A stretch of 64,000 bases of DNA from Vicugna vicugna (taxonomy: Eukaryota). Shown one piece after another: positions 1 through 64,000 of the stretch. A model generated the notes under the pieces. It was given only the letters and a program-made list of their open reading frames with translations. It did not search any database and was not told the DNA's origin. The stretch lies in contig MU057981.1 in the NCBI GenBank assembly GCA_013265495.1, positions 62,001-126,000 of the forward strand. Direction: 5' to 3'. The number at the start of each line of letters is the position of its first letter. Positions within the stretch are counted from its first letter, which is position 1. The translations under genes and the position numbers were made by a program.

Positions 1-659
1 TTGGAGCATGGAGAAGAAGCCCAAACGAAGACGTATATTTAGGAGTCCTTACATCGGTGAATCAGATTGGGGGTGGGGGTGGTAAATGTACATGACTTGG
101 GAGAGGGTAGAGTGACAAAGGGCCTCGTTCTGAGCATGAAGAAGCCAAACACTGACCAATACAAATGTATATAAAGTAGGAGGCATGGATGCCTGGCTAT
201 CCCTTCCCTCTAGAGAGGCAATTACTAAGAATTTGATGTAACTCCTACCCCATCATTTTGCAGAGCAGGGATCCAAGGCCTAGAAGGGTCAAATGAGTTA
301 CTCCGTCACATAGCTTATGAGTGCAGCTTTGGCCCTTCTGTCCAGGTATGCAGACTCCGAGTCCAGTGCTCAGGACATCTTGGCTCCCTCTCTGGTCCCA
401 CAGTGTGCCTGACTCCCTTCCCAACATGGGTCATTTGTGATGTCCCAGAAAGCCTATTTCTCTGTCTTTTCTCCCTGTTCCTCCCAAAGACCCAGCAAAA
501 GGTTATCTTTAGAGTCCAAGTCAGCTGTCATCTTTGTCAGCTGGCTCTGCTGGCCTTGGGTTGATGCACATGGAGACCAGGCCATATCGTACCCACCTCC
601 ACCCCATCTTCAGACAGAGGTGGGCAGGCTATTAACTTTCATTCATCTATTGATTTTCT

Positions 660-1920
660 TCAGCTCTACTTATTTACATTTTTTATGGTTAGTCCAGAAT
701 GTATATATAAACACATATACATATATAATGTATTATACACGTGTACATGTATTATATATGTGTAATGTATTATATACATACATCATATACATGTATATAT
801 GTGAGTGTTTTGTTTTTCAGTTTTTCACAGTCTACTTAGGGTTAATATTGTACCACTTTATGTAGAATGTGAAACAACATAATCAAAACATACAGGTACA
901 TTTACCACCCCCATCCCTGCTGTCCTTTATGTTATAATATCCATATGTCTTACAAGACAGTCATACACTTTTTCCTTTAAGCATTTGTATATATTTTAAA
1001 GATAGTGAGAGGAAAATATTTTATACTTACTCACAATAGTTACTGTTTCTCCTGCTCTTCCTTCATTCTTTAAGATCCAAGGATTCCTTTAATCTGAAAA
1101 ACTTCCTTTAGTATCTCTTATCATGCAGGTCTTTGGGCAATATATTCTCTAAGTTTTCCTTTATCAGATAAATGTCTGTATTTTGCATTCATTCATGAAA
1201 GGTATTTTTGTTGGATGTACAAGTCCAGGTTTACAGTTTTTTTTTTCTTTCAGCATTTTAGAGACATTATCTCATTGTCTTCTGGTTGCCATGGTTTCTG
1301 ATGAGGAATCCCACAGTCATTTGAATCGTTCTGAGATAGATACAGATATAGTTATAAAGATATAGTGATTTTTCTCTAGCCACTTTCAAGACTTTCTCAT
1401 TATTTTTCAGTTTTAGCCTGACTATGATGTGCTTTTTTACTCCCAGTACATCTTGTTTGAGATACTCTAAGATTCTTAAATCTGTAAATCTATGTCTTTC
1501 AGTATTATTTGGGAATTTTTCAACCACAATTCTCCAAATATTATTTCCTGTCCCTTTTTTCCCCTCCTTCCAGGACTATAGTTACCTTGTGTAGATCTTG
1601 AGAAATTGTCCCACAGTTCCTGAGGCTTTGTTCATTATTTTCCTCATTTTTTTCTTTCCCTCAGATCTATGTTTAAATTCATTGATTCATTTGCTATCTC
1701 CATTCTGCTAAAAAAGAAAAAGTCCCTCAAGAGACTTCTTTCTGATATTGTGTATTTTAGCTCTACACTTTTTTAATAATCTCTTTTTATATTTTCTAAT
1801 TCTCAGCTGAGTTGTCTTATGTCTCATCATAAGCATATTTTTCTTTATGTCATTGAACATAGTCATAATAGGTGCTATTGTAAGTCTGAGTCATCTTCCG
1901 GTTGGCATCTTTTTTTTCCC
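660..1920 (-). mobile_element. Old L1 (L1M-type) fragment
   Basis: T-rich degenerate L1-like sequence. The minus-strand ORF 1267-1527 (HIIVRLKLKNNEKVLKVAREK) resembles L1 ORF1p. Confidence 0.65.
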
Positions 1921-1964
1921 TATGGAAGTGAGTCACAATTCTCTGACATTTATAAAGCCAAAAC

Positions 1965-2170
1965 TGATCTTTGAGCCAGAAAACATGGTTTGAGTCCTGA
2001 GTCTGCCAATTAGCAATTTGGGGTAAAAGTTACTTTCCCTCTTTGAGGCTCTGTACCATTATTTGTCAAATGGGAACAGGATATTCTACTTGGTCTGTAT
2101 CACATGACTATTGTAAAGATCAAAGGAAAAATATTATACTGAAGGTGCTTTAATAAATTTCTACAGTCCT
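1965..2170 (+). mobile_element. MIR SINE fragment
   Basis: MIR core-like text: ggtttgagtcctgagtctgcca...ttactttccctctttgaggctctg...tgtcaaatggg. Confidence 0.6.
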
Positions 2171-2409
2171 ATAAAATGTAACAAAAGAAAAGTTACTATA
2201 AAAGCTGATGACCTAGAATAAATTATTCTGGATCTTGGTAAAACACCTTTATCTGATTTAGGGGAAAAAATCTATTCCAATAATACACAACATGCCAAAT
2301 GTAATTAGCAATGAATGGGACTAGTTCCATCCAGTTAATAATGCAAGTGGTGGGATTTTTGCATTAAAATCTAATCAATGTAATACATACATAAAGAGCA
2401 CAAACTTGA

Positions 2410-2610
2410 ATGGCAGTGAGACTGAAATGTAAACCTGGCTCTGCTACATAACCTGGGTGAGGTGTTTGCTTTGTGAGCCTCAGTTTTCTAATCTGTGAAA
2501 CAGGGATAAGAACCTACCTCTTAGTAAGATTGTGAAAATTAGATGATATTAAATATGTACAGTGCTCAGAACAGCAGTTGGCACCCAGTGGATACTTGAT
2601 AAATGCCCAT
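2410..2610 (+). mobile_element. MIR SINE fragment
   Basis: MIR core: cctggctctgctac...gagcctcagttttctaatctgtgaaacagggataa...cagtgctcagaacag. Confidence 0.7.
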
Positions 2611-3326
2611 TTGCTCTCTTCTCCCCTGAAGTTCCTAATAAAAATGGGAATGGAGATATAGCTTGTTTTCTTATAGTGCCTATTTCTTTGATGAAAACTC
2701 ACTCAATAGATGGCTGGTAAATGAGGGAATGATGTCAGGATAAAGTGGAAGGGCTATAGTTCTCATGTGATCTTTCCCGGCACAGTCATGTCATAAAACC
2801 GTCAGGGGCAAGGCTGCTGACAATTAAAGAGGAAGCCTTAGCATCATAAAAAGACCATAAGAAGACTGACAAGTTGAATACTGACAGAAAGACTTTTCTT
2901 TAGCACAGATAGTGGCTGGTTTAGTGGTTTCCAGAAACCACTCTGTTTTCCACTCTGTTTTCTGGTGAAGCTGAAAGCAAAGCTGAGCAGACTGGAAGCA
3001 TTTCCTCTATGTTAAACTAGATTTTCTTGGCAAAGATGTCTATATTCAGGGTCAGATTTCTAATTTTAATGAAACTGATCTCTTTGAGACAGGAATGTTC
3101 CCAGGACCTCTATCTCCAAAGAACAGACACAAAATCCAGGATTTTGGTTACAAAGGAGCAACTGACTGATACACTTGTCCAAATGCAGGTTTTAATTTAC
3201 CTGTGCTGCTATTTTTGTTAGGATTGTTGTGTTTTTGTTACATTTTGAGCAGTCTTCCTCAAATGTGTTTTTTTCCCATAGTCTCTGCTATTTTACTGTG
3301 CTATTTTGCAGAGTAGGGTTCCCCCC

Positions 3327-3328
<2 letters not shown>

Positions 3329-3399
<71 letters not shown>

Positions 3400-3407
3400 T
3401 GAGAGAG
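3329..3407. repeat. Compound (TA)n(GA)n microsatellite
   Basis: Directly visible. Confidence 0.95.
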
Positions 3408-4339
3408 TATTAGAGCAGAAAGGCCTGTACTGGGAAATGAGAGTCCACTCAGTCACCTATAGGAAGCATATGCTCCTTCAGACATAATACGTAGTTGAAT
3501 CATCAGTAGGCCTAACCATCTAAGACAGGGAATATTTTTAGAATTTTTAATAAGATCAAAATTAAAGCAATTATGTTAGAATATGTATGTGAGTCAAAGG
3601 AAGGAAAAAGGTGAGTCACTAGAATGCCTTTCAACACATGTGGTCGGTAACGCCAGCTTCACATCCTAGGGTTTGTAGAAATTGGCTCGGGGCACTGCTG
3701 GGGTGATGGGGAGACCAGGCTCCAGGCCACCACCAAATATCCACCACGGCAGTTCCTCCCTTCTGCTTTAATGAAGTTTTACTAAGGTTCCCTTCAGTCA
3801 AGGGTTTTGTCAGTACAAGTACAGTATGTGAAGACTCTAGGTCATCAATTGTGATGACAGTGGCTCATTTTATGTGGTCAACATTCTATTCCACGAATCA
3901 TACTTCTTCCAGGCCTGGAAGAGACTCTACAGACCATGTTCAATATTGGTCCTTAAGGAAGATTCAGGGAAATTTTATATTATTTTAGGACCTCTGAGTC
4001 TAGGATCTTGTCCATGCTGTGTTTTCCTCACAGCCCACAATTGAAACCATGCTAGACGTGCTTGGGGCGCTCCTCATTGGCGTCTCTGTAAGAACAACTC
4101 AAAAGGAAATGCCATTACTTGGTCAGAGAATTCCTTTACATATCCAATCAAGTGAAAATGGGATTTTAAAGAACTGTTTATTTAGATAAATTTCTCTAAA
4201 AATTTAATGAAGACATCTAGATCATGAGTAAGATTCTTAATTTTGTCCAAACCAACCTTGATGAGAAGTACCTGCTTTCCAGGACCTGTGGTCCACGGCT
4301 GGGTTTTAGTCGTCACATCTCTTCCGTATCCTAGAGCTT

Positions 4340-4800
4340 CAGTCTGGAACATTTCCAATGACATTAACATATTTTTAAAAGAATACAGTCACTTTTTAAA
4401 AATTATATAGAGCATTCTTACTTTCAGGTTTTCCTGGTGATCCTTACAATCAGATTCAGTTTCTACATTCTTGGCCATAGCCTTACATAAGTGGTGTGTG
4501 TCCTTTCTAGTGTATCACATGTCAAGACACAAGATGTCCATCCACTCCTCATGGGAGTTATTGATTCTGATCACCCAGTTGAGGTTTTCTCCAAGTTCTC
4601 CAATGTATATTTGCATGCAGTATGTATTACATATTTTTTCACTTGTGACTGATAAGCAGTCTACAGGAAGGCAGGCTATGTGAATATCCTGTTCTTCAAA
4701 ACCCCTCACCCCCAGGTTTAGCATCCACTGATGATTCTTGTCTAACCAGTCTGTATTATCATGACTGCTAAATGACATTTTCCAACTCTAGCCACCAGGC
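4340..4800 (-). mobile_element. Old L1 3' end (L1MC-like) fragment
   Basis: Motifs such as gacattaacatatttttaaaagaatacagtc are typical of L1MC 3' UTRs and resemble the reverse complement of 12.6 kb. Confidence 0.5.
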
Positions 4801-4969
4801 CAACACTTGTCATTGACAAGGGAATATTTTGAATAATAGTTCTGTAACCCAATCCAATGTTCCTTTGTCCTGTTTAGAAAGTCAACTGAAAAATATTTTG
4901 AAGATCACATTGTCTATGATTTTTGTCCTGGAACTTTGGGAATGACCTTTAGCCAAAAATATTAAGATT

Positions 4970-5280
4970 CTCATCTGATAATTTGATAGAGATTGCATTA
5001 AATCTGTAGAATTCTTTGGGTTGTATGTCCATTTTAATAATATTAATTTTCCCAATCCAAAAGCAATGGATATCTTTACATTTAAGTCATTTTTAATTTC
5101 CTTAGTCAGTGTTTTGTAGTTCTCCATGTGTAAGTCTTTCACTTCCTTATTCAGATTTATTCCTAAGTATTTTATTTTTTTAGATGCAATTTTAAAAGGG
5201 GTTATTTCTTTACTTTTCTTTTCTGGTATATCATTGTTAGTGTAAAGAAATGCAGTTGGTTTCTGTATGTTAAACTTGCA
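4970..5280 (-). mobile_element. L1 ORF2 fragment
   Basis: The minus-strand translation [20 protein letters not shown] matches L1 ORF2p. Confidence 0.85.
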
Positions 5281-8200
5281 CTGAGATATTGTTATGAGGG
5301 AATAATTTTAGATGCCATCATGATGACTTCTAATAAGATCCACAGGAGATTCTCAACTAGACTAAATACTTCTGTCTTGATGCTTCCTTCTTCCCGTCTC
5401 ATTTACCTTCACTAAATTTGGGTTCTATTGGTGAACAGGTATCTTCAGGGGAAAGATAGATATTTCTCAAACTTTTTTTTCTTTCTAGATTAGAATTAAA
5501 AGGACATTAACTGAATACTTACCATGTGGCAGACATATGTTAGATTATTTCATTGAATTCTCACTCTCACTGAGAGAGATGATGTTTTTCATGATTGATG
5601 AAAAATAAACCAGCTGAGAGATTAAATAACTTGGCAAAATCACTCATGCCAGTAAATGAAGAATCTAAGAGGGGAATTTAGTTCATCTTGATTTCAAGCC
5701 CAGCGCTCTTTCCACTGCTGTACAGGTATTGCATATTCACCCTCAAGCATAATCACTCAAGAATTGAAAGCTACACCTAAACCATTTATCTTTAATTCAG
5801 CATGGACAGTTTTTAATCTCTGTTGCACTACATTTTCTTTGCACCTGTCCCCATATGTGGAAGACTCATATATCTAAGTATCCATCTTTAGTGTTTCACC
5901 TATTCCTCTTCCTGAATGACATATTTCTAGTGCCCAACTGGATTCCTTACTTTTTTTGAGCACTGAACAAGCTTCTTTTGCCAATGTTATCATTTCCATC
6001 TTGAAACCATGAGCTTATTTTCGATCCTTTTCTCAATCATTTCACAAATAATCCTTGAGCACTGTTATGACTTCTCTATCTCTTATATGCAATTGGCCAC
6101 TGGATTTTCTTTATCTTTGTTTAAATCTATGTGCTTTAATCTTTGATGTGACTATTCAGTTTGACATTTCCACTCAGTTCCTAGATCACTGCTTCCTACA
6201 GCCCACCCCTATATTAGTGCAGTAGCCTTTGGCCAGTATCCCTGCCATTGATATACCTTGGGGACTATTGCCACCCTCTTCTATTAAACATCTAAATCAA
6301 TTTAGGTGTTCAATTCACACACCACCTCTTTGGGGATGCCTTCTTTTGCCTCCCAGGACTAAACTAGTTAGCCCAAAGTACTCTATTCAATACTTTAAAA
6401 AAGATTTTTAAAAGATTGCTATAAAAGAAATTTAGCAAATTGTTGTATTGTGGTGATCATAAACATAAACTTACTGGACCAAAAAAAAAAAAAACAAAAC
6501 TAAAATCCCACAAAACTCCTAATAACATTTAAATGTGTTCTTATGACTTTGAATAAATTTTCCAATGATAGTCTTATTCATGGATTAAAACATTTCTGTA
6601 TCTCAATCTACATAAAGTTGAAGAATATGAGCTCCAGAGATCTGTGCAGTTACTCAAAGAGTAACACTAGGGGTGCCAATGGCATTGACACTGAAGATGA
6701 ATGTGAGAATGAAAAATAAGCAACACTTTAAAATTAATGTGTTACATATTCATTTCATTAACTATGTTAAAATACAAGACTATATGTATATTGGTAAACC
6801 TCACATCATAAGTAAATATTTATGTCATTCTATCATTAAATGTTTGAGGCAGCCAAAAATGCTGTTATTTTAGTTTTTGCTTTTTACCATTAGGATATTT
6901 GACTATTTTCCTGTGTTAAGTGATGTCCTTTATTTGCATATACGTGGAATTTTGACAGTCCTGAGGAACAAATCACTTCTCATATTCCTTGTCCCCCTTT
7001 CGTCCCAGGATAATGTAATAATAACAAACAAGCAGGACTAAGGATGGAGAGCTTACTGTGAGTTAAACATTGTATGTTCATTATTTTATTTTATTCTCAC
7101 AACAACTCCATGAAATATGTACTGTAATTAACACCATTTCATAGATAAGAAAGCTAAAACAGAGTAAGTAACTTGATGTAGGTCCCATCACTAGTAAATA
7201 AAGAGATGAGATGTGGTCCCAGGTCTTTCTAAGTGCAGATCTGAAGATTTTCCCTACTGTGCTGTATTACTATAGCATTTATAAAATTAAACATCCTGAG
7301 AGGGTCCTGGAAATTTCAACCAAATGGAGATACTTTGAAAGTCTGACATTAAGATTAAATTTGTGAATCTATAAGGTTTTGGATTGTCCAGCAAATTCGG
7401 AATTAAATTAATATTCTATTTGTGTCAGAAATGTCCTTGATGTTTATAACACTGTCTCTTGTTGTATCACCAGGCTTTCTCTCACAAACCTACTTTAGCT
7501 TTCTTATTAAAGTTTGGGTTCTAATAACCAACATGTTTTTCTAATAAGACAACGGGCATAAGCCTTCAAGAACATGTCAAAAATGCTTAGCCCTCTGGAA
7601 CCAATTCTTTTTGGTAGCAAATCCCTTTCCCCAAAGAAACATGAGTTAGTTCTTTCACTTGTCAAATGTTATATCTTAAAATAAAGAGATGCCATTTTCC
7701 AAATGAAGTTATACCTGATAATTAACAATTTCTGGCCTTAGTTTATAAACAGATTATACACATTAACCAGTTCTCTTAATTATCTCCAGCCTATTTATTC
7801 TTAATGGAGGGGAAAGTGTTAACCAGACCAGATAATAAGCTTTCTGGCTCTTCCAGTAGCGAACAGAACTCCTCTAATTTTGGTCTCCCTGCAGCAATCT
7901 ATACCTGTTTTTGAAAATGAAAGAATAAGTGAAGGCTTTAAAAATAGATTTCCAGGAAACTTTAGTACACATTCCTAACATTAATGAAACTATAAAGAAA
8001 AGGATTCTCTAAGATGGGCTCTCACACACACTATTCAGAGACATCACATACTTCAAAGTAAACAATATGAAAAATAAACATCAAATCTGAAGTCTAGAAA
8101 TCCCTGGGTGAGCACTGAGCTAACAAAAACACAATGCCATTCTGAATAACGTGTTGTCTTAGGAGTTCTCTTGTCATGAAGTTCTACACAGCGTATCACA

Positions 8201-10569
8201 CTCTTCTTCATAAACAAGTGGTTATTTTTGATGTAGCTATCATTTAGCATATAATTATAAATATAAGTATATTAAAATTCTTAGACACTTCTGAGTCTAT
8301 TTCAAGCCAAAGGAAATAAAGGAGAAGGAGAAGTTTGCACTGATTTAGGTGAAGATCTGTATAGTGTGTTGGGAATTGATATTCACATTTGATGGTTGAG
8401 TAGCACTCATTTTCTGTGACTAACTAATCAGCTGGGTTTTGTGGATGGATTTCATTATGCTATGAGAGCCAAAATTATATTTTTACATTATTAAATACAA
8501 TGCATTGCAAGATGCCATTTTAAGAGTTATATATCCAATATAAAATAAAATGAATAATTAAGGAGAGAAACAATTTTCCAAGGGCCCATATTAGAAGAAA
8601 ATATAACAGCTATGTTAGCTATTGATTTTTTACTGCATCTTCAAACCTACTGAATCCTGATTTGGTAGAAAGAACCTTTAGTTTACATTCAGCTCCCAAT
8701 GTTACAATTGCAGATTTGTGTCAACTTAACTTTTCTCTAAGTTGGCTTATTTATCTATAACATGGGATAGTGATATTTCTACCACATGGTTGGTGCCAAA
8801 ATTAAATGAGATAGTTTGGGGAAGTGTCTATGCATAGTGATTAGCACAGGAAAGGCACTCAACAAATGATGAAAAGGAGAAGTTACAACTGACACCACAG
8901 AAACAAAAATAATCATTTATATCACTATGAACAATTATATGCCAATAGTATAGACAACTTAGAAGAAATGGACAAATTCCTAAATGTACAATATCCCAAG
9001 GTTCAATTAGGAAGAAATAGAAAATGTAAACAGACCAGTTACTAGTAATAAAATTAAATCAGTAATAATAATAATAAAAAAAATCCCAAGAAACAAGAGT
9101 TCAGAATCAGACAGCTTCACAGGTGAAACTTAATCCTCTCAAACTGGTTTTAAAAATTTCAGAGGAAATTACACTTCCAAACTCATTCTATGAGGCCAGC
9201 ACCACCCTGATACTAATATTAGGCAAAGACACCACAAAAACAAAACAAAACAAAACAAAACAAAGAAACAAACAAAAAACCTACAGGCCAATATCATTAA
9301 TGAACATAGATACAAATATCCTCAATAAAACATTGGCAAACCAAATTCAACCATACAGTAAAATGATCACACACCATGATCAAGTGGGATTTATCCCATG
9401 GGTTTAAGAATGGTTCAGTATTTGCAAGTCAGTCAATGTGATATCCCAGATTAACACATTGAAGAATAAAAATCATATGATAAACTCATAGATACAGAAA
9501 AATATTTTGATAAGATTCAACATCCATTTACAATTAAAAACCCCAAACAAAGTGAGTAAATAGGAAACAGGTCTCAACATAATAAAAGCCATGTATGACA
9601 AATCCACAGTTAACAGCATACTCAATGGTGGAAAGTTGCTAACATTTCTCTGAAGTCAGGAGCAAGACAAGGTTGCCCACTTTCAACACGTTAATTCAAC
9701 ATAATATTAGAAGTCCTAGCCACAGTAATTAGATAAGAAAAAGAAATGAATCAATCCAAATTGGAAAGGAAGAAGTAAAACTTTCGCACCTGTTTGCAGA
9801 TGACATGACACTATGTTTAGAGAATCCTAAAGATGCCACCAGATAACTATTAGAAGTCACCAATTAGTTCAGTAAAGTTGTAGAATATAAATTTAATATA
9901 CAGAAATCTTTATATCTATTGCATTTCTACTCACTAACAATGAGCTATCAGAGAGAGAAACCAAGAAAACAAGCCCATTTACAATTTCATCAAAAAGAAT
10001 AAAATACCTAGGAATAAATGTAACTAATGAGGTGTGAGACATTTGCTCAACAAAACAAAAAACACCAAAACTATAAAATATTGTTAAAAATTAGAAGCCA
10101 ACATAAACAAATGGTAGGATATACTGTGCTCATGGATTGGTAATCCACAGATTCAATGCAATATCCATCAAAATACCAATGATGTTTTTTCACAGAACTA
10201 GGACAAAAGCTAATATTTGTATGGAAACACAAAAGATCTTGAATAGCCAAAACAATCTTGAGAAAGAAGCAAAGCTGGAGATATCCCACTCTTTGATTTC
10301 AAACTATATTACAAAGCTACAGTAACAAAAACAGTATGGTATTGACATTAAAAAACAAACAGACCCATAGTTGAAATAGGCTTGAAAGTCCAGGGATAAA
10401 CCCAACATAAAATGATCAATTAATCAATGACAAAGGAGGCAAGAATGTGCAATGGCAAAAAGACAGCCTTTTCAACAAACTGTGTTGGGGAAACCAAACA
10501 GTTACATGCTAAATAATCAAACTGGACTACTTTCTCACACTATATATAAAAATAAACTCAAAATGGATT

Positions 10570-10646
10570 TATTTTACTTTATTTTTGAAGTATATTCAGT
10601 TTACAGTGTTGTGTCAATTTCTGATGTACAGCATAATGTTTCAGTC
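10570..10646 (-). mobile_element. Very short L1 3'-tail insertion within an L1
   Basis: Matches the L1 extreme 3' end also seen at 32420-32490 and 38270-38340. Flanked by imperfect repeats aaatggattta / aagttgattta. Confidence 0.7.
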
Positions 10647-10986
10647 AAAGTTGATTTAAATGTAAGTACTGAAACTATAAAACTCCTAGAAGAAAACATA
10701 GACAATACACTCTTTGACATCAGTCTTATAAATACTTTATTGGATTTGTCTTCTCCAGCAAGGAAAACAAAAGCAAATATAATGAAAAGGGACCAAATCA
10801 ATCTAAAAAGCTTCTGCACAGAGAATGAAACTATAATCAAAACAGAAAGTTGCCTACTGAATGGAAGAAGATATTTGCAAACTTCATGTCTGATACGGGA
10901 CTAACATCCAAAACATACAAATAACTCATATAATTCAACATGAAAAAAACCCAACAAATTCATTTAAAAAAATGAGCAGAGGACTG

Positions 10987-11515
10987 GCGCGGGCCGCCGG
11001 CGGGGCCGTGCGGGAGGAGGCACCCAGGCGGAGGGCCCGGATCCTTTTTAAGTTTTCTCCCGGCCACCGTTACTTGGAAGGGGAGTGTGTGTCTGTGTGT
11101 GTGGAGAGAGCTTGCAGGTCCCACTCCCCGACTCACCGCGGGCGATCACAGTTCCGGCCGAAAGGAGAAAGGAGATGAAGCTCCTGGCGGCTCGGCCCGT
11201 CCGGAAGCGGCGCCGCGCCCCTGCCGCCAGGCCCCGCGCCTGCTCCCCGTCCAGGTGCGGAGGCTGCAGGCGGGCCGCGGGGGAGGTGGGGGGCGAGCGA
11301 GCGGCCGGGCCCCCTAGGAGGCTGGCGGCGCGGAGGCCGCGGGCTACCGGGGTGACCCGAGCAGGGGACTTGAGTCATCCTAAGAGTGTGAGGGACGCGT
11401 CCTTCAAGCCTCGGAACCCGCAGCTTCGAGTCTTGGAAAAAGTGTTGGGCTCTGAGTTTTCTTGAGCGCTCGAAAGAAAAACCAGTAATTGCTGCGGGGG
11501 TTTTGGTCGTTTCGA
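10987..11515 (-). promoter_or_regulatory. CpG-island/promoter-like segment with putative first exon and splice donor
   Basis: Very GC- and CpG-rich. Contains an ETS-type CCGGAAG (11201-11207), TGAGTCA (11371-11377), a MYB-type CCGTTA (11067-11072) and a minus-strand donor GCG|GTGAGT (11136-11131). Confidence 0.6.
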
Positions 11516-12534
11516 TTGTATTTTAATTGCACTTTCCTAGAAGTTCTAGAACCAGAGCCAAAGACACTTTAATTCGGGGGAGGGGGCAGGAGAAGGAGAA
11601 ACTTCTGTTTCTATCTTGTTAAAGAAATGTTTGTTTAATTTCCCCCTAGGGGAAAAAAAAGTGTGTTAACACTCACATATTTCTCACAACGTAAGATATT
11701 TATTTAAACATGCTAGCGCTTTAATGTCCAAAACATGACGGCATTTTTCTGATCCCTGTCCAAAGTGTCCATCTCCCTGCCAGTTTCTTCCTTGAAACAA
11801 CTCTTACTCCCCAGAAAAATCATTTTTATTCTCTGTTTCCAGTATGAGCACTGTAGTTACAGTGAGAGCCTTAAAAAAAATAGCTTCTTTTAAGAAGTAC
11901 AGGCTTCTCTACAGATAAGATATTTTTGCCGGTTCCTTTCCCCTCACTCATCATTTTAAAATATCTGAAATATTGTAAATCAACTATACTTCAATTAAAA
12001 AACACCCTGAAATATTTGGGAGATAGCATCAATTCAAAATCTTTACCACGTCAAAAGCCAAAAGTACTTCTTACTAAATCAGAATTGAAGTATTTTCTCT
12101 CCATTGTCTATATTATTAAGAGAAGTAAATTAGGATTTTTAAAAACGGAGAGACTATAGTTTTAATTTCTTCAAGGGTAAGTAATAAGAAATCACTGAAC
12201 CTTAATACTTTACAGTAGTCCTCTTTAAGAAACTGTTTCCACACTAAATGTTAAAACAATTGGAGAAATGAGTTTAGCGCAATGGAGCCATTATTAAGTA
12301 AAATTCACTTCTCTTTGAAACCACTATGAAATGCAGGCCCAACAATTGCTTTTGAAATTATGTATTTTATACAAAAATATTTTTAGAAATGTATTTAATG
12401 AAATGCATATGTACATATTTTAATAGAAATACAATGCTTTATAAACTTATGGATATGATAAGTGTGAATAACTTGAGTCCAGGAACCAGTGGGTGGCAGA
12501 GAAGGTATAACAATACATCCTTGCACCAACCTTG

Positions 12535-12890
12535 AGGAGCTTTAACCTGAATCTAATCACGAGGAAGCATCAGACAAACACAAATAGAGGGAAATTCTAC
12601 AAAATAACTGGACTGTATTCTTAAAACATTGTCAGTGTCATAAAAGTAAGACAAAACTTGCAGATTAAAGGAAACTAAAGACATGACAACTAAATGCAAT
12701 ATGTGACCCTGGACTGAATACTGGAGGAGGAAAATGTTATAAAGGGCATTATTGGGATGATTGATGTCACTGGAATATGAACTGTAGTTTAAGTATGTTA
12801 TTCATGTTAAATTTCCAGAATGTGTTATGTATGAGAATATCCTTGTTCATAAGAAAACACACTGAAATATTAAAGGATAAAGGAACATTA
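12535..12890 (+). mobile_element. Old L1MC/ME-like 3' fragment inside the captured segment
   Basis: aacctgaatctaatcacgaggaagcatcagacaaac...taaatgcaatatgtgaccctggactg is typical of old L1M 3' UTRs. Confidence 0.65.
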
Positions 12891-15839
12891 AAAAGAAGAA
12901 TATATGCTAAACATTGGCACAGCCATTATGGAAAACAGTATGGAGATTCCTCAAAAAACAAAAAATAGGCTTACCATATGATCCAGCAATCCCACTCCTG
13001 GGCATATATCTGGAGAAAACTCTAATTCAAAAGGATACATGCACCCCAATGTTCATAGCGGCACTATATACAATAACCAAGACATAGAAACAACCTAAAT
13101 GTCCATCAACAGATGACTGGATAAAGAAGTTGTGGTATATTTATACAATAGAATGCTACTCAGCCATAAAAAATAATAAAATACTGCCATTTGCAGCAAC
13201 ATGGATGGATCTGAAGATCGTCATTCTAAGTGAAGCAAACCAGAAAAAGAAAGAAAACTACTGTATGGTATCATTCATATGTGGAATCTAAAAAAAAAAA
13301 AAAAAGAAGCAGCAGAAGGAAAAAGAGGATCACTAATGAACTCATCTACAAAACAGAAACAGACTTGCAGACATAGTAAACAACCATATGGTTACCTGGG
13401 GAAAGAGGGTGGGAAGGGATAAATCAGAGTTTGAGATTTGCAAATGTTAACCACTATATAAAAACAGATAAATAAACAAATTTCTTCTGTATGGCACATG
13501 GACCTATATTCATATCTTCTAATAACCTTTAAAGAAAAAGAATATGAAAACAAACTTATGTATATATATGCACGATGGGGATATGCTGTATACCAGAAAC
13601 TGACATGTTATAACTGATTATACTTCAATTTAAAAAATTAAACAAAAAAAATACTGAAGTACATTTAAGCAGAAACACACATAAGACAGACAATGTATTA
13701 ATCAGTTGACAAAAATGTTCAACTCTCATGAATTTGTCTCATGAGAACTTAACTGTAAATAATGAGGATCAACTATATACAACAGTTTTTATATGAATTT
13801 AAAAACAACTCAAAAATAATTTATAGAATAGGTGGATACAGATCAATCTAGGAATAATGTGAAAAGTATTGGTTAGATATATAATGAATTAATGATACTG
13901 TTGCCTCTAATAAATGAAGAGAGCAAACTGGCCTGGGAAAGGGAAGAGACAAGTTAAATTTTCATTGTAGTTAATTTTAAATGTAAAGTTGCTCTCATTT
14001 TACTTAAAAAAGATTGTAACCCACTAAAAAAAAATAAATAATGGTCAGTTATCTCGGATCCCATCTCTTGAGTTACAGATTCGCATTAGTTTTTTGGTCT
14101 TTGTCTTTTGGCCTGGGAAAGAACTCTTACAATCTGTCTTAGAAATCATTTATTTCATAATATTGACCATGTTTAGTCTGATAGGAGCACATTTCATCCT
14201 CACTGCATCTTAACCAAGCTCCTACAGCGTCTCTGTGATACAAGAACCCCCACTGCATGTGGTTCCCGGGACATGCCTTGCACCCTCCACTCCGCGGACT
14301 CAGGTCCCCTGCCTGCAGTGTCCTGCCTGACCGAACACAGCCCGGTCTGCAGATCTGGGCACAGTCATCCCCTCCCCCACACTCTACCTTTCTTTTTATT
14401 TTTAATAGCAAGTACCAATGCTCACTAAGCTTTTGCCTTATATTCTTTTGTATCATTCACATCCTTATATGAGTCTTATTTTTCCTATGAAATTTGAGAA
14501 AGTCCTTAAAGCCAGAGTCCAAAAGTCCTCTTCAATGAAACCTCTAACTTAATAGAAATTGGGTTTCTAGAAACATCTACAGACATTAAATATATGAAAA
14601 CTGAACAACATGTTTACATATTACAAGGTAATTCCATTCCCAGAAAGCTAAAATTTTCTATAAATTTCCAAAATCATTTCCAACAATTTGGACATAATAT
14701 TTGATAATATATTTGCTTGTATTTATGTTTTATTTTACTTTCATAAATTTATCTACAAGTGTAAGCATCATAAAAACACAAATGAAGCCAAAAATTTGCT
14801 GCTTTGGTTCCTTGCTTTACAAGGAGGTCCTTTTCTTTCTATACTTCTTTCCATCCTTCTTTCCATCTTATCCTTCCTAGGGATTCTTGGATTTATCATT
14901 TTGTTCCTTCTCTGAACTTCTTCCCACATCCCTCACCAAGAGGTTAAGAAGGACTCATCTTATTAGTGAGCTGTGGATACTGTCCTAAAAATCGCAATAT
15001 TGACCTGCCTTTCCCTCACCTTCTGCTCTGTCCGCAGCAGTCACCGGCCACGTCTTGCCCGGTGACCGCTGGTAACCATGTGTGAGAGCTGCCTTGCAGA
15101 TTCAACTTTGCCCACAATGTAGATAAGGAGGGTTATTAGATATCTTTTTCTTGTGTCACAGAAACAGTCTCTAATCCAACCTTAACAGGATAGAGATGCT
15201 TTGACCTTTAGAGGTTATTGGGAATCTAGCTACATCATTAATGATGCTCACACTATACTTTTATATTCTTATTTAATATTGGTCTATTATCAGTTATTAA
15301 AATTCCAAAAAGATAATAAGTATATACCCACCTCAACCCCCAACACATAACCTTTACTATGTCAGGGAGTGGTTAAAGGCCTGCCTGTGGGCTGAGCCGG
15401 CCCTGAATTCTAATCGCTGCTTTGATATGTGTTAATGTTATGCTTCTGTTTCCTCGGCTATCCATGGGAATAACCTGTTTTAAAGATTGTGAGGATTAAG
15501 TAAAACAATTTTTTGAACAGTGTCTTGCCTTCGATAAATGTTAGCCACTATGATTATTATCCCTATTTATTCCCTATTTTAATGGTTGCAGGCCATGCCC
15601 TAAGCCCTAGGGACAGAGATCTAAACTAGACCAAATTCATTCCATACTCACCTAGTGGCAGGTAGACTATACAGAGGTAAACACATCCATTAGTTAATTT
15701 CTTAAGTTTATTGCAAAAATATTTAATGGGCATCCAAGTATATACCAGGTTCTAAGTACTGCAGATGCTTCAGTAAGCAAGCAAAACAGACAGAAAGTAC
15801 TATCCAATTTCAAAAAAATAAAAAATAAGAAAAATGAAC

Positions 15840-15870
<31 letters not shown>

Positions 15871-17861
15871 TATCATTTTCTGATATATAAAGAAAAATTA
15901 AGTTGGAGAATAGAGAATGAAAAGTAGGGAATGAGAAGAGAATAGTTAGATTCATTATGTGCTCTAAATGTGGAAAGGACAGAAGGAAGTTCATGTAGAC
16001 AGAGTGTCTGGATCAAGAGTGAGAACACTCTGATATTGGGGTGAAGGGGTGGGCAGAAGCCAAACCAGGGAAAGCCTTGGAAGATTTAATAAGAGGTTTG
16101 TATTTTAAATTTAATAAAGAAATGTTAGGCATTTATAAGCAAGGACTTAACATGACCTGATGAAGCTTTTCAAAAAAGATCTCATTGTCTGAGAATAGAT
16201 CAAAAGGAGACAAGAGTGGAAGCAGAAGCAGCCAGGAGGCTGTTACAAGTCCAGGTGTGAGGTGGCAGTGGACTAGGGAGGTAAGAGTAAAGACTGCCAA
16301 CATGCTAGAGATATATAGGAGAAGAAAGATTACTTTCCTAAGGGCATAGCCTTGATACAGAATCCTAGGACGGTACCTGTTCCATTTTCTCTGTTGAAGT
16401 TGCTATGGGCTCCACATTTCATTCAAGGCCACAGGAGACATTTCCAATGTCACTGGGATAAATGTGCATAGTGGGAAAGTCACTTAGACTATAGCAACAA
16501 ACACCTAAGAAGGTGACTCTTCTTTGGAACACTTAAAACTGACAGATGGGACCTGGGTTATATATGTCTTACCAAGGGATACATGGACATAGGAAAAATT
16601 ATGGGAATATATATATATCAAGTTCATATGATTCCATAAAAAATTAATCTCTTGATGAGGCACCAAAATTCCTTTTCCATCTTCCCCACCCACCTCTGTG
16701 TGAGGGCCCTTTTCCATATTGTAAAACAAAGGCACACCTCTCACTAACCCTAAAGTTTACTATGCTTCCTTATTTCAAGGACACTAAAAAAAAGAGTCTG
16801 TTTCACATATTGTATCTGGGAAATATGTTTTAGTCTAGGAACCAGAAACCTATAGAAGGTTTCCCTGTACATATTTTGGCTAAAATCCAAGGATAGCATC
16901 ATAAATGTGATCTTTTTCATGGGTTGGTGTTATCTAAATTCACATATGGAGAGGATTGGTAGTAACAATGATGGCTTTTACTTAACAACCTCAAGTCTTC
17001 ACCCTCAGACCAAGGTCAAAAAAATAAAATCTTTTCCAAAGAGTGTACTGTGAAATTAAAACAAAGAAAGCATTGGCAAGAAATACGGTAGGTGACTTCA
17101 TCTGGATGACCAGCCCGCTGTTAAACCGTCTCCTGATTCCCTGCTTTTCCTTCTTCCCTTCCCTTGCCTTCTCTTCTCCTCCTTTTCTTCTTGTCTTCTC
17201 TGCTTTCCCTTCTTCTCTTCTACCATCTCTCCTTTCTTCTCCTTCTCCTCCTCCTCCTTTTTTCTGCTTCTCCCATCTTACAGTTAGAATTCTGAAGTGA
17301 CATGCTATTACCTAATAACATATTCATTTGAGAGTGATTAATAGTGTGCACTAGTTTTTGTTATTAGGTTACATGAACGTGTTTAGGACTTCATAGGCAC
17401 CAATTAGCAGCAAGGTGACTCAATTAAATAGAATGATGCCAGCCTGCCGGCAGGACATGTGAGAAGCAATTAAATATCTGCTTTATATGGTTTTTTTTTC
17501 ATATATTGACTAAACTAAGAATATATTTCTGAAGTTTTGAGGAAAATATATCTGATGCACTTGGTAATATGAAAAGTTTCTAAAAATATTTTGTTGTAAA
17601 GAATGTTTTGAAATGAATAAATTTTGCAATTTTCTTAACTTTTTCTGACTATTTTGGGTTGAAATAAAGTGCATCTAGGTGAAAAAAACAAAGGTATATA
17701 ACCAGTAGTCATTTTAACCATTTTTAATTCTTTGTATTTCTCTCCAAAATTCAGAAATTGAGCTATTGTAGTAATTGACATTTCAAAAAAATATATATCC
17801 TTTAGCAAACAATGATATTTCTAATTATTTGTTGTTAACAACATTGAAAGAGGCATAATTG

Positions 17862-19535
17862 CTCCTTTCTCCCTCTCAGAACCTTCCTGCCACTGCATTT
17901 GGACCTCACTACTCCAGCCTCTGGGGCCCATCCCATCCTTCCAGCCTGTGACCAGCAGCAGAAAAAAACAAATTACATATCATTTTCTTGCCCTGTACAC
18001 ACCTTGAAGTGAGCAAAAAGATTAGAATAACTTTTAACCATAGGGAAATTGTGCACATCCAGGGAGGTCAGTGTAGCAACCAGATCGGTGCCAAGTTCTG
18101 GGAGGTGATCGGTGATGGACATGGCAGTGACTGCACCGGCACCTATCATGGGTCAGCTGGACTGCATCTCTGTGTACTACAGTAAAGCCACAGATGTTAA
18201 ATATGCTCCTCGTGCTATCTTGGTGGATCTAGAACCCAGGACCATGGACTCTGTTCACTCAGGTCCTTTTGATCAGATCTTCAGACCAGACAACTTTGTT
18301 TTTTGTCAGTCTGGTGCAGGCAACAACTGGGCCAAGGGCCACTACACAGAGAGGGCCGAGCTGGTTGATTTGGTCTTGAAAGTGGTTCGAAAGGAGGCCA
18401 AGAGCTGTGACTATCTACAGGGCTTCTAGCAGACCCACTTGTTGGGCAGGGGTATGGGCTCTAGGACGGGCACCTTGCTCATCAGCAAGATCCATGAAGA
18501 GCATCCTGACCACATCATGAACACCTTCAGTGTGGTGCTGTCACCCAAGTTGTCTGACACTGTGATGGAGCTCTACAACGCCACCCTCTCCATCCATCAG
18601 TTGGTGGAGAACACCACCGAGACCTACTGCATTGACAATGAGGCCCTTTAGACATCTGCTTCTGCACCCTTAAGCTGACCATGCCAACCTACAGGAACCT
18701 GAACCACCTCGTCTCAGCCACCAAGAGTGGTGTCACCACCTGCCTTCACTTTCCTGGTCAGCTCAATGCTGACCTCCACAAGCTGGCAGTCAACATGGTG
18801 CCCTTCCCACATCTCCACTTCTTCATGTCCAGTTTTGCCCCTCTCACCAGCCGTGGCAGCCAGCATCATCAGGCCCTCACTGTGCCCGAGTTCACAAAGC
18901 AGGTCTTCAATACCAAGAACATGATGGCTGCCTGTGGCCCCTGCCATGGCCGGCACCTCACCATGTCTGCTGTCTTCCATGAGTGATGTCAATGAAGGAG
19001 GTGGATCAGCAGATGCTCAAAGTGCAGAACAAGAATAGCAGCTACTTCATGGAATGGATCCCCAACAATGTCAAGACAGCCATTTGTGACATTCCACCCC
19101 GTGGCCTCAAGTTGGTGGTCACTTTCGTTGGCAACAGCACGGCCGTCCAGGAGCTGGTCAAGTGCATCTTGGATTAGTACACTTCATGTTCCATGGAAAG
19201 CATCCCTCCACTGTTACACAGGTGAGGATGTGGACAAGATGGAGTTCCCCAAAGCTGAGAGTAACATGAAAGACCTCATCTCCGAGTACCAGCGGTACTA
19301 CCAGGATGCCAGCGCAGAAGAGGAGGAGGATTTCGGTGAGGAGGCCGAAGGCTGAGCCCCGTCGCTGCACGTTTCTCAGTCCCCTCAGCCTTCTTCCTCA
19401 ATCACCCCTTTCCCTCAGAATTTGCATTTTCTACCTCTATCTTGTTTTTCCTTATTTTGGGAGTGTTGGTTCTAGAACAGTGCCTGCACATAATAGATGT
19501 TCAATAAATATTTGTTGTTTGTTGGAAAAAAAAAA
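17862..19535 (+). pseudogene. TUBB: Processed pseudogene of beta-tubulin class I (TUBB/TUBB5)
   Basis: Intronless beta-tubulin ([33 protein letters not shown]) with the class I tail [11 protein letters not shown] and a TUBB-like 5' UTR. The start codon is damaged (ccATAGGG) and there are stops and frameshifts. AATAAA at 19503-19508, an A-tail, and TSD gaggcataattg (17850-17861 / 19537-19548). Confidence 0.97.
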
Positions 19536-20449
19536 GGAGGCATAATTGAATTGCCTGGTGATGTATAATTAGGAATAAATTTTGATAGCATTTGGTCTTT
19601 TTGGTTTTGAGGGCTTATATTTCAGAAGGGTTTTAAAAAACTCATTGATATTACAACAAAAAAATTCCTTCAATTCCATCTTGTTATTATGAGTAATGTT
19701 TCTCTGCACAAAAAAAAAATGAAAAAGGAAAACCCCACTGAGTCATAAGATTAATGTTGAGCCTTGTCTCAATTTTACAAGTGCTTTTCTTCTACAGATA
19801 CCTAAACTTATTAGAAAGAAATGCCCTCTTTCTATTGCTAAGAGATTATTTTAAAATTAAATTATACATTGTATGTTTCATAATTTCTCAAAGTCCCCAA
19901 TATGTTTGTGTCATTTGGTCAGCTGTCTGTTAGTTATAATTGTTACAATGAGACCGATGGGCTGCCTACTGCACTAAGTAGACAAGTAATTATAATTGTT
20001 ATGATGACTACATAGAAGGAATTGTTTGTGGCTCAGAGTCTTATTATCACAGGATTTTTTTCCTTTAATTTATTGAAATATTTCTGTAGCAGAAAAGCAT
20101 AAGAATGTGATTAATAAGTTGTTTAGGCTTAAAAGATATTATATTAGAATTCAATTATCTAAGGGAAGCAGTATAAAGTTACAAGTCCAAGGAGAATATG
20201 GAGAGATGTAAAACTTGTGACTGCTGAAGAAAACTTTTTCCATGCATTTTTGTAAATAATTGATGGTGGGTATCAAGTTACTTTGGTATTTTGATTTCAT
20301 GCACTACATTTAAAAAGAAGCATGTAATTTTTTTTAATTTTTATTTTTGAAATGTCATTATTTACAACTCACTAGGAATTGTATCAATGGTAACTTTTTA
20401 AACTCATGATAGAACTATTCAAATTTGTTAGGGTACATGAGCAAAAATG

Positions 20450-20801
20450 AGAAAAAGAAAGAAGAAGAAGAAGGAGAAGGAGAAGGAGAAGAAGAAAGGA
20501 AGAAGAAGAAGAAGAAGAAGAGAGAAGAAGAAGAAGAAGAAGAAGAAGAAGAAAGAAGAAGAAGAAGGAAGAAGAAGAAGAAAGAAGAAGAAGAAGGAAG
20601 AAGAAGAAGAAAGAAGAAGAAGAAGGAAGAAGAAGAAGAAAGAAGAAGAAGAAGGAAGAAGAAGAAGAAAGAAGAAGAAGAAGGAAGAAGAAGAAGAAAG
20701 AAGAAGAAGAAGGAAGAAGAAGAAGAAAGAAGAAGAAGAAGGAAGAAGAAGAAGAAAGAAGAAGAAGAAGGAAGAAGAAGAAGAAAGAAGAAGAAGAAGG
20801 C
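20450..20801. repeat. Polypurine GAA-derived repeat with a 29-nt higher-order unit
   Basis: The unit (GAA)4-G-(GAA)5-A repeats about 8 times. All ORFs called here are repeat artefacts. Confidence 0.95.
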
Positions 20802-22152
20802 CACTGATCTTTGCTGTCTCCAAAATCCAGAGTCCCATGTAGGCAATCCACCATCTTCTCACTTCAAGGGGGTACAACATATTCTTGAGGAATATATCCT
20901 AACATGTTTAAGAACATAAGAATTGTCAGAAAATTCATGAGATGACATGTTTTTCAAGGACAAATATTCTAAGTATACAGTATATGTATCTTACCAAGAC
21001 AGCCTAGGGTATCTGCTGCCTTCTGGTCTCTAATTCATAAAATAATATTTGTGATACAGCAGAGAGCAAACCTTTCTGGGGGTGATGAGATCTTTGGGAT
21101 AACTGTTGTCTGGATTATGGGAGAAAAATAAAATAATTGATGAATCCCTGAGTCATGATTTAAATAGCATCCTCCTCTTCTGCCTGGTTGAAAATTAACT
21201 ATAATTTGGAGAAAAATTTATTTGCCATAGCAACAATTTTATAATAAGTTCTAGGAGCTTAATTAATTTGCTCCATGGTAGTGTTCACATATGGAATACT
21301 CATTTCAATTGAAGTCACCACCTGATTAAATTCTCTGTAATCCTATTATTCTAAAGAACTATCCATTATATGTACTGGAAAAACTCAGAAAATAAATGGG
21401 AATATATTTGGAACTTCCACCTCTGTATCTTTCAAATCTATTAAGATATCTTTGCAATTCCATCAAGGTTTAAATATTTCTTTTGATTTACTGTTTCCAT
21501 AAAGAGGAACATCCAATGACTTCAACTTACTAACATCATGGAACTAGGTTTCCGTTGGTTTCATAGCACAGTAACTGGGGAAGAGACCAGAAGGGATGGC
21601 ATGGGTTCCTCTGGGTCTATCACAAGGTGATTCCAAGTGAGAGCTTCATTTATCAACCAAGTCCAGGTAAACTCTTATTCTGACTGTTATATTGAGACTC
21701 CAACTACTGTTTTGCCATTTCTGGATTCAAAAGATGGGACATTTTCCTTTCTCAGTGAAGAGTTACCCAGATCAATGGCCATGGAGAAATCTGAAAAACT
21801 CTGATATACAGAAGACTAAACTTAACTCACAACTAGAAATTAGGAGGAAGGACCTGACTCTACTGCCCAGTAACTCAAGTGAGCCCTTTGTTCTTGGGAC
21901 TCGTGATTGTTGGTTTTGTTCTTGGTGAATTCTGAATTGATTAACAGGAGAGGTCTCTTGATGTCAGACCATCCTCTGCACCCTGATTATTATGCCCATA
22001 GCGCTGTATCTGCAGTGACTGTACTCATTTTGTTAACAGCATTTAGCAATTAGCACTTGGGGTCAAAACCCCATGACTCATTCCACTCAACATGATGTTA
22101 CAAATGTCTCATAGATGTTCCTGTCCCACAGAGGACAAACTAAAAAGCTCTA

Positions 22153-23190
22153 CTATTTATTTATTTATTTGTTTGTGTATGTATGTATGTATTTATTTAT
22201 TTCTATATATAAATTAACCACTTTATTGAATATTAATAAACCATACATATAACTATACAAAATGCTTCCTTAGTATAAAATGTTGCTTGCAAAATAAATA
22301 CCAGTGTGCCTTTAAAAATGTAAACATCTTCCTCCTGGGCCCACCTGCCGGGCCCCAGAAGTAGTTCCAGGAGATACACCAGTGGGGAGGAAACCCCCAC
22401 TTGGGCCCCCGGCAAGTGAAGGCAGTCACTCACAGTCCCTTTTGCGACGTTGTTAAATTGCCCATGAAACAGGTGCCCATGACAAACAGGAGGGTGAAAT
22501 AGCTGCCCAGGCCCTGGGGCATCCTGGGGACTAGATGCTGTCCTGGTGTCAGTGACCATCCCCGCAGGCCCTGTGGGTGCACCTGAGGTAGACAATTGCA
22601 TAGTCAGTCACACCTCCTGGAGGGGTGGCCTGAGGGTCCCCTCAGTTGGGGAATAATTTCTTATAAGTCTGACATCTTTTGTCCTGGAGCTCAAAGCAGC
22701 TGTATCCAACAGCTTTGGATACACAAACTCACACAGAAAGGCCAACTCCGGAATGCTTGGGAGCGGCGACCACCAGGAGGGGTCTCTGATGCCAGCCACC
22801 GTCCCATCAGCTGTCCACAGAAAGGCCTCTCTCAGAGCCCAATGAGACACCCAAGTGGATGACTGGGAACTGGTCCTCAGAGTCCTGTGGGGCCCAATGC
22901 AGCCAGAAGGTGGAGCTCAGAAGGGAATTCTGTGGCAGTGAGAAGGATGTGGGTAACTTCCTTCTGGAGCTGGGGGAGGCTGCAGTCAGGGGAGGGTCTT
23001 GAGAGTCAGAAGGAGCCTTAAGAGTTATTGGGGGCCCCCTGAGCAGCCCGACTCTTGGTGCTTGTAGAGCAGGGACATTCGGGAGAAGGTTCTGGAGCAT
23101 CTTGCACTGGTACTCCTTGACATCTGAGTGGGTCTGGAGATGGGCCCGCAGGTTGGAGCGGTCGGTGAAGGTGCGGCTGCATTGGGAAAG
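22153..23190 (-). pseudogene. SNAI1: 5'-truncated SNAI1 (Snail) retrocopy: last zinc fingers plus full 3' UTR
   Basis: The minus strand reads CSRTFTDRSNLRAHLQTHSDVKEYQCK..CSRTFSRMSLLYKHQESGCSG, the SNAI1 C-terminus. A SNAI1-like 3' UTR follows, with AATAAA (tttatt 22222-22227), a decayed A-tail (ttta)n and TSD aaagctcta (22144-22152 / 23191-23199). Confidence 0.93.
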
Positions 23191-25042
23191 AAAGCTCTAT
23201 GTAAAAGATTTTGGTTAATTGTTTCACTTGATCAAGAGGAAAGGGTCTGGGACTGGCCATGAGACATGGTGAGATGCTAAGTATTCTTAAAGTGATAACC
23301 CAGCATTTCTATTGCTTTTTGTTACTGGATCTTTCACCCTGGGTCACCCAAAGGCTTTCTGGTCATTGTTTGGTTCTAACTGTGTTGCACACTTAGAAAG
23401 TACTTTAATGACCAACCAAGTCCCAAACAAACACATTAAATGCCAAGCCTCTAGTGATTGCACAGGTACCAATTCAGCCCAACCCCAAATTACTTCATCT
23501 TCTCTCTGATTTTTACCTGTAAAATCTATGCTTGTGTATTTAACCCAAATTGTGGATAGACTATATTGATAAATTCCTCTAATTTATTCTAAATGCAACT
23601 TTTTCTTCTTCACTCATGCCCTCATTCAAGCATTCGGGTCATGTTGTATTTCAGGTATAATCACCTATTGAGAAACAATAAGTGCTAGCAAATGGGGACA
23701 ATTGCCAACTTTCTTCTACTAAGTGTGAATGATCTTTCAATGTTGGTCCATTCAGTTGTGTGCTAAACTCTGTGGATCCTTCCAGACACTCTTCTTCCAG
23801 TTGTTGGGTTATTACTCTTTTTTGATTAATGCCTTAAAATATTCAAGTAAACTTAGGCAACATGGCAGACTTAGTTGAAATGTAAAACAAAATGAAAGTT
23901 CAACATTTCATAGAATCAATTTCTGTTTATTCCCCACACTTCATCCTCAGTGTTGACATAGATCTAGCTAATTACATGATCAGTTAAATCAGTTTCCTAT
24001 TGCCTCGGCTACTAATTTCCTCTCTGAGAATCTGGGTTGGCAGGAGTAGTCTTACCACTTCTGCCTCATACCAACCCAACAACCAATTAAATGTACCCAT
24101 ACATTCCCGAGCATTTGTTCTCAAAGGTGAAAGCAACAGAAAACTACTGTGAAATATGCACTAAAAAGCATTGCTCACAGCATCCATGAAAGCACTAAAC
24201 TCAAACCTCAAGGATGCGATTAACATGTAATGGGTCAGTTGACTCTAGAAAATGTAGGTAGATTATATTCTCTATTTGTGGGCTTGCATGACTTTTGGTA
24301 CCCATAGGAGTCTCAGGCTACTGTTTCAGTTTATTTTTCATTTGGTTGGCTATATTTGTGATTCTTCCTGGAGACAACCAGTGGGAGAGGGAGGTTACTT
24401 CTGAGAATAAAGGATCATGTAATCGTTTCCATCTCTCTAATTAATCTCTGCTGATTACACTATGGTTGATTCTCCTTTGATCCTTCTTTCCTCTCATCTT
24501 TAAGTTATTCTGGAGTTCTTCTGCAAAACAATTCATTTATTTTTGACTGTCTCTTTAGCTTGAATAGGATTTCAGAATCCTCAGGTATGCATTTGGTCTT
24601 ATTTTTATTCCTTGCTCAAGAAATTCTCCACCATTTACTTTGTTGATGGGACCCATTCTGACTTTGCAGCAGAGCTTTGGATTCATTTTATTTGTATACT
24701 TTTTTTCTATTATTTCAAACAATAATATTAATAAGTGATAAATGTGTTATTTAACTCTCTCTTGTCTTAAATTAGATATTAAGACAAAAGTAATTGTAAA
24801 ATCCTGCCTAGTTGCTAAGGAATGAAATCACAGCTCATAGATGTGATCTTGTGGTTGGTTGAACTCTTCTATTTTGAAGATTTTAAAAGCAAGAATAATC
24901 TCAAACATTTTTCACCTAAACAAGAATAGATATTAGCTTTATTATAAAAAGCTTTAATTAGGGCAGTAAGACTATTATTGTCATCCCTAGGGGATCTTTG
25001 CTGAAGAAAACTCATAATTACTTATAATTAAAAACTGGCCCA

Positions 25043-25962
25043 CCCAAGTGGAGAAATGCACGCCAGGCGGTCCGTGCGCCAGGTGGTCCGGCCAGGCTTC
25101 CTGGCCGCCCGGCGATCCCGATCCATCCGGCGTGCTCACCTGCTGATTGCTGAGGGTCACCTGCCTGTCGGCCTCTTTTTAGACCCTGCAAAGACATTGA
25201 TCGGATGGCCCGGCTGGTCCAGGCTGGTCCAGGCTGGGTCTTTTTCAGTAGACCTCGTCCCGAGGGACTGAATCTAGTTCCCTGCGCTGTGCGGTAGGAC
25301 TTTGGGGTGGAATCTGCCAGGATAGGACTTACAAAGATTTGGAGGATCCTGGAGAGGTGCTACCATCCAGAATTCTACAAGGACATTCAAGATATTGTGG
25401 ACAGACAGATGGATGGAAGACAGATCGAATGGAGGCCCCATTCCCTGGACCCGTTGGCCTAGAAGGATCGTGGTCAGTCTGGAAAAAACTCTTCCGACGA
25501 GGGTCTTGGAATGGAGTTTCTTGATCCGCGGAAGGTGTTTCTGCACAAAGAGGGGCGTTCTCGGCTTGAGAGCCCAAACCACTGCAGTTCAGCGATCCAC
25601 CCCGGTCAGGGCCAGGGTCAGAACTCAACTGACAGCTCCCCTCCCTCGTCTTGGGCATCCAACTTGGGAAACCCTCCTCCCTGCCCAAGAGAGGAAAGCC
25701 AAAAAGCTCCCCCTCACCCATCTTCTCCTCAGCCTGCCTCCAGCTTCCCCATGCCAATGACCTCATTCATGCTGCCGTACTTTGCTCCCTTTTGGGCCAC
25801 CAGGAAGCCTCCCCACCTTGGATCGGAATCCCTGACAAAAACAAATAGTGCTCCGGGGTACGGGTGGGGTGGTAGAAGGACTCTCTTCTCATGGGAGTGA
25901 TTTTTTACCTCCATAGAGGTGACAAGTTGAGAAAACACATAGAAACACCCAGAATAATAAAC
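25043..25962 (+). other. Unidentified TSD-flanked, GC-rich retroposed-looking insert
   Basis: Abrupt GC/CpG-rich block in AT-rich DNA. Direct repeat aaactggccca at 25032-25042 and 25963-25973, with AATAAA at 25956-25961. Contains ATG ORF 25511-25900 (129 aa). Confidence 0.6.
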
Positions 25963-27419
25963 AAACTGGCCCATGTCCAGGAAAAAGGCAGTTTGAGGAT
26001 GTGGGTGTTTGAGAGCTCGGAAAGAGGTTATGTGATATGCAAGACAGCGTCAAATGTGAGAAACAACACTGAAATTATAATTGAGGCATATTTATTAAAA
26101 AATTCTTTATAATACAAGGAAGGTTTTTTTTTAAGGAGGGTTATTAAAGAGAGAAACAAAGCAGTGGGGTCTCCAAAACGGGAGTATTTTAAAGGAGAGC
26201 AAAAAGAGGTGAAATATGCTTATTTCAGAAGGATCACTTCCGTAACTGGCTATGTTGAGTATGTTATTTGTGGGCACAAGGCATGAAAGATGCGGAAAAC
26301 CTTATGACTGAGCGTAAACAATTTGTTCAAGAAATTTTAGAAAAATGACTGATGGAAGACATGGTGCCAAGAGAGGATTTTAAAATATTTTTAATAGTTT
26401 TAACTAACATGTGAAAGAGAAGAAATTGACCAAAAAGCTAAAGACTTCTTTGTCTTGATGATCGGGCTGGATAAATTTTAGAAATAATTATATTATCTGG
26501 GTGACAAATTCTTAGTAAGGGAAGCAGCAGTCTCCACCAAATGGCAAAAATTCACCAAAACTGGGTTCAACTCTCCTCAAGTCTTCTTTTGAAAGTTCTA
26601 CTAGATCAGTGTGGTAGCGATCTGATGTTACAAGCACAGCAAAGAGATACTAGGTGAATAAATATTTACTGAACACCAAGTAGGTGCCAAATGCCATCAT
26701 AGGCATTGCCATCTTATTGAAGAATGCATTTTGTATTGCCAGTGAATATATGCTCTTTAAATTTTCTTCTACATTTAAGATTTTATAATTTTCTACTTAC
26801 CTTTGTGTTCTTCACAGAGTTATATGTTAAAACTGTCCTAAAATGGTCACAGCTATTAACTAATTCTTATTGTCAGAATACAGGTTCACTTGAGAATATT
26901 AGGCTGTGTACACATTTGTCTATAGTATCCAAGACCAATGTCAAGGAGATTTCTCCTCTGTTTTTTTCTAGGAATTTTACAAGTTCAAGTTTTATGTTTA
27001 ACTATTTCAAGTTAATTTTGTGTTTGTGTTGCTTACATTTTTAAAGTAGACCCTATGAGATCTCCAAAAGTCAGTTATTTGGGGGGGATCAAAGATTGTT
27101 GATCTTTGTGGGGAGATGGAGGGAGGCTGGGGTTTCCCTCTTTGCCCTCTTGGTGATGTACTGATCACTCCTCTTAATCAGTCTTATTACTTTTTTCCCT
27201 GAGAACTGCATTAGGAGGCCGTACACCACGTTCTCAATGAATGAGCTATTGACATGTTAGAGAAGCAATAAAACTTCAGCTGTAAATTGATGCCAGTCAC
27301 TGGCAGGGATCCTCCTACCTACCCTTTACTGGCCTCTGGGGAAGGAATGCACAGGAGACGCATCCGTGAATTTACATTTTCTTAAAATTTCCAGTTAACT
27401 TAATTGCTGCATCTATGTA

Positions 27420-27424
<5 letters not shown>

Positions 27425-27454
<30 letters not shown>
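27425..27454. repeat. (GT)n microsatellite
   Basis: Directly visible. Confidence 0.9.
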
Positions 27455-27455
<1 letters not shown>

Positions 27456-28854
27456 GAATGGCTTTAACTAGTAAAGGTGGTTGGTGTAATAATAAATGTT
27501 TAATAACACATGTGAAGTTACTAAACAGTTTCATGGAAGCTTGTAGCTACACTGATTTAAAAGGATGTATTTTAAGTTAATTGGGATTGATAAGTGATTC
27601 TCACAGAAATAACTGAGTTGTGATAATGAGAAATGTTAAATAATGGGACAGTAAATATTGTGAAGGCTGATCATATTTTAACACAGGGAACCAACATTAC
27701 CTACATCAGTGCCAGGCTTTATATTTATATGAATATAAACCTTACAACAGCCCTGGGAATTCAGTCATGACATTACTTTTTATATGATAAATTTTCTGAA
27801 GCAAAGATTATTTAAATACATTTTCAATATCATTTTCCTAGTTAAAAAAATAAAAAGTTGTACCCTGATTTGAACGCTGAACTGATAAGTTCCAAAGTTT
27901 ACACTTTCTTTTCTATTTTTCAAGGCTTACGTTTTGATACTCACATTTTGTCACTGCTGGGAGGGATGATATACAGAGTAATTGTGAAAGTGAAATCCAC
28001 CACTCTGCTGGTTCTAAATCATTGCTGATGCCAGCATATTTGTTCCTATTCCTTTCAGTTATTTACAACGTAATAAAGGCAAGCATCTGTTTATCAAAAT
28101 TCTTTGTCTGATTTATGTATACCAAATGATATGTAAGTATGGAACGCTTGTACCTGAGTGGTGTCCTAAACTCAGATCTTAGCTGCATTATGTTATTGTT
28201 GACTTGTTAGTAATTTTGAGAGCTGGCCAATTCTATAATCTCTCTCTTGTGTTTTGAAAGCAACAATAACCAGAATTTATTGAGTGTTTACTTTATCAGG
28301 CACTGTTTTAAGTTATTTGTAGGTATTAATTCACTTAACTATCATAAAAATTCTGAGTTTGTAACTGGAGGTGAATGAAGAACACTTCCAAAATCTCCTA
28401 CATAGAATCCTAATCAATGCAGTTTTGCTCTCTTCCCTGACCCCTTTCACCCTTGTGTGTGAAGTGGCATTTAAGAACTAATTGTATCATTGTGAGTCAC
28501 TGGGGAGGGATGACAATTAATTTTTGACTTTAGATATACCAGGTCTACACTAGCTTGGATGAGGGATACATATTTACTGTAATTTTAGGGTTCTGGTTGT
28601 GCCAACTTTATCCTCAATTACCAAACAATTCAAGCACACATAAAATAATACAACATATATACTTACCTGTCACCATTAACAGTTATCATATTATGTTATT
28701 AGTATATATCTAACTTTTTATTTAAAGGGATAGTGTTTTATGACGCCAAAACCCTTTTTCTCTGATCCATTTTCCAGCCTTACCACTACTTTTGTTACTA
28801 TATAATGTCTCACTTAGATATTTATACTTTTATTATATAGATATGAATGCTTAC

Positions 28855-30780
28855 CTGTGGGAAACAAAGACTCTGCTCTTAAAGGGCACATGCAAAATAC
28901 ACATGCTTTAACACCCAGCTCAGAGATGATAATTTGGAAAGAACCTGAGTCAGACCCACTTCCTGACCTTGGAGAGACTCCCAGAGACTGGAGGTCCTGG
29001 GATTCCTCCTGGGGACACAGAGGCTTGTGGCAGCATTCTGGGGTGCTTGTTCTATGACAGTGATACTGGTGCTGCTAAGTGCCTTTTTAAAGCCCCCTCT
29101 CTAGCCTATTAGCACCTGACAGAGGCGTACCTACCCAACAGCTGGCCAGTCTTGGGAACACCAGTCCCAGCAGCAATCAATGCCATTGCCTGGCCACAAC
29201 AGCCAGTGGTCCAGCCTCAGCCCTGGATCTTCCTGGCTTATGAACCAGCCATAGCAGGAGCCAACCCCGCTCACCAGCAACTGGAAGCCTTCGCACAGGT
29301 TAGCGCCTGGCAACCAACAGGCTGAGGGCCAGCCCCATCTACCAATGTGTGACAATCAGCCCACACAGAGGACACTCCAGATCACACAACTCTGGGAAAC
29401 AGAGAGAAGTGTGCTGCTGGGCCCCACGTAAGACTCCTTTTCCTATGTAAGTCCACTTCTCCAAGATTGGGGAACATAAATGACCTACCTAATACATACC
29501 AAAAAAAAAAAAAATACAGAGACTTATGCAAAATGAGGTGAAAGAGGGATATAAAATATAAAAATAAGACCCCAGGAGAACAAGGAAAAGTGGAGATAAG
29601 CAATCGGCCTGGACAAAAGTTCAAGGTAATGATCATAAAAATGCTTATTGAACTCAGAAGAAGAACAGAAGAACACAGTGAGACATTTAACAAGAGTTCA
29701 AAAATATTTAAAAAATCAAACAGAGCTGAAGAATACAATGAATAAAAAATACAAAGGAAGAAATTAACAGTAAATTAGATGATACAGAGGAATAGATCAG
29801 CCAACTGGAAGACAGAGTAATGGAAAATACCCAAGCTTAAACAAACAAAAAAAACTTTTAAAAATGAGGACAGTTTAAGATACTTCTGGGACAACATCAA
29901 GCATTCGCAGTGTAGGGAATCTCAGGAGAGGAAAGAGAGAAAGAGGGAGAGAACTTATTTAAAGTGATGATAGATGAAAATTTCTCCCACATGGGAAAGG
30001 AAATAGACACTCAAGACCAGAAAAAAATGGAACCCCAAACTAGATCAACCCAAAGAAATTCACAGCAAGGCATATTGTCATTAAAATGGCAAAATTTAAA
30101 GATAAAGAAAACAAATAAATCAATTTAAAAGCAGTGTTGACTGAAATATATGTGCAGCCAAAAAGTTAAGAGTTATGTTTTATTTGATGGGAAGACTTGA
30201 GCCAGGATGACAGCCTCTCAGAACTCTCTGAGGGACTGCTCCCAAGAGGTAGGGGAGGAGCTAGGATATACAGGTGCTTTGCAACAAAGACCAGGTGCTT
30301 GGAACAACAGAAGATTGCTTGGTATCTAAAGAGAACCAGGCATCTCAAGTTCAAGAATTTAGTGCTTTTCTATGTATGGGAGGAAGCAGACATTTGGGCT
30401 CATTGAATCCATTCCTTTGTCAAGCACGTAGCTATCTAGGGCCAGTATCCTGTCCTTTCCTATTCTGAGTCCGCTCAGAGGGCACCACTGTGAAGGGCTG
30501 CAGAGGCTGGGCTGCAGGCATGTCCTCACTGGCGGGTGGTGGCAGCCGCTGATGACTTGGTTTCAGCATTCTTTGTTTACTGATATGTTTGCAGTATTTT
30601 CATTCACATTGCAGTAATTTCGTTCACAGCAGAAAGTCAAAAGCAGCCAGTTATGTAAAAGAGAAATTACATAAGACTCTCAATTAACTTTTTAGCAGAA
30701 ATTTTGCAGGTCAGAAGGCATAATACATTTAAAGTGATGAAAGAAAAAAATATATATATAACCAAGAATACCTGACTGGA
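28855..30780 (+). mobile_element. L1 5' UTR plus ORF1 fragment, interrupted by a solo LTR
   Basis: GC-richer 5' UTR followed by A-rich ORF1-like text (gagataagcaatcggcctggacaaaagttcaaggtaatgatcataaaaatgc). It resumes after the LTR. Confidence 0.8.
30135..30628 (-). mobile_element. Solo ERV LTR (ERV1-like)
   Basis: TG...CA termini with 4-bp TSD gcag (30131-30134 / 30629-30632). Minus-strand AATAAA near 30180. Confidence 0.85.
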
Positions 30781-31179
30781 AATTTTAAGCTTGCACTTAG
30801 CCAAGTGATATATTTAGACACAAAAATGTATTGTATTGTTTTGTCAGGCACAGCCCATAGACAAATATTTATTTTACTTTTCTGAAAGCTGACCCAAATT
30901 TGTGTATGTGTTAATAGATATTATAAACAATCAATTAGAAATTGGCAATTGGCTAAATTTTGTTGTATGCTTAGATTAAAAGGTGTATATCTGATGTTAA
31001 TTCCATTTCAAAGCTGCCATGGCTTTTTTAATTCTTGAAAGGTAGAATCTTTGACAAAAATAAAAACAGTGTTAGCAAACTAACATTCATTGGGCTTTTA
31101 TTATGTACCAGTTACTATTATAAATCATGCTTGCATGTTTTAGGAGCTGCTACTAAGTATGAAGTGATACATTTGGTGG

Positions 31180-31560
31180 ATCATGGGAGTCCATGATTGG
31201 GTTAACAAATTGTAACAGACCCCAGCCACCTGTCACCTTTAAGAAAAACAAATGTGTTTAGTAACTGCTTTGCAAGCAGGCGCTTGTGCATCTGTACTCC
31301 TGTCTCCTTGCTGTAAAAAGCAAAGGCAATGACTTGCTTGCATAGTTGAGGTTTTAGATAGCACGCTGCTCATTGCAAAGCAATAACCCAAGCCCTCAGC
31401 TAGAAACACTGGGCTTGTGTGCTGTTAGATAGTCTATTATCCCCAAAACAAGGACATGGCTGGTCTGGCGGTCTGCTTTGTAATGAACATATCTAAAGAA
31501 TGTATCTTGTTCCCCTCTCCCCATGACTTCCCTAAAGATACACTAAGCCTTTGTACTCAT
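31180..31560. mobile_element. Possible degraded LTR fragment
   Basis: LTR-like composition (tgttagatagtctattatccccaaaacaaggacatgg). Termini not resolved. Confidence 0.35.
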
Positions 31561-32117
31561 TGCGACTTCTACAATCTCGATCCCATCTTGTCTTTCCCTA
31601 AATTCCTGCATTCCATCCCACACAACTGTTAATGATTTTTTCTTTGATTATACACAATAATCAATGGGAGCATTTGAGAGGCTCATGGAGTTGGCTCCTG
31701 ATTCTTCCTCTTTTGACTTTTTCCACAGAGTCTCAAGTAATTCATTCCATCTCAGTGGGACTTATACTGGCCAGAACCCACCATGGAGGCGGGATAACCC
31801 AGCCCTGCTTATCAAATAAATATTCAGATCAAGATTTGGGGGCCAAAAAAGAAATCTCTGATTTCTTACATAGGAGAAAATTCTGTTGCATAGGTAACAG
31901 AAAAGTCTGTTGTAACTAATTAAATTCCATCTTGGAACATTTGAGTATTTTCTTTTGTCTTATCCTTCATGTATTCCTATTTGAGATCTATGATTAATGT
32001 GTTTTCAGGGTATTAATACTGGCTATTGGTGAAAGACCAATGATATATGGGTATCCTTGATAGTTAGTGGCACCAAAATCTCTTAGGGGGTGTTTGAGAG
32101 AGCTGATGCATTGATAC

Positions 32118-33438
32118 TGTTGCCTATAGATGCAACTGGTGTTCCAGGTTTTTGTCCCATCCCAGAAAGAATTCAGAGACAAGACTTAGAGGTTAAAAAA
32201 GGTAAAGTGAGAATTTATTAAAGGACGGATAGTACACTCTCAGGGGAGAGTGGGCAGGCTCAGGGGAGTAGCTACCCTGAGTTTCTTTGGCAAGTCAGTT
32301 ACATAGGGTATAAAAATGAATGGGCAGAATATTTATTGGGGAGGAAAGGGTTTGGGGTCATATTCCCTGATTATCATCCCAACTCCACCTTCCCAAAGGG
32401 AGGAGGGATTTTTTTTTAACATTTTTTATTGATTTATAATCATTTTACAATGTTGTGTCAAATTCCAGTGTTCAGCACAATTTTTCAGTCATTCATGGAC
32501 ATATACACACTCATTGTCACATTTTTTTCTCTGTGAGTTATCATAACATTTTGTGTATATTTCCCTGTGCTATACAGTGTAATCTTGTTTATCTATTCTA
32601 CAATTTTGAAATCCCAGTCTATCCCTTCCCACCCTCCGCCCTCCTGGTAACCACAAGTCTGCATTCTCTGTCTGTGAGTCTATTTCTGTCCTGTATTTAT
32701 GCTTTGTTTTTGTTTGTTTGTTTGTTTTTGTTTTTGTTTTTTAGATTCCACATATGAGCGATCTCATATGGTATTTTTCTTTCTCTTTCTGGCTTACTTC
32801 ACTTAGAATGACATTCTCCAGGAGCATCCATGTTGCTGCAAATGGCATTATGTTGTCAGTTTTTATGGCTGAATAGTATTCCATTGTATAAATATACCAC
32901 ATCTTCTTTATCCAGTCACCTGTTGATGGACATTTAGGCTGTTTCCATGTTTTGGCTATTGTAAATAGTGCTGCTATGAACATTGGGGTGCAGGTGTCAT
33001 CCTGAAGTAGATTTCCTTCTGGATACAAGCCCAGGAGTGGGATTCCTGGGTCATATGGTAGGGAGGAGGGATTTTTGTCCTTATTTAGCCTGGATCGGAA
33101 GTGTCCTGGTGTTGGTGCATGATGGGCACTTCTGATCTGCAAGGCTAATTTTATTGAAATGAGGGCATAATGAGCAAAAGGTTACATTTGGACACTAGAA
33201 ATTCCTGCCTTTTCTCACCTTTCTTTGTTCTTCTCCAGGCCACTTGTCATCCCAAAAGGCATGATCCCTTATCAGCCCCAAGGTTCCTGCTTTCCTTTCT
33301 CTGCCCAAGGATCCCTGCTGCTCACATGATGTGTGGTTTCCTGCATTTGGCCTGTGCCCCTCCTTTCTGCCCAATTCCTGCCACTTGGTCTGTGTTCCCC
33401 TTTCTCTGCTCACATCTAGCTATTTGCCTGCTCTAACA
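32118..33438 (-). mobile_element. Solo ERV LTR split by a young L1
   Basis: tgttg...taaca termini with near-TSD atac/ataa and a minus-strand AATAAA near 32215. Confidence 0.75.
32414..33059 (-). mobile_element. Young 5'-truncated L1 (ORF2 C-terminus plus 3' UTR)
   Basis: Open ORF2p C-terminus (LPYDPGIPLLGLYP...WIKKMWYIYTMEYYSAIK) and a perfect 17-bp TSD agggaggagggattttt (32397-32413 / 33060-33076). Confidence 0.95.
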
Positions 33439-35722
33439 ATAATGTGTACCATAAGGGAACAGAATTCTTCAGAGGATAACATGCAAATGAGATGTCCAGG
33501 ACACATCTTTAATTTGTGAGGAGAAGGTTCATTTACAGCCTTATTGTCCTATATCTAATAGAGTTGCCACTGCTTCTTATGGACTGTGATTGCTATGCTG
33601 ACATAAAGGAAAGCTGATTGTGGAAAATGCTGTAATACAAGGAAATGTCATAACCTTATACCTTTGAACAAATTCAGTATATTAAGCTGATCTTGAAACC
33701 ATTAATTATTCCTAGTCTAAATTATTTATGTTGATGTCTATATCAAAACCAGAGGCCTCAACTGTTGAAAAATAAGTGAGTCTGAGTCACAGCATATTGT
33801 TACAAAATTTGATATTAGAGCTCTCTTTTTCCTTGTCATTTATACTAATATATAGATTATAGACAATTATTTCAAGGGGAAATGCTGAAAACAGTGGCCT
33901 GGAGTAGGACTGTTTAGAAGAGTTTCCTTACTACCACTAAGGTTTAAAGGTAATTCATGGCATTTCATCACACTAGGATAGTTTAGAGATGGAAGGAAGA
34001 ACTACTTTTTCTCTCCAAGAGTCTGTAATCTATTATTTAGAAATGTTTCCAAAATTTTGGTGAAGAAAAAGCCACAGGGAAGAGGATATGTACTAAAAAC
34101 TTCATTCATATAATCACAGATGCATGTTTGTTATTCTTTTCTCTAAGTATATTTACCTGATATTTTTTCTTTCTTTTTTTTTTTTTTTTACTGATAATAT
34201 TTTGAAACCTAGTGAAAGAATTAGGTGAAATTATGACCTACATTTTGACTTATCACTTTAAAGACATATGTATGTAGTTTTTCAAAGGGAATATGATAAC
34301 GATTTCATGTGCATAATGACAAATATTTCAAACTATTTTGCTTATTTTTATTTTTTGTATAAATGCATTTTAGATGTATAGTAGAATCTTATTATAAGAT
34401 AGCTTCTTAAAGGAATTTGGCTGTGGTGGTGTGATGTGTGTAGAAATCAGCTGGAGAGTTGCTTAATAATGAAGATTTCCAGAGATTCACTCCTTTTGAA
34501 TCTTCTCTTCTAATCTCAAGCAGAAACAATGTTAAGAAGATATTTGAAAATTGGGTGATAATAAGAAATTTGTTTATCTGAAGCTCTATGTGATGATAAC
34601 AAAGAGGAACAAAGGAACTAAGAAGACACAGAAAGACTAGATCAGAATTCTGTTGGAGTAACATAAAGGCCAAATTATAAATAAGATACAAGCCAATGTC
34701 TGAGTATGTTGAACACTCTAGAAGTTGTAAAGCAGGTGAATCTGGGAAATTTAGGAAACCAAGTCACAAATATGGTGCACATGGAAGAACATTTATCTTC
34801 ATGAAGTTATAATGGTAACAATTTCTTAAATGCCTTCTGAAGGAAATACAACAGCCAGAAGAGAAAAATGTATTGTGACTCAAAGCCCAAAAAGAAAAAG
34901 AAAAAGAAAGGAACAAAGAAGAAATACCAAATCAACAGGAAAACTAAGTTCAAAATGTCAAAAAGCACACATCTATCAATAATTACTGTAAATGTCAATG
35001 AACTGAATGCTCCAATCAAAAGACACAGAGAGGCAGACTGGACAATAAAATAAGAACCTACAATATGCTGCATCAAGAGACCCATTTTAGGGAGAAGGAT
35101 GCACATAGATTGAAAGTGAGAAGATGGAAAAAGACATTTCACTCAAATGGAAATGACAAGAAAGCAGGAGTAGCAATATTGATTTGAGACAAAATAGACT
35201 TTAAAAAAAGGGCCATAAAGAAAGATAAGGAAGGACACACTGTAATGATAAAATGAGCAATACAAGATGAGAATATTACACTCGTTAACACATACAAACC
35301 CAATATAGGAGCACCTACACACATAAAGCAAATGCTAACAGATATAAAGGGAGAAATTGATGGGAGCACAATCATAGTAGGAGATTTTAACACCTCATTA
35401 ACATCACTGGACAGATCTTCCAGACAGAAAATCAATAAGGCAATGGAGAAACTAAATGACACAATAAAACAATTGGGCTTGGTTGATGTTTTCAGAACAT
35501 TACATCCACAAAAAATAGAATATACATTCTTTTCAAGGGCACATGGAAGATTCTCTAGGATAGATCATGTATTCAGGCACAAAAGAAGCCTCAACAAATT
35601 CAAGAAGATAGAAATTATTTCAAACTTCTTTTCTGACCACAAAACCATGAAACTAGAAAACCACCACAGAGAAACAAAGGAGAAAAAAAAAATGACAACA
35701 TGGAGATTAAACAACATGCTAC

Positions 35723-35763
<41 letters not shown>

Positions 35764-36918
35764 AATGATGAAATCAAAATCTAGGGATGCAGCAAAAGCA
35801 GTCCTAAGAGGGAAGTTCATAGCGATACAAGCCTTCTTCAATAAAGAACAATCTCAAATAAACAACTTAACCTACTATCTAAAAGAATTAGAAAAAGAAG
35901 AGCAAAGTCAAAAGCCAGCAGAAGGTAGGAAATAATAAAGATTAGGGAGATAATAAATAAAATAGAGATTTTTTTAAATAGAAAAATCAATCAAACCAAG
36001 AGCTGTTTTTTTTTGAAAGGGTAAAATTGACAAACTTCTCTGGCCAGGCTTACCAAGAAGAAAAGAGAGAGAACACAAATAAACAAATTAAGAAAGAAAA
36101 ATGTAGAAATTACAACCAATACCACAAAAATACAAAATATCATAAGAGAATACTATGAACAACTATATGGAAACAAAGTGGATGACTAGAAGAAATGGAC
36201 AAGTATTTGGAAACATACAGTCCATGAAGACTGACTCAAGAAGAAATAGACCACTTGAACACACTGATCACTAGAAGTGAAATAAAGTTAGTAATAAAAA
36301 ACCTCCCTGCAAACAAAAGTCCAGGACCAGATGGCTTCACAGGGGAATCTACCAAACATACAAAGAAGAACTCATACCGGTTCTTCTCAAACTCTTCCAA
36401 AAGATTGAAAAGGAAGGCGTCCTCTCAAACTCATTCTATGAAGCTACCATCACCCTGATACCAAAACCAGACAAAGATATGATCAAAAAAGAAAATTACA
36501 GGTCAATATCACTGGTGAACATAGATGCACAGATCCTTAACAAAATATTAGCAAACATAATTTAACAGCACATAAAAAATATCATGCACCATGATCAAGT
36601 TGGATTTATCCCAGGGACACAAGGATAGTTCAACATATGCAAATTAATGTGATACACCACGTCCAAAAAAGAAAGAACCAAAACCACATGATAATCTCAA
36701 TAGATGCAGAAAAAGCATTTGATAAAATTCAATACCCACTTATGATAAAAACTTACCAAAGTGGGTATACAGGGAACATATCTCAACATCATAAAAGCTA
36801 TTCATGATAAACCTACAGCCAATATAGTACTCAATGGTGAAAAACTGAAAACCTTCCCACTAAAATCTGGGACAAAAGAAGGATGCCCATCCTCACCACT
36901 TCTACTTAACATAGTCTT

Positions 36919-37085
36919 GGGGAGGAGGGTATAGCTCAGTGGTAGAGCACATGCTTAGCATGCACAAGGTCCTGGGTTCAATTCTGGGTACCTTCTCTGA
37001 AAATAATAATTAAATATACCTAATTACCTCCTCTTCCCTAAATAAATAAATAAATAAATAAACAAATAAATAAATAAATAAAGGA
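36919..37085 (+). mobile_element. tRNA-derived SINE (camelid Vic-1-like)
   Basis: A box tagctcagtgg, B box ggttcaattc, (taaa)n tail and TSD aacatagtctt (36908-36918 / 37086-37096). Confidence 0.9.
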
Positions 37086-38253
37086 AACATAGTCTTAGCA
37101 GTCCTAGCCACAGTAATCAGGCAAGGTAAAAAGAAATAAAATAGATCCACATTGGAAAAGAAGAAGTAAAATTCTCACTATATGCAGATGACTTACTATA
37201 TACAGAAAACACTAAAAACTCCACAAAAAACTACTAGAGCTAATTAAAAAAATTGACAATATAGCAGGATACAAGATTAACATAAAAAATCACTTACATT
37301 TCTTTACACTAACAATGAATCAACAGAAGAAAATAAAGAAACAATCCCTTTTAAAATTGAATCCATAACAATAAAGTACTTAGGAATAAATCTGACCAAG
37401 GAGCTGAAAAACATATACATAGAAAATTACAAAGCATTGATTAAGGAAATTAAAGAAGACTTATAGAAATGGAAGGATATCCCATGCTCTTGGATTGGAA
37501 GAATCAATATCATTAAAATGGCTGTACTCCCACGTCAATCTACAGGTTTAATGCAATCTCTATCAAATTATCCAGGATACTTTTTACAGAACTGGAACAG
37601 GCAATCTTAAAATTTATATGGAATCACAAAAGGTCCAGAATTGCCAAAGCAATATTGAAGAAAAAGAGTGAAGCTGGAAGAATAATCTTCCGAGACTTCA
37701 GACAATATTACAGAGCTACAGTAATCAAAGCAGCATGGCATTGGCATAAAAACAGACATATGGATCAATGGAACAGAATAGAGAGCCCAGAAATAAGTCC
37801 ACAAACCTATGGTCAATTAATCTTCAACAAAGGTGGCAAGAGTATACAATGGAATAAACACAGTCTCTTCAGCAAGTGATATTGGGAAAACTGGATAGCA
37901 GAATGTAAATCAATGAACTTAGAACACTCCCTCACTCCATTTATAAAAATAAACTCAAAATAGCTTAAAAACTTAAGTATGAGATAGGATACTACATCTC
38001 CTAGAAGAAAAGATAGGCAAAACATTATCTGACATAAATCTTAGCAATGTTCTCCTAGGGCAGTCTATCCAGGCAATGGAAATAACAGGAAAAACTAACA
38101 AATGGGACCTAATTAAACTCATAAGCTTCTGTACAGCAAAGGAAAACATAAGCAAAACAAAATGACAACCAATGGAATGGGAGAAAATATTTGCTAATGA
38201 TGCGACTGACAAAGACTTAATTTCTAGAATATATAAACAACTCACACAACTTA

Positions 38254-39053
38254 TTATTTGTTTATTTATATTTTTTATTGAGCTAGAGTCAGTTTACAAT
38301 GTGTCAATTTCTGATGTACAGCACAATTTTTCAGTCATACATGAATATACATATATTCATTTTCATATTCTTTTTCACCATGAGCTACTACAAGATCTTG
38401 AATATATTTCCTGTGCTATACAGTGTAAACTTTTTTATCTATTATGTATATATCTGTCAGTTTCTAGAAATCTCAAACTCCGTCTGTCCCTTCCCACCTC
38501 CTTTCCCCTGGCAACCACAAGCTTGTGTTCTATGTCTGTGAGTCTGTCTGTTTCTGTTTTATATTAAAGTTCATTTGTCTTTTTTTTTGGTTTCATATAT
38601 AAATGATATCATATGGTATTTTTCTTTCTCTTTCAGGTTAACTTCACTTAGAATAACATTCTCCAGGAACATCCATGTTGCTCTAAATGGCATTATATTG
38701 TCATTTTTATGGCTGAATAGTATTCCATTGTATAAATATACCACCTCTTCTTTATCCAGTCACCTGTCAATGGACATTTAGGTTGTTTCCATGTATTGGC
38801 TATTGTAAATACTGCTGCTATGAGCATTGGGGTGCAGGTGTCTTTTTGAATTAGGATTCCTTCTGAGCTGATTGAGTGGGATTGCTGGGTCATATGGTAA
38901 GTCTATTTTTAGTCTTTTGAGGAATCTCCATACTGTTTTCCACAATGGCTGCACCAAACACCACCAGCAGGAGAGTTCCCTTTTCTCCACAGCCTCTCCA
39001 GCATTATCATTTGTGAACTTCTGAATGATGGCCATTCTGACTGGTGTGAGGTG
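38254..39053 (-). mobile_element. 5'-truncated L1 nested antisense within an L1
   Basis: L1 3' end on the minus strand with TSD acaactcacacaactta / acagctcatacaactta (38237-38253 / 39054-39070). Confidence 0.9.
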
Positions 39054-40254
39054 ACAGCTCATACAACTTAATAACCAAAACCCCAAACAACCCAATCGAA
39101 AAATGGGCAGAAGACCTAAACAAGAAATTCTCCAATAAAGACATACAAATGGCCAATAGGCATATGAAAAAAAATGCTCAATATCCTAATTATCAGAGAA
39201 ATACAAATCAAAACTGCAATGAAATATCACCTCACATCAGTCAGAATTGCTGTCATTCAAAAGTCTACAAATGATAAATGCTGGAGAGGCTGTGGAGAAA
39301 AGGTAATCCTCCTACACTGTTGGTGGGAATGTATTCTGCTGCAGCCATTATGGAAAACAGTATGGAGATTCCTCAGAAAACTAAAAATGGACTCACCATG
39401 TGATCCAGAAACCCCTCTTCTGGGTTATGTATCTGGAAGTAACTCTAATGTGAAAAGATACATGCATTGCAATGTTCATAGCAGCACTATTTATAATAGT
39501 CAAGACATGGAAATAACATAAATGTCCACTGACAGATGACTGGATAAAGAAGTTGTGATACATTTATATAATGAAATGCTACTCAGCCATAAAAAAGAAT
39601 AAAATAATGCCATTTGCAGCAACATGGATGGACCTAGAGATCATCATTGTAAGTGAAGTAAGCCAGAAGGAGAAAGAAAAATACCATATGATGTCACTCA
39701 TATGTGGAATTTTAAAAGAAGAAGAAGAAAAAGAAGAAGAAAAGAGGGCATTAATGAACTCATCTACAAAACAGAAACAGACTTACAGACATAGTAAACA
39801 ATCTCATGGTTACTGGAGAATGGGGATGGGAAAGGATAAATTTGGGAGTTTTAAGATTTACAAATGTTAGCCATTATATATAAAAATATATTTTTAAAAA
39901 ATTCTTCTGTATAGCACAGTCAACTATGTTCAGTATCTTGTAATAACCTTTAATGAAAAAAATGAAAACAAATATATGGATGTATATGCATGACTGGGAC
40001 ATTGTGCTGTACACCAGAAACTGACACGTTGTAATCAATATACTTCAATAAAAAAAAAGAACACTTTTACATTCATGTTCATCAAGGAAAAAAATAAATA
40101 AAAATAAAACACACTTGCAAATGGAAAAAAAGAGTCAAATTCCTCTGAATACACATCACATTTTTAAAAAACTTTTTTCACCCTATCAATATTTTTATAA
40201 AAATGTATACAATTATTCTCCCTGTAAATTATTTCTTTTTACTTAATCACATTT

Positions 40255-40480
40255 AAAAAGTGCTTATTATATCTAGGAATTTTAGAAATGCTAACATATT
40301 TCACTCTTGCAGCTCCCTGTGTGTTAGGTACTTCTATTATCCTTGTTTTTGAGATGAAGAAACTCAGGCACAGTATTAGACACAGTGTGTCTAAACTCAC
40401 AGCTGTAAATCTGGGGTTAAGCCCCAAGAGCTTTGGCTCCAGGATCCACACTTTCAACTACAATATTATCCTGCCTCTCT
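40255..40480 (-). mobile_element. MIR SINE
   Basis: ctattatccttgtttttgagatgaagaaactcaggcacag is a MIR core. Confidence 0.7.
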
Positions 40481-40559
40481 ATTCTTGACAATACAGTAGT
40501 TCTCAGTAGTAACAAATGTTCACTGAAGAAAATGGTGTTTTATGGGTAATACTTATGCT

Positions 40560-40860
40560 AAACAAGGTAGGCATGGCCATGTAATTGCTCTGATCAATGA
40601 CATGTGAACAGAACTGGCAATGTCACTTCTGGGCATAAATATTTAAGAACTTGTTTTCAGTTCTACACTCTCATTAGTTTCCGTGATGATCCAGGAAGCA
40701 TGTGTTGATTGGAAGTACCATAAGATCAAAGTAGCTCAGAATACTGAACCAGGACATAGAGTACAGTTGCCCTGGAAAGCTACCCAGTAGAATTTATATG
40801 AGCAAGATATGAACATTTGGGGTAGTAAGCCACTGATCTTCTTGTAGCATAGTATAGCCT
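40560..40860 (+). mobile_element. MLT1-like (MaLR) LTR fragment
   Basis: ggccatgtaattgctctgatcaatgacatgtgaacagaa...tgtcacttctgggc...taagccactga is typical of MLT1. Confidence 0.55.
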
Positions 40861-41070
40861 AGTGATTCTCTACCAGGAGTGATTTTGACACACAGAAGAT
40901 ATCGGACAGTGTCTAGAGACAGTTTAAATTGCCACAGCTTGGGAGAGGGTTAAAATTGACATGTAATGGGCAAAGGCCAGGGATGCTGCCAAACCTTGTA
41001 CATTGCACAGTACAGACTCCACAACAAAGAATTATTGTGTCCAAATAGTGCGGAGACTGAGAAACCCTAA
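40860..41070. mobile_element. MER20-like hAT DNA transposon relic
   Basis: gtctagagacagtttaaattgccaca...ggccagggatgctgccaaac...cacaacaaagaattat...gactgagaaaccct. Confidence 0.7.
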
Positions 41071-41775
41071 CATAGCCGATTCTAATCATGTTACTGCTTC
41101 ACAGTAAGCATGAGAGTGCATGGAGCAGTTACAATAAGCTCACCTGTGATAATCTGTCACACTAGAATAAAACTGTACCTTAAGCTACACATCCCCTTTT
41201 TCTCCTCTAAGTGGCAACCAAGTGCAGCTTATCCACATAATTTCCACAAAAGTTTGTATCATAAATCATTCTTCATCTCTACCCAGAAAATTCCTACATA
41301 TGTACTTTCCTTTCAGAATCTTCTGAATTTGTTTTTAAAAACACTCTATTAAGACCTTGCACAAATGCAAATTACCAGTCACTAGTACAAACATACTAGG
41401 TTAAGCGAAGTTGGAAGCCATTGGAGACAGACACATTTTCTTCTTGTGACTGACTTCAATTGTAATTAGGCATGTAAACCATCTGTGCTGGGAAAATTAA
41501 TTTTTCAAAGAAACCTAGCCATGCTCTCTGGCACCTGGGGTTTGGTTTGTTCTTGTTTCCATTGTGTCTGAAAAAGCTGCATAACACCTGAGTTGAGGAA
41601 GCCAATGGCTCACTGAAAAATGGAAAGAACCTAGCCACTCTCTGTGAGACCAACCCGAAGGAAGTAGTCTTGATTCAGCACCTATTGAATTAATCTGTAG
41701 GACGGCTGTGAAACTGCTTCTACAGCTTAGAAGAGTTAAAGGTCCAGGATTTTCATGTATCAAGAAAAGGACTTG

Positions 41776-42846
41776 CAGAGAAAGATAAGAGCCACCAGGG
41801 AAAGAATGAGGACACTGGTGCTGAAGACCCATTCAAAGAGAGGTGACGGGGCAGTGGACTCACTTCCCCAGCAACTGCAGGAACTGGAGGCCACTTTTCT
41901 GAGGAAATGATACCCGGACATGTCCATGCATGAAGAAATCGCAGTGTGGACCAACATTACGGAAGCCCGAGTCCAGATTTGGTTCAAGAATTGAGGGGCC
42001 AAATGGAGAAACTGACAGTGCAACCCGAAGTCTAGGGTGTGCAAGAATGGCTTTGGGCCGCAGTTGAACCGGCTTACGCAGCCTTACGACGACATGTCCC
42101 CGGGCTATTCATACAACCCCTGGGCCTCCAAGGGCCTCACGTCGGCCTCCCAGCCCACAAAGAGCTTCCGTTTCTTCAGCTCGATGAACACCCAGCCCCT
42201 GTCATCGCGGGGCACGCTATCCCCGCCCATCTCCATCTCATCCATGAGCATGTCATCCAGCCTAGTGCCCTCAGCAGCGATGGTCTTCCCAGGCTCCAGC
42301 CTCAACAGCCTGAGTAACTTGAACAACCTGAGCAGCCCCGTCGCTGAATTCCGCGGTGCTGATGCCCTCTCTCCTTACGCGCTGTCGACTCCTCTGGACG
42401 TTTATAGGGACACGTGTAACCCAAGCCTGGCCAGCCTGAGACGGAAAGCAAAGCAGCGCTCCAGCTTGGGCCCCGCCAGCATGCAGAGCCTGGTGCTCGC
42501 CAGCACAGCCTGCACCGGCCCCTGGGAGCCGCACCTGCTGCGCCCGGACCCTAGGGCCCCGCAGGAGGGGGCAGACCTACCCTGGAAAGACTAGGGGTTA
42601 CCCTAGAAGGTCGTGCGCGCTAAAGAAAGGGAGAGAAAGAGAAGACAGAAAAGGAAGCCACCGAATTAAAGAAAGCTCTTGATTTCAAAGGAATTTCCAC
42701 AAATTTGACGTCTTTCACTAAAAGTATTTCCACCTGTTGCAAGGACATACGCAAATGTTTGACTGGATATGCCATTTTAACATTACTATAAGCTTGTTAT
42801 TTTTTAAGTTTAGCATCGTTAACATTAAAATGACTGAAAGGCTGTG

Positions 42847-42877
<31 letters not shown>

Positions 42878-43280
42878 CAAAATGTCAAACTAATTTTATA
42901 AAAAAGCAGTTGTTAGTAATATCACAACAGTGTTTTTAGAGTTTAGGGTTTAAAATAAAACATGTTATATAGAAGCAATTAGGATTTTTTGCTTGCGAGC
43001 AAAGGAATGTATATACTAAATGCCACACTGCATGTTTCTAACACACTATTATTATTAAAAAAAAGTGTGAATATCAGTTTTAGAATAGTTTCTCTGGTGA
43101 ATGAAATGGTGTTTCTGAAACTGCTATGCACAACCTATCCTGTGTATATCATTTCGTACAATATTATTGCTTTACTTTTCAGCAAATATGAAAAAATTTG
43201 GTTTATTTCATGGGAGTAAAATATACTACATACAAAAAAAACAAAAACCAAAAACAAACAAACAAAAAAGAAAACCCAAA
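41776..43280 (+). pseudogene. PITX2: 5'-truncated processed copy of PITX2
   Basis: EKDKSHQGKNED, then a decayed homeobox with the intron absent (EARVQIWFKN contiguous), CKNGFGPQ, and OAR-like [17 protein letters not shown]2-like 3' UTR, AGTAAA and A-rich tail follow. TSD aaaaggacttg (41765-41775 / 43281-43291). Confidence 0.95.
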
Positions 43281-43294
43281 AAAAGGACTTGATA

Positions 43295-43505
43295 TGTTTT
43301 TCTGTTAAGAACCAAGTAATAAATACTTTAGATTTTGTGAACTGCACAGATTCTGCTGAAAGTATTCAACTCTGTCATTTTAGTGCAAAAGCAGCCATAG
43401 AAAATTGGTAAACTAATGGCTGTGAATGAGATCCAATACAACTTTATTTACAAAATCTGTGGAGTCTAGATTTGGCCTGAGTGGTCGTTTGCTGACTCGT
43501 GTTCT
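43295..43505. mobile_element. MER58-like DNA transposon relic
   Basis: tttttctgttaagaaccaagtaataaatactttag...ccaatacaactttatttacaaaa...tttgctgactc. Confidence 0.65.
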
Positions 43506-43749
43506 AGAGGATACTACCATCCTAGAGGTGACCATCAGCCTGAACTTCCTGACCTCCCCCAAGTCAAAGCAGAATATGGGAAAATAAATGACCAAATATT
43601 CCTCTGGTTTCCGTTATGTGCCAGGAACTGTGCCAGGGGTGCTACTAACCATCCTGCAGTGCAGGCACAGGGCTCTGTGACAAAGACTTAGCTGGGTCAT
43701 GATGTCAGTGTTGCTGAGGATGAGCCCCTCCCTACTCCTTGCTGGAGAA

Positions 43750-43905
43750 TATGGTCCCAAACCTGGCAGTGTCAGTGTCAACTGAATGTGTGTTAGAAAT
43801 GGAGACTCTCAGGCTCCACCCAAGACCTCCTGAATTAGCACCTGCATTTTAACAAGCCCCATAGATGAATGTCTATACACATTGAAGTTTGATGCACACT
43901 GGTCC
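43750..43905. mobile_element. MER5-like relic
   Basis: tgttagaaatggagactctcaggctccacccaagacctcctgaattag...gcattttaacaagcccc. Confidence 0.7.
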
Positions 43906-46900
43906 AGCCCAGCATAAGTAAAACAAACCCCTTAAAGACAGGCACATTAGGAAAATTAGCATTGGAATGGTTAAAAACCTGCTCACCTGGTTAAGATTTG
44001 AGAAAGAACTTGAAGCCGTCTTTCTAATTCAGAAGATACACTCTGTCTGCTGTACCAAATTACCTCTGTGATCAATATCTAAACAAAAAGTCTTTTAATC
44101 ACTGAAATTTTCACTAGAGTTAAAATAGTATACACCTGAGATTTCATGCATAATTTTATATATGTATTCAATAACTTTACATATATTAATGGACACCTAC
44201 CGTATGTGCCATTTTCTATTCCAGTAACAATAAATGGTAGATCTTGTTCTCACTGGGAAAATACCCTTGATATTTCAGAAATCAATGATCATTATTTGTA
44301 TAATGACTGACTATATAATCTTAAGTGCTGCCCATTACAAAGAAGTGGAAAAATCAAAGTTAGAGTCAGATAGATTCAAATTCAAATCCTAACATAGTGG
44401 TAATGATCAATGCATTTAACTCCTCTGGGTTGGGGCTACTCATCATAGACTATTATTTTAAAGACCCAATTAGAGAATAGTGATCAGATATCTCTTTCTG
44501 AATGTCCTCATGTGGACTGAATTGCCTGCTCCTGGAGGAAAATAATGATTTAAAAGACTCAACTCATAGTAAAGGAGCAACTTCTCCCCAAGAGTTTAAT
44601 TTTAAAAGATAATGCTCTACCTGTCCCCTCCCCTAACCAGCCCTGCCCAAGGGAAAGTACAATGGGGAACCCTTATGTCTAAGGGATGACTTTGTCATGC
44701 AAAACGTTTTTTGAAATCACCATTTACCTTACAGCAGTGCTTGACACACTGAGACGCAGTTCACAATGACACAAGATACATTCTGGAGAACAGGCATTAG
44801 TGGGAACTTTTATAAAGCTAGCATTAACAAAAAGAAGAGGCAAATCACTTCTTGTATCTCTGTATAGCTGGGGAGATAAATTCTAGAACCAGGGTATTCT
44901 GTTGCTCATGCTGTGGGTTGTTTCAGGAAGGGGAGAAATTTTGCTTCTATGTAGCTCTGTTCTCATGGAACAAATCTGAAGGCAACTTTGCCAGTGAAGA
45001 AAAAACCGGGGTACTTGGACACCAGCAGTCTGTGTTTAGATGCCAGCTTTTTGCAAGAACTGTATAGTAAAGCCAAATTCAGGAGACCCTTAGGCCTGGA
45101 GAATATTGAAGCTTCAGCCAGAGCAAGTGATTGGTCTTATGAAAAGTTCAGTACAAGTGTGGCCCCCTCCAGCCAGATGTGTGGGGGTGTTCAGACCCCT
45201 GATACCTCATTGCCTAGGATCTCCAAGTTAGTTACCAGAGGTAATTTAGAGAATTAAATTTGTTGCATCACAGACATAGTTTCAAGCATCAGATGCATGG
45301 CATCTGAGCCAATGTTGTACAAGATACCTTCAAAAATCTTACACCACCACCGAATAAGCAAGTATTTCTTTCACTGCCACACACAGCCTTCAGGCTGTCT
45401 GTGTACAAGAGGCTGTAATCTGAACAAGGGCAACTTATGAGCCCACTCAGTTACTACTGTTCACTTTAGAAAAATACAGTGAGGGAGTGTTTATTTACTT
45501 ATTCATTCACTTATAAACCAAATATCTTCCCAAATATTTACAATGCCATGCATGGAAATAGCCACTGGGGATACAAAGGTAGACAAAACATCTCTGATTA
45601 TGAAGTAAAAAAGTTTAACATGCATGGCATATATATCTGGAGGTCAAACTGAACATGAATTAAAGTATTGTTTGAAAATCAGTAGACCTTAGACCCCATC
45701 AAAGAACATAAGCATTAGTATATATTAAAATTTTATAGCATATTTGGCTGTTTAAATTAAGTTTCAGTGGTATATGGTGGCCCTAAAACTAGATAGAACA
45801 GCATATACCTATTTAGCGCTCTTTCTATCCATCTCTTCAAGGAATGTGTAATACATTTTATTAAATCAGTCCTAAATATCTTGATTACTGATTATGTTTT
45901 CAGTAATGCCATATTTTGAGTTAGTTTTCAGTTTTATATTACCAGAATTCTACTAATATAAGATAATATAAGACTTTCTGGTAGAATAAATGGTATCATT
46001 TCTTAAGGGTCAACAATTAATTCAGTTGCCCAGTAAACAAAACGATTACCAGTTGTCCCGTTCTGTTTTTAGAGACCTCATTGGAAGTCCTTCAGCTCTA
46101 CATTATGGTCAGCCTGTGGACTGAGGCCATATATTCCATATGGAACAGCAGGCGACATTCAGCTCCATTGAAATCAGAACCCATATAGTTCAGGCTCAAA
46201 GTACTTCTTTGGTTGAAAAAAAATAGTCCATTGATTAAAACATAAGTTTGAAAACAATATAATTCTTTGCACATGTTACTGAAACATAGTGAAGGGGATA
46301 TGCAGTCCTCATTTGAAAATCTCATTCTTTTTGCATTTATTTCTTTTACTCCTGGTGCCTCTTTCTTCATGACTTCCCCCCACCCCCCAAAAAATAGTCC
46401 TAATTAGCTCTAGGCCATGTACATCTTAACTTTATATTGGTCTCTCTCTCTCTTTTTTACTACTCTACTATAATTTTATTTCCCTTCCCCTACTTTCTCA
46501 ATGTTTTGTACCTCTGTTTAAAAGGAAAATGAAAGATACAGTTAGCAATGATAGAAAATGACTGGATGGGAGTCGGGGTAGGTGGAAGGATAAAGGAGGC
46601 AAATTTGAGCCTAGTCTGGATGTCAGAGGAAGAAAGACGGGGGCCACTCATGGATACTACTGGTCCACAATAGAACATGTATTTTTAAAGGCTTTTAGAA
46701 ATGTTTGCATTTGACGAAGGATTTTAGAAATAGCATTGGACAAATGTTTGATAGCATTTAAAATTTACAGGTGTGGCTGAATGACTAATAAAACTCTGTA
46801 AATTTTTCTCAGTTCACTGCTGGTTGGTTTGAAATTTTTCCAGTTCATATTAAATGATTGTTGCTCTGACTTTTGCTATCATCAGACTTTCTACCACCCA

Positions 46901-49762
46901 AGCTTCAGGGTACTTATTTAGATGAGGGGGAAAACCTTGCAAAATGGATCAAGGAATAACTACACAACAGGTTTGCCTTGAGCGACAATGCAGAAATTGT
47001 CTGGTCACCAGGGCAGGCTACACTGAATCAGCCTCAGAGGGTCATCATTCCTAAAACCTGGCAAACTGGTTACCTACTATGTTCATTCTCCAGCATATAA
47101 CAGCATTGCAGTGGCCTAGGACTATCGTGATTTCATTGACCAGGTGGTAGTTTATCACTGGGAGATGTTTGTATTTAGCTGTAAAATCTTTGTGAAGCTT
47201 AGTACACAGCTCTTCCAGAAGACATACACACACAGAGACATACTTTCTGGGTTCAGAAGATTGTCCAGGCTCAGGTCCATATTCTACCAAGACTGACCTC
47301 TTTTTCCTTCCTATGCCTCCTGATACTTAGTCTTGATAAAGATCCTCCCTCTTTCAATCCAGAATCTACCATATTATTTTGTGTTGGGCTGTATAACACT
47401 TCTTGCTCAGGAAAACACCATATTTCTGTTGTATGAAATGTCCTGCATACATATCTGTCACTCTTACCCTAAATTCTCAATATTAATCCATCTTTGAATT
47501 ATTGGGGATTATCTCAATTTCTTGGGCAACAGTAGGTACTTTATAAATACTGATTGAACTGAGCAGAACTGAATTACAAAGAAGAGTCCATGGACACTTT
47601 TTCTTCCATACTGGCTAATAAAAAATAGGAATAGATTTTTAGTATTCTTCCTAATAATTTGTAGACTTTGTGGAGGAGCAGGTACATATGTAATAGACTA
47701 TAATCAAAGTGACAAGCACTGAAATACAGATTTGAAACTATAAACCATGTTCACTGCGCTGAGAATAGAGAATGATTCACATTGGGAAGCAGATGTAAGA
47801 ATGTTTTATGATGAAAAGGACATTTGCAACGGGCCTTGAAGCCCCAGCTGACCTTTGTCAGGCTGAGAGGGTGGGTGGTGGAGGTGGGATGTGTGGGAAG
47901 AGAGTGTTTGAGAGAGGAGGTGGTTTGAGGGGCATGAACACATTAATGAACATGCTGTGAGGAGATAGTAACAATCTCAGAGTGCTTCTGTTTGAATTGA
48001 ATAAGATGATGCACCCTGAATGATTCACAGCAACTGGGGCAGAAGAGGGGTTGGGAATTGTTGAATGAGTCTATGTGTTAAATCACAAGTTTTGCTTTCT
48101 CATATCCTCCTCTCTATCCTGGTGGTAATTTTTCAGTATTTAATGAAGGACCACTGATGTTCCCTATATACCCAGCTTTTAAAACCCTGTCAAGTTGAAT
48201 CCTCTTAAAACCAGAAAATGTGTGGCAAATCACAAAGGCTACTCTTAAATAATACAGGGTTTGAAGCATGGGGCTGAATTGGAATATAACTCCTTGTTAA
48301 AAACTAGAGCATTGGAATATCTGGGATTTCAGCAAAAAGGAAGAGTCTGTCTTGTAGGCAAAAATAGATTTAACAATAAGACAGATTTGGGGAGAAAACT
48401 TTTATTAGGAAGTATAAGTTGACCCTAAAGAAGTGTTTTTTTTTTTCAGGCTAGATACTTAAATTGCATTATTCAAATGTCTCTAATAAGAGAAAATTTA
48501 TTTTAGTCTTTAGCTTCTTAACCTTTGAATTTTAAGGGGTAAAGCACAGTGAAGTTTAGAGACAGAGCATTTTTGTTCAGGTGTTTCATTTACCATATGC
48601 TGTCCCCGTGTATGTCTCAGTCTTACTGAGGTAACTGAATCCTCAGTGAAGAGAGAGACCTTCGTATATTTCTCTCTGATCCTTACCATCTAAACTTATG
48701 CATCAGAATGAAAAGATTACGCAGCTAGTGGCATCACTCAGCTCTCTTAATTCTGATGCCTTTAAAGGCCCAGGGTACATGCTGTAATAGAGTTCATCTC
48801 TTTTCAGTCAGTTTACATAATTCTACTCAGTGTCCTTGGAAAATAAAGTGCCCTTTTTATGTGGATTTAAATGTGCACTCAGAATAGAAAATTGCATGTG
48901 TGTTCTGTGGGAATAAATACCGTCCTGCAGTTTAGTGCATTTTTGTTACTCTTCTCCCCACGTAAGTACAAACATTCATTCGATTTTAAAAATGTCCCTC
49001 CATAAATGGCTTTTTTACCTGTAGTGTAGACACAGGCAAGAACTGAATAAAAAGATTTCTCCACAAAACATTGTTTATTCATATTGTTTATGAGGCAGTA
49101 AGGTGTACAGCTAGTTTGTTGTTGTTGTTGTTGTTGTTAACCAAGCTGACTTACGAGAATTTTCTTTTTATTCCAGCTCCATGAACCTCATGGAAATACT
49201 TCACTTGGTGCACAGAAAAATTCTGGTTTCATACTTGAAAGAATTTTATCAAATATTTATAAACAAATACGGTTATTCTTGCTGTAAGTGCACAGATCAT
49301 TAACACACACGCACACACTTTTACTCCTCACACATCCTGATCTAGCATCAAAAGCTATTTCACATGAATTATCCCAGAGGACATCTGTTTGTGCAATAAC
49401 CTTTGCACAAGCTCCTTTCAAATTAATGATAAATATATACTTTATAGCAACAGGCATACCCCCCAAAATAAAATAAAATAGAATTAAATTAAATTAAGTT
49501 AAATTAATAAGTGTATACCTGTCAGGTATTTTCTAATTAACCACCTCGATATAGTCACCTGGTTAAAAATTAGTTGATGAGAGGGCAAGGCCATTCCAAG
49601 TTTATGCATGAGTGAAACCTAACAAATTCAATTGTTGATGAAATGAATGGTTGATAATATGAGAAAACAGTGATGTTTGAATAAGACTAAAGACATCAAA
49701 AATGCTTGAATATGTGTACATATAGCTTATGTTATTGCCACCTACTCACATCCTCTAGGTCA

Positions 49763-49945
49763 TCAGTTCTTCAAATCCAGTCTCAAGACCCCAGGCTCGG
49801 CATCAGGTAGGAATTTATGAAAATGCAAGTCCTCGGACTCCACCAGAGACCTACTGAATAAGAAGCTCTGGGTGCAGGCCCCGCCGTCTACTGTGGTTCC
49901 CTCATGTAGCTCTGAGGTGCTCTAACATCTGAGAGCCACTGCTTT
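49763..49945. mobile_element. MER5A-like relic
   Basis: gaaaatgcaagtcctcggactccaccagagacctactgaatagaagctctggg...tgagagccactg. Confidence 0.65.
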
Positions 49946-50098
49946 AGCCCATAGAGAGCACTGAATAGAGCTCCCATACAAAGCAGTCATTCAGAGGACT
50001 TTCTGTGATCACCTCTTTGACAATTACTTGAACCCAAATCCCTGCTTAGTGCCTGTTTTTGGGGCAACCCAAATTAAGACAATGAGCTTACATTATGT

Positions 50099-50099
50099 C

Positions 50100-50135
<36 letters not shown>
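50099..50135. repeat. (CA)n microsatellite
   Basis: Directly visible. Confidence 0.9.
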
Positions 50136-50138
<3 letters not shown>

Positions 50139-51559
50139 TAGTCCTAACAACATGGTCTCACAGCAGACATTACTTTGAATTAAAATATATTTTCACATTT
50201 GTTTTCCTTATTTGAATAAAGAGTGAGTCTTTTAAGGGCAGAGGATAGCAGGTGTAATATTTTTTAAAATATCTGCTGGGCCTAGGGAAGTGTCTGGCAA
50301 ACAGTAGTTGTTCAAGGACTGTTTGTGAAATAAATGTATAAATGGATGAAGTTGATGATTTTAAAAATATTTGTATTAATATTGATGATAAGAAGTATAT
50401 CAAAAGTTATAGCTGAATCAAGAAATGCTTAGAGTTGCTGGCACACAGCTGTGAAGCCCCAAGTTAGTTACGCACAGCCTAATAAGAAACATATATAATC
50501 ATAGTGCCATTTAAGATTATGTAAACTGTTTCTGAGAATTGACAGTGAACTGTGTGTGTAGAAGGACACGTGTCATCTGGTTTCAAGTTATTTATTGCTG
50601 TGTTTGAAAGCTAATGATTTGTATTCATATTGGAACATTTGTTGCTACAAACATAAATGTTTGAAGTATCTAAAAAGTTATTTTTCACATAAGAACTGAG
50701 ATTTCAAGGTTAGAATACTTTATTCCCATAGAGAGAAGACATAAATGAAAATGTTACCAAACTTCCAGTCTGGATGAAGGTCATGACAACATTACTGTGT
50801 AAAATAAAGAAAAAAAAAAGTATTTTGTCTAAATGGAACTGTCCCCATTGTGAGAAGCTATTTATTTCTGCCATACAGTCTATGTGGCAGAAATCTCCAC
50901 TTGCTGCCTACTAGTTTTTAATTTTATAACTTTAAATCGGTATAGTAATTTATAGCTTGTGTCCACAATATCTCTCAGAAAGACATATATTAAGAAGAAA
51001 ATTATTATTATCTGTATTTCTTCCCTTGCATCAATTTTCCCTTGGTTATTGTAAGCATCAAAGGGAAATACGTGGGCAGTATAATTGACATACTTAATAC
51101 TTTCCAGCAATACTGTATATTGTATTTGAAATAGACCAGGGAACTTATGAAGCAATTGCTTGCAGAGCTCCACCAAATATATTTTTAAGTATACAAAATA
51201 AATTGAAACAATTCTTTCTAATGAAGCTTGGGAAGGCACAAGTTTCACTTATTCCAAAGATAATATCCTAGACCATGATCTAGAGTTCTTTCATGAAGAA
51301 TAAAGAAGCCAACAAAATTCCCTATTTGGTTTGGATTAAATTAATTCCCCACTGTTTTCTCTGTCTCCAGCTCTTTTGCACCTTTGCACCATCTTCCATC
51401 CTTCTCTTCTTTTTTCTTTTTACTTGTCTTCCTTACACCCTAGTTAGAATAAATGTCTGTTTACTGCATGGAATCCCCTTCATTGTCATTCCACCAGCAG
51501 AGCAGTTTCCATCTTATCCTAGATCCTGGAAATGACCTTGCCCTTGTTTAAAGAACCAT

Positions 51560-51760
51560 GGGGGACTTATTATGAGAGTACAGCTTTAACATTCTCACCA
51601 TAACAACAACAGCAAACTGGTAATTATGTGAGGTAAAGAAAGTGTTACCTAACCTTGCTGTGTTAAAAATTTCTCAATACAAACATATATCAAATTATCA
51701 CACTGTACACATTGAACTTGCAATGTTATATATGTTATATCCCTATAAAGCTTGAAAAAA
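51560..51760 (+). mobile_element. Short L1 3' UTR fragment
   Basis: ttctcaccat...gtaattatgtgagg...ctgtacacattgaacttgcaatgttatat...aaagcttgaaaaaa. Confidence 0.7.
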
Positions 51761-54244
51761 GTTATACTTTTAAAAACAAACAAAAGCTGTGGAATTCCAA
51801 TCTTCCATTTCCTTTTTGGTGATTCTTCTAACCAAGATTAGAATATCCAGATTATATTTATTTTCTGTGATAATCATAGCATATGATTCTATGTTACTTC
51901 AGAAATACTAAATAACAAAGAAAATCTCATAACTTCAGGATGAAAGCTGAATCCCTTCAGTAACAGGATTGTTAGGCAGAGATTTTTGCAAAGCAAGAAA
52001 AAAGGCAAGTAGCAATTTTCTTAACTTCTCATTTGCTGGCACAGTTTTTTTTTTTTTTAATTGGAGAGTATCAAGTATCTAGAATTCTTTGGCTTATCAA
52101 CTGGAGGGTTATGTTTTTCCAATTTTGCACTTGCTATAAAAGATCATATTTTGAGCTCAAAACTGAGCTGTTAAGTTTTGGGGTGATGCATACTCTGAAT
52201 TATTCATTTTTCCTTCAACGCAGAACCACTGAGGAAAACTATACCAAAAGATTGCAGTTAAAAAAGACAAAACTTATCTTCCCCTGGAAAAGAAACAATG
52301 TGGGAAAAACATTTCCCCTTTGGTGGAGTTACTGCAAGTTAAATGCAAAAATCTCCACATGCAGTTGGTGATGTTTTTTGCCAGAAAAAAAAAAAAAAAA
52401 AAGGAAAACTATCAAGTCACTCAATTGAGTAAAAGAACAAACACGACAATAAAATAAGTGGCAGACTTACTAAGCACTTTTGGAATCTGGAGGTTAGAAA
52501 TGTTACAGGTGAATATCCAAATGGTAAGAAAATAAATCTCAGGAGACTGGCAGATGAGTCAATAAAGTAGCAGAGGATGAATCAATGATTAACAATTTAA
52601 TCATCAGTTAATGGACCTTCTGATTAAGAGTCACAATTTCTTTAAGTAATGTAACAGACATGTCAAATTCAAAGCAGTGGGGATAGATATCAGAATCAGA
52701 GTAAAAGTGTGTCCACTAGCTGCAAAGAAACAGCGAGATGTTGCATTGTGAAAGGGCTTGGACTACAAAGGGATTTCTATAATAATTGTTCATAGTATGA
52801 AATAATTTTTGTTGTTGTTTCATTTGTTTGTTTCATTTTCTTTGAACTCTTCTTCTGGTGGAGACATTGATAGAAAACAAAGTTTGGACTTAAGCTCTTT
52901 GCTAAAAAAGGGGCTTTATGGCTTTATTGTTTTTTAGTTAAAAAAAAAGTTTGTGAGTGTGATCAGTCTCTGGAGGAACTGGAAAGGGCAGCTATAAAAT
53001 AACTTTATTCAGTTTATATCTAAAAGAAAATTAGTGGAAACTTCTGAATAACTTATTAGGGAATGAGTAGATATTACTGTGCTTTAGTTAATCTGATCTT
53101 GAATAAATGTGCAAATTTCATTAGCATTTTGGACATTTTCAAAATTTCTTAAAAACCATGTATACAATTATTACGCTTTAAGAAATTACGGTCTCCAGCA
53201 ACTAAGAGCTCTCTGGACCCCAAAGAACAATTGATAAATAACTATATTTGCAACAACTATGAAGCCCAACAAAAATCAACCTTAATTAGGTTTTTATGGA
53301 ATTCCAGAATACAATTTATTTTCTGAGTAAACAGAGCACATTTTCATATATTTGGCAGTTTATTATTCTAGTTACCTTTTAGTTTTTCAATTTTATTTTA
53401 TTAAGCTATGGTATTTTTATCCTCCAAAACAATCACTTCCTTTCCTAAGGTACATCCCCAGAAGCAATTACTACTTTCATTTTGACTCATTAATCTCTTC
53501 CCCTTCCTCTTTGCTCCCAAGTGGAGGAGGACTCCCACCCCCTCATACAGCATAATACAAATATCACAATACATTTCTGTTGATTTCTTCACCATATTTT
53601 TAAATTAAAATAATAGACTTTCTTTTCAGAGACTTTAGCAAAATATAATGTAAAGTATAGAGATTTCCCATATAATCATTGTCCCCCTCACATGTGTATC
53701 TTCTCCCATTATCAACATTCCCCGCCATAGTGGTGTATTTGTTGCAATTGATAAATCTACATTGATGCATCATTATCACTCAATATCCATAGTTTACATT
53801 AGGGGTCACTCTTGGTGTAGTACATGCTATGAATTTGAACAAATATATATTGACAAGTATCCATTATTGCATTATTATAAAAAGTAGTTTGATGGCTCTA
53901 AAAATTCTCTATGGTCCACCTACTCTTCCCTCTACTCCCCATAAGTCATGGTAACCACTCATCTTTTTTGTTGTCTCCATATTTTTGCCTTTTTCAGAGT
54001 ATCATGTAATTAAAATCATACAGTTTGTAGCTTTTTCTGATTGATTTATTTCACTTAGTACTATGCACTGAAGTTTCCTCCATAACATTACATGGCTTGA
54101 TAGCTTTTTTAAAGTGCTGAATGATATTCCATTGTTTGGATTTACCAGTTTTCCCATTCTCATAGTGAAGGCTATTTTTGTCACTTTGAAGTCTGGCAGT
54201 TATGAATAAAGCTGATAGAAACATATATATGCAAGATCATTCAG

Positions 54245-55085
54245 ATGACTAAAATGTCTTCCTTGTATAGATTTTGTCTTTGTCCTTGTTCCTAGCTCAC
54301 AGCTCCCAAAAGATGGGAACTCCTTTTGTGATAATATTTGATCTCTTGTCCTCAGTTCCTGAAAAGGCTTCAGAGCCATAAAGGTGAAATGGGTGTCTTG
54401 TTCATAACCAGCACCCTTCAATCACAAATAAATTTATGTAAATGAGGTGACTTTTTGAAAACTCTTAAAGATGGGGGGTTGGTTGCTAGGGGAACAAACT
54501 ACAAATAGAGGGTTGGAACTTTCAGTCCTACTCCCTGATTTCTGGGTAGGGAGAGGGGCTGGAAATGGAATCAATCATCAATAGCCAATTATTTAATCAA
54601 TAGTGCCTGTGTAACAAAACCTCCATGAACACTCCAAAGTAGGGGGTTTGGAAAGCTTCGGGTTGGGATACCGGAAGGCGTCCATTACCACCACGCTATG
54701 TGGGCCCCAAACTCCATGAGGACAGAAGCTCCTTTGTTCTCTTCATCTCGCTATTGATTTTTATTCTTTAATTTTTCTTTGTAATAAACCAGTCATCTAA
54801 TGAATTTCCTGAGTTCTGTGAGCCACTCTAGCAAATTAAACACAAGGAGTGGAGGGGTCATGGGACCCTCCAATCAGGGGCACAAGTGAAAATAGCAGCT
54901 AGTTGTTGGCATCTAAAGTGGAGGAAGGTCTGGTGGGTCTGTGCTCTTAACCAGTGGAATCTGAGGCTATCTCTTGATAGGTAGTCAGAAATGAGTTGAA
55001 TTGTAGGACATCTAGCTGGGATAGAGTTGCTTGTAAACTCACACACACACACACACACACACCCCGGAAATTGAGGTACAGAACA
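54245..55085. mobile_element. MER21-family LTR
   Basis: Hallmarks tagagggttggaactttcagtcc, agggagaggggctgga and cctgagttctgtgagccactctagcaaatta. Confidence 0.75.
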
Positions 55086-57610
55086 CTTTTAGCTGCATTA
55101 TATGATAGTTCTATGTTTAATTTTTTTGAGGAATATCCATACTCTTTTCCAGACAATGACTGCAAAAGTTTACATTTCCATTAATGAAGCACAAAAGTGT
55201 TCTTTTCCATTACATCCTAGCCAACACTCATCTCCCCTATTTTATAGTAGCTATTCTAACAGGTAAGAGGTGATAAATAAGATTTCTTATTGTGGTTTTG
55301 ATTTGCATTTCCCTGATGATTAATGATGTTTCTTTTTAGAGGCTTCAAATCTGGGCAATTTGTATGTAGTCTTTGGAAAAAAATGGCTATTCAGTTCCTC
55401 TGGCATCTTAAAAACAGATTATTTTATTTGCATTTGAATTATATGAGTTCCATATATATTTTGGATATTAAACCCTTATCAGATACATGCTTTTCAAAAA
55501 TTTTCTCCCATTCATAGTTTGCCTTTTACTTTTTTGGTTGTATCATTGTGCAGGCTTTTTTTTTTTTTTTAAATATATAGCCTCCTTATTTATTCCTGTT
55601 TTTGTTGCCTTTCCTTTTGGTGTCATATCCAAAAGAATCACTGGCAATACTGAAGTCAAAAAGCTTTCTCTTTCTTTTATTTTAGAAATTTTAGAGTTTC
55701 ATGTCATATATAAGTATTTAATCCATTGCAAGTTCATTTTGGAGTGGTATAATATAGGGCTTTGATTTTATTCTTTTATATCCAATTATCCAGTTTTCTC
55801 TACACCATTGATTGAATAGACTATCTTTCCCCACTAAGTAAACTTGGCTCCACTGTCAAATATTACTTGATCACATATGAGAGGATTTCTTTCTGAGTTC
55901 TCCATTCTGTTCCATTGGCCTATGTGGCCAGTACCACAGTATTTCAAATAGTACAGTTTTTAAATACTGTTTGAAAGAAAGTGTGATGCCTTCAGCTTTG
56001 TTCTTCTTTCATGATTGCTTTGGCTATTCAGGTCTTTTGTGGCTCCACACCAACTTTAGGATTTTTTTTTTCTGTTTCAGTGAAACACGCCATTGGAATT
56101 TTTGATAAAGGGTTTATTGAATCTATAGATGACTGGATAGTATGAGCATTTTAACAATATTATTTCTTCCAATCCATCAACACAAGGTATCTTTCCATTT
56201 ATTTGTGTCTTTTTCAGATGACTCACTGTTAGGGTATAAAAATGCAGTTGATTCTGTGTGCTGACTTTCAACTCTGCAATTTTAACATTTGTTTATTAGT
56301 ACTAATTGTCTTTTGGTGGGATCTTTATGATTTTTATATATGAGATAATATCATCTGCAAACAAAGCCAGTTTACTTCTTTCTTTCCAATTCAGGTCCTT
56401 TTTTCTTTCCTAATTGTTCTGACTAGGATTTGGCTTCCTTGTACTTACCCTATCTGACGTTAGTATTGAGATTATGCTGGCCTTATTAAATGAGTTTGGG
56501 AATGTTCACTCCACTTTATTTTTTTAAAGTTTCAGAAGAATTGGTGTTAATTCTTCTTTAAAGTTTTGATAGAATTCACCAGTGAAGACATCTGGTCCTG
56601 GACTTCTCTTTGTTGGGAGATCTTTAATGATGATTAAGTTTCCTTAGTCATTATTATTCTGTTTAGATTTTTTTGTTTCTTCATGGTTTAATCTTGGTTG
56701 ATTGTATGATTCCAGGAATCTATCCATTTCTTCTAGCTTAACAAGCTTGTTGGTGTATAACTCTCATAGTCTCTTATGATCATTGCAGTTCTGTGGTATT
56801 ATTATAATGCCTCTTCTTTCATTGTTGATTTTATTTATCTGAGTCTTCTCTCTCTCTTTTTAGTTATTATACTTAAAGTTTTGTCAATTTAAGAAATATT
56901 TTCAATTAAGCCAGATCTTAGTTTCATTGATCCTTTCTATTTTTTTCTGGTCTCTTACTTTTGCTATGATCTTTTTTATTTCTTTTCTTCTGCTAAATTT
57001 GTGCTTAGCTTGTTACTTTTTTTTTTCTTGGTCCTTTATGATGAAAGTTAAGTTTGTTAATTTGAGGTCTTGTTTCTTGATGTAGACATTTATTGTAATA
57101 AGCTTCTCTCTTACAATTGCTTTTACTGCATCCTACAGGTTTTATTATGTTGAGTTTCCATTGTCATTTCTTTCAATATATGTTTTAATTTCTATTTTTG
57201 TTTTTTCTTCTACCCAGAAATGTGTTTCTTCTGTTCAGGAGTCTTATTTAATTTTCACATGTTTGGACTTTTCTAGTTTACTTTATATTACTGGATTCTA
57301 GTCCTATACAGTTGTGCTCAGAAAATATGGTATGATTTCAATCTTATTAAATTTTCTAAGAGTGATTTTGTGTGTATATGCCACATCTTTATTCATTCGT
57401 CTGTTGATGGACCCTTAGGTTGCTTCTGTATCTTGGCTATTGTAAATACTGCTACTGTGAACATTGGGATGCATGTATCTTTTCAGTTTAGTATTTTTGT
57501 TTTTTCAGATATATACCCAGGAATGGAGTTGCTGGATCATATGGTTTTTGTTTGTTTGTTTTTGTTTTAAATCTCCATGCAACTTTCCACAGTGGCTACA
57601 CCAATTTACA

Positions 57611-58847
57611 GCCACTCTGGAGTAAGATTCTTCCAATCCTGCTGTGGCTCCCTGGTGGCTCAGGTGGCTTCTTCAGGCTGCAGGGTGGGTCTGAGATGAC
57701 CCTGCAGAGTAACACAAGCTGAGCTTCCCCTGCCGGGCCGGGCCCAGGGCGCAGCACTGGGGAACGTTCCTGCGGTCTTGGAGCTGGGTCCGCCCCTGGC
57801 AGCAAGGCACAGACTGTGGGCCTCAGGGCTCCTGGAGGTCAGGCAGGTCAGCCAGCAGCATGGGGGCGTCCATCTGGATCTCACGCTGCAGGGACTCCAC
57901 GTCTGCAGGGATCATGCCTTGGCCCTCAAGCCAGCCAGCAAGCAGGGAGGCCAAGAGCGGGAGAGTTGGCCTGGCCGTCCTGGGGCCCGTCAGCCACGCA
58001 CATGCCAAAAAATTGGCTTAGGAATTCCTCCAGGTCAAAGCAGACACCCTAGCCAGCCTCACTGCCCGCTGGTGCACCCGAGAACACAGGGGCAGGGGGT
58101 CCTCCACCTGCGACTTGGACCGCTGCTGGGTCACTAGGTTGACGTCGGCTGACTCTGAGGCGGAGGGCTGAGGGGGCCCCCGGGATCTGGACAGGGTGGG
58201 CCAGAGGGGAAGCAAGGCAGAACATTCAGGGCGCCGGGGCCCGGCAGCCCGCGGTGGGGCCAGGAGGCCGGAGGTGGTGGTGGTCGGGGGAGGGGGGGCA
58301 GGTGCAGGCCTGGGGGGCCGAGGGTCGGTCAGACAGGCAGAGGGCTGGGATGGGGGGTCGCGGGTGCAGGGGCAGGGGGCCGGGCCATGTGAGTCCAGCG
58401 CTCCCGCAGACGTCGGTCATTGTGGCTGAGCACCAGCCCCGCCAGAGGGTCGGGCCCCACGCTTCTGGCGCTCCGGCTCCTGCCGCCGCCGCGGCTTCCC
58501 GCGCCGCTCCCGCTGGCGCTCCTGGGCCGTCACCGGCTTCCTAGGCTCAGAGGCTTCCAGAGGGGCCCTGGGGCCACCTCGGAGCCGGCTCCTCAAAGAC
58601 TTGAGCAGGGCCGGCCTTGAGGGCTGCCTTGGTGTTGTCTGAGATGGCCCCCTCCCTCTTCGGATGGGTGGTTCACTGGCGGGAGGGGTAGGGGTTAGGG
58701 GGGTGGGGGGCTGCAGTGTAAGATCAATGGTATCAGGAAGGGGGCGTGGAGGTGGGGCTGGCGAAGGAGGGTGGAACTCCATGGCGCAGTCCTCACTGGG
58801 GCCCCGTGGACTGGGCATCTCAATGTGGAGGCAGTAGATTCACTGGC
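57611..58847 (-). pseudogene. MAPK7: Spliced fragment of MAPK7 (ERK5): C-terminal region plus partial 3' UTR
   Basis: Minus-strand translations IDLTLQPP, ALLKSLRSRLR, PRKPVTAQERQRE, DVNLVTQQRSKSQVEDPLP and SLQREIQMDAPMLLADLPDLQEP* match ERK5. No introns, several frameshifts, no polyA and no TSD. Confidence 0.93.
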
Positions 58848-59319
58848 CAGTGTGTGAGGGGGTCCCTTTTCTCCACATCCTCATCAACATTCATTATTTG
58901 TGTTCTTTTTAATAACAGCCATTCTGACAGATGTGAGGTGATACCTCATTGTGGTTTTGATTTGCATTTCCCTGATGTTAGTGACGTTGATCATCTTTTC
59001 AAGTGCCTGTTGGCCATTTGCGTGTCTTCTTTGGGAAAAAAAAAAAGTCTATTCATATCTTGTGCTCATTTTTTAATTGTTTTTTGAATTTTGAGTTGTA
59101 TGAGCTGCTTGTATATTTTGCATATTAACCCCTTATAGGTCATATCACTTGCAAATATTTTCTCCTATTCAGTATTGTCCTTTGGTTTTGTTGGTGGTCA
59201 TCTTTTCTGTGCAGAAGCCTTTAATTAGATCTCATTTGCTTATTTTTGCCTTTATTTCCTCTGCTTTAAGAAGCAGATAAAAATAATTGCTATGATTTAT
59301 GTTAAACAATAGTCTGCCT

Positions 59320-60164
59320 TTTCTGCCCGCTCCCCCCTTCCCGCAAGCACCGCTCCAGCGGCACCACTCTCACTCGGATCTCCAGCTAAGAGAGCGCCAC
59401 CGTTGTCTCCCTCCAGCCGCCATCATGATCACCTACCGGGGCCTCATCAGCCATAATGAGATATTCTCCGAAATCTACAAGATCCGGGAGGTTGCGGAGG
59501 GCTGTGTCTGGAGGTGGAGGGGAAGATGGTCAGTAGGACAGAGGGTAACATTGATGACTCGCTCATTGGTGGAAATGCCTCCGCTGAAGGCCCCGAGGGC
59601 GAAGGTACCGAAAGCACAGTAATCACTGGTGTCGATATTGTCATGAACCATCACTTGCAGGAAACCAGCTTCACAAAACAAGCCTACAAAAAGTACATCA
59701 AAGATTACATGAAGTCAATCAAAGGGAAACTTGAACAGTGACCAGAAAGAGTAAAACCTTTTATGACAGGGGCTGCAGAACAAATCAAGCACATCCTTGA
59801 TAATTTCAGAAACTATCAGTTCTTTATTAGTGAAAACATGAATCCAGATAGCATGGTGGCTTTGCTGGACTACCGTGAGAATGGTGTGACCCCATATATG
59901 ATTTTCTTTAAGGATGGTTTAGAAATGGAAAAATGTAAACAAATTTGGCTGTTACTTTGGGTCTATCACCTGTCGTCATAACTGGCTGGCCACTGCTTTC
60001 ATCCACACAACATCACGACTTAAAAGACAAATGGAACTGATGCCATCTTGAGCTTCATTTATTTTGATGTTGATTTATTTGGAATGGAGGCATTGTTTTT
60101 GAGAAAAAAAACGTGTAGGTTGTCTAAAAATAAAATGCATTTAAATTTAAAAAAATAAAAAAAG
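59320..60164 (+). pseudogene. TPT1: Full-length processed pseudogene of TPT1 (TCTP)
   Basis: Pyrimidine-rich 5' end and ATG at 59425 ([20 protein letters not shown]...[20 protein letters not shown]...[11 protein letters not shown]), with a frameshift and a stop. AATAAA, A-tail and TSD aatagtctgcct (59308-59319 / 60165-60176). Confidence 0.97.
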
Positions 60165-61749
60165 AATAGTCTGCCTATGATTTCCTCTAGTAGTTTTATG
60201 AATTCTCTTCTTACATTAGGTTTTTAATCTACTTTTTTTTTTGGATTTGGTGTTAAGAGAATATTATAATATCATTCTTTTACAGGTAGCAGTCCAGTTT
60301 CCCAGCACCACTTATTGCAGAGACTGTCTTTTTCCATTGTATATTCTTGTTTCCTTTGTCAAAGATTAGTTGACTGTGGGTGTGTGGGTTTATTTCTGGG
60401 CTCTCTATTCTGTTCTGTTGATCTGTGTGTCTGTTTTTGTGCCAGTTTTAAACTGTTTTGATTACTGTAGCTTTATAGCAAAATTTGAAGTCAGGGAGTG
60501 TGATTCCTCTAACTCTATTCTTTCTCAAGATTGTTTTGGCTATTCAGGATCCTTGCATTTCCATACAAATTTTAAAATTATTCTAATTCTCTGAAAATGG
60601 CATGGAATATTACTTAGCCATAAAAAGAATGAAATTTTGCCATTTGCAACAACATGGGTGGACTTGGAGGGTTTTATGGTAAGTGAAACCCAGACAGAGA
60701 AATACAAATGCTATACAATATTACTTATATGTGAAATCTGAAAATACAATAAATTGATGAAGACAATGAGAAAGAATCAGACTCACAGATATAGAGAACT
60801 AGCAGTTACCAGTGGGAACAGGGATGGGGGAAAGGACAGTATAAGGGTAGAGGATTAAGAGGTACAAACTATTATGTATAAAATAAGCTACAAGGATATA
60901 TTGTATGATGCAGGAAATATAGTTAATATTTTATAATAACCACAGAGTATAGCCTTTACACATTTTAAATCACTATGTTGTACACCTGTAATTTATGTAA
61001 TATTGTGCATCAACTATACTTCAACTGAAAAAATGAGGCTGAGTTGTAAAAGAAATAAGACTATAACATCAATCTGGAGAAAGTTTTGTTTTGTGTGTGT
61101 TTGACAAGAATGTTCATTCTACTTGTGTTGAAAGGAATGTTCTCTTTATATTTGTTAGGTCAGCTTGATCTAAAGTATAGTTCAAGTCCAGTATTTCCTT
61201 ACTGCTTTTCTGTCTTGATGATTTATTCATTATTGAAAGTGAAGTATTGAAGTAAAAGAAATTATGGTCTGAAATGATCTCTCTTGGCCCTGAACAGTGC
61301 CACCTTGGGGAAGGGTTGATGTGGATCAAGTCAAAATTTTCCTCTATCTCCAATGCATCCACACTCATACATTTTTGTTCTGACAGTGTGCTGGGACTTC
61401 TCCATTCAAAGCCTGGACTTCCAGATAGGCTCTTTCATGTGTGAGTGATTATCTGAGACAGGGCTCTTCAGGGTCTCCTGGATCATGGCTGGGAGGAACT
61501 GGAGGTAGTTTATGGACCACTTCAGGGTCAACAGCCAAGATCAAGGTCTGCAAGCCTATTCATCAATGTGCAGGTGGGCAAGGCTCCTCCTGGGTCCCAT
61601 GGCATATGGTGCTGGATCCCACAACTCCCTCAAGGCACTTTAGTGTGTAAATAGATGCTAAATTTTTGTTGTTTGGAAGGAGGCATGAACAACTATGTCT
61701 TATTCAGCCATATCTTTGTGATGTCACCTTTCTTCACTTCGTTTTATCC

Positions 61750-62250
61750 ATTAGAGTTCAGTGTTGTTTTCCTCATATAGATCTTGTACATATTTTGTTA
61801 GAGTTACACCTGAATATTTCATTTTCAAGAATGCTGATGTAAATGACACTGTGCTTTAATTTCAAATCCCACTTATTCTTTGTTGATGTATAGGAAAGCA
61901 ATTGGCTTATGTATGTTAACCTTGTTTCCTGAAACCTTGCTATAACAGCTTAATAGTTCCTGGAAGTTTTTGTTGATTCTTTTGGATTTCATTGATAGAT
62001 AATCAAAGTCAATTCTGGGCAAAGACAGTTCTAGTTCTTCCTTCCCAACCTGAATAGCTTTTATTTTCTGACTTATTGCAACAATGACTTCCATTTTGGT
62101 GTTGAAAAGGAGTGGTAAGAGGGCATATTGTTCTTTGTTCCTGGTCATAGATGAGTTTCAAGTTTCTCATCGTTTAGTAAGATGTTAGCTGGAGGTTTTG
62201 TGTATATATTATCAACGTGAGGAAGCTCCTGTCTATTGTCTATACTGTTT
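61750..62250 (-). mobile_element. Old L1 ORF2 fragment
   Basis: The minus-strand translation LLPLLFN...YSKVSGNKVNIHKPIAFLY is ORF2p RT-region-like. Confidence 0.75.
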
Positions 62251-64000
62251 AAGGTAAAACAGCTCAAACATTCTATTCCTAGTAGCACTTCTGCTGCAAA
62301 CACAAAGCAAAACAACAGAGAGGGAGGGAGAGCTGTGAGCTCATTATAGCTCATGGTGCTTGACTCCTTCTTTTAACCCACCATGAATCCCTAACACTTC
62401 AAATGTACTCTTTAAGGGATTTGCTATCTTGTTGCATAAATGTTCTGTCCTGTTCAAATTTATTTTTTTCTCAGTGTCTCATAGAAAGCTTTGCCACACT
62501 TGATGTCCAGTACCTTTCTGTTGTTGGGGATTTATTGCTGAGTGAAATAATAAAGTGTAGTAATAAAAATATATGGTATAGAATTGATGATTGAATCACT
62601 GATGGTTGCATTGTACTGTTTCCCAAGTACATTGGTTCTATATTTGAAGAAAAAAACCTGATTATGTATTGCAGCCCTTGGTAACTTTTTATTCCTGATG
62701 GCTTGTGCACAGTCAACTAAATTATCTCAATAATAATTCCAATAGCTCTAATGTAATATGGGACAGAGATTCAAATAATTCACTTATGTTCTTTAGAGCT
62801 TTTTTATTTACACTAGTAGGACATTTACAAAAGGGAAAAATCACTCTGTTTTTGTACAGATTCACATGTGGTCACTTCAAGGTTCTCCACAAGGCACTAG
62901 GAGATACTTCATCCTATCAATAGATTGTTGTTATCTCTTTAGCCAATAAGAATTTGACTCAGAGATACCTAATAAATAATAAAACATAAATGTTACCTAT
63001 CCCTTGCAGCTGCAGAGGGCTATGGTGTTACTAGCTCAGTCTGTGAATCATGGAGATTTAAAAACTGAAGCTAGCTGGGCTTCTGTGAGCTGCACAGCTT
63101 ATTACTGAAGTGACTATTACAAATACAAAGTGAGTTCAGTTCTTACCTTCCTTCTGTTCAGATGACAAACATAGCAACATAAATGTATAAAAGACCTCCC
63201 TCCAAAATTTTGTTACATTGGAACCCCATTTGTGATTGATGAATTATAATGTACAGTATTTAAATCATTTTGGATAGTATCATTTTTTAATATACACCTG
63301 TAGGAGTTTCCAGGGTAAGGGCTGTAATATAGATAAGAACGGTCAGGAAACTCACTTTCTTCTTCCCACAACCACAAAGCACCCAGATTGTCAGATGGAG
63401 AAAGGAAGGTTCATAGTCAATTACCTGAGGTTTATAAGGCTAACTCTGCCATGCTAATTATGTCCTAAACAGTATCAACAAACTGTTCCTGTTAATCAAA
63501 AAACAACATATGTGTGTGTGTGTATTTCCTTAAATCAAGGGAGCAGAATAAAGTAGTGTAATAAAAAAGTGTGATGTGGAAACAGAATTAGTTTTGTAGC
63601 TCTGCCATATGCTTATTGTATGATTTTGGGCAAATTCCTTAACTGATTTAAATGTCAATACCATAGTCTTTAAATTGGCTTCCACATAGTTCTTAACATA
63701 CAGGGTTTTTGTGAGAATTAAATAAATGAATAATGTTAAGTTACTCAATATAGTGCTGGCCACATCAGCAGCATGCAGTGAATGTTAAGCAGAACTGTAA
63801 CTGCAAAATCCCAGTATTAATGCCAAAATTACTTAGTGATAAGTTTAAGAAATACAGAGTCTACCTTACATCTCAAAACTCTCCTGAAGAACAAAAAGGA
63901 AGATTTTAAGACATGAAGAGAGTGATTATATCCTTGCAAGGAAAGGCTTAATTGTACAGAGTTGTGAGTTACCCCCAAATTCATTTAAAAATCTATCAAC

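Follow-up and report, generated by a model that had tools for sequence, protein, structure and literature searches.

The CpG island at positions 10,987–11,520 of the window, the 64,000-nucleotide stretch of Vicugna vicugna DNA analysed here, directly abuts an old L1 fragment, in what is likely an ordinary DNA-rearrangement scar with a probably copied promoter piece, as opposed to DNA pasted into one L1. Tentatively, as the likeliest of the origins considered, we suggest that the promoter piece was copied from elsewhere and joined to the broken, old L1. A DNA break in this dead element would have been repaired by joining to the promoter piece of another locus together with its neighbouring DNA, through DNA-level copying in which a one-sided invasion was finished by end joining. 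The copied block may extend beyond 12,912, its CpGs may have been kept because the island was germline-unmethylated or was copied recently, and the L1 end at 12,913–13,650 would be a different element, likely inserted on its own. The first-pass annotation had proposed a genomic copy of another gene's promoter, captured within one L1 by templated break repair or template switching; the copied promoter is retained here, whereas a single-L1 patch and a double template switch both conflict with flanks that belong to different elements.

The CpG island and its left edge

The island, to which no strand is assigned, holds 54 CpGs in 534 bp with a GC content of 67% (0.67) and a CpG observed/expected ratio of 0.92, against 0.20 for the whole window and 0.21–0.64 in six other GC-rich pieces, which bears out the earlier claim that it is undecayed. 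CpG islands are defined by a length of at least 500 bp, a GC content of at least 55% and a CpG ratio of at least 0.65, and by this sequence definition 10,987–11,520, which is promoter-like, is an island. An Rfam scan of 10,900–12,400 gave 0 matches. At the left edge, GC content rises from 0.30 to 0.86 between neighbouring 50-bp bins, a step unmatched in the window, where the 5′ end of a retrocopy comes second. The island is cut on its left side at a very GC-rich point and tapers on its right. The position 10,986/10,987 is a genuine breakpoint and the only one shown; because the L1 pieces on either side are different elements (see below), 12,912 need not be an end of the foreign DNA.

A misjoin in the assembly, with a GC-rich contig end placed beside a repeat, seems quite unlikely. 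An L1 end next to very GC-rich DNA is a usual place for a misjoin, and the join is of this kind, but the window contains no N, and 0.74–0.88 of the sampled words of 10,900–13,000 are contained in 17 sequencing runs from 6 studies, which proves the sequence in other samples and not the join. No RNA run was listed among those containing the sequence, and the value of 0.07 of sampled words in three possible RNA runs carries no evidential weight.

That the island is the continuation of the L1, rewritten by GC-biased gene conversion, is extremely improbable. In many mammals, hypomethylated regions are reported to undergo such conversion more strongly (PMC11161765), but alignments in which changes from A/T to G/C were made cheap are no better than those of shuffles (z −2.2 to +1.0 in 12 anchored tests, −0.9 to +0.5 in 4 local tests), the island has no profile-HMM match, and its edge is a step and not a gradient. 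This reading is refuted unless the ancestor was a part of L1 that is absent from the window.

The island contains an ETS-type motif, CCGGAAG (11,201–11,207, plus strand), a second, shorter one (11,152–11,157, minus strand) and two splice-donor-like 9-mers, GCG/GTGAGT on the minus strand (11,131–11,139, GT at 11,136) and CAG/GTGCGG on the plus strand (11,252–11,260, GT at 11,255). The ETS motif and minus-strand donor singled out previously are indeed present, but they occur at the level of chance, as does the second ETS motif: among 2,000 dinucleotide shuffles of the island, CCGGAAG had P = 0.27, a pair of CCGGAA P = 0.18 and the donor pattern GGTRAGT P = 0.09. The proposed minus-strand orientation of a first exon is not confirmed, as the plus-strand 9-mer matches the consensus equally well (7/9 each) and would mark an alternative first-exon end. 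Downstream of the plus-strand GT the sequence is G-rich, with 8 G-runs versus 3 C-runs in 11,255–11,420 and a GC skew of +0.27 across 11,255–11,520.

To the right of the island, 11,521–12,912 (no strand assigned) is unspliced genomic DNA, rich in AT and containing relics of repeats, with a GC content of mostly 0.28–0.38 in the measured bins. In agreement with the older repeats noted there before, a 32-bp L1 3′ tail is flanked on each side by one copy of a 10-bp target-site duplication (TSD) at 11,965–12,016 (plus strand; BLAST match to the L1 tail at 60,990–61,032), and the DNA at about 12.3–12.9 kb is presumably an older L1M-type relic. The segment of about 1.9 kb was also said to lack a poly(A) and a TSD, and this stands: no TSD was found flanking 10,987–12,912 or 10,987–13,650.

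Two L1 elements flank the island

L1 ORF2 similarity stops at 10,984–10,986 and L1 similarity reappears from 12,913–12,920, as first described, but the two flanks are not the same element. On the left, an old ORF2 fragment (8,872–10,986, plus strand) is 73% identical (1,417/1,931 aligned columns) to copy B, the L1 copy at 34.9–40.06 kb; it ends approximately 0.95 kb before the L1 3′ end, without poly(A), and matches RVT_1 with an E-value of 6 × 10−6, under the curated cut-off. Nested in it is a short L1 3′ tail (10,565–10,647, minus strand) that is 79–81% identical to other L1 tails and bordered by a degenerate duplication. On the right, 12,913–13,650 (plus strand) is a separate 5′-truncated L1 3′ end of 0.73 kb with an A-rich tail at about 13,630–13,650; it belongs with copies B, E and F in one family, with 84–85% identity to these over the end of ORF2 and 83% identity to B over the 3′ UTR.

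A single L1 that broke and was patched with a templated insert of 1.9 kb in place of about 215 bp would fit two ends on the same strand, collinear and about 220 bp apart in the coordinates of copy B, around an insert without TSD or poly(A). Such a patch requires both flanks to come from the same prior element, and they do not: it is largely refuted and very improbable. Identity to copy B is 73% (540/742) in the left piece and 84% (342/405) in the right piece (Fisher p = 5 × 10−6), and as copies B and C are steadily 73–75% identical on either side of the gap, the step to 84% is no effect of a conserved region. Site patterns among three copies (A=B/A=C/B=C) number 72/78/97 upstream and 72/37/26 downstream (p = 5 × 10−6), and the right piece alone groups with copy B. 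The left piece is also richer in indels, with 54 blocks in 1,931 columns versus 11 in 708. The window contains a true single-L1 replacement, by a spliced MAPK7 fragment at 57.6–58.8 kb, and the flanks of this in-window control show no identity step (77% versus 73%, p = 0.25).

The pieces 8,872–10,986 and 12,913–13,650 are therefore different L1 elements, of which the right one is likely the younger. Two further L1 ends of the B/E/F family start no more than about 120 bp from the L1 start position of the right piece. Because the right piece is a 5′-truncated end like these two, the spacing of about 220 bp, previously read as the loss of about 215 bp from one L1 by comparison with the copy at 39,101–39,360, is probably a coincidence.

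No convincing TSD of the right L1 was found in the searches. TSDs are present at copies E and F and at the 32-bp tail, and a degenerate TSD at the more decayed copy B. A 60-bp degenerate repeat flanking the right L1 (equalled in 21 of 1,000 shuffles) and a 14-mer with 3 mismatches approximately 45 bp upstream of its 5′ end are too diverged or misplaced to be its TSD. This lack of a clear TSD counts against a copied promoter piece beside an independently inserted L1, and agrees with a right L1 that did not originate independently. Beyond its tail, a resumption of the old L1 was considered and rejected (z 1.3–1.7 over 160 bp against two in-register copies, where the left piece itself scores about 9). 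Values of z up to 4.0 occur over longer stretches, in gappy alignments, and an nhmmer search at E 10 found no continuation of the old L1 in 13,640–16,000; the L1-like signal beyond the tail is probably a much older relic.

Origin of the island

A native promoter is a possible but doubtful alternative, in which the island was always here, and both the L1 3′ end and some of the island were lost, whether through local deletion, inversion or an old L1 patch truncated at both ends. Of the situation once named as fatal to the pasted-promoter proposal, a native promoter between two separate L1s, the half concerning the two L1s holds, and the undecayed CpGs agree with it as well. Truncation of the L1 3′ end together with a target deletion is on record (PMC1920257). 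A weak plus-strand excess of T over A at 14–34.8 kb (0.051, CI 0.018–0.083, from a post hoc split with old repeats unmasked and one interval strongly opposite) would fit a native plus-strand transcript, against a copied promoter piece. The excess is present neither to the left of the island nor beyond 40 kb, and a functioning promoter would need to have outlasted a cut within its own island.

The points that favour a foreign over a native origin are each weak. First, the island is cut at its GC peak. Second, the adjacent L1 shows no gain of GC, with A/T changed to G/C at 12/123 sites near the join versus 20/178 further off; the argument from this missing spread is itself weak, as camelids do not appear in the main text of Joseph et al. 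(PMC11161765). Third, a Pfam scan of 214 frames of at least 48 amino acids from non-repeat sequence, a scan that misses non-coding or short first exons, detected no exon, with no family at cut-off and 3 matches at E < 0.01, all beneath curated cut-offs. Fourth, the 6.6 kb to the left of the island, the expected place of a minus-strand gene body, shows no strand asymmetry.

Searches for a donor or paralog found none in data other than mammalian genomes and none within the window. In metagenome contigs, the exact 27-base island pattern had 0 matches, and the back-translated island frame had 593 pattern matches of which 0 were confirmed; protein searches with island frames confirmed 0/555 and 0/4 candidates. 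Two phmmer matches to island frames were rejected as weak summed matches to tandem-repeat proteins, and the best ESM Atlas score for the island frame, 0.77, is uninformative. Minus-strand island frames were covered by the Pfam scan only.

Unlikely, but able to account for several features at once, is a chimera formed at the RNA level, in which reverse transcription from the L1 3′ end (13,650 to 12,913) switched to an unspliced pre-mRNA, copied to near its 5′ end (10,987), and the product was inserted with deletion of the 3′ part of the old L1. This would explain the abrupt start of the island, an edge paralleled by that of the retrocopy, the sense-strand donor at 11,255 with the G-rich sequence after it, and the A-rich tail and absent TSD of the right L1; host-RNA/L1 chimeras are described as mostly sense and starting at transcript starts (bioRxiv 2025.02.02.635956). 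Against it, 10,987–13,650 has no TSD (10,950–10,995 compared with 13,625–13,700 gave A-run matches only), the old L1 is not resumed after the tail, and the known mRNA chimeras, as described in the same preprint, consist of exons, lie within a TSD and are for the most part close to full length. The right L1 also differs at 7% of shared columns (21/298), so under an RNA chimera the island must have stayed unmethylated throughout. More improbable still is the fuller version. In it, the L1 reverse transcriptase would have moved from an L1 3′ end to a pre-mRNA that was still nascent and not yet spliced, and a gene's first exon, 1.65 kb of its intron and its CpG island would have been brought into a region that is rich in retrocopies and in which no exon was detected. 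There the island, unmethylated ever since, might act as a new orphan promoter firing rightwards.

Comparison with known systems

With a copied promoter piece joined to a broken L1, the event is of an already known kind, another rearrangement scar of little consequence in a repeat-rich mammalian region. It illustrates that L1 pieces lying collinearly on both sides of an insert should be compared by subfamily before they are treated as a single element. Should the island prove to be a moved promoter that is still unmethylated and active, the event would matter more: it would offer a natural way to test whether a new promoter can be founded by island sequence alone and, if it were also RNA-borne, would represent an unspliced variant of host-RNA/L1 chimeras.

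As described for class 2 templated sequence insertions (PMC5110952), the locus has no TSD, no poly(A) and possibly a distant donor, but its flanks are not two sides of one broken sequence, and the MAPK7 fragment fits this class better. mRNA/LINE-1 5′ chimeras such as RAP1GDS1-L1PA2 (bioRxiv 10.1101/2025.02.02.635956) are similar in that promoter-like host sequence, possibly in sense, lies on the 5′ side of an L1 end whose tail is A-rich; unlike those described there, our locus has no single TSD around host part and L1, and the host part is unspliced and not exonic, with approximately 1.4 kb of AT-rich DNA and a nested L1 tail, next to an L1 part of only 0.73 kb as opposed to a near-full-length one. 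The left L1 is truncated at either end and lacks a tail and a TSD, and in this it resembles non-classical, endonuclease-independent L1 insertions (PMC1920257); the study as reported required young elements and a known pre-insertion allele, whereas the left L1 is old and may have suffered a later deletion.

Segmental duplications are defined by more than 1 kb at more than 90% identity, and duplicated copies usually retain their methylation state (PMC4122940). Unlike this definition, no paralog above 1 kb exists inside the window, and for our locus both the extent of the block and the copying itself are inferred. The locus is nevertheless like an interspersed or segmental duplication in that unspliced genomic DNA with older repeats of its own meets its surroundings at a sharp junction, without TSD or poly(A) and with the CpG island intact.

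Layout around the CpG island

The DNA is AT-rich and mammalian, dense in L1 pieces and retrocopies. Starting from the left, similarity to L1 ORF2 runs from 8872 to 10984–10986, where GC rises from 0.30 to 0.86 across adjacent 50-bp bins, the sharpest change anywhere in the window; next comes the one where a TCTP retrocopy has its 5′ end. Here begins a CpG island (10987–11520, GC 0.67), with a CpG observed/expected ratio of 0.92 as opposed to 0.20 for the window and 0.21–0.64 for five retrocopies and an ERV-like piece. On its right side the island tapers into AT-rich DNA, in which a 32-bp L1 tail is flanked by a 10-bp target-site duplication, and L1 is seen again as a 3′ end with an A-rich tail (12913–13650). 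In the coordinates of B, an L1 copy at 34.9–40.06 kb, approximately 220 bp separate the two L1 ends. The first-pass annotation had proposed one L1 interrupted by a foreign promoter-like insert, with about 215 bp of L1 missing. The spacing comes close to that figure, and both the undecayed island and the AT-rich, repeat-bearing DNA beyond it are confirmed.

The ETS motifs and minus-strand donor reported in the island are both present, although at P 0.09–0.27 for the island's composition they do not exceed chance, and a plus-strand donor-like site at 11255, followed by G-rich sequence, scores the same as the minus-strand donor (7/9). As read from sequence, what was proposed as a first exon with upstream DNA may just as well be a first exon followed by intron 1, on the opposite strand. 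A search for a credible homologue of any island frame found none.

Retrocopy density in the window is high, at five per 64 kb. A beta-tubulin retrocopy (17848–19549, plus strand) has poly(A) and a 15-bp target-site duplication; another, with a homeobox-like part and an OAR motif (41700–43260, plus strand), is presumably PITX2-like and has a CpG ratio of 0.64, above the other retrocopies; and a C2H2 zinc-finger fragment (22150–23200, minus strand) we take to be SNAI1-like. The GC-rich remnant at 25000–26600 is, we assume, ERV-like. LTR-like pieces lie near 30140–30620 and 32130–33440, the latter interrupted by an L1 end whose 17-bp duplication is perfect, and a compound AAG/AGG repeat at 20430–20800 has a 58-bp higher-order period.

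Two L1 pieces and a MAPK7 control

The claim that the L1 resumes after the insert is not borne out. Identity to B is 69–79% in every one of ten bins for the left piece (8872–10986; 1417/1931 in total) and 83–85% in all four bins for the right piece (594/708); for the ORF2 stretches adjoining the junctions, the counts are 540/742 (73%) and 342/405 (84%; Fisher p=5e-6). This step does not reflect a more conserved part of ORF2, because B and C, a third L1 copy, are level on both sides (75% upstream, 73% downstream). In three-copy site patterns, the upstream counts (72/78/97) form a star-like set and the downstream ones (72/37/26) place the right piece with B (p=5e-6). With C exchanged for a further copy, D, the left piece lies nearer B than D (111/72/80), and hence is a relative of B's lineage outside B's family. 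Two further short L1 ends of the window, E and F, are 85% like the right piece and begin at most about 120 bp from the L1 position where it begins, so the near-register gap is, from these alignments, probably coincidence. The two pieces very probably belong to different elements.

Within C lies a spliced MAPK7 fragment (about 57610–58847, minus strand). Among 2018 candidates, 45 match at E 0.001 or better, all named ones being MAPK7, and a single alignment without introns covers residues 414–784. The fragment holds the C-terminal half and some 3′UTR; it lacks a tail, and its last 260 bases contain no poly(A) signal. The two halves of C are equally like B (330/429 versus 162/223, p=0.25), and C has lost about 11 bp. 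This L1–mRNA–L1 structure, formed via mRNA-templated repair or a double template switch, is a cleaner example of the event proposed for the island. It shows what replacement within a single L1 looks like, and the island locus is unlike it; a single L1 broken and patched at the island, which conflicts with the identity step that this control lacks, is very improbable.

The L1 holding the fragment (57368–61030) looks 5′-inverted, of the twin-priming type: the minus part stops at 57368, the plus part begins at 60602, and the two join at an identical L1 position; a search for a flanking duplication found none. Nested in it is the TCTP (TPT1) retrocopy (59325–60165, plus strand), with poly(A) and a target-site duplication. 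A near-identical ORF2 position, carrying a short direct repeat, is common to the right L1's 5′ end (12913), the L1 resumption after the MAPK7 piece (57609) and a small deletion in E (about 38960), possibly a preferred break or switch site, or chance.

Origin of the island

That the island is L1 overwritten by GC-biased conversion is scarcely credible: 12 anchored and 4 local alignments with cheap A/T to G/C changes score like shuffles, and an L1 profile search of the island gave no match. Alternatively, reverse transcription from an L1 3′ end could have switched to unspliced pre-mRNA, the whole unit inserting with a deletion. This stays alive because no convincing target-site duplication of the right L1's own was found, unlike E and F, where duplications are present, and B, where one is degenerate. 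Against it, no duplication bracketing 10987–13650 was found and the old left L1 is not picked up beyond the right L1's tail, so the evidence stops short of a clean retro-insertion carrying the island together with the L1 end; we consider this chimera rather unlikely. At 13650–14040 there is a faint, far more decayed relic resembling an L1 ORF2 end, which begins at about the L1 position where the left L1 breaks off.

A native promoter cut by local deletion is possible but doubtful. It has one weak sign in its favour, a T-over-A excess at 14–34.8 kb (0.051, CI 0.018–0.083); the split was chosen post hoc, old repeats were left unmasked, and one of the ten intervals points strongly the other way. 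Several signs, themselves weak, point to a foreign origin: the island is cut at a GC peak, the adjacent L1 has no GC gain (A/T to G/C changes 12/123 versus 20/178), Pfam on 214 non-repeat frames gave no family at its cut-off, and strand asymmetry is absent left of the island and beyond 40 kb. An assembly misjoin seems improbable; 17 runs from six studies contain 0.74–0.88 of sampled words of 10900–13000, so this sequence exists in other samples, a result silent on the join itself.

The likeliest mechanism, which we favour tentatively, would start with a break in the dead left L1, to whose end a copy of promoter-region DNA from another locus would have been joined; the right L1 would have inserted separately, and the copied block would run on past 12912. 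The copied promoter piece of the first-pass annotation thereby persists as the leading reading, but its setting within one L1 does not.

Comparison with known systems

The junction of island and L1 is likely one more rearrangement scar of a familiar kind. Both 3′-truncated L1s with target deletions (PMC1920257) and a methylation state kept after duplication (PMC4122940) are described. Templated patches in one L1, with their class 2 features (PMC5110952), lie within the same element, whereas the island's two flanks differ. From mRNA/L1 chimeras (bioRxiv 10.1101/2025.02.02.635956), the island locus differs in having neither the shared duplication nor the exonic content. By analogy, it would work like the junction of an interspersed duplication, a class whose membership requires a paralog.

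Follow-up and report, generated by a model that had tools for sequence, protein, structure and literature searches.

Six RNA-derived inserts within 42 kb of Vicugna vicugna DNA: a striking tract of pseudogenes that may have piled up passively

Mammalian L1-mediated processed pseudogenes are the closest described relatives of six inserts found in a window of Vicugna vicugna DNA (the whole 64,000-nucleotide stretch that was analysed). Like those pseudogenes, the inserts include copies that are spliced, A-tailed, flanked by 11–16-bp duplications at A-rich sites, 5′-truncated, and decayed, and two of the parents, TUBB and TPT1, are housekeeping genes of the usual kind; unlike them, six lie in 42 kb, the MAPK7 copy lacks a tail and a duplication, the SNAI1 copy lacks an exon junction, and another copy, from a LOC family, derives from a partly unspliced, lineage-specific transcript. 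The mouse clusters piC-as(Spin1) and piC-as(Ago2) and the primate cluster piC-as(GOLGA2) (bioRxiv 2025.11.05.686807) likewise combine an intergenic-looking tract, a promoter-like island, and processed fragments, and some fragments here are also antisense to either possible transcript. However, those clusters are defined by measured piRNAs, one dominant target, and high identity (>90% for Spin1), whereas the present tract is known from DNA alone, has mixed orientations, and holds mostly old copies. Pseudogenes that are by-products of primate piRNA clusters are similar in their neutral decay and in showing no significant orientation bias, but the primate clusters are gene-rich, GC-richer, and L1-poorer and lean toward unprocessed pseudogenes (PMC6461890), whereas this tract has 36% GC and RNA-derived copies only.

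The six RNA-derived inserts lie at 17862–60160 on the strands originally predicted (TUBB, PITX2, TPT1, and a copy then called unknown on the plus strand; SNAI1 and MAPK7 on the minus strand), and their measured span of 42,299 bp agrees with the earlier estimate of about 42 kb. The features are as follows.

8871–10986, plus strand: old L1 ORF2 remnant with an RVT_1 match, whose recognisable sequence ends at the CpG island
10987–11520, no strand: promoter-like CpG island (54 CpG, GC 0.67, observed/expected ratio 0.92)
11067–11072, no strand: MYB-type hexamer CCGTTA, a single copy in the island
17862–19533, plus strand: TUBB processed pseudogene, apparently full-length (Pfam match; PDB match to beta-tubulin, E 1.5e-82)
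22153–23188, minus strand: 5′-truncated SNAI1 copy (match to 3W5K) with the last zinc fingers, 3′UTR, and a degenerate A tail
25043–25960, plus strand: the “unknown” insert, a LOC116661759-like copy from a multi-copy Camelus transcript family
41776–43276, plus strand: PITX2 processed pseudogene, 5′-truncated and spliced, with an A-rich tail and a 15-bp duplication
57370–61030, no strand: host L1 with a 5′ inversion (minus-strand arm, about 57370–60597; plus-strand 3′ end, 60598–61030)
57611–58847, minus strand: spliced MAPK7 fragment comprising the C-terminal half and part of the 3′UTR
59320–60160, plus strand: young TPT1 processed pseudogene, apparently full-length, with an A tail and a 16-bp duplication

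The background of the window is AT-rich and CpG-depleted (GC 0.36, CpG observed/expected ratio 0.13). Its description as TE-packed was overstated: L1-like DNA made up 23% of the window by self-BLAST, and 54% lay outside a hand mask of L1s, LTRs, inserts, and microsatellites. By eye, this unmasked 54% still contained old SINE-type relics. The description as gene-free held for the 356 stop-to-stop frames of at least 55 aa, in which Pfam found retrocopy and L1 domains, besides three weak hits that fell short of the curated cut-off, but short exons would escape such a scan. No anchoring gene was found in the window by Pfam and further protein searches of its frames, and Rfam returned a tRNA-derived SINE and nothing else. 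Coding-looking segments at 3600–4050, 34380–34810, and 44800–45450 were considered as a seventh retrocopy and rejected, having no Pfam match; a PDB search with a single frame from each of the first two segments also gave no match. A scan for tails combined with duplications was insensitive: besides an L1 and a pair that is probably due to chance, it picked up only TUBB and TPT1, and it missed the SNAI1, PITX2, and LOC-family copies.

The inserts show the marks of separate L1-mediated insertions. Parental introns are absent from four of the six (TUBB, TPT1, PITX2, and MAPK7), with contiguous protein alignments across what we take to be the parental intron positions in the first three and, in MAPK7, an alignment that continues beyond the position at which P0013, a model that retains the intron, departs from it. 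The SNAI1 copy contains no exon junction, given the presumed exon boundary of SNAI1. The LOC-family copy, which matches uncharacterised LOC models of Camelus ferus and C. bactrianus, among them LOC116661759, LOC116662557, and LOC116660598, retains a splice acceptor together with roughly 200 bp of the sequence that precedes it, and has an AATAAA signal. A 3′ poly(A) remnant is present in TUBB, SNAI1, PITX2, and TPT1, almost absent from the LOC-family copy, and absent from MAPK7. Target-site duplications at A-rich sites, each with one mismatch, flank five of the six: TUBB (15 bp, 17847–17861 and 19534–19548), SNAI1 (11 bp), the LOC-family copy (13 bp), PITX2 (15 bp), and TPT1 (16 bp). Among 400 pairs of 60-bp zones taken at random, 11 bp was reached in 12, 13 bp in 1, and 15 bp in none, so that the SNAI1 duplication is weak on its own. 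Because these local duplications are intact, the five inserts landed in their present flanks.

All five coding copies contain stops or frameshifts, and their amino-acid change is staggered from 5% to 23%: 31 of 165 residues in TUBB (hand count), which has both kinds of lesion, 40 of 222 at conserved columns in MAPK7, 11 of 48 in the PITX2 homeodomain, and about 8 of 147 in TPT1 (hand count), which alone among the six is close to its parent. The PITX2 copy also occurs in C. ferus (P0086), with 26 derived residues in common across 109 columns, and is therefore older than the split from that species.

The MAPK7 and TPT1 copies are both nested in the host L1, whose arms, positioned by self-BLAST, meet at the inversion point; the inversion probably arose by twin priming. 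The MAPK7 fragment, for which a PDB search gave no match, is accompanied by the loss of about 10 bp of the interrupted L1. It resembles the LINE-1/mRNA chimeras attributed to template switching or twin priming (PMC13174262) in that it is oriented like the L1 arm around it and lacks its own tail and duplication, and differs from them in lying inside the L1. Because L1 sequence flanks it on either side, with some 10 bp missing, a later tail-less insertion fits equally well. This copy keeps CpG (observed/expected ratio 0.45) and has 13 A/T-to-G/C changes against 11 in reverse (29% expected at the background GC, p=0.008), whereas the TUBB copy has 4 against 21 by hand count (Fisher p=0.007 for the two copies). 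The contrast is as expected if the MAPK7 copy became an unmethylated, recombining island. In keeping CpG and gaining G/C it is like the PRDM9-independent recombination hotspots of PMC11161765, which lie in hypomethylated CpG islands and undergo GC-biased gene conversion; the words “camel” and “alpaca” are absent from the main text of that paper. Unlike those hotspots, the MAPK7 case consists of 24 polarised changes read from sequence alone.

The density of inserts is about 94 per Mb over the 64-kb window, against 2–8 genome-wide, values that are assumed and not a camelid baseline. Under Poisson models at assumed densities, six inserts in 64 kb are expected in 0.01–0.5 windows per genome (4–8 per Mb), six within 42.3 kb 0.005–0.5 times per genome, and the chance of six among 146 windows is at most 0.002 (8 per Mb). 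This excess supports unusual local retention or capture, one half of the original prediction; the other half, piRNA production, was unsupported by the sequence tests run. The point that the parents are unusual was weak, since a processed pseudogene of SNAI1 has been described in human (PMC4237825). At the level of titles and listings, the literature yielded no described retrocopy hotspot or density null, and a camelid retrocopy count was absent from the main texts searched.

The explanation toward which we lean somewhat is that the copies piled up passively where the DNA is free of constraint, a process that GC islands unmethylated in the germ line likely helped. Each copy would have entered by L1 target-primed insertion, which is established for copies with such hallmarks; the absence of constraint in the tract would let them stay, and A-rich L1 targets may have given a local boost. 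These GC islands would be the one at 10987–11520 and, once it had inserted, the MAPK7 copy. They may stay unmethylated in the germ line, and subsequent copies, TPT1 among them, would be more likely to land beside them. In support of this, human polymorphic retrocopies are 2.0-fold commoner in sperm-hypomethylated regions (PMC5510864). Against it, the same paper states that there is no basic preference for insertion into L1, and a 2-fold accessibility effect alone cannot give a 12- to 47-fold excess, the size of which rests on assumed densities. The TPT1 copy lies 473 bp from the MAPK7 copy, and the chance of its falling no more than 0.5 kb from any of the five earlier inserts is 0.08, which is not significant; nor is there a clear GC bias in the PITX2 copy (14 changes toward G/C against 15 in reverse, p=0.24). 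Both observations limit the pile-up reading.

It is unlikely that the tract lacks a local cause and was simply singled out post hoc from the high end of a genome-wide distribution that is ordinary but overdispersed. A catalogue-style count (spliced, with a coding parent) gives four inserts, which at assumed densities of 2–4 per Mb are expected a few times per genome (0.3–5 fixed windows or 2–6 sliding runs per 2.1 Gb), and a negative binomial spread with an assumed k of 1–2 allows six in 0.4–50 windows at 4–8 per Mb. The Poisson expectations for all six speak against it, however; the spread parameter is an assumption, and a distribution that is overdispersed in turn implies causes at the regional level.

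A larger regional cause, such as a sex chromosome or a duplicated, pseudogene-rich camelid block in which copies were retained or gathered by segmental duplication, is similarly doubtful. The L1 at 8871–10986, which shares 67% identity with the long L1 at 34801–40045 (self-BLAST), breaks off abruptly at the island, much as it would at the junction of a rearrangement; the LOC family, one of the parents, is spread over several camel contigs; and human processed pseudogenes co-localise with segmental duplications (PMC5510864). Against this, the largest repeats, covering 20 of 50 direct families and 25 of 145 inverted pairs, showed no internal duplication beyond L1 copies and simple repeats, the five inserts with intact duplications landed where they now lie, and no look-alike of the tract was found among the scanned windows.

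We also regard as improbable a germline piRNA cluster that starts its transcription at the CpG island, captures or retains mRNA copies in the tract, and has a plus-strand precursor that would give antisense piRNAs against SNAI1 and MAPK7. Pachytene clusters produce 26–30-nt piRNAs in spermatocytes from autosomal loci with an A-MYB-bound promoter and a precursor that is unspliced or has a first exon of at least 10 kb. The extreme insert density would suit such a cluster, as would the enrichment of pseudogenes in primate piRNA clusters (PMC6461890) and the processed, TSD-flanked Spin1 fragment that drives silencing from a mouse cluster (bioRxiv 2025.11.05.686807). At 8–12% divergence, 29–52% of 20-nt stretches were computed to pair with at most one mismatch, so the age of the copies does not rule out targeting.

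The predicted CpG island is real, but it may not have been imported: it abuts a broken L1. By eye, a junction alignment suggested that its left edge is L1 rewritten toward G/C; in shuffle tests, this was matched in 8 of 2000 against one L1 copy and in 644 and 238 of 2000 against the other two, and the idea was not significant against other L1 positions. The MYB-type motif is present once, at 11067, but at chance level: in 500 dinucleotide shuffles of the island, exact CCGTTA occurred in 11% and the YAACKG class, which we take to be the MYB consensus, in 52%. Splice-donor-like words beside the island, at 11252 (plus) and 11139 (minus), suggest short first exons from motif alone, which argues against a cluster. 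Among 100 mouse pachytene promoters (PMC7782496), 18 are high-CG and many are bidirectional, which speaks for the cluster reading, but 82 are low or intermediate in CG, a class that is typical but not obligatory; the island, with its ratio of 0.92 taken over the island interval itself and not over the promoter window of that study, would belong to the minority. Two of the six island frames were searched: one on the minus strand had no relatives among 1.84 billion representatives, and one on the plus strand had no useful Atlas match. One 24-base island pattern had no match in metagenome contigs, and no look-alike of the island was found among the scanned windows.

The tract itself also argues against a piRNA cluster. 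Inserts and L1 remnants occur on both strands without antisense bias (insert orientation four plus to two minus, p=0.69; two of six antisense to a plus transcript, four of six to a minus transcript), and a plus-strand precursor would read through a 5.2-kb L1 in sense. The copies are processed, not unprocessed, and the AT-rich, L1-containing context (GC 0.36 and 23% L1-like, as absolute values) would run opposite to the primate trend. Strand skew to the right of the island (0.010, 95% interval −0.020 to 0.049) gives no sign of long-term germline transcription, although an absence of skew is compatible with transcription in meiosis only. Against a sequencing-run index of 31-letter words, positions 10987–17840 gave at least eight RNA or probable-RNA rows with 0.05–0.12 of 701 words, which is not informative on transcription or tissue. 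No dedicated camelid piRNA-cluster study was found among the literature titles searched. Least probable is a putative camelid piRNA cluster that, kept open by unmethylated GC islands partly borne by retrocopies, trapped six RNAs one after another and acts to silence several of the parents, with SNAI1 and MAPK7 targeted from the plus strand, which, if true, would be a multi-target cluster beyond the one-cluster-one-target pairs of mouse and primates.

As the evidence stands, this accumulation of pseudogenes is striking yet of an ordinary kind. It is nevertheless a candidate locus for learning why retrocopies clump, with six inserts of differing ages and recognisable empty-site junctions, and the genomes of camel, alpaca, pig, and cattle could be used to order the insertions and to ask whether CpG-rich copies attract later ones. 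If testis small RNA mapped to the tract, camelids would have here a piRNA locus with multiple targets.

The six inserts of the original prediction were borne out with their strands, and all were decayed RNA copies.

RNA copies in the window (coordinates, strand, description)
17862-19533, plus, TUBB copy: gap-free alignment to beta-tubulin residues 43-207; A-tailed and flanked by a 15-bp duplication
22153-23188, minus, SNAI1 copy: last zinc fingers with one frameshift, 3'UTR and a decayed tail
25043-25960, plus, LOC-family copy (LOC116661759-like): matches uncharacterised Camelus models on several large contigs
41776-43276, plus, PITX2 copy: 5'-truncated, contiguous across the homeodomain
57611-58847, minus, MAPK7 copy: C-terminal half, spliced, lacking a tail and a duplication, with about 10 bp of the host L1 lost
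59320-60160, plus, TPT1 copy: young, in the same L1 arm as the MAPK7 copy and 473 bp from it

Five of the six carried their own target-site duplications. The SNAI1 copy begins within what we take to be the last exon of its parent; therefore, splicing is not demonstrable for it. The insert previously left without a parent could be assigned to a family of uncharacterised Camelus models. Its match starts at an exon start of these spliced models, and because it retains the splice acceptor and about 200 bp upstream, it likely derives from partly spliced or alternatively started RNA. The parents belong to a multi-copy family of spliced transcripts whose models, spread over several contigs, bear the label of uncharacterised proteins; the family is restricted to camelids within reach of the relatives search and is probably non-coding. 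The PITX2 copy and a Camelus ferus “hypothetical protein” had 26 derived residues in common and 10 differences over 109 columns, and the common residues indicate that the copy is older than the split of the two lineages. The DNA as a whole is that of a camelid mammal, and the closest relatives of two inserts were Camelus records. The inserts differ in age; amino-acid change was approximately 8/147 in TPT1, 31/165 in TUBB and 11/48 in the PITX2 homeodomain (hand counts), and 40/222 in MAPK7. Self-BLAST showed that the L1 around the MAPK7 and TPT1 copies (57370-61030) is 5'-inverted, presumably through twin priming. The MAPK7 copy has L1 in the same orientation on either side, and a template switch while the host L1 inserted (PMC13174262) and a later tail-less insertion fit it equally well. 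TUBB and TPT1 are commoner sources of such copies than SNAI1, PITX2 and MAPK7, but a human SNAI1 retrocopy is on record (PMC4237825).

We then considered whether this density exceeds chance. For a genome taken as 2.1 Gb, at assumed densities of 2–4 per Mb for catalogue-type copies (four here: TUBB, PITX2, MAPK7 and TPT1) and 4–8 per Mb for a broad count (all six), four catalogue-type copies are expected in 0.3–5 fixed windows per genome, and six broad copies in 0.01–0.5 windows or 0.005–0.5 sliding 42.3-kb runs. Under negative-binomial spread (k=1–2), 0.4–50 windows with six copies are expected. A density of 12 per Mb would give about 5 such windows. These expectations place the window in the extreme tail, likely with some regional excess, and no special mechanism is required. 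According to published counts, great apes have about 8,000 retrocopies and sloths 16,000 (bioRxiv 2026.06.26.734816); the main texts searched gave no camelid total, and the preprint's per-species supplement may contain one. That chance alone explains the six inserts appears improbable. Nor is a sex-chromosome or duplication context behind the cluster a likely explanation. Literature searches, mostly of open-access papers, found no description of the locus or of any camelid retrocopy hotspot, which is weak evidence that none exists.

The original prediction had further proposed a possible piRNA-cluster-like locus, beside an island with a MYB-type motif, that may capture or retain host cDNAs and, if transcribed, could yield small RNAs against parent genes. 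The CpG island at 10987-11520 (54 CpG in 534 bp, o/e 0.92) contains one CCGTTA; the YAACKG class, which we take to be the MYB-type consensus, occurred in 52% of 500 shuffles of the island and exact CCGTTA in 11%, so that the motif stands at chance level, and the window holds 78 YAACKG words. Insert orientation is mixed (four plus, two minus; p=0.69), L1 remnants lie on both strands with one of 5.2 kb on plus, and the combined T-A plus G-C skew right of the island is close to nil (0.010, −0.020 to 0.049) over 28,114 unmasked bases under a hand-drawn mask, with a GC content of 35.6% and a CpG o/e of 0.13. Of mouse pachytene promoters, 82/100 have low or intermediate and 18/100 high CG (PMC7782496). 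Primate clusters occupy gene-rich, GC-richer, L1-poorer DNA, their pseudogenes being without selection and leaning to unprocessed copies (PMC6461890). A model in which new clusters arise by promoter hijacking expects mobile elements in antisense orientation, placed 3' of a host gene (PMC13252550); the window shows neither such a bias nor such a gene. On the other side, clusters are enriched in pseudogenes (PMC6461890), processed fragments do drive silencing in mouse clusters (bioRxiv 2025.11.05.686807), and pairing with the parent was computed not to be abolished at 8–12% divergence. A germline piRNA cluster is a possible but doubtful reading, and several circumstantial observations speak against it.

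The repeat background was also characterized. Pfam searches of stop-to-stop frames found L1 ORF2 remnants and no detectable gene among 356 frames, and an Rfam search found a tRNA-Ala-derived SINE at 36925; older pieces are, by eye, presumably MIR, L2 and LTR-like. Two elements break the long L1 at 34801-40045: a tRNA-derived SINE (13-bp duplication, 36908/37086) and another L1 in opposite orientation (38294-39062). Further nested insertions lie at 10565-10650, 30130-30610 and 32409-33076. An interrupted GAA-type purine tract of about 360 bp (20443-20800) has a higher-order period of 29 bp. At 4035-4088 (plus), a short stretch with a hydrophobic frame, flanked by acceptor-like and donor-like words by eye, is a possible small exon. 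Decayed, coding-looking segments at 3600-4050 and 34380-34810 had no match in Pfam or, for one frame each, in PDB.

L1 sequence ends at 10986 and GC-rich sequence starts directly after, an edge that may mark a rearrangement junction, the site of a deletion next to a native promoter, or L1 sequence that has been converted towards G/C; therefore, the “imported” island of the original prediction is one possibility among several. The left edge (10987-11200) resembles a continuation of the adjoining L1 with many A-to-G changes, a likeness not significant against position controls. The island's retained CpGs suggest that it arrived recently or stays unmethylated in the germ line. Because six large data sets (one species label, two studies, one possibly the assembly's own source) hold 0.74–0.82 of the sampled words of 10987-17840, this segment is real DNA. 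Small patches at 14200-14400 and 14950-15070, 3–4 kb right of the island, keep CpG amid CpG-poor DNA and are possible regulatory elements.

L1 target-primed reverse transcription is the established source of copies of this kind. In the best reading, which we modestly favor, they piled up neutrally in a tract that tolerates insertions. Insertion may also be locally raised, germline-unmethylated GC islands being a candidate cause; in humans, regions hypomethylated in sperm show a 2.0-fold enrichment for polymorphic retrocopies (PMC5510864), and a 2-fold effect cannot explain the whole excess. The MAPK7 copy had 13 A/T-to-G/C against 11 reverse changes (24 polarised, p=0.008; 16 other differences uninformative or ambiguous), or 15 against 10 under a looser filter; the TUBB copy, by contrast, had 4 against 21 (hand count). 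Codons within two of an indel were excluded, but some misalignment may persist. The MAPK7 pattern fits GC-biased conversion at hypomethylated islands (PMC11161765). CpG is retained in the old GC-rich copies (o/e 0.45 at 57611-58847 and 0.55 at 42076-42525 versus 0.24 in TUBB). Counting against the GC-island step are the lack of clear bias in PITX2 (14 against 15, not significant), the possible misalignment, and the nearness of TPT1 to MAPK7, which was not significant (0.08). Under neutral pile-up, copies would persist because the tract is probably unconstrained.
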